From contig CAXHJY010000054.1 of NCBI GenBank assembly GCA_964016885.1, positions 62,001 to 126,000 on the forward strand: a DNA stretch of 64,000 nucleotides, written 5' to 3'. The translations under genes and the position numbers were made by a program. A model generated the notes under the pieces. The model had not been told where the DNA came from. It saw nothing but the letters and a program-made list of their open reading frames with translations, and did no database searches. The DNA is from Eledone cirrhosa. Its lineage: Eukaryota. Below are positions 1-64,000 of the stretch, one piece after another. Positions within the stretch are counted from its first letter, which is position 1, and each line of letters begins with the position of its first letter.

Positions 1-3000
1 GCTAAGCTAAGCTATCCTAAGCTAAGCTATCCTAAGCTATCCTAAGCTAAGCTATCCTAAGCTATCCTAAGCTAAGCTATCCTAAGCTAAGCTATCCTAA
101 GCTAAGCTATCCTAAGCTAAGCTAAGCTAAGCTATCCTAAGCTAACCTAAGATATCCTAAGCTAAGCTAAGCTAAGCTATCCTAAGCTAAGCTAAGCTAA
201 GCTACCTAAGCTAAGCTAAGCTAAGCTATCCTAAGCTAAGCTAAGCTAAGCTATCCTAAGCTAAGCTAAGCTATCCTAAGCTAAGCTAAGCTAAGCTATC
301 CTAAGCTAAGCTATCCTAAGCTATCCTAAGCTATCCTAAGCTAAGCTATCCTAAGCTAAGCTATCCTAAGCTAAGCTATCCTAAGCTATCCCAAGCTAAG
401 CTATCCTAAGCTAAGCTAAGCTAAGCTATCCTAAGCTATGCTATCCTAAGCTAAGCTATCCTAAGCTATCCTAAGCTAAGCTATCCTAAGCTATCCTAAG
501 CTAAGCTATCCTAAGCTATCCTAAGCTATCCTAAGCTAAGCTAAGCTAAGCTATCCAAAGCTAAGCTAAGCTAAGCTATCCTAAGCTATCCTAAGCTAAG
601 CTATCCTAAGCTAAGCTATCCTAAGCTATCCTAAGCTAAGCTATCCTAAGCTATCCTAAGCTAAGCTATCCTAAGCTAAGCTATCCTAAGATAAGCTATC
701 CTAAGCTATCCTAAGCTAAGCTATCCTAAGCTATCCTAAGCTAAGCTAAGCTAAGCTATCCTAAGCCAAGCTAAGCTAAGCTATCCTAAGCTAAGCTAAG
801 CTATCCTAAGCTAAGCTAAGCTAAGCTATCCTAAGCTAAGCTATCCTAAGCTAAGCTATCCTAAGCTATCCCAAGCTAAGCTATCCTAAGCTAAGCTAAG
901 CTAAGCTATCCTAAGCTAAGCTATCCTAAGCTAAGCTATCCTAAGCTATCCTAAGCTAAGCTAAGCTAAGCTATCCTAAGCTAAGCTAAGCTAAGCTTTC
1001 CAAAGCTAAGCTAAGCTAAGCTATCCAAAGCTAAGCTAAGCTAAGCTATCCAAAGCTAAGCTAAGCTAAGCTATCCAAAGCTAAGCTAAGCTAAGCTATC
1101 CTAAGCTATCCTAAGCTAAGCTATCCTAAGCTAAGCTATCCTAAGCTATCCTAAGCTAAGCTATCCTAAGCTATCCTAAGCTAAGCTATCCTAAGATAAG
1201 CTATCCTAAGCTATCCTAAGCTAAGCTATCCTAAGCTATCCTAAGCTAAGCTAAGCTAAGCTATCCTAAGCCAAGCTAAGCTAAGCTATCCTAAGCTAAG
1301 CTAAGCTAAGCTATCCTAAGCTAAGCTAAGCTAAGCTAAGCTAAGCTAAGCTATCCTAAGCTAAGCTAAGCTAAGCTATCCTAAGCTAAGCTAAGCTAAG
1401 CTAAGCTATCCTAAGCTAAGCTAAGCTAAGCTATCCTAAGCTAAGCTAAGCTAAGCTATCCTAAGCTAAGCTAAGCTAAGCTATCCTAAGCTAAGCTATC
1501 CTAAGCTAAGCTAAGCTAAGCTAAGTTATCCTAAGCTAAGCTAAGCTAAGCTATCCTAAGCTAAGCTAAGCTAAGCTATCCTAAGCTAAGCTAAGTTAAG
1601 CTATCCTAAGCTAAGCTAAGCTAAGCTATCCTAAGCTAAGCTAAGCTAAGCTATCCTAAGCTAAGCTAAGCTAAGCTATCCTAAGCTAAGCTAAGCTATC
1701 CTAAGCTAAGCTAAGCTAAGCTATCCTAAGCTAAGCTAAGCTAAGCTATCCTAAGCTAAGCTAAGCTAAGCTATCCTAAGCTAAGCTATCCTAAGCTAAC
1801 CTAAGCTAAGCTATCCTAAGCTAACCTAAGCTAAGCTATCCTAAGCAAAGCTAAGCTAAGCTATCCTAAGCTAAGCTAAGCTAAGCTATCCTAAGCTAAG
1901 CTAAGCTATCCTAAGCTAAGCTAAGCTATCCTAAGCTAAGCTAAGCTATCCTAAGCTAAGCTAAGCTAAGCTATCCTAAGCTAAGCTAAGCTAAGCTATC
2001 ATAAGCTAAGCTAAGCTAAGCTATCCTAAGCTAAGCTAAGCTAAGCTATCCTAAGCAAAGCTAAGCTAAGCTATCCTAAGCTAAGCTAAGCTATCCTAAG
2101 CTAAGCTAAGCTATCCTAAGCTAAGCTAAACTAAGCTATCCTAAGCTAAGCTAAGCTATCCTAAGCTATCCTAAGCTAAGCTATCCTAAGCTAAGCTATC
2201 CTAAGCTATCCTAAGCTAAGCTATCCTAAGCTAAGCTATCCTAAGCTATCCTAAGCTAAGCTATCCTAAGCTATCCTAAGCTAAGCTATCCTAAGCTAAG
2301 CTATCCTAAGCTAAGCTAAGCTAAGCTATCCTAAGCTAAGCTAAGCTAAGCTATCCTAAGCTAAGCTAAGCTAAGCTATCCTAAGCTAAGCTATCCTAAG
2401 CTAAGCTAAGCTCTCCTAAGCTAAGCTAAGCTAAGCTATCCTAAGCTAAGCTAATCTTTCCTAAGCTAAGCTAAGCTAAGCTATCCTAAGCTAAGCTAAT
2501 CTATCCTAAGCTAAGCTAAGCTAAGCTATCCTAAGCTAAGCTATCCTAAGCTAAGCTAAGCTAAGCTATCCTAAGCTAAGCTAAGCTATCCTAAGCTAAG
2601 CTAAGCTAAGCTATCCTAAGCTAAGCTATCCTAAGCTAAGCTAAGCTAAGCTATCCTAAGCTAAGCTAAGCTAAGCTATCCTAAGCTATCCTAAGCTATC
2701 CTAAGCTAACCTAAGCTAAGCTATCCTAAGCTAAGCTAAGCTAAGCTATCCTAAGCTAAGCTAAGCTAAGCTATCCTAAGCTAAGCTAAGCTATCCTAAG
2801 CTAAGCTAAGCTAAGCTATCCTAAGCTAAGCTAAGCTAGGCTATCCTAAGCTATCCTAAGGCTAAGCTATCCTAAGCTAAGCTAAGCTAAGCTATCCTAA
2901 GCTAAGCTAAGCTATCCTAAGCTAAGCTAAGCTAAGCTATCCTAAGCTAAGCTATCCTAAGCTATCCTAAGCTAAGCTATCCTAAGCTATCCTAAGCTAA

Positions 3001-6000
3001 GCTATCCTAAGCTAAGCTAAGCTAAGCTATCCTAAGCTAAGCTAAGCTAAGCTATCCTAAGCTAAGCTAAGCTAAGCTATCCTAAGCTAAGCTAAGCTAT
3101 CCTAAGCTAAGCTAAGCTAAGCTATCCTAAGCTAAGCTAAGCTAAGCTATCCTAAGCTAAGCTAAGCTAAGCTATCCTAAGCTATCCTAAGCTAAGCTAT
3201 CCTAAGCTAAGCTAAGCTAAGCTATCCTAAGCTATCCTAAGCTAAGCTATCCTAAGCTAAGCTAAGCTAAGCTATCCTAAGCTATCCTAAGCTATCCTAA
3301 GCTAAGCTAAGCTAAGCTATCCTAAGCTAAGCTAAGCTAAGCTATCCTAAGCTAAGCTAAGCTAAGCTATCCTAAGCTAAGCTAAGCTATCCTAAGCTAA
3401 GCTAAGCTAAGCTATCCTAAGCTAAGCTAAGCTAAGCTAATCCTAAGCAAGCTATCTAGCTAAGCTAAGCTATCCTAAGCTAAGCTAAGCTAAGCTATCC
3501 TAAGCTAAGCTAAGCTAAGCTATCCTAAGCTAAGCTAAGCTAAGCTATCCTAAGCTAAGCTATCCTAAGCTATCCTAAGCTAAGCTAAGCCTAAGCTAAT
3601 CCTAAGCTAAGCTATCCTAAGCTAAGCTATCCTAAGCTAAGCCTAAGCTATCCTAAGCTAAGCTAAGCTAAGCTTCCTAAGCTAAGCTAAAGCTATCCTA
3701 AGCTAAGCTAAGCTATCCTAAGCTAAGCTAAGCTATCCTAAGCTAAGCTAAGCTAAGCTATCCTAAGCTAAGCTAAGCTAAGCTATCCTAAGCTAAGCTA
3801 AGCTAAGCTATCCTAAGCTATCCTAAGCTATCCTAAGCTAAGCTATCCTAAGCTATCCTAAGCTAAGCTATCCTAAGCTATCCTAAGCTAAGCTAAGCTA
3901 AGCTATCCTAAGCTAAGCTAAGCTAAGCTATCCTAAGCTAAGCTAAGCTAAGCTATCCTAAGCTAAGCTAAGCTAAGCTATCCTAAGCTATCCTAAGCTA
4001 AGCTATCCTAAGCTAAGCTATCTAAGCTATCCTAAGCTAAGCTATCCTAAGCTATCCTAAGCTAAGCTATCCTAAGCTATCCTAAGCTAAGCTATCCTAA
4101 GCTAAGCTATCCTAAGCTATCCTAAGCTAAGCTAAGCTAACCTAAGCTAAGCTATCCTAAGCTAAGGCTAAGCTAAGCTATCCTAAGCTAAGCTAAGCTA
4201 AGCTATCCTAAGCTATCCTAAGCTAAGCTATCCTAAGCTAAGCTCTCCTAAGGCTAAGCTATCCTAAGCTATCCTAAGCTAAGCTATCCTAAGCTATCCT
4301 AAGCTAAGCTAAGCTAAGCTAAGCTAAGCTATCCTAAGCTAAGCTAAGCTACCTAAGCTAAGCTAAGCTAAGCTATCCTAAGCTAAGCTAAGCTAAGCTA
4401 CCTAAGCTAAGCTAAGCTAAGCTTTCCTAAGCTAAGCTAAGCTAAGCTATCCTAAGCTAAGCTAAGCTATCCTAAGCTAAGCTAAGCTAAGCTATCCTAA
4501 GCTAAGCTAAGCTAAGCTATCCTAAGCTAAGCTATCCTAAGCTAAGCTAAGCTAAGCTATCCTAAGCTAAGCTAAGCTAAGCTATCCTAAGCTAAGCTAA
4601 GCTATCCTAAGCTAAGCTAAGCTATCCTAAGCTAGCTAAGCTTAGCTATCCTAAGCTAAGCTAAGCTAAGCTATCCTAAGCTAAGCTAAGCTAAGCTATC
4701 CTAAGCTAAGCTAAGCTAAGCTATCCTAAGCTAAGCTAAGCTATCCTAAGCTATCCTAAGCTAAGCTATCCTAAGCTAAGCTAAGCTATCCTAAGCTAAG
4801 CTAAGCTAAGCTATCCTAAGCTAAGCTAAGCTAAGCTATCCTAAGCTAAGCTATCCTAAGCTATCCTAAGCTAAGCTAAGCTAAGCTAACCTAAGCTAAG
4901 CTATCTAAGCTAAGCTAAGCTAAGCTAACCTAAGCTAAGCTATCTAAGCTAAGCTATCCTAAGCTAAGCTATCCTAAGCTAAGCTATCCTAAGCTATCCT
5001 AAGCTATCTAAGCTAAGCTATCCTAAGCTAAGCTAAGCTATCCTAAGCTAAGCTAAGATAAGCTATCCTAAGCTAAGCTAAGCTAAGCTATCCTAAGCTA
5101 AGCTAAGCTAAGCTATCCTAAGCTAAGCTAGCTAAGCTATCCTAAGCTAAGCTAAGCTATCCTAAGCTAAGCTAAGCTAAGCTATCCTAAGCTAAGCTAA
5201 GCTATCCTAAGCTATCCTATGCTAAGCTATCTAAGCTAAGCTATCCTAAGCTATCCTAAGCTAAGCTATCCTAAGCTATCCTAAGCTAAGCTATCCTAAG
5301 CTATCCTAAGCTAAGCTATCCTAAGCTAAGCTAAGCTAAGCTATCCTAAGCTAAGCTAAGCTAAGCTATCCTAAGCTAAGCTAAGCTATCCTCAGCTAAG
5401 CTAAGCTAAGCTATCCTAAGCTATCCTAAGCTAAGCTATCCTAAGCTATCCTAAGCTAAGCTATCCTAAGCTATCCTAAGCTAAGCTAAGCTAAGCTATC
5501 CTAAGCTAAGCTAAGCTAAGCTAAGCTATCCTAAGCTAAGCTAAGCTAAGCTATCCTAAGCTAAGCTAAGCTAAGCTATCCTAAGCTAAGCTAAGCTATC
5601 CTCAGCTAAGCTAAGCTAAGCTATCCTAAGCTATCCTAAGCTATCCTAAGCTAAGCTATCCTAAGCTAAGCTATCCTAAGCTAAGCTATGCTAAGCTATC
5701 CTAAGCTAAGCTATCCTAAGCTATCCTAAGCTAAGCTAAGCTAAGCTATCCTAAGCTAAGCTAAGCTAAGCTATCCTAAGCTATCTAAGCTAAGCTATCC
5801 TAAGCTAAGCTATCCTAAGCTATCCTAAGCTAAGCTATCCTAAGCTATCCTAAGCTAAGCTATCCTAAGCTAAGCTATCCTAACTAAGCTATCCTAAGCT
5901 ATCCTAAGCTAAGCTATCCTAAGCTATCCTAAGCTAAGCTAAGCTAAGCTATCCTAAGCTAAGCTAAGCTAAGCTATCCTAAGCTAAGCTAAGCTAAGCT

Positions 6001-9000
6001 ATCCTAAGCCTAAGCTAAGCTAAGCTATCCTAAGCTAAGCTAAGCTAAGCTAAGCTAAGCTATCCTAAGCCAAGCTAAGCTAAGCTATCCTAAGCCAAGC
6101 TAAGCTAAGCTAAGCTAAGCTATCCTAAGCTAAGCTATCCTAAGCTAAGCTAAGCTATCCTAAGCTAAGCTAAGCTATCCTAAGCTAAGCTAAGCTAAGC
6201 TATCCTAAGCTAAGCTAAGCTAAGCTATCCTAAGCTAAGCTAAGCTAAGCTATCCTAAGCTAAGCCTAAGCTAAACTATCCTAAGCTAAGCTAAGCTATC
6301 CTAAGCTAAGCTAAGCTAAGCTATCCTAAGCTAAGCTAAGCTTTCCTAAGCTATCCTAAGCTAAGCTATCCTAAGCTAAGCTAAGCTAAGCTATCCTAAG
6401 CTAAGCTAAGCTATCCTAAGCTAAGCTAAGCTAAGCTCCCTAAGCTAAGCTAAGCCTAAGCTATCCTAAGCTAAGCTACGCTAAGCTATCCTAAGCTAAG
6501 CTAAGCTAAGCTATCCTAAGCTAAGCTAAGCTAAACTATCCTAAGCTAAGCTAAGCCATCCTAAGCTAAGCTAAGCTAAGCTATCCTAAGCTAAGCTAAG
6601 CTAAGCTTTCCTAAGCTATCCTAAGCTAAGCTATCCTAAGCTAAGCTAAGCTAAGCTATCCTAAGCTAAGCTAAGCTATCCTAAGCTAAGCTAAGCTAAG
6701 CTATCCTAAGCTATCCTAAGCCCTAAGCTATCCTAAGCTAAGCTATCCTAAGCTAAGCTATCCTAAGCTATTCTAAGCTAAGCTATCCTAAGCTATCCTA
6801 AGCTAAGCTATCCATAAGCTATCCTAAGCTAAGCTAAGCTAAGCTATCCTAAGCTAAGCTAAGCTAAGCTCTCCTAAGCTAAGCTAAGCTAAGCTATCCT
6901 AAGCTAAGCTAAGCTTTCCTAAGCTAAGCTAAGCTAAGCTATCCTAAGCTAAGCTAATCTATCCTAAGCTAAGCTAAGCTAAGCTATCCTAAGCTAAGCT
7001 AAGCTAAGCTATCCTAAGCTAAGCTAAGCTAAGCTATCCTAAGCTAAGCTATCCTAAGCTATCCTAAGCTATCCTAAGCTAAGCTAAGCTAAGCTATCCT
7101 AAGCTAAGCTAAGCTATCCTAAGCTAAGCTAAGCTAAGCTATCCTAAGCTATCCTAAGCTAAGCTAAGCTAAGCTATCCTAAGCTAAGCTAAGCTAAGCT
7201 CTCCTAAGCTAAGCTAAGCTAAGCTATCCTAAGCTAAGCTAAGCTTTCCTAAGCTAAGCTAAGCTAAGCTATCCTAAGCTAAGCTAATCTATCCTAAGCT
7301 AAGCTAAGCTAAGCTATCCTAAGCTAAGCTAAGCTAAGCTATCCTAAGCTAAGCTAAGCTAAGCTATCCTAAGCTAAGCTAAGCTATCCTAAGCTAAGCT
7401 AAGCTAAGCTATCCTAAGCTAAGCTAAGCTAAGCTATCCTAAGCTAAGCTAAGCTAAGCTATCCTAAGCTATCCTAAGCTATCCTAAGCTAAGCTAAGCT
7501 AAGCTATCCTAAGCTAAGCTAAGCTAAGCTATCCTAAGCTAAGCTAAGCTATCCTAAGCTAAGCTAAGCTAAGCTATCCTAAGCTAAGCTAAGCTAATCT
7601 ATCCTAAGCTATCCTAAGCTAAGCTATCCTAAGCTAAGCTAAGCTAAGCTATCCTAAGCTAAGCTAAGCTAAGCTATCCTAAGCTAAGCTAAGCTAAGCT
7701 ATCCTAAGCTAAGCTAAGCTAAGCTATCCTAAGCTAAGCTATCCTAAGCTATCCTAAGCTAAGCTAAGCTAAGCTAACCTAAGCTAAGCTATCCTAAGCT
7801 AAGCTATCCTAAGCTAAGCTATCCTAAGCTAAGCTAAGCTATCCTAAGCTAAGCTAAGCTAAACTATCCTAAGCTAAGCTAAGCTATCCTAAGCTAAGCT
7901 AAGCTAAGCTATCCTAAGCTAAGCTAAGCTAAGCTTTCCTAAGCTATCCTAAGCTAAGCTATCATAAGCTAAGCTAAGCTAAGCTATCCTAAGCTAAGCT
8001 AAGCTATCCTAAGCTAAGCTAAGCTAAGCTATCCTAAGCTAAGCTATCCTAAGCTATCCTAAGCTAAGCTATCCTAAGCTATCCTAAGCTAAGCTATCCT
8101 AAGCTAAGCTATCCTAAGCTAAGCTATTCTAAGCTAAGCTAAGCTAAGCTATCCTAAGCTAAGCTAAGCTATCCTAAGCTAAGCTAAGCTAAGCTATCCT
8201 AAGCTAAGCTAAGCTAAGCTATCCTAAGCTAAGCTAAGCTATCCTAAGCTAAGCTAAGCTAAGCTATCCTAAGCTAAGCTATCCTAAGCTAAGCTAAGCT
8301 AAGCTATCCTAAGCTAAGCTAAGCTAAGCTATCCTAAGCTAAGCTAAGCTAAGCTATCCTAAGCTAAGCTAAGCTATCCTAAGCTAAGCTAAGCTAAGCT
8401 ATCCTAAGCTAAGCTAAGCTATCCTAAGCTATCCTAAGCTAAGCTATCCTAAGCTAAGCTATCCTAAGCTATCCCAAGCTAAGCTATCCTAAGCTAAGCT
8501 AAGCTAAGCTATCCTAAGCTAAGCTATCCTAAGCTATCCTAAGCTAAGCTATCCTAATCTATCCTAAGCTAAGCTATCCTAAGCTATCCTAAGCTAAGCT
8601 ATCCTAAGCTATGCTAAGCTAAGCTAAGCTATCCTAAGCTATCCTAAGCTAAGCTATCCTAAGCTAAGCTATCGTAAGCTAAGCTATCCTAAGCTATCCT
8701 AAGCTAAGCTATCCTAAGCTATCCTAAGCTAAGCTATCCTAAGCTATCCTAAGCTAAGCTAAGCTAAGCTATCCTAAGCTAAGCTAAGCTAAGCTCTCCT
8801 AAGCTAAGCTAAGCTAAGCTATCCTAAGCTAAGCTAAGCTTTCCTAAGCTAAGCTAAGCTAAGCTATCCTAAGCTAAGCTAAGCTAAGCTATCCTAAGCT
8901 AAGCTAAGCTAAGCTATCCTAAGCTAAGCTAAGCTAAGCTATCCTAAGCTAAGCTAAGCTAAGCTATCCTAAGCTAAGCTAAGCTATCCTAAGCTAAGCT

Positions 9001-12000
9001 AAGCTAAGCTATCCTAAGCTAAGCTAAGCTAAGCTATCCTAAGCTAAGCTAAGCTAAGCTATCCTAAGCTATCCTAAGCTATCCTAAGCTAAGCTAAGCT
9101 AAGCTATCCTAAGCTAAGCTAAGCTATCCTAAGCTAAGCTAAGCTAAGCTATCCTAAGCTAAGCTAAGCTATCCTAAGCTAAGCTAAGCTAAGCTATCCT
9201 AAGCTAAGCTAAGCTATCCTAAGCTATCCTAAGCTAAGCTATCCTAAGCTAAGCTAAGCTAAGCTATCCTAAGCTAAGCTAAGCTAAGCTATCCTAAGCT
9301 AAGCTAAGCTAAGCTATCCTAAGCTAAGCTAAGCTAAGCTATCCTAAGCTAAGCTATCCTAAGCTATCCTAAGCTAAGCTAAGCTAAGCTAACCTAAGCT
9401 AAGCTATCCTAAGCTAAGCTATCCTAAGCTAAGCTATCCTAAGCTAAGCTAAGCTAAGCTATCCTAAGCTAAGCTAAGCTAAGCTATCCTAAGCTAAGCT
9501 AAGCTATCCTATCCTAAGCTAAGCTAAGCTAAGCTATCCTAAGCTAAGCTAAGCTATCCTAAGCTAAGCTAAGCTAAGCTATCCTAAGCTAAGCTAAGCT
9601 AAGCTATCCTAAGCTAAGCTAAGCTAAGCTATCCTAAGCTATCCTAAGCTAAGCTATCCTAAGCTATCCTAAGCTAAGCTATCCTAAGCTAAGCTATCCT
9701 AAGCTATCCTAAGCTAAGCTATCCTAAGCTATCCTAAGCTAAGCTATCCTAAGCTATGCTATCCTAAGCTAAGCTATCCTAAGCTATCCTAAGCTAAGCT
9801 ATCCTAAGCTAAGCTCTCCTAAGGTAAGCTATCCTAAGCTATCCTAAGCTAAGCTATCCTAAGCTATCCTAAGCTAAGCTAAGCTAAGCTCTCCTAAGCT
9901 AAGCTAAGCTAGGCTATCCTAAGCTAAGCTAAGCTAAGCTAAGCTAAGCTATCCTAAGCTAAGCTAAGCTAAGCTTACCTAAGCTAAGCTAAGCTAAGCT
10001 ATCCTAAGCTAAGCTAAGCTAAGCTATCCTAAGCTAAGCTAAGCTAAGCTATCCTAAGCTAAGCTAAGCTAAGCTATCCTAAGCTAAGCTAAGCTATCCT
10101 AAGCTAAGCTAAGCTAAGCTATCCTAAGCTAAGCTAAGCTATCCTAAGCTAAGCTAAGCTAAGCTATCCTAAGCTATCCTAAGCTATCCTAAGCTAAGCT
10201 AAGCTAAGCTATCCTAAGCTAAGCTAAGCTAAGCTATCCTAAGCTAAGCTAAGCTATCCTAAGCTAAGCTAAGCTAAGCTATCCTAAGCTAAGCTAAGCT
10301 AAGCAATCCTAAGCTATCCTAAGCTAAGCTATCCTAAGCTAAGCTAAGCTAAGCTAAGCTAAGCTATCCTAAGCTAAGCTATCCTAAGCTATCCTAAGCT
10401 AAGCTAAGCTAAGCTAACCTAAGCTAAGCTATCCTAAGCTAAGCTATCCTAAGCTAAGCTATCCTAAGCTAAGCTAAGCTAAGCTATCCTAAGCTAAGCT
10501 AAGCTAAGCTATCCTAAGCTAAGCTAAGCTATCCTAAGCTAAGCTAAGCTAAGCTATCCTAAGCTAAGCTAAGCTAAGCTATCCTAAGCTAAGCTAAGCT
10601 ATCCTAAGCTAAGCTAAGCTAAGCTATCCTAAGCTAAGCTAAGCTAAGCTATCCTAAGCTATCCTAAGCTAAGCTATCCTAAGCTAAGCTATCCTAAGCT
10701 ATCCTAAGCTAAGCTATCCTAAGCTATCCTAAGCTAAGCTATCCTAAGCTAAGCTAAGCTAAGCTATCCTAAGCTAAGCTATCCTAAGCTAAGCTATCCT
10801 AAGCTATTCTAAGCTAAGCTATCCTAAGCTATCCTAAGCTAAGCTATCCTAAGCTATCCTAAGCTAAGCTATCCTAAGCTATCCTAAGCTAAGCTAAGCT
10901 ATCCTAAGCTAAGCTAAGCTAAGCTAAGCTATCCTAAGCTAAGCTAAGCTAAGCTATCCTAAGCTAAGCTAAGCTAAGCTATCCTAAGCTATCCTAAGCT
11001 AAGCTATCCTAAGCTAAGCTATCCTAAGCTATCCTAAGCTAAGATATCCTAAGCTATCCTAAGCTAAGCTATCCTAAGCTAAGCTATCCTAAGCTAAGCT
11101 ATCCTAAGCTATCCTAAGCTAAGCTATCCTAAGCTATCCTAAGCTAAGCTAAGCTAAGCTATCCTAAGCTAAGCTAAGCTAAGCTATCCTAAGCTAAGCT
11201 AAGCTAAGCTTTCCTAAGCTATCCTAAGCTAAGCTATCCTAAGCTAAGCTATCCTAAGCTATCCTAAGCTAAGCTATCCTAAGCTATCCTAAGCTAAGCT
11301 ATCCTAAGCTATCCTAAGCTAAGCTATCCTAACCTAAGCTATCCTAAGCTATCCTAAGCTAAGCTATCCTAAGCTATTCTAAGCTAAGCTAAGCTAAGCT
11401 ATCCTAAGCTAAGCTAATCTATCCTAAGCTAAGCTAAGCTAAGCTATCCTAAGCTAAGCTAAGCTAAGCTATCCTAAGCTAAGCTAAGCTAAGCTATCCT
11501 AAGCTAAGCTAAGCTAAGCTAAGCTATCCTAAGCTAAGCTAAGCTATCCTAAGCTATCCTAAGCTAAGCTAAGCTAAGCTATCCTAAGCTAAGCTAAGCT
11601 AAGCTATCCTAAGCTAAGCTAAGCTAAGCTATCCTAAGCTAAGCTAAGCTATCCTAAGCTAAGCTAAGCTAAGCTATCCTAAGCTAAGCTAAGCTATCCT
11701 AAGCTAAGCTAAGCTAAGCTATCCTAAGCTAAGCTAAGCTAAGCTATCCTAAGCTAAGCTAAGCTAAGCTATCCTAAGCTAAGCTATCCTAAGCTAAGCT
11801 AAGCTAAGCTAAGCTAACCTAAGCTAAGCTATCCTAAGCTAAGCTAAGCTAAGCTATCCTAAGCTAAGCTAAGCTAAGCTATCCTAAGCTAAGCTATCCT
11901 AAGCTAAGCTATCCTAAGCTAAGCTATCCTAAGCTATCCTAAGCTAAGCTATCCTAAGCTAAGCTCTCCTAAGGTAAGCTATCCTAAGCTATCCTAAGCT

Positions 12001-15000
12001 AAGCTATCCTAAGCTATCCTAAGCTAAGCTAAGCTAAGCTCTCCTAAGCTAAGCTAAGCTAAGCTATCCTAAGCTAAGCTAAGCTAAGCTAAGCTAAGCT
12101 AAGCTATCCTAAGCTAAGCTAAGCTAAGCTACCTAAGCTAAGCTAAGCTAAGCTAAGCTAAGCTAAGCTAAGCTATCCTAAGCTAAGCTAAGCTTTCCTA
12201 AGCTAAGCTAAGCTAAGCTATCCTAAGCTAAGCTAATCTATCCTAAGCTAAGCTAAGCTAATCTATCCTAAGCTAAGCTAAGCTAATCTATCCTAAGCTA
12301 AGCTAAGCTAAGCTATCCTAAGCTAAGCTAAGCTATCCTAAGCTAAGCTAAGCTAAGCTATCCTAAGCTATCCTAAGCTATCCTAAGCTAAGCTAAGCTA
12401 AGCTATCCTAAGCTAAGCTAAGCTAAGCTATCCTAAGCTAAGCTAAGCTAAGCTATCCTAAGCTAAGCTAAGCTATCCTAAGCTAAGCTAAGCTATCCTA
12501 AGCTATCCTAAGCTATCCTAAGCTAAGCTAAGCTAAGCTATCCTAAGCTAAGCTAAGCTAAGCTAAGCTATCCTAAGCTAAGCTAAGCTATCCTAAGCTA
12601 AGCTAAGCTATCCTAAGCTAAGCTAAGCTAAGCTATCCTAAGCTAAGCTAAGCTAAGCAATCCTAAGCTAAGCTAAGCTAAGCTATCCTAAGCTAAGCTA
12701 AGCTAAGCTAAGCTATCCTAAGCTAAGCTAAGCTAAGCTATGCTAAGCTAAGCTAAGCTATCCTAAGCTAAGCTATCCTAAGCTATCCTAAGCTAAGCTA
12801 AGCTAAGCTAACCTAAGCTAAGCTATCCTAAGCTAAGCTATCCTAAGCTAAGCTATCCTAAGCTAAGCTAAGCTAAGCTATCCTAAGCTAAGCTAAGCTA
12901 AGCTATCCTAAGCTAAGCTAAGCTAAGCTAAGCTAAGCTATCCTAAGCTAAGCTAAGCTATCCTAAGCTAAGCTAAGCTAAGCTATCCTAAGCTAAGCTA
13001 AGCTAAGCTATCCTAAGCTAAGCTAAGCTATCCTAAGCTAAGCTAAGCTAAGCTATCCTAAGCTAAGCTAAGCTAATCTATCCTAAGCTAAGCTATCCTA
13101 AGCTAAGCTATCCTAAGCTATCCTAAGCTAAGCTATCCTAAGCTATCCTAAGCTAAGCTAAGCTATCCTAAGCTAAGCTAAGCTAAGCTAAGCTATCCTA
13201 AGCTATCCTAAGCTAAGCTAAGCTAAGCTATCCTAAGCTATCCTAAGCTAAGCTATCCTAAGCTAAGCTATCCTAAGCTAAGCTATCCTAAGCTATCCTA
13301 AGCTATCCTAAGCTAAGCTATCCTAAGCTATCCTAAGCTAAGCTAAGCTAAGCTATCCTAAGCTAAGCTAAGCTAAGCTATCCTAAGCTAAGCTAAGCTA
13401 AGCTTTCCTAAGCTATCCTAAGCTAAGCTATCCTAAGCTAAGCTATCCTAAGCTATCCTAAGCTATCCTAAGCTAAGCTATCCTAACCTATGCTATCCTA
13501 AGCTATCCTAAGCTAAGCTATCCTAAGCTATCCTAAGCTAAGCTATCCTAAGCTATCCTAAGCTAAGCTAAGCTAAGCTATCCTAAACTAAGCTAAGCTA
13601 TCCTAAGCTAAGCTAAGCTAAGCTATCCTAAGCTAAGCTAAGCTAAGCTATCCTAAGCTAAGCTAAGCTAAGCTATCCTAAGCCAAGCTAAGCTATCCTA
13701 AGCTAAGCTTTCCTAAGCTATCCTAAGCTAAGCTATCCTAAGCTAAGCTAAGCTATCCTAAGCTAAGCTAAGCTAAGCTATCCTAAGCTAAGCTATCCTA
13801 AGCTATCCTAAGCTAAGCTATCCTAAGCTAAGCTATCCTAAGCTAAGCTATTCTAAGCTAAGCTAAGCTAAGCTAAGCTATCCTAAGCTAAGCTAAGCTA
13901 AGCTATCCTAAGCTAAGCTAAGCTAAGCTATCCTAAGCTAAGCTAAGCTAAGCTATCCTAAGCTAAGCTAAGCTAAGCTATCCTAAGCTAAGCTAAGCTA
14001 AGCTATCCTAAGCTAAGCTATCCTAAGCTAAGCTAAGCTAAGCTATCCTAAGCTAAGCTAAGCTAAGCTATCCTAAGCTAAGCTATCCTAAGCTATCCCA
14101 AGCTAAGCTATCCTAAGCTAAGCTAAGCTAAGCTATCCTAAGCTAAGCTATCCTAAGCTAAGCTATCCTAATCTATCCTAAGCTAAGCTAAGCTAAGCTA
14201 AGCTATCCTAAGCTAAGCTAAGCTATCCTAAGCTAAGCTATCCTAAGCTAAGCTAAGCTAAGCTAAGCTATCCTAAGCTATCCTAAGCTAAGCTATCCTA
14301 AGCTAAGCTATCCTAAGCTATCCTAAGCTAAGCTATCCTAAGCTAAGCTAAGCTAAGCTATCCTAAGCTAAGCTATCCTAAGCTAAGCTATCCTAAGCTA
14401 TCCTAAGCTAAGCTATCCTAAGCTAACCTAAGCTAAGCTATCCTAAACTATCCTAAGCTAAGCTATCCTAAGCTATCCTAAGCTAAGCTAAGCTAAGCTA
14501 TCCTAAGCTAAGCTAAGCTAAGCTATCCTAAGCTAAGCTAAGCTAAGCTAAGCTATCCTAAGCTAAGCTAAGCTAAGCTATCCTAAGCTAAGCTAAGCTA
14601 AGCTATCCTAAGCTATCCTAAGCTAAGCTATCCTAAGCTATCCTAAGCTAAGCTATCCTAAGCTATCCTAAGCTAAGCTAACCTAAGCTAAGCTATCCTA
14701 AGCTATCCTAAGCTAAGCTAAGCTAAGCTATCCTAAGCTAAGCTAAGCTAAGCTATCCTAAGCTAAGCTAAGCTAAGCTATCCTAAGCTAAGCTAAGCTA
14801 AGCTTTCCTAAGCTATCCTAAGCTAAGCTATCCTAAGCTAAGCTATCCTAAGCTATCCTAAGCTAAGCTATCCTAAGCTAAGCTATCCTAAGCTAAGCTA
14901 ACCTAAGCTATCCTAAGCTAAGCTATCCTAAGCCATCCTAAGCTAAGCTATCCTAAGCTATCCTAAGCTAAGCTAAGCTAAGCTATCCTAAACTAAGCTA

Positions 15001-18000
15001 AGCTATCCTAAGCTAAGCTAAGCTAAGCCATCCTAAGCTAAGCTAAGCTAGGCTATCCTAAGCTAAGCTAAGCTATCCTAAGCCAAGCTAAGCTAAGCTA
15101 TCCTAAGCTAAGCTAAGCTAAGCTATCCTAAGCTAAGCTATCCTAAGCTAAGCTAAGATAAGCTATCCCAAGCTAAGCTATCCTGAGCTAAGCTAAGCTA
15201 AGCTATCCTAAGCTAAGCTAAGCTAAGCTATCCTAAGCTAAGCTAAGCTAAGCTATCCTAAGCTATCCTAAGCTAAGCTATCCTAAGCTAAGCTAAGCTA
15301 AGCTATCCTAAGCTAAGCTAAGCTAAGCTATCCTAAGCTAAGCTATCCTAAGCTATCCTAAGCTAAGCTATCCTAAGCTAAGCTATCCTAAGCTATCCTA
15401 AGCTAAGCTATCCTAAGCTAAGCTATCCTAAGCTAAGCTATCCTAAGCTAAGCTAAGCTATCCTAAGCTAAGCTAAGCTAAGCTATCCTAAGCTAAGCTA
15501 AGCTATCCTAAGCTAAGCTAAGCTAAGCTATCCTAAGCTAAGCTATCCTAAGCTAAGCTAAGCTCTCCTAAGCTAAGCTAAGCTAAGCTATCCTAAGCTA
15601 AGCTAAGCTAAGCTATCCTAAGCTAAGCTATCCTAAGCTATCCTAAGCTATCCTAAGCTAAGCTATCCTAAGCTAACCTAAGCTATCCTAAGCTAAGCTG
15701 TCCTAAGCTAAGCTATCCCAAGCTAAGCTATCCTAAGCTATCCTAAGCTATCCTAAGCTAAGCTATCTTAAGCTAACCTAAGCTAAGCTATCCTAAGCTA
15801 TCCTAAGCTAAGCTAAGCTAAGCTAAGCTATCCTAAGCTAAGCTAAGCTAAGCTATCCAAAGCTAAGCTAAGCTAAGCTATCCTAAGCTAAGCTAAGCTA
15901 AGCTATCCTAAGCTATCCTAAGCTAAGCTATCCTAAGCTATCCTAAGATAAGCTAAGCTATCCTAAGCTATCCTAAGCTAAGCTATCCTAAGCTAAGCTA
16001 TCCTAAGCTAAGCTATCCTAAGCTATCCTAAGCTAAGCTATCCTAAGCTATCCTAAGCTAAGCTAAGCTATCCTAAGCTAAGCTAAGCTAAGCTATCCTA
16101 AGCTAAGCTAAGCTATCCTAAGCTAAGCTAAACTAAGCTATCCTAAGCTATCCTAAGCTAAGCTATCCTAAGCTAAGCTATCCTAAGCTAAGCTATCCTA
16201 AGCTAAGCTAAGCTAAGCTATCCTAAGCTAAGCTAAGCTAAGCTATGCTAAGCTAAGCTAAGCTAAGCTATCCTAAGCTAAGCTAAGCTAAGCTATCCTA
16301 AGCTAAGCTAAGCTAAGCTATCGTAAGCTAAGCTAAGCTAAGCTATCCTAAGCTAAGCTAAGCTAAGCTATCCTAAGCTAAGCTAAGCTATCCTAAGCTA
16401 AGCTAAGCTAAGCTATCCTAAGCTAAGCTAAGCTAAGCTATCCTAAGCTAAGCTAAGCTAAGCTAAGCTAAGCTAAGCTATCCTAAGCTATCCTAAGCTA
16501 AGCTATCCTAAGCTAAGCTAAGCTAAGCTATCCTAAGCTAAGCTAAGCTATCCTAAGCTAAGCTAAGCTAAGCTAAGCTATCCTAAGCTAAGCTAAGCTA
16601 AGCTATCCTAAGCTATCCTAAGCTAAGCTATCCTAAGCTAAGCTATCCTAAGCTAAGCTATCCTAAGCTAAGCTAAGCTAAGCTATCCTAAGCTAAGCTA
16701 AGCTAAGCTATCCTAAGCTAAGCTAAGCTAAGCTATCCTAAGCTAAGCTAAGCTATCCTTAGCTAAGCTAAGCTATCCTAAGCTAAGCTAAGCTAAGCTA
16801 TCCTAAGCTATCCTAAGCTAAGCTATCCTAAGCTAAGCTATCCTAAGCTAACCTAAGCTATCCTAAGCTAAGCTATCCTAAGCTAAGCTATCCTAAGCTA
16901 AGCTATCCTAAGCTATCCTAAGCTAAGCTAAGCTAAGCTATCCTAAGCTAAGCTAAGCTAAGCTATCCTAAGCTAAGCTAAACTATCCTAAGCTATCCTA
17001 AGCTAAGCTATCCTAAGCTAAGATATCCTAAGCTATCCTAAGCTAAGCTATCCTAAGCTATCCTAAGCTAAGCTATCCTAAGCTAAGCTATCCTAAGCTA
17101 AGCTATCCAAAGCTATCCTAAGCTAAGCTATCCTAAGCTATCCTAAGCTAAGCTAAGCTAAGCTATCCTAAGCTAAGCTAAGCTAAGCTATCCTAAGCTA
17201 TCCTAAGCTAAGCTATCCTAAGCTATCCTAAGCTAAGCTGTCCTAAGCTATCCTAAGCTAAGCTATCCTAAGCTAAGCTATCCTAAGCTATCCTAAGCTA
17301 AGCTATCCTAAGCTAAGCTATCCTAAGCTAAGCTAAGCTAAGCTATCCTAAGCCAAGCTAAGCTAAGCTATCCTAAGCTAAGCTAAGCTAAGCTATCCTA
17401 AACTAAGCTAAGCTATCCTAAGCTAAGCTAAGCTAAGCTATCCTAAGCTAAGCTAAGCTAAGCCATCCTAAGCTAAGCTAAGCTAGGCTATCCTAAGCAA
17501 AGCTAAGCTAAGCTATCCTAAGCCAAGCTAAGCTAAGCTATCCTAAGCCAAGCTAAGCTAAGCTAAGCTAAGCTAAGCTAAGCTATCCTAAGCTAAGCTA
17601 TCCTAAGCTATCCTAAGCTAAGCTATCCTAAGCTATCTTAAGCTAAGCTATCCTAAGCTAAGCTATCCTAAGCTAAGCTATCCTAAGCTAAGCTAAGCTA
17701 AGCTAAGCTATCCTAAGCTAAGCTAAGCTAAGCTATCCTAAGCTAAGCTAAGCTATCCTAAGCCAAGCTAAGCTATCCTAAGCTAAGCTTTCCTAAGCTA
17801 TCCTAAGCTAAGCTATCCTAAGCTAAGCTATCCTAAGCTAAGCTAAGCTATCCTAAGCTAAGCTAAGCTAAGCTATCCTAAGCTAAGCTATCCTAAGCTA
17901 AGCTATCCTAAGCTATCCTAAGCTAAGCTATCCTAAGCTAAGCTATCCTAAGCTAAGCTATGCTAAGCTAAGCTATCCTAAGCTAAGCTAAGCTAAGCTA

Positions 18001-21000
18001 TCCTAAGCTAAGCTAAGCTAAGCTATCCTAAGCTAAGCTAAGCTAAGCTATCCTAAGCTAAGCTAAGCTATCCTAAGCTAAGCTAAACTAAGCTATCCTA
18101 AGCTAAGCTAAGCTAAGCTATCCTAAGCTATCCTAAGCTAAGCTATCCTAAGCTATCCCAAGCTAAGCTATCCTAAGCTAAGCTAAGCTAAGCTATCCTA
18201 AGCTAAGCTATCCTAAGCTAAGCTATCCTAAGCTATCCTAAGCTAAGCTATCCTAATCTATCCTAAGCTAAGCTATCCTAAGCTATCCTAAGCTAAGCTA
18301 TCCTAAGCTATCCCAAGCTAAGCTATCCTAAGCTAAGCTAAGCTAAGCTATCCTAAGCTAAGCTATCCTAAGCTAAGCTATCCTAAGCTATCCTAAGCTA
18401 AGCTATCCTAAGCTATCCTAAGCTAAGCTATCCTAAGCTATCCTAAGCTAAGCTATCCTAAGCTATCCTAAGCTAAGCTAAGCTAAGCTATCCTAAGCTA
18501 AGCTAAGCTAAGCTATCCTAAGCTAAGCTAAGCTAAGCTATCCTAAGCTAAGCTATCCTAAGCTAAGCTATCCTAAGCTATCCTAAGCTAAGCTATCCTA
18601 AGCTAAGCTCTCCTAAGGTAAGCTATCCTAAGCTATCCTAAGCTATCCTAAGCTAAGCTAAGCTAAGCTATCCTAAGCTAAGCTAAGCTAAGCTATCCTA
18701 AGCTAAGTTAAGCTAAGCTATCCTAAGCTAAGCTAAGCTAAGCTAAGCTATCCTAAGCTAAGCTAAGCTAAGCTCTCCTAAGCTAAGCTAAGCTAAGCTA
18801 TCCTAAGCTAAGCTAAGCTATCCTAAGCTAAGCTAAGCTATCCTAAGCTAAGCTAAGCTATCCTAAGCTAAGCTATCCTAAGCTATCCTAAGCTAAGCTA
18901 TCCTAAGCTAAGCTAAGCTAAGCTATCCTAAGCTAAGCTATCCTAAGCTAAGCTATCCTAAGCTATCCTAAGCTATCCTAAGCTAAGCTATCCTAAACTA
19001 TCCTAAGCTAAGCTATCCTAAGCTAAGCTAAGCTAAGCTAAGCTATCCTAAGCTAAGCTAAGCTAAGCTAAGCTATCCTAAGCTAAGCTAAGCTAAGCTA
19101 TCCTATGCTAAGCTAAGCTAAGCTATCCTAAGCTATCCTAAGCTAAGCTATCCTAAGCTAAGCTATCCTAAGCTATCCTAAGCTAAGCTATCCTAAGCTA
19201 AGCTAAGCTAAGCTAGCCTAAGCTAAGCTATCCTAAGCTAAGCTATCCTAAGCTATCCTAAGCTATCCTAAGCTAAGCTATCCTAAACTATCCTAAGCTA
19301 AGCTATCCTAAGCTATCCTAAGCTAAGCTAAGCTAAGCTATCCTAAGCTAAGCTAAGCTAAGCTAAGCTATCCTAAGCTAAGCTAAGCTAAGCTATCCTA
19401 TGCTAAGCTAAGCTAAGCTATCCTAAGCTATCCTAAGCTAAGCTATCCTAAGCTAAGCTATCCTAAGCTATCCTAAGCTAAGCTAACCTAAGCTAAGCTA
19501 TCCTAAGCTAAGCTATCCTAAGCTATCCTAAGCTAAGCTAAGCTAAGCTATCCTAAGCTAAGCTAAGCTAAGCTATCCTAAGCTAAGCTAAGCTAAGCTT
19601 TCCTAAGCTATCCTAAGCTAAGCTATCCTAAGCTAAGCTATCCTAAGCTATCCTAAGCTAAGCTATCCTAAGCTATCCTAAGCTAAGCTATCCTAAGCTA
19701 ACCTAAGCTAAGCTATCCTAAGCTAAGCTATCCTAAGCTATCCTAAGCTAAGCTATCCTAAGATATCCTAAGCTAAGCTATCCTAAGCTATCCTAAGCTA
19801 AGCTAAGCTAAGCTAAGCTATCCTAAACTAAGCTAAGCTATCCTAAGCTAAGCTAAGCTAAGCTATCCTAAGCTAATCTAAGCTAAGCCATCCTAAGCTA
19901 AGCTAAGCTAGGCTATCCTAAGCAAAGCTAAGCTAAGCTATCCTAAGCCAAGCTAAGCTAATCTATCCTAAGCTAAGCTAAGCTAAGCTATCCTAAGCTA
20001 AGCTAAGCTAAGCTATCCTAAGCTAAGCTATCCTAAGCTATCCTAAGCTAAGCTATCCTAAGCTATCTTAAGCTAAGCTATCCTAAGCTAAGCTATCCTA
20101 AGCTAAGCTATCCTAAGCTAAGCTAAGCTAAGCTATACTAAGCTAAGCTAAGCTAAGCTATCCTAAGCTAAGCTATCCTAAGCTAAGCTAAGCTAAGCTA
20201 TCCTAAGCTAAGCTAAGCTAAGCTATCCTAAGCTAAGCTAAGCTAAGCTATCCTAAGCTAAGCTAAGCTAAGCTCTCCTAAGCTAAGCTAAGCTAAGCTA
20301 TCCTAAGCTAAGCTAAGCTAAGCTCTCCTAAGCTAAGCTAAGCTAAGCTATCCTAAGCTAAGCTAAGCTAAGCTATGCTAAGCTAAGCTATGCTAAGCTA
20401 AGCTAAGCTAAGCTATCCTAAGCTAAGCTAAGCTAAGCTATCCTAAGCTAAGCTAAGCAAAGCTATCCTAAGCTAAGCTAAGCTAAGCTATCCTAAGCTA
20501 AGCTAAGCTAGGCTATCCTAAGCTAAGCTAAGCTAAGCTATCCTAAGCTAAGCTAAGCTATCCTAAGCTAAGCTAAGCTAAGCTATCCTAAGCTAAGCTA
20601 AGCTAAGCTATCCTAAGCTAAGCTAAGCTATCCTAAGCTAAGCTAAGCTAAGCTATCCTAAGCTAAGCTAAGCTAAGCTATCCTAAGCTAAGCTAAGCTA
20701 AGCTATCCTAAGCTAAGCTAAGCTATTCTAAGCTAAGCTAAGCTAAGCTATCCTAAGCTAAGCTAAGCTAAGCTATCCTAAGCTAAGCTAAGCTAAGCTA
20801 TCCTAAGCTATCCTAAGCTATCCTAAGCTAAGCTAAGCTATCCTAAGCTAAGCTAAGCTAAGCTAAGCTATCCTAAGCTAAGCTAAGCTAAGCTATCCTA
20901 AGCTAAGCTAAGCTATCCTTAGCTAGGCTAAGCTAAGCTATCCTAAGCTAAGCTAAGCTAAGTTATCCTAAGCTATCCTAAGCTAAGCTATCCTAAGCTA

Positions 21001-24000
21001 AGCTATCCTAAGCTATCCTAAGCTAAGCTAACCTAAGCTAAGCTAAGCTAAGCTATCCTAAGCTAAGCTATCCTAAGCTAAGCTATCCTAAGCTATCCTA
21101 AGCTAAGCTAAGCTAAGCTATCCTAAGCTAAGCTAAGCTAAGCTAAGCTATCCTAAGCTAAGCTAAGCTAAGCTAAACTATCCTAAGCTAAGCTAAGCTA
21201 AGCTATCCTAAGCTAAGCTAAGCTATCCTAAGCTATCCTAAGCTAAGCTATCCTAAGCTAAGATATCCTAAGCTATCCTAAGCTAAGCTATCCTAAGCTA
21301 AGCTATCCTAAGCTAAGCTATCCAAAGCTATCCTAAGCTAAGCTATCCTAAGCTATCCTAAGCTAAGCTAAGCTATCCTAAGCTAAGCTAAGCTAAGCTA
21401 TCCTAAGCCAAGCTAAGCTAAGCTATCCTAAGCTAAGCTAAGCTAAGCTATCCTAAACTAAGCTAAGCTATCCTAAGCTAAGCTAAGCTAAGCTATCCTA
21501 AGCTAAGCTAAGCTAAGCTATCCTAAGCTAAGCCAAGCTAAGCTATCCTAAGCTAAGCTAAGCTATCCTAAGCCAAGCTAAGCTAAGCTATCCTAAGCTA
21601 AGCTAAGCTAGGCTATCCTAAGCTAAGCTAAGCTATCCTAAGCTAAGCTAAGCTAAGCTATCCTAAGCTAAGCTAAGCTAAGCTATCCTAAGCTAAGCTA
21701 TCCTAAGCTAAGCTATCCTAAGCTAAGCTATCCTAAGCTATCCTAAGGTAAGCTATCCTAAGCTATCCTAAGCTAAGCTAAGCTAAGCTATCCTAAGCTA
21801 AGCTAAGCTAAGCTATCCTAAGCTAAGCTAAGCTATCCTAAGCTAAGCTAAGCTAAGCTATCCTAAGCTAAGCTAAGCTAAGCTATCCTAAGCTAAGCTA
21901 AGCTAAGCTATCCTAAGCTATCCTAAGCTAAGCTATCCTAAGCTATCCTAAGCTATCCTAAGCTAAGCTATCCTAAGCTAAGCTAAGCTAAGCTATCCTA
22001 AGCTAAGCTATCCTAAGCTAAGCTATCCTAAGCTAAGCTATCCTAAGCTATCCTAAGCTAAGCTATCCTAAGCTATCCTAAGCTAAGCTATCCTAAACTA
22101 TCCTAAGCTAAGCTATCCTAAGCTATCCTAAGCTAAGCTAAGCTAAGCTATCCTAAGCTAAGCTAAGCTAAGCTATCCTAAGCTAAGCTAAGCTAAGCTA
22201 TCCTTAGCTATCCTAAGCTAAATTATCCTAAGCTAAGCTATCCTAAGCTATCCTAAGCTAAGCTATCCTAAGCTATCCTAAGCTAAGCTATCCGAAGCTA
22301 TCCTAAGCTAAGCTATCCTAAGCTAAGCTATCCTAAGATAAGCTATCCTAAGCTATCCTAAGCTAAGCTATCCTAAGCTATCCTAAGCTAAGCTAAGCTA
22401 AGCTAAGCTATCCTAAACTAAGCTAAGCTATCCTAAGCTAAGCTAAGCTAAGCTATCCTAAGCTAAGCTAAGCTAAGTCATACTAAGCTAAGCTAAGCTA
22501 GGCTATCCTAAGCTAAGCTAAGCTAAGCTATCCTAAGCCAAGCTAAGCTAAGCTATCCTAAGCTAAGCTAAGCTAAGCTATCCTAAGCTAACCTAAGCTA
22601 AGCTATCCTAAGCTAAGCTAAGATAAGCTATCCTAAGCTAAGCTAAGCTAAGCTATCCTGAGCTAAGCTAAGCTAAGCTATCCTAAGCTAAGCTAAGCTA
22701 AGCTATCCTAAGCTATCCTAAGCTATCCTAAGCTAAGCTATCCTAAGCTATCCTAAGCTAAGCTAAGCTAAGCTATCCTAAGCTAAGCGAAGCTAAGCTA
22801 TCCTAAGCTAAGCTAAGCTAAGCTATCCTAAGCTAAGCTAAGCTAAGCTATCCTAAGCTAAGCTAAGCTAAGCTATCCTAAGCTATCCTAAGCTATCCTA
22901 AGCTAAGCTATCCTAAGCTATCCTAAGCTAAGCTAAGCTAAGCTATCCTAAGCTAAGCTAAGCTAAGCTATCCTAAGCTAAGCTAAGCTAAGCTATCCTA
23001 AGCTAAGCTATCCTAAGCTATCCGAAGCTAAGCTAAGCTAAGCTATCCTAAGCTAAGCTAAGCTAAGCTATCCTAAGCTAAGCTAAGCTAAGCTATCCTA
23101 AGCTAAGCTAAGCTAAGCTATCCTAAGCTAAGCTATCCTAAGCTATCCTAAGCTAAGCTATCCTAAGCTATCCTAAGCTAAGCTATCCTAAGCTAAGCTA
23201 TCCTAAGCTATCCTAAGCTAAGCTATCCTAAGCTATCCTAAGCTAAGCTATCCTAAGCTAAGCTAAGCTAAGCCAACCTAAGCTAAGCTATCCTAAGCTA
23301 AGCTAAGCTAAGCTATCCTAAGCTAAGCTAAGCTAAGCTATCCTAAGCTAAGCTAAGCTAAGCTATCCTAAGCTAAGCTAAGCTAAGCTATCCTAAGCTA
23401 TCCTAAGCTATCCTAAGCTAAGCTATCCTAAGCTATCCGAAGCTAAGCTAAGCTAAGCTATCCTAAGCTAAGCTAAGCTAAGCTATCCTAAGCTAAGCTA
23501 AGCTAAGCTATCCTAAGCTAAGCTATCCTAAGCTATCCGAAGCTAAGCTAAGCTAAGCTATCCTAAGCTAAGCTAAGCTAAGCTATCCTAAGCTAAGCTA
23601 AGCTAAGCTATCCTAAGCTAAGCTAAGCTAAGCTATCCTAAGCTAAGCTATCCTAAGCTATCCTAAGCTAAGCTATCCTAAGCTATCCTAAGCTAAGCTA
23701 TCCTAAGCTAAGCTATCCTAAGCTATCCTAAGCTAAGCTATCCTAAGCTATCCTAAGCTAAGCTATCCTAAGCTAAGCTAAGCTAAGCCAACCTAAGCTA
23801 AGCTAAGCTATCCTAAGCTAAGCTAAGCTATCCTAAGCTAAGCTAAGCTATCCTAAGCTAAGCTAAGCTAAGCTATCCTAAGCTAAGCTAAGCTATCCTA
23901 AGCTAAGCTAAGCTAAGCTATCCTAAGCTAAGCTAAGCTATCCTAAGCTAAGCTAAGCTAAGCTATACTAAGCTAAGCTAAGCTATCCTAAGCTAAGCTA

Positions 24001-27000
24001 TCCTAAGCTATCCTAAGCTAAGCTATCCTAAGCTATCCTAAGCTAAGCTATCCTAAGCTATCCTAAGCTAAGCTATCCTAAGCTATCCTAAGCTAAGCTA
24101 AGCTAAGCTATCCTAAGCTAAGCTAAGCTAAGTTATCCTAAGCTAAGCTAAGCTAACCTAAGCTAAGCTAAGCTAAGCTATCCTAAGCTAAGCTAAGCTA
24201 AGCTTTCCTAAGCTATCCTAAGCTAAGCTATCCTAAGCTAAGCTAAGCTAAGCTATCCTAAGCTAAGCTAAGCTATCCTAAGCTAAGCTAAGCTAAGCTA
24301 TCCTAAGCTAAGCTAAGCTAAGCTATCCTAAGCTATCCTAAGCTATCCTAAGCTAAGCTATCCTAAGCTAAGCTAAGCTAAGCTATCCTAAGCTAAGCTA
24401 AGCTAAGCTATCCTAAGCTAAGCTATCCTAAGCTATCCGAAGCTAAGCTAAGCTAAGCTATCCTAAGCTAAGCTAAGCTAAGCTATCCTAAGCTAAGCTA
24501 AGCTAAGCTATCCTAAGCTAAGCTAAGCTAAGCTATCCTAAGCTAAGCTATCCTAAGCTATCCTAAGCTAAGCTATCCTAAGCTATCCTAAGCTAAGCTA
24601 TCCTAAGCTAAGCTATCCTAAGCTATCCTAAGCTAAGCTATCCTAAGCTAAGCTAAGCTATCCTAAGCTAAGCTAAGCTAAGCTATCCTAAGCTAAGCTA
24701 AGCTATCCTAAGCTAAGCTAAGCTAAGCTATCCTAAGCTAAGCTAAGCTATCCTAAGCTAAGCTATCCTAAGCTATCCTAAGCTAAGCTATCCTAAGCTA
24801 TCCTAAGCTAAGCTATCCTAAGCTATCCTAAGCTAAGCTATCCTAAGCTATCCTAAGCTAAGCTATCCTAAGCTATCCTAAGCTAAGCTAAGCTAAGCTA
24901 TCCTAAGCTAAGCTAAGCTAAGCTATCCTAAGCTAAGCTATCCTAAGCTATCCTAAGCTATCCTAAGCTAAGCTATCCTAAGCTATCCTAAGCTAAGCTA
25001 AGCTAAGCTATCCTAAGCTAAGCTAAGCTATCCTAAGCTAAGCTATCCTAAGCTAAGCTCTCCTAAGGTAAGCTATCCTAAGCTAAGCTAAGCTATCCTA
25101 AGCTAAGCTAAGCTAAGCTAAGCTAAGCTAAGCTAAGCTAAGCTAAGCTAAGCTATCCTAAGCTAAGCTAAGCTAAGCTATCCTAAGCTAAGCTAAGCTA
25201 AGCTACCTAAGCTAAGCTAAGCTAAGCTATCCTAAGCTAAGCTAAGCTAAGCTATCCTAAGCTAAGCTAAGCTATCCTAAGCTAAGCTAAGCTAAGCTAT
25301 CCTAAGCTAAGCTAAGCTATCCTAAGCTAAGCTAAGCTAAGCTATCCTAAGCTAAGCTAAGCTAAGCTATCCTAAGCTAAGCTAAGCTAAGCTATCCTAA
25401 GCTAAGCTAAGCTATCCTAAGCTAAGCTAAGCTAAGCTATCCTAAGCTAAGCTAAGCTAAGCAATCCTAAGCTATCCTAAGCTAACCTATCCTAAGCTAA
25501 GCTAAGCTAAGCTAACCTAAGCTAAGCTATCCTAAGCTAAGCTAAGCTAAGCTATCCTAAGCTAAGCTAAGCTAAGCTATCCTAAGCTAAGCTAAGCTAT
25601 CCTAAGCTATCCTAAGCTAAGCTATCCTAAGCTATCCTAAGCTATCCTAAGCTAAGCTAAGCTATCCTAAGCTATCCTAAGCTAAGCTAAGCTATCCTAA
25701 GCTAAGCTAAGCTATCCTAAGCTAAGCTAAGCTAAGCTATCCTAAGCTAAGCTAAGCTAAGCTATCCTAAGCTAAGCTAAGCTAAGCTATCCTAAGCTAA
25801 GCTAAGCTATCCTAAGCTAAGCTAAGCTAAGCTATCCTAAGCTAAGCTAAGCTAATCTATCCTAAGCTATCCTAAGCTAAGCTATCCTAAGCTAAGCTAT
25901 CCTAAGCTATCCTAAGCTAAGCTATCCTAAGCTATCCTAAGCTAAGCTATCCTAAGCTATCCTAAGCTAAGCTATCCTAAGCTATCCTAAGCTAAGCTAA
26001 GCTATCCTAAGCTATCCTAAGCTAAGCTAAGCTATCCTAAGCTAAGCTAAGCTATCCTAAGCTAAGCTAAGCTAAGCTATCCTAAGCTAAGCTAAGCTAA
26101 GCTATCCTAAGCTAAGCTAAGCTAAGCTATCCTAAGCTAAGCTAAGCTATCCTAAGCTAAGCTAAGCTAAGCTATCCTAAGCTAAGCTAAGCTAATCTAT
26201 CCTAAGCTATCCTAAGCTAAGCTATCCTAAGCTATCCTAAGCTAAGCTAAGCTAAGCTAAGCTAAGCTATCCTAAGCTAAGCTAAGCTAAGCTATCCTAA
26301 GCCAAGCTAAGCTAAGCTAAGCTAAGCTAAGCTAAGCTATCCTAAGCTAAGCTAAGCTTAGCTAAGCTATCCTAAGCTAAGCTAAGCTAAGCTATCCTAA
26401 GCTAAGCTAAGCTAAGCTATCCTAAGCTAAGCTAAGCTAAGCTATCCTAAGCTAAGCTAAGCTAAGCTATCCTAAACTAAGCTATCCTAAGCTAATTTAT
26501 CCTAAGCTAAGCTAAGCAAAGCTATCCTAAGCTAAGCTAAGCTAAGCTAAGCTATCCTAAACTAAGCTAAGCTAAGCTATCCTAAGCTAAGCTAAGCTAA
26601 GCTATCCTAAGCTAAGCTAAGCTAAGCTTTCCTAAGCTATCCTAAGCTAAGCTATCCTAAGCTAAGCTAAGCTAAGCTATCCTAAGCTAAGCTAAGCTAC
26701 CTAAGCTAAGCTAAGCTAAGCTATCCTAAGCTAAGCTATCCTAAGCTATCCTAAGCTAAGCTATCCTAAGCTATCCTAAGCTAAGCTATCCTAAGCTAAG
26801 CTAAGCTAAGCTATCCTAAGCTAAGCTAAGCTAAGCTATCCTAAGCTAAGCTAAGCTAAGCTATCCTAAGCTAAGCTAAGCTATCCTAAGCTAAGCTAAG
26901 CTATCCTAAGCTAAGCTAAGCTAAGCTATCCTAAGCTAAGCTAAGCTAAGCTATCCTAAGCTATCCTAAGCTAAGCTATCCTAAGCTAAGCTATCCTAAG

Positions 27001-29719
27001 CTAAGCTATCCTAAGCTATCCTAAGCTAAGCTATCCTAATCTATCCTAAGCTAAGCTATCCTAAGCTATCCGAAGCTAAGCTATCCTAAGCTATCCTAAG
27101 CTAAGCTAAGCTAAGCTAAGCTAAGCTATCCTAAGCTAAGCTATCCTAAGCTAAGCTATCCTAAGCTAATCTATCCTAAGCTATCCTAAGCTAAGCTAAG
27201 CTAAGCTATCCTAAGCTAAGCTAAGCTAAGCTATCCTAAGCTAAGCTAAGTTAAGCTAAGCTATCCTAAGCTATCCTAAGCTAAGCTATCCTAAGCTAAG
27301 CTATCCTAAGCTATCCTAAGCTAAGCTATCCTAATCTATCCTAAGCTAAGCTATCCTAAGCTAATCTATCCTAAGCTATCCTAAGCTATCCTAAGCTAAG
27401 CTAAGCTAAGCTATACTAAGCTATCCTAAGCTAAGCTATCCTAAGCTAATCTATCCTAAGCTATCCTAAGCTAAGCTAAGCTAAGCTATCCTAAGCTAAG
27501 CTAAGCTATCCTAAGCTAAGCTAAGTTAAGCTAAGCTATCCTAAGCTATCCTAAGCTAAGCTATCCTAAGCTAAGCTATCCTAAGCTATCCTAAGCTAAG
27601 CTATCCTAAGCTATCCTAAGCTAAGCTATCCTAAGCTAAGCTATCCTAAGCTAAGCTATCCTAAGCTAAGCTAAGCTAAGCTATCCTAAGCTAAGCTAAG
27701 CTAAGCTATCCTAAGCTATCCTAAGCTAAGCTATCCTAAGCTAAGCTAAGCTAAGCTAAGCTATCCTAAGCTAAGCTAAGCTAAGCTATCCTAAGCTAAG
27801 CTAAGCTAAGCTATCCTAAGCTAAGCTAAGCTAAGCTAAGCTAAGCTAAGCTATCCTAAGCTAAGCTAAGCTAAGCTATCCTAAGCTAAGCTAAGCTAAG
27901 CTATCCTAAGCTAAGCTAAACTAAGCTATCCTAAGCAAAGCTAAGCTAAGCTAAGCTATCCTAAGCTAAGCTAAGCTAAGCTATCCTAAGCTAAGCTAAG
28001 CTAAGCTATCCTAAGCTAAGCTAAGCTATCCTAAGCTAAGCTAAGCTAAGCTATCCTAAGCTAAGCTAAGCTAAGCTATCCTAAGCTATCCTAAGCTAAG
28101 CTATCCTAAGCTAAGCTAAGCTAAGCTATCCTAAGCTATCCTAAGCTAAGCTATCCTAAGCTAAGCTAAGCTAAGCTATCCTAAGCTAAGCTAAGCTAAG
28201 CTATCCTAAGCTAAGCTAAGCTAAGCTAAGCTAAGCTAAGCTAAGCTATCCTAAGCTAAGCTAAGCTAAGCTATCCTAAGCTAAGCTAAGCTAAGCTATC
28301 CTAAGCTAAGCTAAGCTAAGCTAAGCTAAGCTAAGCTAAGCTATCCTAAGCTATCCTAAGCTAAGCTATCCTAAGCTAAGCTATCCTAAGCTATCCTAAG
28401 CTAAGCTATCCTAAGCTAAGCTAAGCTAAGCTATCCTAAGCTAAGCTATCCTAAGCTATCCTAAGCTAAGCTATCCTAAGCTATCCTAAGCTAAGCTATC
28501 CTAAACTATCCTAAGCTAAGCTATCCTAAGCTATCCTAAGCTAAGCTAAGCTAAGCTATCCTAAGCTAAGCTATCCTAAGCTATCCTAAGCTATCCTAAG
28601 CTAAGCTATCCTAAGCTAAGCTCTCCTAAGGTAAGCTATCCTAAGCTATCCTAAGCTAAGCTAAGCTAAGCTATCCTAAGCTAAGCTAAGCTATCCTAAG
28701 CTAAGCTAAGCTAAGCTATCCTAAGCTAAGCTAAGCTAAGCTATCCTAAGCTAAGTTAAGCTAAGCTATCCTAAGCTAAGCTAAGCTAAGCTCTCCTAAG
28801 CTAAGCTATCCTAAGCTATCCTAAGCTAAGCTAAGCTATCCTAAGCTAAGCTAAGCTAAGCTATCCTAAGCTAAGCTAAGCTATCCTAAGCTAAGCTATC
28901 CTAAGCTAAGCTAAGCTAAGCTAAGCTAAGCTATCCTAAGCTAAGCTAAGCTAAGCGATCCTAAGCTAAGCTAAGCTAAGCTATCCTAAGCTAAGCTAAA
29001 CTAAGCTATCCTAAGCTAAGCTAAGCTAAGCTATCCTAAGCTAAGTTAAGCTAAGCTATCCTAAGCTAAGCTAAGCTAAGCGATCCTAAGCTAAGCTAAG
29101 CTAAGCTATCCTAAGCTAAGCTAAGCTAAGCTATCCTAAGCTAAGCTAAGCTATCCTAAGCTAAGCTAAGCTAAGCTATCCTAAGCTAAGCTAAGCTAAG
29201 CTATCCTAAGCTAAGCTAAGCTATCCTAAGCTAAGCTAAGCTAAGCTATCCTAAGCTAAGCTAAGCTAAGCTATCCTAAGCTAAGCTATCCTAAGCTATG
29301 CTAAGCTAAGCTAAGCTAAGCTAACCTAAGCTAAGCTATCCTAAGCTAAGCTATCCTAAGCAAAGCTAAGCTAAGCTATCCTAAGCTAAGCTATCCTAAG
29401 CTAAGCTAAGCTAAGCTATCCTAAGCTAAGCTAAGCTAAGCTAAGCTAAGCTAAGCTATCCTAAGCTAAGCTAAGCTAAGCTATCCTAAGCTAAGCTAAG
29501 CTATCCTAAGCTAAGCTAAGCTAAGCTATCCTAAGCTAAGCTAAGCTAAGCTAAGCTAAGCTAAGCTAAGCTATCCTAAGCTATCCTAAGCTAAGCTATC
29601 CTAAGCTAAGCTATCCTAAGCTATCCTAAGCTAAGCTATCCTAAGCTAAGCTAAGCTAAGCTATCCTAAGCTAAGCTATCCTAAGCTAAGCTATCCTAAG
29701 CTATCCTAAGCTATCCTAA

Positions 29720-31010
29720 GCTAAGCTAAGCTAAGCTATCCTAAGCTAAGCTAAGCTATCCTAAGCTATCCTAAGCTAAGCTATCCTAAGCTATCCTAAG
29801 CTATCCTAAGCTAAGCTAAGCTATCCTAAGCTATCCTAAGCTAAGCTAAGCTATCCTAAGCTAAGCTAAGCTATCCTAAGCTAAGCTAAGCTAAGCTATC
29901 CTAAGCTAAGCTAAGCTAAGCTATCCTAAGCTAAGCTAAGCTAAGCTATCCTAAGCTAAGCTAAGCTATCCTAAGCTAAGCTAAGCTAAGCTATCCTAAG
30001 CTAAGCTAAGCTAATCTATCCTAAGCTATCCTAAGCTAAGCTATCCTAAGCTAAGCTATCCTAAGCTATCCTAAGCTAAGCTATCCTAAGCTATCCTAAG
30101 CTAAGCTATCCTAAGCTATCCTAAGCTAAGCTATCCTAAGCTATCCTAAGCTAAGCTATCCTAAGCTATCCTAAGCTAAGCTAAGCTATCCTAAGCTATC
30201 CTAAGCTAAGCTAAGCTATCCTAAGCTAAGCTAAGCTATCCTAAGCTAAGCTAAGCTAAGCTATCCTAAGCTAAGCTAAGCTAAGCTATCCTAAGCTAAG
30301 CTAAGCTAAGCTATCCTAAGCTAAGCTAAGCTATCCTAAGCTAAGCTAAGCTAAGCTATCCTAAGCTAAGCTAAGCTAATCTATCCTAAGCTATCCTAAG
30401 CTAAGCTATCCTAAGCTATCCTAAGCTAAGCTAAGCTAAGCTAAGCTAAGCTATCCTAAGCTAAGCTAAGCTAAGCTATCCTAAGCCAAGCTAAGCTAAG
30501 CTAAGCTAAGCTAAGCTAAGCTATCCTAAGCTAAGCTAAGCTTAGCTAAGCTATCCTAAGCTAAGCTAAGCTAAGCTATCCTAAGCTAAGCTAAGCTAAG
30601 CTATCCTAAGCTAAGCTAAGCTAAGCTATCCTAAGCTAAGCTAAGCTAAGCTATCCTAAACTAAGCTATCCTAAGCTAATTTATCCTAAGCTAAGCTAAG
30701 CAAAGCTATCCTAAGCTAAGCTAAGCTAAGCTAAGCTATCCTAAACTAAGCTAAGCTAAGCTATCCTAAGCTAAGCTAAGCTAAGCTATCCTAAGCTAAG
30801 CTAAGCTAAGCTTTCCTAAGCTATCCTAAGCTAAGCTATCCTAAGCTATCCTAAGCTAAGCTATCCTAATCTATCCTAAGCTAAGCTATCCTAAGCTATC
30901 CGAAGCTAAGCTATCCTAAGCTATCCTAAGCTAAGCTAAGCTAAGCTAAGCTAAGCTATCCTAAGCTAAGCTATCCTAAGCTAAGCTATCCTAAGCTAAT
31001 CTATCCTAAG
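29720..31010 (+). repeat. Direct segmental duplicate of ~25560-27180, with an internal ~354-bp deletion
   Basis: Same ordered variants (CCAAG, CTTAG, CTAAA, CTAATTTATC, CAAAG, CTAAA, CTTTC) at offset 4184, e.g. CTTAG 26357/30541 and CTAAT 26492/30676. Then CTAAT and CGAAG at offset 3830 (27036/30866, 27071/30901). Ends approximate. Confidence 0.85.
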
Positions 31011-34000
31011 CTATCCTAAGCTAAGCTAAGCTATCCTAAGCTATCCTAAGCTAAGCTATCCTAAGCTATCCTAAGCTAAGCTATCCTAAGCTATCCTAAG
31101 CTAAGCTAACCTAAGCTAAGCTATCCTAAGCTATCCTAAGCTAAGCTAAGCTAAGCTATCCTAAGCTAAGCTAAGCTAAGCTATCCTAAGCTATCCTAAG
31201 CTAAGCTATCCTAAGCTAAGCTAAGCTAAGCTATCCTAAGCTAAGCTAAGCTAAGCTATCCTAAGCTAAGCTATCCTAAGCTATCCGAAGCTAAGCTAAG
31301 CTAAGCTATCCTAAGCTAAGCTAAGCTAAGCTATCCTAAGCTAAGCTATCCTAAGCTAAGCTAAGCTAAGCTATCCTAAGCTATCCTAAGCTAAGCTATC
31401 CTAAGCTAAGCTATCCTAAGCTAAGCTATCCTAAGCTATCCTAAGCTAAGCTATCCTAAGCTAAGCTCTCCTAAGGTAAGCTATCCTAAGCTAAGCTAAG
31501 CTATCCTAAGCTAAGCTAAGCTAAGCTAAGCTAAGCTAAGCTAAGCTAAGCTAAGCTATCCTAAGCTAAGCTAAGCTAAGCTATCCTAAGCTAAGCTAAG
31601 CTAAGCTACCTAAGCTATCCTAAGCTAAGCTATCCTAAGCTATCCTAAGCTAAGCTATCCTAAGCTATCCTAAGCTAAGCTATCCTAAGCTAAGCTAAGC
31701 TATCCTAAGCTAAGCTAAGCTAAGCTATCCTAAGCTAAGCTAAGGTAAGCTATCCTAAGCTAAGCTAAGCTATCCTAAGCTAAGCTAAGCTAAGCTAAGC
31801 TAAGCTAAGCTAAGCTAAGCTAAGCTATCCTAAGCTAAGCTAAGCTAAGCTATCCTAAGCTAAGCTAAGCTAAGCTACCTAAGCTAAGCTAAGCTAAGCT
31901 ATCCTAAGCTAAGCTAAGCTAAGCTATCCTAAGCTAAGCTAAGCTAAGCTATCCTAAGCTATCCTAAGCTAAGCTAAGCTAAGCTATCCTAAGCTAAGCT
32001 ATCCTAAGCTAAGCTATCCTAAGCTATCCTAAGCTAAGCTATCCTAAGCTAAGCTCTCCTAAGGTAAGCTATCCTAAGCTAAGCTAAGCTATCCTAAGCT
32101 AAGCTAAGCTAAGCTAAGCTAAGCTAAGCTAAGCTAAGCTATCCTAAGCTAAGCTAAGCTAAGCTATCCTAAGCTAAGCTAAGCTAAGCTACCTAAGCTA
32201 AGCTAAGCTAAGCTATCCTAAGCTAAGCTAAGCTAAGCTATCCTAAGCTAAGCTAAGCTAAGCTATCCTAAGCTATCCTAAGCTAAGCTAAGCTAAGCTA
32301 TCCTAAGCTAAGCTATCCTAAGCTAAGCTATCCTAAGCTATCCTAAGCTAAGCTATCCTAAGCTAAGCTCTCCTAAGGTAAGCTATCCTAAGCTAAGCTA
32401 AGCTATCCTAAGCTAAGCTAAGCTAAGCTAAGCTAAGCTAAGCTAAGCTAAGCTAAGCTATCCTAAGCTAAGCTAAGCTAAGCTATCCTAAGCTAAGCTA
32501 AGCTAAGCTACCTAAGCTAAGCTAAGCTAAGCTAAGCTAAGCTATCCTAAGCTAAGCTAAGCTAAGCTATCCTAAGCTAAGCTAAGCTAAGCTATCCTAA
32601 GCTATCCTAAGCTATCCTAAGCTAAGCTATCCTAAGCTAAGCTAAGCTAAGCTATCCTAAGCTAAGCTAAGCTAAGCTATCCTAAGCTAAGCTATCCTAA
32701 GCTATCCGAAGCTAAGCTAAGCTAAGCTATCCTAAGCTAAGCTAAGCTAAGCTATCCTAAGCTAAGCTAAGCTAAGCTATCCTAAGCTAAGCTAAGCTAA
32801 GCTATCCTAAGCTAAGCTATCCTAAGCTATCCTAAGCTAAGCTATCCTAAGCTATCCTAAGCTAAGCTATCCTAAGCTAAGCTATCCTAAGCTATCCTAA
32901 GCTAAGCTATCCTAAGCTATCCTAAGCTAAGCTATCCTAAGCTAAGCTAAGCTATCCTAAGCTAAGCTAAGCTAAGCTATCCTAAGCTAAGCTAAGCTAA
33001 GCTATCCTAAGCTAAGCTAAGCTATCCTAAGCTAAGCTAAGCTAAGCTATCCTAAGCTAAGCTCTCCTAAGGTAAGCTATCCTAAGCTAAGCTAAGCTAT
33101 CCTAAGCTAAGCTAAGCTAAGCTAAGCTAAGCTAAGCTAAGCTAAGCTAAGCTATCCTAAGCTAAGCTAAGCTAAGCTATCCTAAGCTAAGCTAAGCTAA
33201 GCTACCTAAGCTAAGCTAAGCTAAGCTATCCTAAGCTAAGCTAAGCTAAGCTATCCTAAGCTAAGCTAAGCTAAGCTATCCTAAGCTAGCCTAAGCTATC
33301 CTAAGCTAAGCTATCCTAAGCTATCCTAAGCTAAGCTAAGCTAAGCTATCCTAAGCTAAGCTAAGCTAAGCTATCCTAAGCTAAGCTAAGCTATCCTAAG
33401 CTAAGCTAAGCTAACCTAAGCTAAGCTAAGCTAAGCTATCCTAAGCTAAGCTAAGCTAAGCTTTCCTAAGCTATCCTAAGCTAAGCTATCCTAAGCTAAG
33501 CTAAGCTAAGCTATCCTAAGCTAAGCTAAGCTATCCTAAGCTAAGCTAAGCTAAGCTATCCTAAGCTAAGCTAAGCTAAGCTATCCTAAGCTATCCTAAG
33601 CTATCCTAAGCTAAGCTATCCTAAGCTAAGCTAAGCTAAGCTATCCTAAGCTAAGCTAAGCTAAGCTATCCTAAGCTAAGCTATCCTAAGCTATCCGAAG
33701 CTAAGCTAAGCTAAGCTATCCTAAGCTAAGCTAAGCTAAGCTATCCTAAGCTAAGCTAAGCTAAGCTATCCTAAGCTAAGCTAAGCTAAGCTATCCTAAG
33801 CTATCCTAAGCTAAGCTATCCTAAGCTAAGCTAAGCTAAGCTATCCTAAGCTAAGCTAAGCTAAGCTATCCTAAGCTAAGCTATCCTAAGCTATCCGAAG
33901 CTAAGCTAAGCTAAGCTATCCTAAGCTAAGCTAAGCTAAGCTATCCTAAGCTAAGCTATCCTAAGCTATCCTAAGCTAAGCTAAGCTAAGCTATCCTAAG

Positions 34001-34199
34001 CTAAGCTAAGCTAAGCTATCCTAAGCTATCCTAAGCTAAGCTATCCTAAGCTAAGCTATCCTAAGCTAAGCTATCCTAAGCTATCCTAAGCTAAGCTATC
34101 CTAAGCTAAGCTCTCCTAAGGTAAGCTATCCTAAGCTAAGCTATCCTAAGCTAAGCTATCCTAAGCTATCCTAAGCTAAGCTAAGCTAAGCTATCCTAA

Positions 34200-36469
34200 G
34201 CTAAGCTAAGCTAAGCTATCCTAAGCTAAGCTAAGCTATCCTAAGCTAAGCTAAGCTAAGCTATCCTAAGCTAAGCTAAGCTAAGCTATCCTAAGCTATC
34301 CTAAGCTATCCTAAGCTAAGCTATCCTAAGCTATCCTAAGCTAAGCTAAGCTAAGCTATCCTAAGCTAAGCTAAGCTAAGCTATCCTAAGCTAAGCTAAG
34401 CTAAGCTATCCAAAGCTAAGCTATCCTAAGCTATCCGAAGCTAAGCTAAGCTAAGCTATCCTAAGCTAAGCTAAGCTAAGCTATCCTAAGCTAAGCTAAG
34501 CTAAGCTATCCTAAGCTAAGCTAAGCTAAGCTATCCTAAGCTAAGCTATCCTAAGCTATCCTAAGCTAAGCTATCCTAAGCTATCCTAAGCTAAGCTAAG
34601 CTATCCTATCCTAAGCTATCCTAAGCTAAGCTATCCTAAGCTATCCTAAGCTAAGCTATCCTAAGCTAAGCTAAGCTAAGCCAACCTAAGCTAAGCTATC
34701 CTAAGCTAAGCTAAGCTAAGCTATCCTAAGCTAAGCTAAGCTAAGCTATCCTAAGCTAAGCTAAGCTAAGCTATCCTAAGCTATCCTAAGCTATCCTAAG
34801 CTAAGCTATCCTAAGCTATCCGAAGCTAAGCTAAGCTAAGCTATCCTAAGCTAAGCTAAGCTAAGCTATCCTAAGCTAAGCTAAGCTAAGCTATCCTAAG
34901 CTAAGCTATCCTAAGCTATCCGAAGCTAAGCTAAGCTAAGCTATCCTAAGCTAAGCTAAGCTAAGCTATCCTAAGCTAAGCTATCCTAAGCTATCCTAAG
35001 CTAAGCTATCCTAAGCTATCCTAAGCTAAGCTATCCTAAGCTAAGCTATCCTAAGCTATCCTAAGCTAAGCTATCCTAAGCTAAGCTATCCTAAGCTATC
35101 CGAAGCTAAGCTAAGCTAAGCTATCCTAAGCTAAGCTAAGCTAAGCTATCCTAAGCTAAGCTAAGCTAAGCTATCCTAAGCTAAGCTAAGCTAAGCTATC
35201 CTAAGCTAAGCTATCCTAAGCTATCCTAAGCTAAGCTATCCTAAGCTATCCTAAGCTAAGCTATCCTAAGCTAAGCTATCCTAAGCTATCCTAAGCTAAG
35301 CTATCCTAAGCTATCCTAAGATAAGCTATCCTAAGCTAAGCTAAGCTAAGCCAACCTAAGCTAAGCTAAGCTATCCTAAGCTAAGCTAAGCTATCCTAAG
35401 CTAAGCTAAGCTAAGCTATCCTAAGCTAAGCTAAGCTAAGCTATCCTAAGCTAAGCTAAGCTATCCTAAGCTAAGCTAAGCTATACTAAGCTAAGCTAAG
35501 CTATCCTAAGCTAAGCTATCCTAAGCTATCCTAAGCTAAGCTATCCTAAGCTATCCTAAGCTAAGCTATCCTAAGCTATCCTAAGCTAAGCTATCCTAAG
35601 CTATCCTAAGCTAAGCTAAGCTAAGCTATCCTAAGCTAAGCTAAGCTAAGCTATCCTAAGCTAAGCTAAGCTAACCTAAGCTAAGCTAAGCTAAGCTATC
35701 CTAAGCTAAGCTAAGCTAAGCTTTCCTAAGCTATCCTAAGCTAAGCTATCCTAAGCTAAGCTAAGCTAAGCTATCCTAAGCTAAGCTAAGCTATCCTAAG
35801 CTAAGCTAAGCTAAGCTATCCTAAGCTAAGCTAAGCTAAGCTATCCTAAGCTATCCTAAGCTATCCTAAGCTAAGCTATCCTAAGCTAAGCTAAGCTAAG
35901 CTATCCTAAGCTAAGCTAAGCTAAGCTATCCTAAGCTAAGCTATCCTAAGCTATCCGAAGCTAAGCTAAGCTAAGCTATCCTAAGCTAAGCTAAGCTAAG
36001 CTATCCTAAGCTAAGCTAAGCTAAGCTATCCTAAGCTAAGCTAAGCTAAGCTATCCTAAGCTAAGCTATCCTAAGCTATCCTAAGCTAAGCTATCCTAAG
36101 CTATCCTAAGCTAAGCTATCCTAAGCTAAGCTATCCTAAGCTATCCTAAGCTAAGCTATCCTAAGCTATCCTAAGCTAAGCTATCCTAAGCTAAGCTAAG
36201 CTATCCTAAGCTAAGCTAAGCTAAGCTAAGCTAAGCTAAGCTATCCTAAGCTAAGCTAAGCTATCCTAAGCTAAGCTAAGCTAAGCTATCCTAAGCTAAG
36301 CTAAGCTATCCTAAGCTAAGCTATCCTAAGCTATCCTAAGCTAAGCTATCCTAAGCTATCCTAAGCTAAGCTATCCTAAGCTATCCTAAGCTAAGCTATC
36401 CTAAGCTATCCTAAGCTAAGCTAAGCTAAGCTATCCTAAGCTAAGCTAAGCTAAGCTATCCTAAGCTAT
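34200..36469 (+). repeat. Direct segmental duplicate of ~22800-24950, running up to the palindrome axis
   Basis: CTATA 23963/35481, CTAAC 24153/35671, CTTTC 24203/35721 and CGAAG 24438/35956 all lie at offset 11518. The CCAAC pair 23273, 23788 recurs at 34681, 35351. Ends approximate. Confidence 0.83.
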
Positions 36470-36483
36470 AGCTATAGCTTAGG
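36460..36483. other. Palindrome axis / strand-switch junction, CCTAAGCTATAG|CTATAGCTTAGG, centre between 36471 and 36472, no spacer
   Basis: Checked base by base: 36460-36471 is the exact reverse complement of 36472-36483. It contains (AGCTAT)2AGCT at 36464-36479, which breaks the pentamer pattern. Confidence 0.97.
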
Positions 36484-39400
36484 ATAGCTTAGCTTAGCTT
36501 AGCTTAGGATAGCTTAGCTTAGCTTAGCTTAGGATAGCTTAGGATAGCTTAGCTTAGGATAGCTTAGGATAGCTTAGCTTAGGATAGCTTAGGATAGCTT
36601 AGCTTAGGATAGCTTAGGATAGCTTAGCTTAGGATAGCTTAGCTTAGCTTAGGATAGCTTAGCTTAGCTTAGCTTAGGATAGCTTAGCTTAGCTTAGGAT
36701 AGCTTAGCTTAGCTTAGCTTAGCTTAGCTTAGCTTAGGATAGCTTAGCTTAGCTTAGGATAGCTTAGCTTAGGATAGCTTAGGATAGCTTAGCTTAGGAT
36801 AGCTTAGGATAGCTTAGCTTAGGATAGCTTAGCTTAGGATAGCTTAGGATAGCTTAGCTTAGGATAGCTTAGGATAGCTTAGCTTAGGATAGCTTAGCTT
36901 AGCTTAGCTTAGGATAGCTTAGCTTAGCTTAGCTTAGGATAGCTTAGCTTAGCTTAGCTTAGGATAGCTTAGCTTAGCTTAGCTTCGGATAGCTTAGGAT
37001 AGCTTAGCTTAGGATAGCTTAGCTTAGCTTAGCTTAGGATAGCTTAGCTTAGCTTAGCTTAGGATAGCTTAGCTTAGGATAGCTTAGGATAGCTTAGGAT
37101 AGCTTAGCTTAGCTTAGCTTAGGATAGCTTAGCTTAGCTTAGCTTAGGATAGCTTAGCTTAGCTTAGGATAGCTTAGCTTAGCTTAGCTTAGGATAGCTT
37201 AGCTTAGGATAGCTTAGGAAAGCTTAGCTTAGCTTAGCTTAGGATAGCTTAGCTTAGCTTAGCTTAGGTTAGCTTAGCTTAGCTTAGGATAGCTTAGCTT
37301 AGCTTAGCTTAGGATAGCTTAGCTTAGCTTAGCTTAGGATAGCTTAGGATAGCTTAGCTTAGGATAGCTTAGGATAGCTTAGCTTAGGATAGCTTAGGAT
37401 AGCTTAGCTTAGGATAGCTTAGGATAGCTTAGCTTAGGATAGCTTAGCTTAGCTTAGTATAGCTTAGCTTAGCTTAGGATAGCTTAGCTTAGCTTAGGAT
37501 AGCTTAGCTTAGCTTAGCTTAGGATAGCTTAGCTTAGCTTAGCTTAGGATAGCTTAGCTTAGCTTAGGATAGCTTAGCTTAGCTTAGGTTGGCTTAGCTT
37601 AGCTTAGCTTAGGATAGCTTATCTTAGGATAGCTTAGGATAGCTTAGCTTAGGATAGCTTAGGATAGCTTAGCTTAGGATAGCTTAGCTTAGGATAGCTT
37701 AGGATAGCTTAGCTTAGGATAGCTTAGGATAGCTTAGCTTAGGATAGCTTAGCTTAGCTTAGCTTAGGATAGCTTAGCTTAGCTTAGCTTAGGATAGCTT
37801 AGCTTAGCTTAGCTTAGGATAGCTTAGCTTAGCTTAGCTTCGGATAGCTTAGGATAGCTTAGCTTAGGATAGCTTAGCTTAGGATAGCTTAGGATAGCTT
37901 AGCTTAGGATAGCTTAGCTTAGGATAGCTTAGGATAGCTTAGCTTAGGATAGCTTAGGATAGCTTAGCTTAGGATAGCTTAGCTTAGCTTAGCTTAGGAT
38001 AGCTTAGCTTAGCTTAGCTTCGGATAGCTTAGGATAGCTTAGCTTAGGATAGCTTAGCTTAGCTTAGCTTAGGATAGCTTAGCTTAGCTTAGCTTAGGAT
38101 AGCTTAGCTTAGCTTAGCTTCGGATAGCTTAGGATAGCTTAGCTTAGGATAGCTTAGGATAGCTTAGGATAGCTTAGCTTAGCTTAGCTTAGGATAGCTT
38201 AGCTTAGCTTAGCTTAGGATAGCTTAGCTTAGCTTAGCTTAGGATAGCTTAGCTTAGGTTGGCTTAGCTTAGCTTAGCTTAGGATAGCTTAGCTTAGGAT
38301 AGCTTAGGATAGCTTAGCTTAGGATAGCTTAGGATAGGATAGCTTAGCTTAGCTTAGGATAGCTTAGGATAGCTTAGCTTAGGATAGCTTAGGATAGCTT
38401 AGCTTAGGATAGCTTAGCTTAGCTTAGCTTAGGATAGCTTAGCTTAGCTTAGCTTAGGATAGCTTAGCTTAGCTTAGCTTAGGATAGCTTAGCTTAGCTT
38501 AGCTTCGGATAGCTTAGGATAGCTTAGCTTTGGATAGCTTAGCTTAGCTTAGCTTAGGATAGCTTAGCTTAGCTTAGCTTAGGATAGCTTAGCTTAGCTT
38601 AGCTTAGGATAGCTTAGGATAGCTTAGCTTAGGATAGCTTAGGATAGCTTAGGATAGCTTAGCTTAGCTTAGCTTAGGATAGCTTAGCTTAGCTTAGCTT
38701 AGGATAGCTTAGCTTAGCTTAGGATAGCTTAGCTTAGCTTAGCTTAGGATAGCTTAGCTTAGCTTAGCTTAGGATAGCTTAGGATAGCTTAGCTTAGGAT
38801 AGCTTAGCTTAGGATAGCTTACCTTAGGAGAGCTTAGCTTAGGATAGCTTAGCTTAGGATAGCTTAGGATAGCTTAGCTTAGGATAGCTTAGCTTAGGAT
38901 AGCTTAGCTTAGGATAGCTTAGGATAGCTTAGCTTAGCTTAGCTTAGGATAGCTTAGCTTAGCTTAGCTTAGGATAGCTTAGGATAGCTTAGCTTAGGAT
39001 AGCTTAGCTTAGCTTAGCTTAGGATAGCTTAGCTTAGCTTAGCTTCGGATAGCTTAGGATAGCTTAGCTTAGGATAGCTTAGCTTAGCTTAGCTTAGGAT
39101 AGCTTAGCTTAGCTTAGCTTAGGATAGCTTAGCTTAGGATAGCTTAGGATAGCTTAGCTTAGCTTAGCTTAGGATAGCTTAGCTTAGCTTAGCTTAGGAT
39201 AGCTTAGCTTAGCTTAGCTTAGGATAGCTTAGCTTAGCTTAGCTTCGGATAGCTTAGGATAGCTTAGCTTAGGATAGCTTAGCTTAGCTTAGCTTAGGAT
39301 AGCTTAGCTTAGCTTAGCTTAGGATAGCTTAGCTTAGGATAGCTTAGGATAGCTTAGGATAGCTTAGCTTAGCTTAGCTTAGGATAGCTTAGCTTAGCTT

Positions 39401-42400
39401 AGCTTAGGATAGCTTAGCTTAGCTTAGGATAGCTTAGCTTAGCTTAGCTTAGGATAGCTTAGCTTAGGATAGCTTAGGAAAGCTTAGCTTAGCTTAGCTT
39501 AGGATAGCTTAGCTTAGCTTAGCTTAGGTTAGCTTAGCTTAGCTTAGGATAGCTTAGCTTAGCTTAGGATAGCTTAGCTTAGCTTAGCTTAGGATAGCTT
39601 AGCTTAGCTTAGCTTAGGATAGCTTAGGATAGCTTAGCTTAGGATAGCTTAGGCTAGCTTAGGATAGCTTAGCTTAGCTTAGCTTAGGATAGCTTAGCTT
39701 AGCTTAGCTTAGGATAGCTTAGCTTAGCTTAGCTTAGGTAGCTTAGCTTAGCTTAGCTTAGGATAGCTTAGCTTAGCTTAGCTTAGGATAGCTTAGCTTA
39801 GCTTAGCTTAGCTTAGCTTAGCTTAGCTTAGCTTAGCTTAGGATAGCTTAGCTTAGCTTAGGATAGCTTACCTTAGGAGAGCTTAGCTTAGGATAGCTTA
39901 GCTTAGCTTAGCTTAGGATAGCTTAGCTTAGCTTAGGATAGCTTAGCTTAGCTTAGCTTAGGATAGCTTAGCTTAGCTTAGCTTAGGATAGCTTAGCTTA
40001 GCTTAGGATAGCTTAGCTTAGGATAGCTTAGGATAGCTTAGCTTAGGATAGCTTAGGATAGCTTAGCTTAGGATAGCTTAGCTTAGGATAGCTTAGGATA
40101 GCTTAGCTTAGGATAGCTTAGGATAGCTTAGCTTAGGATAGCTTAGCTTAGCTTAGCTTAGGATAGCTTAGCTTAGCTTAGCTTAGGATAGCTTAGCTTA
40201 GCTTAGCTTAGGATAGCTTAGCTTAGCTTAGCTTCGGATAGCTTAGGATAGCTTAGCTTAGGATAGCTTAGCTTAGCTTAGCTTAGGATAGCTTAGCTTA
40301 GCTTAGCTTAGGATAGCTTAGCTTAGGATAGCTTAGGATAGCTTAGGATAGCTTAGCTTAGCTTAGCTTAGGATAGCTTAGCTTAGCTTAGCTTAGGATA
40401 GCTTAGCTTAGCTTAGCTTAGCTTAGCTTAGGTAGCTTAGCTTAGCTTAGCTTAGGATAGCTTAGCTTAGCTTAGCTTAGGATAGCTTAGCTTAGCTTAG
40501 CTTAGCTTAGCTTAGCTTAGCTTAGCTTAGCTTAGGATAGCTTAGCTTAGCTTAGGATAGCTTACCTTAGGAGAGCTTAGCTTAGGATAGCTTAGCTTAG
40601 GATAGCTTAGGATAGCTTAGCTTAGGATAGCTTAGCTTAGGATAGCTTAGCTTAGCTTAGCTTAGGATAGCTTAGGATAGCTTAGCTTAGCTTAGCTTAG
40701 GATAGCTTAGCTTAGCTTAGCTTAGGATAGCTTAGCTTAGCTTAGCTTAGGTAGCTTAGCTTAGCTTAGCTTAGGATAGCTTAGCTTAGCTTAGCTTAGG
40801 ATAGCTTAGCTTAGCTTAGCTTAGCTTAGCTTAGCTTAGCTTAGCTTAGGATAGCTTAGCTTAGCTTAGGATAGCTTACCTTAGGAGAGCTTAGCTTAGG
40901 ATAGCTTAGCTTAGGATAGCTTAGGATAGCTTAGCTTAGGATAGCTTAGCTTAGGATAGCTTAGCTTAGCTTAGCTTAGGATAGCTTAGGATAGCTTAGC
41001 TTAGCTTAGCTTAGGATAGCTTAGCTTAGCTTAGCTTAGGATAGCTTAGCTTAGCTTAGCTTAGGTAGCTTAGCTTAGCTTAGCTTAGGATAGCTTAGCT
41101 TAGCTTAGCTTAGGATAGCTTAGCTTAGCTTAGCTTAGCTTAGCTTAGCTTAGCTTAGCTTAGCTTAGGATAGCTTAGCTTAGCTTAGGATAGCTTACCT
41201 TAGCTTAGCTTAGGATAGCTTAGCTTAGCTTAGCTTAGGATAGCTTAGCTTAGCTTAGGATAGCTTAGCTTAGGATAGCTTAGGATAGCTTAGCTTAGGA
41301 TAGCTTAGGATAGCTTAGCTTAGGATAGCTTAGGTAGCTTAGCTTAGCTTAGCTTAGGATAGCTTAGCTTAGCTTAGCTTAGGATAGCTTAGCTTAGCTT
41401 AGCTTAGCTTAGCTTAGCTTAGCTTAGCTTAGCTTAGGATAGCTTAGCTTAGCTTAGGATAGCTTACCTTAGGAGAGCTTAGCTTAGGATAGCTTAGCTT
41501 AGGATAGCTTAGGATAGCTTAGCTTAGGATAGCTTAGCTTAGGATAGCTTAGCTTAGGATAGCTTAGGATAGCTTAGCTTAGCTTAGCTTAGGATAGCTT
41601 AGCTTAGGATAGCTTAGCTTAGCTTAGCTTAGGATAGCTTAGCTTAGCTTAGCTTCGGATAGCTTAGGATAGCTTAGCTTAGGATAGCTTAGCTTAGCTT
41701 AGCTTAGGATAGCTTAGCTTAGCTTAGCTTAGGATAGCTTAGCTTAGGATAGCTTAGGATAGCTTAGCTTAGCTTAGCTTAGGATAGCTTAGCTTAGCTT
41801 AGCTTAGGATAGCTTAGGATAGCTTAGCTTAGGTTAGCTTAGCTTAGGATAGCTTAGGATAGCTTAGCTTAGGATAGCTTAGGATAGCTTAGCTTAGGAT
41901 AGCTTAGGATAGCTTAGCTTAGCTTAGGATAGCTTAGGATAGATTAGCTTAGGATAGCTTAGCTTAGGATAGCTTAGCTTAGGATAGCTTAGCTTAGCTT
42001 AGCTTAGCTTAGCTTAGGATAGCTTAGGATAGCTTAGCTTCGGATAGCTTAGGATAGCTTAGCTTAGGATAGATTAGGATAGCTTAGCTTAGGATAGCTT
42101 AGGATAGCTTAGCTTAGGATAGCTTAGGAAAGCTTAGCTTAGCTTAGCTTAGGATAGCTTAGCTTAGCTTAGCTTAGGATAGCTTAGCTTAGCTTAGTTT
42201 AGGATAGCTTAGCTTAGCTTAGCTTAGCTTAGGATAGCTTTGCTTAGCTTAGCTTAGGATAAATTAGCTTAGGATAGCTTAGTTTAGGATAGCTTAGCTT
42301 AGCTTAGCTTAGGATAGCTTAGCTTAGCTTAGCTTAGGATAGCTTAGCTTAGCTTAGCTTAGGATAGCTTAGCTTAGCTTAGCTTAGGATAGCTTAGCTA

Positions 42401-45400
42401 AGCTTAGCTTAGCTTAGGATAGCTTAGCTTAGCTTAGCTTAGCTTAGCTTAGCTTGGCTTAGGATAGCTTAGCTTAGCTTAGCTTAGGATAGCTTAGCTT
42501 AGCTTAGCTTAGCTTAGCTTAGGATAGCTTAGGATAGCTTAGCTTAGGATAGCTTAGGATAGATTAGCTTAGCTTAGCTTAGGATAGCTTAGCTTAGCTT
42601 AGCTTAGGATAGCTTAGCTTAGCTTAGGATAGCTTAGCTTAGCTTAGCTTAGGATAGCTTAGCTTAGCTTAGCTTAGGATAGCTTAGCTTAGCTTAGCTT
42701 AGGATAGCTTAGCTTAGCTTAGGATAGCTTAGCTTAGCTTAGGATAGCTTAGGATAGCTTAGCTTAGCTTAGGATAGCTTAGGATAGCTTAGCTTAGGAT
42801 AGCTTAGGATAGCTTAGCTTAGGATAGCTTAGGATAGCTTAGCTTAGGATAGCTTAGGATAGCTTAGCTTAGGATAGCTTAGGATAGCTTAGCTTAGGAT
42901 AGCTTAGCTTAGGATAGCTTAGGATAGATTAGCTTAGCTTAGCTTAGGATAGCTTAGCTTAGCTTAGCTTAGGATAGCTTAGCTTAGCTTAGGATAGCTT
43001 AGCTTAGCTTAGCTTAGGATAGCTTAGCTTAGCTTAGCTTAGGATAGCTTAGCTTAGCTTAGCTTAGGATAGCTTAGCTTAGCTTAGGATAGCTTAGCTT
43101 AGCTTAGGATAGCTTAGGATAGCTTAGCTTAGCTTAGGATAGCTTAGGATAGCTTAGGATAGCTTAGCTTAGGATAGCTTAGGATAGCTTAGCTTAGCTT
43201 AGGATAGCTTAGCTTAGCTTAGCTTAGGATAGCTTAGGATAGCTTAGGATAGCTTAGCTTAGGATAGCTTAGCTTAGGATAGCTTAGCTTAGCTTAGCTT
43301 AGGATAGCTTAGCTTAGGATAGCTTAGGATAGCTTAGCTTAGGATAGCTTAGCTTAGGATAGCTTAGGATAGCTTAGCTTAGCTTAGCTTAGCTTAGCTT
43401 AGCTTAGCTTAGGATAGCTTAGCTTAGCTTAGCTTAGGATAGCTTAGCTTAGCTTAGGATAGCTTAGCTTAGCTTAGCTTAGGATAGCTTAGCTTAGCTT
43501 AGCTTAGCTTAGCTTAGCTTAGGATAGCTTAGCTTAGCTTAGCTTAGGATAGCTTAGCTTAGGATAGCTTAGCTTAGCTTTGCTTAGGATAGCTTAGCTT
43601 AGGATAGCTTAGCTTAGGTTAGCTTAGCTTAGCTTAGCTTAGCATAGCTTAGGATAGCTTAGCTTAGGATAGCTTAGCTTAGCTTAGCTTAGGATAGCTT
43701 AGCTTAGCTTAGCTTAGGATAGCTTAGCTTAGCTTAGGATAGCTTAGCTTAGCTTAGCTTAGGATAGCTTAGCTTAGCTTAGCTTAGGATAGCTTAGCTT
43801 AGCTTAGGATAGCTTAGCTTAGCTTAGCTTAGGATAGCTTAGCTTAGCTTAGCTTAGGATCGCTTAGCTTAGCTTAGCTTAGGATAGCTTAGCTTAACTT
43901 AGCTTAGGATAGCTTAGCTTAGCTTAGCTTAGGATAGCTTAGTTTAGCTTAGCTTAGGATAGCTTAGCTTAGCTTAGCTTAGGATCGCTTAGCTTAGCTT
44001 AGCTTAGGATAGCTTAGCTTAGCTTAGCTTAGCTTAGCTTAGGATAGCTTAGCTTAGGATAGCTTAGCTTAGCTTAGGATAGCTTAGCTTAGCTTAGCTT
44101 AGGATAGCTTAGCTTAGCTTAGGATAGCTTAGGATAGCTTAGCTTAGGAGAGCTTAGCTTAGCTTAGCTTAGGATAGCTTAGCTTAACTTAGCTTAGGAT
44201 AGCTTAGCTTAGCTTAGCTTAGGATAGCTTAGCTTAGCTTAGCTTAGGATAGCTTAGCTTAGCTTAGGATAGCTTAGCTTAGCTTAGCTTAGGATAGCTT
44301 AGGATAGCTTACCTTAGGAGAGCTTAGCTTAGGATAGCTTAGCTTAGGATAGCTTAGGATAGCTTAGGATAGCTTAGCTTAGGATAGCTTAGCTTAGCTT
44401 AGCTTAGGATAGCTTAGGATAGCTTAGCTTAGGATAGTTTAGGATAGCTTAGCTTAGGATAGCTTAGGATAGCTTAGCTTAGGATAGCTTAGGATAGCTT
44501 AGCTTAGGATAGCTTAGCTTAGCTTAGCTTAGGATAGCTTAGCTTAGGATAGCTTAGGATAGCTTAGCTTAGGATAGCTTAGCTTAGGATAGCTTAGGAT
44601 AGCTTAGCTTAGCTTAGCTTAGCTTAGCTTAGCTTAGCTTAGGATAGCTTAGCTTAGCTTAGCTTAGGATAGCTTAGCTTAGCTTAGCTTAGGATAGCTT
44701 AGCTTAGCTTAGCTTAGCTTAGCTTAGCTTAGCTTAGGATAGCTTAGCTTAGCTTAGCTTAGGATAGCTTAGCTTAGCTTAGCTTAGGATAGCTTAGCTT
44801 AGGATAGCTTAGGATAGCTTAGCTTAGCTTAGCTTAGGATAGCTTAGCTTAGGATAGCTTAGGATAGCTTAGCTTAGCTTAGCTTAGGATAGCTTAGCTT
44901 AGCTTAGCTTAGGATAGCTTAGCTTAGCTTAGGATAGCTTAGCTTAGCTTAGCTTAGGATAGCTTAGCTTAGCTTAGCTTAGGATAGCTTAGCTTAGCTT
45001 AGCTTTGCTTAGGATAGCTTAGTTTAGCTTAGCTTAGGATAGCTTAGCTTAGCTTAGCTTAGGATAGCTTAGCTTAGCTTAGCTTAGGATAGCTTAGCTT
45101 AGCTTAGCTTAGCTTAGCTTAGCTTAGGATAGCTTAGCTTAGCTTAGCTTAGGATAGCTTAGCTTAGCTTAGCTTAGGATAGCTTAGCTTAGCTTAGCTT
45201 AGCTTAGGATAGCTTAGCTTAGGATAGCTTAGGATAGCTTAGCTTAGCTTAGCTTAGGATAGCTTAGCTTAGCTTAGCTTAGGATAGCTTAGCTTAGGAT
45301 AGCTTAGCTTAGGATAGCTTAGCTTAGGATAGCTTAGGATAGCTTAGCTTAGGATAGCTTAGGATAGCTTAGCTTAGGATAGCTTAGCTTAGGATAGCTT

Positions 45401-48400
45401 AGGATAGCTTAGCTTAACTTAGCTTAGCTTAGGATAGCTTAGCTTAGCTTAGGATAGCTTAGCTTAGCTTAGCTTAGGATAGCTTAGGATAGATTAGCTT
45501 AGGATAGCTTAGCTTAGGATAGCTTAGTATAGCTTAGCTTAGCTTAGCTTAGGATAGCTTAGGATAGCTTAGGATAGATTAGCTTAGGATAGCTTAGCTT
45601 AGGATAGATTAGGATAGCTTAGCTTAGGATAGCTTAGGATAGCTTAGCTTAGGATAGCTTAGCTTAGGATAGCTTAGGATAGCTTAGCTTAACTTAGCTT
45701 AGCTTAGGATAGCTTAGCTTAGCTTAGCTTAGGATAGCTTAGCTTAGCTTAGCTTAGGATAGCTTAGGATAGATTAGCTTAGGATAGCTTAGCTTAGGAT
45801 AGCTTAGCTTAGGATAGCTTAGCTTAGCTTAGCTTAGCTTAGCTTAGGATAGCTTAGGATAGCTTAGCTTCGGATAGCTTAGGATAGCTTAGCTTAGGAT
45901 AGATTAGGATAGCTTAGCTTAGGATAGCTTAGGATAGCTTAGCTTAGGATAGCTTAGCTTAGGATAGCTTAGCTTAGGATAGCTTAGGATAGCTTAGCTT
46001 AGCTTAGCTTAGGATAGCTTAGCTTAGCTTAGCTTAGGATAGCTTAGCTTAGCTTAGGATAGCTTAGCTTAGCTTAGGATAGCTTAGCTTAGCTTAGCTT
46101 AGGATAGCTTAGCTTAGCTTAGCTTAGGATAGCTTAGCTTAGCTTAGCTTAGGATAGCTTAGCTTAGGATAGCTTAGGATAGCTTAGCTTAGGATAGCTT
46201 AGGATAGCTTAGCTTAGGATAGCTTAGCTTAGCTTAGCTTAGGTAGCTTAGCTTAGCTTAGGATAGCTTAGCTTAGCTTAGCTTAGGATAGCTTAGCTTA
46301 GGATAGCTTAGGAAAGCTTAGCTTAGCTTAGCTTAGGATAGCTTAGCTTAGCTTAGCTTAGGATAGCTTAGCTTAGCTTAGTTTAGGATAGCTTAGCTTA
46401 GCTTAGCTTAGCTTAGGATAGCTTTGCTTAGCTTAGCTTAGGATAAATTAGCTTAGGATAGCTTAGTTTAGGATAGCTTAGCTTAGCTTAGCTTAGGATA
46501 GCTTAGCTTAGCTTAGCTTAGGATAGCTTAGCTTAGCTTAGCTTAGGATAGCTTAGCTTAGCTTAGCTTAGGATAGCTTAGCTAAGCTTAGCTTAGCTTA
46601 GGATAGCTTAGCTTAGCTTAGCTTAGCTTAGCTTAGCTTGGCTTAGGATAGCTTAGCTTAGCTTAGCTTAGGATAGCTTAGCTTAGCTTAGCTTAGCTTA
46701 GCTTAGGATAGCTTAGGATAGCTTAGCTTAGGATAGCTTAGGATAGATTAGCTTAGCTTAGCTTAGGATAGCTTAGCTTAGCTTAGCTTAGGATAGCTTA
46801 GCTTAGCTTAGGATAGCTTAGCTTAGCTTAGCTTAGGATAGCTTAGCTTAGCTTAGCTTAGGATAGCTTAGCTTAGCTTAGCTTAGGATAGCTTAGCTTA
46901 GCTTAGGATAGCTTAGCTTAGCTTAGGATAGCTTAGGATAGCTTAGCTTAGCTTAGGATAGCTTAGGATAGCTTAGCTTAGGATAGCTTAGGATAGCTTA
47001 GCTTAGGATAGCTTAGGATAGCTTAGCTTAGGATAGCTTAGGATAGCTTAGCTTAGGATAGCTTAGCTTAGGATAGCTTAGGATAGATTAGCTTAGCTTA
47101 GCTTAGGATAGCTTAGCTTAGCTTAGCTTAGGATAGCTTAGCTTAGCTTAGGATAGCTTAGCTTAGCTTAGCTTAGGATAGCTTAGCTTAGCTTAGCTTA
47201 GGATAGCTTAGCTTAGCTTAGCTTAGGATAGCTTAGCTTAGCTTAGGATAGCTTAGCTTAGCTTAGGATAGCTTAGGATAGCTTAGCTTAGCTTAGGATA
47301 GCTTAGGATAGCTTAGGATAGCTTAGCTTAGGATAGCTTAGGATAGCTTAGCTTAGCTTAGGATAGCTTAGCTTAGCTTAGCTTAGGATAGCTTAGCTTA
47401 GCTTAGCTTAGGATAGCTTAGCTTAGGTTAGCTTAGCTTAGCTTAGCTTAGGATAGGTTAGCTTAGGATAGCTTAGGATTGCTTAGCTTAGCTTAGCTTA
47501 GGATAGCTTAGCTTAGCTTAGCTTAGGATAGCTTAGCTTAGCTTAGGATAGCTTAGCTTAGCTTAGCTTAGGATAGCTTAGCTTAGCTTAGCTTAGGATA
47601 GCTTAGCTTAGCTTAGCTTAGGATAGCTTAGCTTAGCTTAGGATAGCTTAGCTTAGCTTAGCTTAGGATAGCTTAGCTTAGCTTAGGATAGCTTAGCTTA
47701 GCTTAGCTTAGGATAGCTTAGCTTAGCTTAGCTTAGGTAGCTTAGCTTAGCTTAGCTTAGGATAGCTTAGCTTAGCTTAGCTTAGGATAGCTTAGCTTAG
47801 CTTAGCTTAGCTTAGCTTAGCTTAGCTTAGCTTAGCTTAGCTTAGGATAGCTTAGCTTAGCTTAGGATAGCTTACCTTAGGAGAGCTTAGCTTAGGATAG
47901 CTTAGCTTAGGATAGCTTAGCTTAGCTTAGGATAGCTTAGCTTAGCTTAGCTTAGGATAGCTTAGGATAGCTTAGCTTAGGATAGCTTAGGATAGCTTAG
48001 GATAGCTTAGCTTAGGATAGCTTAGCTTAGCTTAGCTTAGGATAGCTTAGCTTAGCTTAGCTTAGGATAGCTTAGGATAGCTTAGCTTAGGATAGCTTAG
48101 GATAGCTTAGCTTAGGATAGCTTAGGATAGCTTAGCTTAGGATAGCTTAGGATAGCTTAGCTTAGGATAGCTTAGGATAGCTTAGCTTAGGATAGCTTAG
48201 CTTAGCTTAGGATAGCTTAGCTTAGCTTAGCTTAGGATAGCTTAGCTTAGCTTAGGATAGCTTAGCTTAGCTTAGCTTAGGATAGCTTAGCTTAGCTTAG
48301 GATAGCTTAGCTTAGGATAGCTTAGGATAGCTTAGCTTAGGATAGCTTAGCTTAGGATAGCTTAGGATAGCTTAGCTTAGGATAGCTTAGGATAGCTTAG

Positions 48401-51400
48401 CTTAGGATAGCTTAGCTTAGCTTAGCTTAGGATAGCTTAGCTTAGCTTAGCTTAGGATAGCTTAGCTTAGCTTAGCTTAGGATAGCTTAGCTTAGCTTAG
48501 CTTCGGATAGCTTAGGATAGCTTAGCTTAGGATAGCTTAGCTTAGCTTAGCTTAGGATAGCTTAGCTTAGCTTAGCTTAGGATAGCTTAGCTTAGGATAG
48601 CTTAGGATAGCTTAGGATAGCTTAGCTTAGCTTAGCTTAGGATAGCTTAGCTTAGCTTAGCTTAGGATAGCTTAGCTTAGCTTAGGATAGCTTAGCTTAG
48701 CTTAGCTTAGGATAGCTTAGCTTAGGATAGCTTAGGAAAGCTTAGCTTAGCTTAGCTTAGGATAGCTTAGCTTAGCTTAGCTTAGGTTAGCTTAGCTTAG
48801 CTTAGGATAACTTAGCTTAGCTTAGCTTAGGATAGCTTAGCTTAGCTTAGCTTAGGATAGCTTAGGATAGCTTAGCTTAGGATAGCTTAGGATAGCTTAG
48901 CTTAGGATAGCTTAGGATAGCTTAGCTTAGGATAGCTTAGGATAGCTTAGCTTAGGATAGCTTAGCTTAGCTTAGTATAGCTTAGCTTAGCTTAGCTTAG
49001 GATAGCTTAGCTTAGCTTAGGATAGCTTAGCTTAGCTTAGCTTAGGATAGCTTAGCTTAGCTTAGGATAGCTTAGCTTAGCTTAGCTTAGGATAGCTTAG
49101 CTTAGCTTAGGATAGCTTAGCTTAGCTTAGGATAGCTTAGCTTAGCTTAGGTTGGCTTAGCTTAGCTTAGCTTAGGATAGCTTAGCTTAGGATAGCTTAG
49201 GATAGCTTAGCTTAGGATAGCTTAGGATAGCTTAGCTTAGGATAGCTTAGCTTAGGATAGCTTAGGATAGCTTAGCTTAGGATAGCTTAGGATAGCTTAG
49301 CTTAGGATAGCTTAGCTTAGCTTAGCTTAGGATAGCTTAGCTTAGCTTAGCTTAGGATAGCTTAGCTTAGCTTAGCTTAGGATAGCTTAGCTTAGCTTAG
49401 CTTCGGATAGCTTAGGATAGCTTAGCTTAGGATAGCTTAGCTTAGCTTAGCTTAGGATAGCTTAGCTTAGCTTAGCTTAGGATAGCTTAGCTTAGCTTAG
49501 CTTCGGATAGCTTAGGATAGCTTAGCTTAGGATAGCTTAGGATAGCTTAGGATAGCTTAGCTTAGCTTAGCTTAGGATAGCTTAGCTTAGCTTAGCTTAG
49601 GATAGCTTAGCTTAGCTTAGCTTAGGATAGCTTAGCTTAGCTTAGCTTAGGATAGCTTAGCTTAGGTTGGCTTAGCTTAGCTTAGCTTAGGATAGCTTAG
49701 CTTAGGATAGCTTAGGATAGCTTAGCTTAGGATAGCTTAGGATAGCTTAGCTTAGGATAGCTTAGCTTAGGATAGCTTAGGATAGCTTAGCTTAGGATAG
49801 CTTAGGATAGCTTAGCTTAGGATAGCTTAGCTTAGCTTAGCTTAGGATAGCTTAGCTTAGCTTAGCTTAGGATAGCTTAGCTTAGCTTAGCTTAGGATAG
49901 CTTAGCTTAGCTTAGCTTCGGATAGCTTAGGATAGCTTAGCTTAGGATAGCTTAGCTTAGCTTAGCTTAGGATAGCTTAGCTTAGCTTAGCTTAGGATAG
50001 CTTAGCTTAGCTTAGCTTAGGATAGCTTAGGATAGCTTAGCTTAGGATAGCTTAGGATAGCTTAGGATAGCTTAGCTTAGCTTAGCTTAGGATAGCTTAG
50101 CTTAGCTTAGCTTAGGATAGCTTAGCTTAGCTTAGCTTAGGATAGCTTAGCTTCGCTTAGCTTAGGATAGCTTAGCTTAGCTTAGCTTAGGATAGCTTAG
50201 GATAGCTTAGCTTAGGATAGCTTAGGATAGCTTAGGATAGCTTAGCTTAGCTTAGCTTAGGATAGCTTAGCTTAGCTTAGCTCAGGATAGCTTAGCTTAG
50301 CTTAGCTTAGGATAGCTTATCTTAGCTTAGCTTAGGATAGCTTAGCTTAGGTTAGCTTAGGATAGCTTAGCTTAGCTTAGCTTAGGATAGCTTAGCTTAG
50401 CTTGGCTTAGGATAGCTTAGCTTAGCTTAGCTTAGGATAGCCTAGCTTAGCTTAGTATGACTTAGCTTAGCTTAGCTTAGGATAGCTTAGCTTAGCTTAG
50501 CTTAGGATAGCTTAGCTTAGTTTAGGATAGCTTAGCTTAGCTTAGCTTAGCTTAGGATAGCTTAGGATAGCTTAGCTTAGGATAGCTTAGGATAGCTTAT
50601 CTTAGGATAGCTTAGCTTAGGATAGCTTAGCTTAGGATAGCTTCGGATAGCTTAGCTTAGGATAGCTTAGGATAGCTTAGCTTAGGATAGCTTAGGATAG
50701 CTTAGCTTAGGATAATTTAGCTTAGGATAGCTAAGGATAGCTTAGCTTAGCTTAGCTTAGGATAGCTTAGCTTAGCTTAGCTTAGGATAGCTTAGCTTAG
50801 CTTAGCTTAGGATAGCTTAGGATAGCTTAGCTTAGGATAGTTTAGGATAGCTTAGCTTAGGATAGCTTAGGATAGCTTAGCTTAGGATAGCTTAGGATAG
50901 CTTAGCTTAGGATAGCTTAGCTTAGGATAGCTTAGCTTAGGATAGCTTAGCTTAGCTTAGCTTAGGATAGCTTAGCTTAGGATAGCTTAGGATAGCTTAG
51001 GATAGCTTAGCTTAGGATAGCTTAGGATAGCTTAGCTTAGCTTAGCTTAGGATAGCTTAGCTTAGCTTAGCTTAGGATAGCTTAGCTTAGCTTAGCTTAG
51101 GATAGCTTAGCTTAGCTTAGGATAGCTTAGCTTAGCTTAGCTTAGGATAGCTTAGCTTAGCTTAGCTTAGGATAGCTTAGGATAGCTTACCTTAGGATAG
51201 CTTAGGATAGCTTAGCTTAGGATAGCTTAGCTTAGGATAGCTTAGCTTAGGATAGCTTAGCTTAGCTTAGCTTAGGATAGCTTAGCTTAGCTTAGCTTAG
51301 GATAGCTTAGCTTAGCTTAGGATAGCCTAGCTTAGCTTAGCTTAGGATAGCTTAGCTTAGCTTGGCTTAGGATAGCTTAGCTTAGCTTAGGATAGCTTAG

Positions 51401-53820
51401 CTTGGCTTAGCTTAGGATAGCTTAGCTTAGCTTAGCTTAGGATAGCTTAGCTTAGCTTAGCTTAGGATAGCTTAGCTTAGTTTAGGATAGCTTAGCTTAG
51501 CTTAGCTTAGGATAGCTTAGCTTAGCTTGGCTTAGGATAGCTTAGCTTAGCTTAGCTTAGGATAGCTTAGCTTAGCTTAGGATAGCTTAGGATAGCTTAG
51601 CTTAGGATAGCTTTGGATAGCTTAGCTTAGGATAGCTTAGCTTAGGATAGCTTAGCTTAGGATAGCTTAGGATATCTTAGCTTAGGATAGCTTAGCTTAG
51701 GATAGCTTAGGATAGCTTAGCTTAGCTTAGGATAGCTTAGCTTAGCTTAGCTTAGGATAGTTTAGCTTAGCTTAGCTTAGCTTAGGATAGCTTAGCTTAG
51801 CTTAGCTTAGCTTAGGATAGCTTAGCTTAGCTTAGCTTAGGATAGCTTAGGATAGCTTAGCTTAGGATAGCTTAGCTTAGGATAGCTTAGCTTAGCTTAG
51901 CTTAGGTTAGCTTAGCTTAGGATAGCTTAGGATAGCTTAGCTTAGGATAGCTTAGCTTAGGATAGCTTAGGATAACTTAGCTTAGCTTAGCTTAGGATAG
52001 CTTAGCTTAGCCTAGCTAAGGATAGCTTAGCTTAGCTTAGGATAGCTTAGCTTAGCTTAGCTTAGGATAGCTTAGCTTAGCTTAGCTTAGCTTAGGATAG
52101 CTTAGCTTAGCTTAGGATAGCTTAGGATAGCTTAGGATAGCTTAGCTTAGCTTAGCTTAGGATAGCTTAGCTTAGCTTAGCTTAGGATAGCTTAGCTTAG
52201 CTTAGCTTAGAATAGCTTAGCTTAGCTTAGGATAGCTTAGCTTAGCTTAGCTTAGGATAGCTTAGCTTAGCTTAGCTTAGGATAGCTTAGCTTAGCTTAG
52301 CTTAGGATAGCTTAGCTTAGCTTAGGATAGCTTAGCTTAGCTTAGCTTAGGATAGCTTAGCTTAGCTTAGCTTAGGATAGCTTAGCTTAGCTTAGGATAG
52401 CTTAGCTTAGCTTAGCTTAGGATAGCCTAGCTTAGCTTAGCTTAGGATAGCTTAGCTTAGCTTAGCTTAGGATAGCTTAGCTTAGCTTAGCTTAGGATAG
52501 CTTAGCTTAGCTTAGCTTAGGATAGCTTAGCTTAGCTTAGCTTAGCATAGCTTAGCTTAGCATAGCTTAGCTTAGCTTAGCTTAGGATAGCTTAGCTTAG
52601 CTTAGCTTAGGAGAGCTTAGCTTAGCTTAGCTTAGGATAGCTTAGCTTAGCTTAGCTTAGGAGAGCTTAGCTTAGCTTAGCTTAGGATAGCTTAGCTTAG
52701 CTTAGCTTAGGATAGCTTAGCTTAGCTTAGCTTAGGATAGCTTAGCTTAGCTTAGCTTAGGATAGCTTAGCTTAGGATAGCTTAGCTTAGCTTAGCTTAG
52801 TATAGCTTAGCTTAGCTTAGCTTAGGATAGCTTAGCTTAGGATAGCTTAGCTTAGGATAGCTTAGCTTAAGATAGCTTAGGATAGCTTAGCTTAGGATAG
52901 CTTAGGATAGCTTAGCTTAGGATAGCTTAGCTTAGCTTAGCTTAGGATAGCTTAGCTTAGCTTAGCTTAGGATAGATTAGCTTAGCTTGGCTTAGGATAG
53001 CTTAGCTTAGCTTTGCTTAGGATAGCCTAGCTTAGCTTAGCTTAGGATGGCTTAGCTTAGATTAGCTTAGGATAGCTTAGCTTAGCTTAGCTTAGGATAG
53101 CTTAGCTTAGTTTAGGATAGCTTAGCTTAGCTTAGCTTAGCTTAGGATAGCTTAGGATAGCTTAGCTTAGGATATCTTAGGATAGCTTAGCTTAGGATAG
53201 CTTAGGATAGCTTAGCTTAGGATAGCTTAGCTTAGGTTAGCTTAGGATAGCTTAGCTTAGGATAGCTTAGGATAGCTTAGCTTAGGATAGCTTAGGATAG
53301 CTTAGCTTAGGATAGCTTAGCTTAGGATAGCTTAGGAAAGCTTAGCTTAGCTTAGCTTAGGATAGCTTAGCTTAGCTTAGCTTAGGATAGCTTAGCTTAG
53401 CTTAGCTTAGGATAGCTTAGGATAGCTTAGCTTAGGATAGCTTAGCTTAGGTTAGCTTAGCTTAGGATAGCTTAGGATAGCTTAGCTTAGGATAGCTTAG
53501 CTTAGGATAGCTTAGGATAGCTTAGCTTAGCTTAGCATAGGATAGCTTAGCTTAGCTTAGCTTAGGATAGCTTAGCTTAGCTTAGCTTAGCTTAGGATAG
53601 CTTAGCTTAGCTTAGCTTAGGATAGCTTAGGATAGCTTAGCTTAGGATAGTTTAGGATAGCTTAGCTTAGGATAGCTTAGGATAGCTTAGGATAGCTTAG
53701 CTTAGGATAGCTTAGCTTAGGCTAGCTTAGCTTAGCTTAGCTTAGGATAGCTTAGCTTAGGATAGCTTAGGATAGCTTAGCTTAGGATAGCTTAGCTTAG
53801 GATAGCTTAGGATAGCTTAG

Positions 53821-56800
53821 ATTAGCTTAGGATAGCTTAGCTTAGCTTAGGATAGCTTAGCTTAGCTTAGGATAGCTTAGCTTAGCTTAGCTTAGGATAG
53901 CTTAGGATAGCTTAGCATAGGAGAGCTTAGCTTAGCTTAGCTTAGGATAGCTTAGCTTAGCTTAGCTTAGCTTAGGATAGCTTAGCTTAACTTAGCTTAG
54001 GATAGCTTAGCTTAGCTTAGCTTAGGATAGCTTAGCTTAGCTTAGCTTAGGATAGCTTAGCTTAGCTTAGGATAGCTTAGCTTAGCTTAGCTTAGGATAG
54101 CTTAGCTTAGCTTAGCTTAGGATAGCTTAGCTTAGCTTAGCTTAGGATAGCTTAGCTTAGCTTAGCTTAGGATAGCTTAGCTTAGCTTAGCTTAGGATAG
54201 CTTAGCTTAGCTTAGCTTAGGATAGCTTAGCTTAGCTTAGCTTAGCATAGCTTAGCTTAGCTTAGCTTAGGATAGCTTAGCTTAGCTTAGCTTAGGAGAG
54301 CTTAGCTTAGCTTAGCTTAGGATAGCTTAGCTTAGCTTAGCTTAGGAGAGCTTAGCTTAGCTTAGCTTAGGATAGCTTAGCTTAGCTTAGCTTAGGATAG
54401 CTTAGCTTAGCTTAGCTTAGGATAGCTTAGCTTAGCTTAGCTTAGGATAGCTTAGCTTAGCTTAGCTTAGCTTAGGATAGCTTAGCTTAGCTTAGCTTAG
54501 TATAGCTTAGCTTAGCTTAGCTTAGGATAGCTTAGCTTAGGATAGCTTAGCTTAGGATAGCTTAGCTTAAGATAGCTTAGGATAGCTTAGCTTAGGATAG
54601 CTTAGGATAGCTTAGCTTAGGATAGCTTAGCTTAGCTTAGCTTAGGATAGCTTAGCTTAGCTTAGCTTAGGATAGATTAGCTTAGCTTGGCTTAGGATAG
54701 CTTAGCTTAGCTTTGCTTAGGATAGCCTAGCTTAGCTTAGCTTAGGATGGCTTAGCTTAGCTTAGCTTAGGATAGCTTAGCTTAGCTTAGCTTAGGATAG
54801 CTTAGCTTAGTTTAGGATAGCTTAGCTTAGCTTAGCTTAGCTTAGGATAGCTTAGGATAGCTTAGCTTAGGATATCTTAGGATAGCTTAGCTTAGGATAG
54901 CTTAGGATAGCTTAGCTTAGGATAGCTTAGCTTAGCTTAGCTTAGCTTAGCTTAGGATAGATTAGCTTAGCTTGGCTTAGGATAGCTTAGCTTAGCTTTG
55001 CTTAGGATAGCCTAGCTTAGCTTAGCTTAGGATGGCTTAGCTTAGCTTAGCTTAGGATAGCTTAGCTTAGCTTAGCTTAGGATAGCTTAGCTTAGTTTAG
55101 GATAGCTTAGCTTAGCTTAGCTTAGCTTAGGATAGCTTAGGATAGCTTAGCTTAGGATATCTTAGGATAGCTTAGCTTAGGATAGCTTAGGATAGCTTAG
55201 CTTAGGATAGCTTAGCTTAGGTTAGCTTAGGATAGCTTAGCTTAGGATAGCTTAGGATAGCTTAGCTTAGGATAGCTTAGGATAGCTTAGCTTAGGATAG
55301 CTTAGCTTAGGATAGCTTAGGAAAGCTTAGCTTAGCTTAGCTTAGGATAGCTTAGCTTAGCTTAGCTTAGGATAGCTTAGCTTAGCTTAGCTTAGGATAG
55401 CTTAGGATAGCTTAGCTTAGGATAGCTTAGCTTAGGTTAGCTTAGCTTAGGATAGCTTAGGATAGCTTAGCTTAGGATAGCTTAGCTTAGGATAGCTTAG
55501 GATAGCTTAGCTTAGCTTAGCATAGGATAGCTTAGCTTAGCTTAGCTTAGGATAGCTTAGCTTAGCTTAGCTTAGCTTAGGATAGCTTAGCTTAGCTTAG
55601 CTTAGGATAGCTTAGGATAGCTTAGCTTAGGATAGTTTAGGATAGCTTAGCTTAGGATAGCTTAGGATAGCTTAGGATAGCTTAGCTTAGGATAGCTTAG
55701 CTTAGGATAGCTTAGCTTAGCTTAGCTTAGGATAGCTTAGCTTAGGATAGCTTAGGATAGCTTAGCTTAGGATAGCTTAGCTTAGGATAGCTTAGCTTAG
55801 CTTAGGATAGCTTAGCTTAGCTTAGGATAGCTTAGCTTAGCTTAGGATAGCTTAGCTTAGCTTAGCTTAGGATAGCTTAGGATAGCTTAGCTTAGGAGAG
55901 CTTAGCTTAGCTTAGCTTAGGATAGCTTAGCTTAGCTTAGCTTAGCTTAGGATAGCTTAGCTTAACTTAGCTTAGGATAGCTTAGCTTAGCTTAGCTTAG
56001 GATAGCTTAGCTTAGCTTAGCTTAGGATAGCTTAGGATAGCTTAGGATAGCTTACCTTAGGAGAGCTTAGCTTAGGATAGCTTAGCTTAGGATAGCTTAG
56101 GATAGCTTAGCTTAGGATAGCTTAGCTTAGGATAGCTTAGCTTAGCTTAGCTTAGGATAGCTTAGCTTAGCTTAGCTTAGGATAGCTTAGCTTAGCTTAG
56201 CTTAGGATAGCTTAGGATAGCTTAGCTTAGGATAGCTTAGGATAGCTTAGCTTAGGATAGCTTAGGATAGCTTAGCTTAGGATAGCTTAGGATAGCTTAG
56301 CTTAGGATAGCTTAGGATAGCTTAGCTTAGGATAGCTTAGCTTAGGATAGCTTAGCTTAGCTTAGCTTAGGATAGCTTAGCTTAGCTTAGCTTAGGATAG
56401 ATTAGCTTAGCTTGGCTTAGGATAGCTTAGCTTAGCTTTGCTTAGGATAGCCTAGCTTAGCTTAGCTTAGGATGGCTTAGCTTAGCTTAGCTTAGGATAG
56501 CTTAGCTTAGCTTAGCTTAGGATAGCTTAGCTTAGTTTAGGATAGCTTAGCTTAGCTTAGCTTAGCTTAGGATAGCTTAGGATAGCTTAGCTTAGGATAT
56601 CTTAGGATAGCTTAGCTTAGGATAGCTTAGGATAGCTTAGCTTAGGATAGCTTAGCTTAGGTTAGCTTAGGATAGCTTAGCTTAGGATAGCTTAGGATAG
56701 CTTAGCTTAGGATAGCTTAGGATAGCTTAGCTTAGGATAGCTTAGCTTAGGATAGCTTAGGAAAGCTTAGCTTAGCTTAGCTTAGGATAGCTTAGCTTAG

Positions 56801-56950
56801 CTTAGCTTAGGATAGCTTAGCTTAGCTTAGCTTAGGATAGCTTAGGATAGCTTAGCTTAGGATAGCTTAGCTTAGGTTAGCTTAGCTTAGGATAGCTTAG
56901 GATAGCTTAGCTTAGGATAGCTTAGCTTAGGATAGCTTAGGATAGCTTAG
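53821..56950 (-). repeat. Right-arm-specific ~3.13-kb expansion made of re-copied pieces of the neighbouring array
   Basis: The mirror sum jumps from 72938 to 76068. The insert holds three extra copies of the landmark block ATTAG..CTTGG..CTTTG..CCTAG..GATGG..TTTAG..GATAT (starting ~54676, ~54961, ~56401; collinear copy at ~52976). Breakpoints are approximate. Confidence 0.85.
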
Positions 56951-59900
56951 CTTAGCTTAGCATAGGATAGCTTAGCTTAGCTTAGCTTAGGATAGCTTAG
57001 CTTAGCTTAGCTTAGCTTAGGATAGCTTAGCTTAGCTTAGCTTAGCTTAGGATAGCTTAGCTTAGGATAGTTTAGGATAGCTTAGCTTAGGATAGCTTAG
57101 GATAGCTTAGGATAGCTTAGCTTAGGATAGCTTAGCTTAGGATAGCTTAGCTTAGCTTAGCTTAGGATAGCTTAGCTTAGGATAGCTTAGGATAGCTTAG
57201 CTTAGGATAGCTTAGCTTAGCTTAGGATAGCTTAGCTTAGCTTAGGATAGCTTAGCTTAGCTTAGGATAGCTTAGCTTAGCTTAGCTTAGGAGAGCTTAG
57301 CTTAGCTTAGCTTAGGATAGCTTAGCTTAGCTTAGCTTAGCTTAGGATAGCTTAGCTTAACTTAGCTTAGGATAGCTTAGCTTAGCTTAGCTTAGGATAG
57401 CTTAGCTTAGCTTAGCTTAGGATAGCTTAGGATAGCTTAGGATAGCTTACCTTAGGAGAGCTTAGCTTAGGATAGCTTAGCTTAGGATAGCTTAGGATAG
57501 CTTAGCTTAGGATAGCTTAGCTTAGGATAGCTTAGCTTAGCTTAGCTTAGGATAGCTTAGCTTAGCTTAGCTTAGGATAGCTTAGCTTAGCTTAGCTTAG
57601 GATAGCTTAGGATAGCTTAGCTTAGGATAGCTTAGGATAGCTTAGCTTAGGATAGCTTAGGATAGCTTAGCTTAGGATAGCTTAGGATAGCTTAGCTTAG
57701 GATAGCTTAGCTTAGGATAGCTTAGCTTAGCTTAGCTTAGGATAGCTTAGCTTGGGATAGCTTAGGATAGCTTAGCTTAGGATAGCTTAGGATAGCTTAG
57801 CTTAGGATAGATTAGGATAGCTTAGCTTAGGATAGCTTAGGATAGCTTAGCTTAGGATAGCTTAGCTTAGGATAGCTTAGCTTAGCTTAGCTTAGGATAG
57901 CTTAGCTTGGGATAGCTTAGGATAGCTTAGCTTAGGATAGCTTAGGATAGCTTAGCTTAGCTTAGCTTAGGATAGCTTAGTTTAGCTTAGCTTAGGATAG
58001 CTTAGCTTAGCTTAGGATAGCTTAGCTTAGCTTAGCTTAGGATAGCTTAGCTTAGCTTAGCTTAGGATAGCTTAGCTTAGCTTAGCTTAGGATAGCTTAG
58101 CTTAGCATAGCTTAGCTTAGGATAGCTTAGCTTAGGATAGCTTAGCTTAGGATAGCTTAGGATAGCTTAGCTTAGGATAGCTTAGCTTAGGATAGCTTAG
58201 CTTAGCTTAGCTTAGGATAGCTTAGCTTAGCTTAGGATAGCTTAGCTTAGGATAGCTTAGCTTAGGATAGCTTAGGAAAGCTTAGCTTAGGATAGCTTAG
58301 CTTGGCTTAGGATAGCTTAGCTTAGCTTAGGATAGCTTAGCTTAGCTTAGCTTAGGATAGCTTAGCTTAGCTTAGCTTAGCTTAGGATAGCTTAGCTTAG
58401 GATAGCTTAGCTTAGGATAGCTTAGCTTAAGATAGCTTAGGATAGCTTAGCTTAGGATAGCTTAGGATAGCTTAGCTTAGGATAGCTTAGCTTAGCTTAG
58501 CTTAGCTTAGCTTAGCTTGGCTTAGGATAGCTTAGCTTAGCTTGGCTTAGGATAGCTTAGCTTAGCTTTGCTTAGGATAGCCTAGCTTAGCTTAGCTTAG
58601 GATGGCTTAGCTTAGCTTAGCTTAGGATAGCTTAGCTTAGCTTAGCTTAGGATAGCTTAGCTTAGTTTAGGATAGCTTAGCTTAGCTTAGCTTAGGATAG
58701 CTTAGCTTAGCTTGGCTTAGGATAGCTTAGCTTAGCTTAGCTTAGGATAGCTTAGCTTAGGATAGCTTAGCTTAGGATAGCTTAGGATAGCTTAGCTTAG
58801 GATAGCTTAGCTTAGGATAGCTTAGGACAGCTTAGCTTAGGATAGCTTAGGATAGCTTAGCTTAGGATAGCTTAGGATAGCTTAGCTTAGCTTAGCTTAG
58901 GATAGCTTAGCTTAGCTTAGCTTAGGATAGCTTAGGATAGCTTAGCTTAGGATAGCTTTGGATAGCTTAGCTTAGGATAGCTTAGCTTAGGATAGCTTAG
59001 CTTAGGATAGCTTAGGATAGCTTAGCTTAGGATAGCTTAGGATATCTTAGCTTAGGATAGCTTAGCTTAGGATAGCTTAGGATAGTTTAGCTTAGCTTAG
59101 GATAGCTTAGCTTAGCTTAGCTTAGGATAGCTTAGCTTAGCTTAGCTTAGGATAGCTTAGGATAGCTTAGCTTAGGATAGCTTAGCTTAGGATAGCTTAG
59201 CTTAGGATAGCTTAGGTTAGCTTAGGATAGCTTAGCTTAGGATAGCTTAGCTTAGGATAGCTTAGGATAGCTTAGCTTAGCTTAGCTTAGGATAGCTTAG
59301 CTTAGCTAAGGATAGCTTAGCTTAGCTTAGGATAGCTTAGCTTAGCTTAGCTTAGGATAGCTTAGCTTAGCTTAGCTTAGGATAGCTTAGCTTAGCTTAG
59401 CTTAGGATAGCTTAGCTTAGGATAGCTTAGCTTAGGATAGCTTAGCTTAGGATAGCTTAGGATAGCTTAGCTTAGCTTAGCTTAGGATAGCTTAGCTTAG
59501 CTTAGCTTAGCTTAGGATAGCTTAGCTTAGCTTAGGATAGCTTAGCTTAGCTTAGCTTAGGATAGCTTAGCTTAGGATAGCTTAGGATAGCTTAGCTTAG
59601 CTTAGCTTAGCTTAGCTTAGCTTAGGATAGCTTAGCTTAGCTTAGCTTAGGATAGCTTAGCTTAGCTTAGCTTAGGATAGCTTAGCTTAGCTTAGGATAG
59701 CTTAGCTTAGCTTAGCTTAGGATAGCTTAGCTTAGCTTAGCTTACGATAGCTTAGCTTAGCTTAGCTTAGGATAGCTTAGCTTAGCTTAGCTTAGGATAG
59801 CTTAGCTTAGCTTAGCTTAGCATAGCTTAGCTTAGCTTAGCTTAGGATAGCTTAGCTTAGCTTAGCTTAGGATAGCTTAGCTTAGGATAGCTTAGCTTAG

Positions 59901-62900
59901 GATAGCTTAGCTTAGGATAGCTTAGGATAGCTTAGTTTAGCTTAGCTTAGGATAGCTTAGCTTAGCTTAGGATAGCTTAGCTTAGCTTAGCTTAGGATAG
60001 CTTAGCTTAGCTTAGGATAGCTTAGGATAGCTTAGCTTAGGATAGCTTAGGATAGCTTAGCTTAGGATAGCTTAGCTTAGGATAGCTTAGCTTAGGATAG
60101 CTTAGGATAGCTTAGCTTATCTTAGGATAGCTTAGGATAGCTTAGCTTAGGATAGCTTAGGATAGCTTAGCTTAGCTTAGCTTAGGATAGCTTAGCTTAG
60201 CTTAGCTTTGGATAGCTTAGCTTAGCTTAGCTTAGGATAGCTTAGCTTAGCTTAGCTTAGCTTAGGATAGCTTAGGATAGCTTAGCTTAGGTTAGCTTAG
60301 GATAGCTTAGCTTAGGATAGCTTAGGATAGCTTAGGATAGCTTAGCTTGGGATAGCTTAGCTTAGGACAGCTTAGCTTAGGATAGCTTAGGTTAGCTTAG
60401 GATAGCTTAGCTTAGGATAGCTTAGGATAGCTTAGGATAGCTTAGCTTAGGATAGCTTAGCTTAGCTTAGCTTAGGATAGCTTAGCTTAGCTTAGCTTAG
60501 GAGAGCTTAGCTTAGCTTAGGATAGCTTAGCTTAGGATAGCTTAGCTTAGCTTAGCTTAGGATAGCTTAGCTTAGCTTAGGATAGCTTAGCTTAGCTTAG
60601 CTTAGGATAGCTTAGCTTAGCTTAGGATAGCTTAGCTTAGGATAGCTTAGCTTAGGATAGCTTAGCTTAGGATAGCTTAGGATAGCTTAGCTTAGGATAG
60701 CTTAGCTTAGGATAGCTTAGGATAGCTTAGCTTAGGATAGCTTAGCTTAGCTTAGCTTAGGATAGCTTAGCTTAGCTTAGCTTAGGATAGCTTAGCTTAG
60801 GATAGCTTAGGATAGCTTAGCTTAGCTTAGCTTAGGATAGCTTAGCTTAGCTTAGCTTAGGATAGCTTAGCTTAGCTTAGCTCAGGATAGCTTAGCTTGG
60901 GATAGCTTATCTTAGCTTAGCTTAGGATAGCTTAGCTTAGGATAGCTTAGCTTAGCTTAGCTTAGGATAGCTTAGCTTAGCTTGGCTTAGGATAGCTTAG
61001 CTTAGCTTAGGATAGCCTAGCTTAGCTTAGCTTAGGATGGCTTAGCTTAGCTTAGCTTAGGATAGCTTAGCTTAGTTTAGGATAGCTTAGCTTAGCTTAG
61101 CTTAGGATAGCTTAGGATAGCTTAGCTTAGGATGGCTTAGGATAGCTTAGCTTAGGATAGCTTAGGTTAGCTTAGCTTAGGATAGCTTAGCTTAGGATAG
61201 CTTAGCTTAGGATAGCTTAGGATAGCTTAGCTTAGGATAGCTTAGCTTAGGATAGCTTAGGAAAGCTTAGCTTAGCTTAGCTTAGGATAGCTTAGCTTAG
61301 CTTAGCTTAGGATAGCTTAGCTTAGCTTAGCTTAGGATAGCTTAGCTTAGCTTAGCTTAGGATAGCTTAGGATAGCTTAGCTTAGGTTAGCTTAGCTTAG
61401 GATAGCTTAGGATAGCTTAGCTTAGGATAGCTTAGGATAGCTTAGCTTAGGATAGCTTAGGATAGCTTAGCTTAGCTTAGCTTAGGATAGCTTAGCTTAG
61501 CTTAGCTTAGGATAGCTTAGCTTAGCTTAGCTTAGCTTAGGATAGCTTAGCTTAGCTTAGCTTAGGATAGCTTAGCTTAGCTTAGCTTAGGATAGCTTAG
61601 GATAGCTTAGCTTAGGATAGTTTAGGATAGCTTAGCTTAGGTTAGCTTAGGATAGCTTAGCTTAGGATAGCTTAGGATAGCTTAGCTTAGGATAGCTTAG
61701 CTTAGGATAGCTTAGCTTAGCTTAGCTTAGGATAGCTTAGCTTAGGATAGCTTAGGATAGCTTAGCTTAGGATAGCTTAGCTTAGGATAGCTTAGGATAG
61801 CTTAGCTTAGCTTAGCTTAGCTTAGGATAGCTTAGCTTAGGATAGCTTAGCTTAGCTTAGGATAGCTTAGCTTAGCTTAGCTTAGCTTAGGATAGATTAG
61901 GATAGCTTAGCTTAGGATAGCTTAGCTTAGGATAGCTTAGCTTAGCTTAGCTTAGGATAGCTTAGCTTGGGATAGCTTAGGATAGCTTAGCTTAGGATAG
62001 CTTAGCTTAGCTTAGCTTAGGATAGCTTAGCTTAGCTTAGCTTAGGATAGCTTAGCTTAGGATAGCTTAGCTTAGCTTAGCTTAGGATAGCTTAGCTTAG
62101 CTTAGCTTAGGATAGCTTAGCTTAGCTTAGCTTAGGATAGCTTAGCTTAGCTTAGCTTAGGATAGCTTAGCTTAGCTTAGCTTAGGATAGCTTAGCTTAG
62201 CTTAGCTTAGCTTAGAATAGCTTAGCTTAGGATAGCTTAGCTTAGGATAGCTTAGCTTAGGATAGCTTAGGATAGCTTAGCTTAGGATAGCTTAGCTTAG
62301 CTTAGCTTAGGATAGCTTAGCTTAGCTTAGGATAGCTTAGCTTAGGATAGCTTAGGAAAGCTTAGCTTAGGATAGCTTAGCTTGGCTTAGGATAGCTTAG
62401 CTTAGCTTAGCTTAGGATAGCTTAGCTTAGCTTAGCTTAGGATAGCTTAGCTTAGCTTAGCTTAGGATAGCTTAGCTTAGTTTAGGATAGCTTAGCTTAG
62501 CTTAGCTTAGGATAGCTTAGGATAGCTTAGCTTAGGATAGCTTAGGATAGCTTAGCTTAGGATAGCTTAGGATAGCATAGGTTAGGATAGCTTAGCTTAG
62601 GATAGCTTAGGATAGCTTAGGATAGCTTAGCTTAGGATAGCTTAGCTTAGGATAGCTTAGGAAAGCTTAGCTTAGCTTAGCTTAGGATAGCTTAGCTTAG
62701 CTTAGCTTAGGATAGCTTAGCTTAGCTTAGCTTAGGATAGCTTAGGATAGCTTAGCTTAGGATAGCTTAGGATAGCTTAGGATAGCTTAGCTTAGGATAG
62801 CTTAGCTTAGGATAGCTTAGCTTAGGATAGCTTAGGATAGCTTAGCTTAGCTTAGCTTAGGATAGCTTAGGATAGCTTAGCTTAGCTTAGCTTAGCTTAG

Positions 62901-63005
62901 GATAGCTTAGCTTAGCTTAGGATAGCTTAGGATAGCTTAGCTTAGGATAGCTTAGGATAGCTTAGCTTAGGATAGCTTAGCTTAGGATAGATTAGCTTAG
63001 CTTAG
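56951..63005 (-). repeat. Outer inverted-repeat segment, reverse complement of ~13063-19117
   Basis: Sum 76068 holds for CTATG 19103 / CATAG 56961, CTCTC 18773 / GAGAG 57291, GTAAG 16323 / CTTAC 59741, CTGTC 15698 / GACAG 60366, CTGAG 15183 / CTCAG 60881, CTAAT 13073 / ATTAG 62991. Confidence 0.93.
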
Positions 63006-64000
63006 GATAGCTTAGCTTAGCTTAGCTTAGGATAGCTTAGCTTAGGATAGCTTAGGAAAGCTTAGCTTAGCTTAGGATAGCTTAGCTTAGCTTAGCTTAG
63101 GATAGCTTAGCTTAGCTTAGGATAGTTTAGCTTAGCTTAGCTTAGGATAGCTTAGCTTAGCTTAGCTTAGGATAGCTTAGCTTAGCTTAGCTTAGGATAG
63201 CTTAGCTTAGCTTAGCTTAGGATAGCTTAGCTTAGCTTAGGATAGCTTAGCTTAGCTTAGGATAGCTTAGCTTAGGATAGCTTAGCTTAGCTTAGCTTAG
63301 CTTGGCTTAGGATAGCTTAGCTTAGCTTGGCTTAGGATAGCTTAGCTTAGCTTAGCTTAGCTTAGCTTAGGATAGCTTAGCTTAGCTTGGCTTAGGATAG
63401 CTTAGCTTAGCTTAGCTTAGGATAGCTTAGCTTAGCTTAGCTTAGGATAGCTTAGCTTAGCTTAGCTTAGGATAGCTTAGGATAGCTTAGCTTAGGATAG
63501 CTTAGGATAGCTTAGGTTAGGATAGCTTAGCTTAGGATAGCTTAGCTTAGGATAGCTTAGGATAGCTTAGCTTAGGATAGCTTAGGATAGCTTAGCTTAG
63601 GATAGCTTAGCTTAGGATAGCTTAGGATAGCTTAGCTTAGCTTAGCTTAGGATAGCTTAGCTTAGCTTAGCTTAGGATAGCTTAGGATAGCTTAGCTTAG
63701 GATAGCTTAGCATAGCTTAGCTTAGGATAGCTTAGCTTAGGATAGCTTAGCTTAGGATAGCTTAGGATAGCTTAGGATAGCTTAGCTTAGCTTAGCTGAG
63801 GATAGCTTAGCTTAGCTTAGGATAGCTTAGCTTAGCTTAGCTTAGGATAGCTTAGCTTAGCTTAGCTTAGGATAGCTTAGCTTAGCTTAGCTTAGCTTAG
63901 GATAGCTTAGCTTAGCTTAGCTTAGGATAGCTTAGGATAGCTTAGCTTAGGATAGCTTAGGATAGCTTAGCTTAGGATAGCTTAGGATAGCTTAGCTTAG
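63006..64000 (-). repeat. Outermost visible inverted-repeat segment, reverse complement of ~5401-6395
   Basis: Sum ~69401 holds for CTTTC 6341 / GAAAG 63056, CTAAA 6271 / TTTAG 63126, CCAAG 6070 and 6095 / CTTGG 63326 and 63301, CTATG 5686 / CATAG 63711, CTCAG 5601 / CTGAG 63796. Confidence 0.88.

Follow-up and report, generated by a model that had tools for sequence, protein, structure and literature searches.

At 36471/36472 of the window (the whole 64,000-nt stretch analyzed here), a satellite array reverses direction and continues as its own mirror copy. Folded at this point, the sequence has 0 mismatches over 13,984 bp per arm (22488-36471 against 36472-50455), and 97 of the 97 non-canonical units within the arm block are mirrored, whereas the longest exact direct repeat in the left arm, taken as a control, is 788 bp. 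It follows that one arm was copied from the other. Inside the left arm the longest exact inverted match, our second control, is 16 bp, and chance or two merely opposed arrays can be ruled out (13,984 bp against 788 bp). The initial annotation had placed an orientation switch at this position, with unit order and rare variants mirrored, one arm copied and no spacer at the center, and each of these points is borne out: the 10-mer unit and its reverse complement occur 1740:0 to the left of the switch and 0:1333 to its right, and the center contains no spacer and no foreign or adapter bases.

1..36469, + strand: left array, an aperiodic mix of GCTAA and GCTATCCTAA with the C-rich strand on +, extending past the window start
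36474..64000, - strand: right array, the units of the left array, reversed
22488..50455, no strand: perfect palindrome, 27,968 bp in total, 13,984 bp per arm, 0 mismatches

The same annotation left a choice between a real fold-back or fusion product and an artefact, and we judge this to be the right choice. Read from the sequence, the chances appear evenly balanced that the junction was made in a cell, the satellite array having been joined head to head to its own mirror copy. Such odds are a judgment and were not computed, and, pending a check of the raw reads, an artefact is almost as likely as a cellular origin. An inherited junction is a tentative but substantial possibility; a rare somatic molecule taken up by the assembler seems quite unlikely.

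TRF describes the whole 64-kb window as one satellite from end to end. The left array holds 3290 pentamers (GCTAA), 1741 decamers (GCTATCCTAA) and 309 variant tokens, and the right array holds 2439, 1334 and 244, respectively. Base composition flips at ~36.5 kb, and no open reading frame of at least 60 aa is present anywhere in the window. Pentamer runs, which self-pair at four bases in five, account for 37% of the left arm. The hairpins that the array can form are not unusually stable, because five single-strand folds of the native strand came out no stronger than shuffled sequence (z between -1.48 and +2.77). Its ungapped self-complementarity is only 36%, and it is high only in AGCT density, at 141 per kb or about one every 7 bases.

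The otherwise aperiodic array has a loose higher-order structure. The inner arm (25877-30848 and its mirror) contains a 788-bp exact direct duplication at a shift of ~4.18 kb (a5623-6411 against a9807-10595); this is the commonest long shift, and we read this direct duplication as recent. Shorter periods of ~0.3 and 1.4-1.7 kb also occur. The G-rich strand of the decamer contains TTAGG, which the accessible text of PMC13421425 gives as the canonical arthropod telomere motif, and given this motif the satellite may be telomere-derived. Tandem TTAGG is essentially absent from the arms, with CCTAACCTAA found once per arm. A telomere-telomere fusion was rejected as an identity for the junction: the + strand runs from C-rich to G-rich, the opposite order, and each arm has one tandem CCTAA pair. 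A literature search by repeat unit, covering titles and the starts of abstracts, showed no paper naming the satellite among the matches listed, and a check of PMC13717174 likewise came up empty. A 35-bp satellite motif had 0 matches among metagenome and prokaryote contigs, where a eukaryote satellite is not expected.

36470..36473, no strand: tip, AGCT between two native ends finishing in GCTAT, with the dyad axis at 36471/36472

At the tip, the canonical units continue until two bases short of the axis. The central 40 bases comprise 18 + 18 native bases and 4 non-native ones (AGCT), which amounts to a 6-bp gain relative to a simple fusion at AT. The 24-bp junction (words TATAGCTATA) occurs once in the window, allowing up to 2 mismatches, and has 0 matches among metagenome and viral contigs, where again a eukaryote satellite is not expected. 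Seventeen 31-mers are specific to the junction. A search of sequencing runs with 36380-36501, for which 5 words were sampled, found some of the words in 20 of the 24 rows, with a best value of 0.80 and none at 1.0; these values speak neither for nor against the junction, and the one uncoded row name, 'marine metagenome', is no guide to organism or habitat.

This anatomy suggests how the junction could have been made in a cell. A break just after GCTAT, followed by replication, would leave two identical sister 3' ends, which could anneal by their terminal AT, a self-complementary dinucleotide, and then each gain four templated bases (AGCT). Were the ends then to separate and re-pair through the new AGCT, fill-in would yield exactly the symmetric tip that is observed; the off-center opening of a hairpin is an alternative route that would yield the identical product. 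With AGCT words so closely spaced, the satellite would invite joining of this kind. As far as the available text of PMC8034613 goes, microhomology and templated insertion are signatures of TMEJ (polymerase-theta joining), and the tip would fit the templated-insertion pattern of polymerase-theta-type joining, a fit that is suggestive only. The argument from the tip draws on homologies of 2 and 4 bp, both of which are frequent in this sequence, and the insertion, at 4 nt that the flank can template, is too short for diagnosis in an AGCT-rich array.

A one-step snap-back would not be expected to produce this tip. After the tip flank, the native spacers between AGCT words are A, AAGCTA, ATCCTA or longer, and never the observed eight bases, and the predicted native-strand hairpin has a 6-nt loop, so a one-step snap-back would leave a spacer. 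Likewise unsupported was the idea that the symmetric tip arose when a native loop and its reverse complement were merged into one consensus. We mixed native tips 50:50 with their reverse complements, using the 5 commonest native spacers at 5 error settings each; the observed tip was the best template in 0 of the 25 cases and ranked 8-45 of about 150 for two 6-nt loops. Among 100 simulated 10-read strand-mixed consensuses, 30 of them unparseable, the observed tip appeared in none (0/100). Under these error models, which are generic and not those of real base-callers, a strand-mixed origin of the tip appears weakened.

Farther from the axis the mirror is interrupted. Anchoring on unique words found four mirror blocks, the first being the perfect palindrome, which is bounded outward by a 5-bp unit indel. 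The features of the outer arms, from the center outward, are as follows.

19118..22495, + strand (right copy 50443-53820): mirror block 2, after the 5-bp unit indel, with one substitution at 20459/52479
53821..56950, - strand: right-only block of 3,130 bp, built from diverged local copies 1.4-1.7 kb apart
13063..19190, + strand (right copy 56878-63005): mirror block 3, with one substitution at 15768/60300
6396..13062, + strand: left-only block of 6,667 bp, without a close copy in the right arm
5401..6409, + strand (right copy 62992-64000): mirror block 4, 1,009 bp, with four one-base indels
2801..6850, + strand: noisy block, with 22 private frame-shifting variants, 5.4 per kb

A giant palindrome had initially been annotated over 5401-64000, with arms matchable out to the window edge. 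The arms do align that far (62992-64000 matches 5401-6409 with a local score of 1008, the best non-overlapping place reaching 798), but the palindrome is perfect only in its inner 27,968 bp. Under the definition of a perfect palindrome given in the accessible part of PMC7999016 (identical arms, no spacer), 22488-50455 is one and 5401-64000 as a whole is not.

Substitutions between the arms are limited to 2 in 24,418 shared bp (0.008%). Both (20459 and 15768) have the variant in the left arm and the canonical base in the right; the variant at 20459 recurs elsewhere in the same 41-bp context, which is conversion-like, and that at 15768 is private. The 3,130-bp block was probably deleted from the left version, because it consists of diverged local copies and its breakpoints share 73 bp, a homology of at least that length occurring in 2.3% of random in-phase pairs; when its six tiles are aligned to the left arm, they reach 404-495 of 500. 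The 6,667-bp block has a breakpoint homology of 14 bp, which is at chance level (at least 14 bp in 55% of random in-phase pairs), and all 13 of its tiles reach 350-405 of 500 when compared with the right arm. Because each arm has a kilobase block absent from the other, the arms, judged by their sequence, do not represent a single molecule sequenced twice over the full length, and the outer arms therefore derive from distinct molecules.

We counted five arm differences, namely, the 5-bp unit, the two substitutions and the 3,130-bp and 6,667-bp blocks. The four one-base indels of mirror block 4 were left out because they fall in the noisy block and are probable errors. All five differences lie beyond 13,984 bp of the 24,418 shared bases; under uniform placement, P is 0.014 for the first gap and 0.085 for a gap that large anywhere. 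A distance of ~14 kb is about one HiFi read. Three histories fit the pattern: one bridging molecule, after which the sequence switches to a near-identical second copy; a real fusion that is young and includes the same kind of switch; or homogenization from the center outward.

The first of these fits belongs to a reading in which a fold-back read bridged a coverage gap and the assembler entered on one copy and left on a near-identical second one, a reading that we hold to be credible at slightly less than even weight. The fold-back would have come from a library or amplification hairpin or from nanopore sequencing, and the true array would continue past 36471 elsewhere. The confinement of the differences beyond 14 kb speaks for it. 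Since a plain single-read fold-back cannot explain the whole span in the face of the reciprocal blocks, the artefact needs a second haplotype or copy, and that copy would have to be only 0.008% divergent. Of the marks of a fold-back read, a strand switch within at most 200 bp of the same position is seen at distance 0 in the assembled sequence, a single-molecule origin of the two arms holds no farther than 13,984 bp, and a tip consisting of a native loop, an adapter remnant or, under the generic error models, a strand-mixed consensus is not what we find.

The noisy block bears on the same question from the side of assembly quality. Private frame-shifting variants number 0 outside it (1-2800, 6851-13062 and 13063-36460), with the recurrent GCTACCTAA allele excluded from the count. 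Within it, nearly all private errors are one-base indels, and only 1 type of in-frame variant is not seen in the right arm. The block is probably one uncorrected read, and its variants (2801-6850), set between clean flanks, are not to be taken as biology. Indel-dominated errors are typical of PacBio HiFi, and the private error profile looks more like HiFi than nanopore. Because the contig seems to run through an uncorrected read at 2.8-6.8 kb, the block suggests that thinly supported reads were accepted nearby. It therefore cuts both ways, the HiFi-like errors disfavoring a fold-back and the thin read support favoring an artefact.

Published work weighs on both sides as well. In the available portion of PMC12870357, fold-back reads make up ~0.55-0.6% of nanopore genomic reads, some of them without middle sequence, which favors an artefact; they are virtually absent from its HiFi data (of only three PacBio samples, one was HiFi genomic), which counts against one. 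Whole-genome amplification yields palindromic reads (PMC6218980, as excerpted), instability is expected of perfect spacer-less palindromes (PMC7999016, as excerpted), and the satellite is predicted to be able to form AGCT-stacked hairpins, all of which lend weight to the artefact. Against it stand a tip that is not a one-step product and that strand mixing, with generic error models, failed to reproduce, the lack of an adapter remnant at the center, and the need for chimera filtering to have failed. Assemblers normally filter chimeras.

If the junction was instead made in a cell, the outer differences could be later changes in each arm, or they could mark a switch to a near-identical second copy beyond ~14 kb, whether by crossover or by the assembler. 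A 15-kb transgene palindrome in mice reportedly underwent rapid central rearrangement. According to the accessible text of PMC7999016, no kind of palindrome is less stable than one with long, identical arms and no spacer, and such instability speaks against great age in a palindrome whose center is untouched. An old palindrome would need time for five changes with its center intact. The restriction of differences to the region beyond 14 kb and the noisy block that resembles a single read count against a stable chromosomal feature. An unlikely variant is that a natural, inherited, perfect and spacer-less palindrome with 14-kb arms persists in this quasi-self-complementary satellite by resetting itself, arm-to-arm copying proceeding from the center outward after the tip breaks. 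Resetting of this kind would preserve the tip and the innermost 14 kb without change and would let the outer arms drift by kilobase indels.

Readings other than a junction made in a cell or an artefact are, even in combination, improbable. One of them had also been raised at first as one form of a real product: the window would hold the junction or replicated dimer of a linear molecule with hairpin ends, be it a satellite fragment outside the chromosomes or linear DNA of organellar or viral type. Replication through a sealed hairpin gives a spacer-less dyad, the outcome found here, and in each arm the G-rich strand points away from the center, as it would in a linear molecule. A replication dimer would, however, have identical arms, and these differ by kilobase blocks; the window offers no open reading frame of at least 60 aa for a replicon, and the lack of tandem TTAGG tracts, with one CCTAACCTAA per arm, is a further point against such a molecule. 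We regard the dimer of a hairpin-ended replicon as very unlikely, given 0 such frames and unequal arms.

Least probable of all is that the satellite family has an old inversion site, repeated and spread as a cassette like the macro-dyads of Tribolium, with arms alike only as stretches of the same satellite. In the accessible text of PMC13081366, orientation switches in Tribolium satellite arrays are confirmed on raw HiFi reads and create potential hairpins of tens of kilobases, and our window shares with them an orientation switch within one satellite array. The same text describes degenerate inversion units repeated thousands of times with variable arm lengths, whereas this window has a single junction in 64 kb, identical arms and, in place of inversion units that are 10-23% degenerate, canonical units up to two bases from the axis. 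Base-for-base copying over 13,984 bp, against a best direct repeat of 788 bp, refutes the part of this reading that concerns the arms, and mirror copying of that kind was not found described for Tribolium in the portion of PMC13081366 at hand. That portion states that satellite macro-dyads had previously been documented only in Tribolium.

Among known systems, the junction works like a fold-back or sister-fusion palindrome. The fold-back duplications, sister-chromatid fusions and breakage-fusion-bridge products of PMC7999016 and PMC8034613 (both as available in part) would resemble it in being large mirror duplications started by a break, with short central homology and templated insertion. 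The snap-back events cited there use inverted repeats of 5-9 bp and spacers of 3-12 bp, whereas here there is no spacer and only pure satellite. Fold-back read artefacts (PMC12870357) and amplification palindromes (PMC6218980), again from partial texts, share the near-perfect mirror, which is sometimes spacer-less; in a fold-back read, as PMC12870357 describes it, both arms come from one molecule, whereas the outer arms here carry reciprocal kilobase indels.

Inverted triplications at Aspergillus centromeres (10.1101/2025.01.14.632981, accessible part) provide a model for the version with a rare somatic molecule: there, in heterochromatic simple DNA, individual long reads show rare inverted junctions placed at short palindromes. 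Those events have two switches and are described as transient, whereas this window has one switch. Cichlid centromeres, in the available text of PMC13652916, also have oppositely oriented satellite blocks, but these are organized round 15-kb non-satellite centroids, of which the window has none. Fold-back work on Bradysia was set aside; it is about polytene contacts and is unrelated.

What follows depends on where the molecule exists. If native chromosomes contain it, they carry a perfect palindrome of 28 kb with no spacer, a structure expected to break and rearrange fast, and satellite heterochromatin would have to tolerate or regenerate such palindromes. The junction would then be a base-level record of a satellite array flipping its orientation, and if it is inherited and self-resetting, it could mark the center of an isochromosome or an iso-B-type chromosome. 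If it is an artefact, self-complementary satellites can yield mirrored mis-joins between near-identical copies, and in assemblies such mis-joins would mimic real centromeric inversions. Direct tests are possible, as the tip has a unique restriction site and unique junction words. The window contains only two CTRYAG sites, at 36466 and 36472, where ~475 would be expected from shuffles; both are at the tip, and the pair provides a handle for a Southern test.
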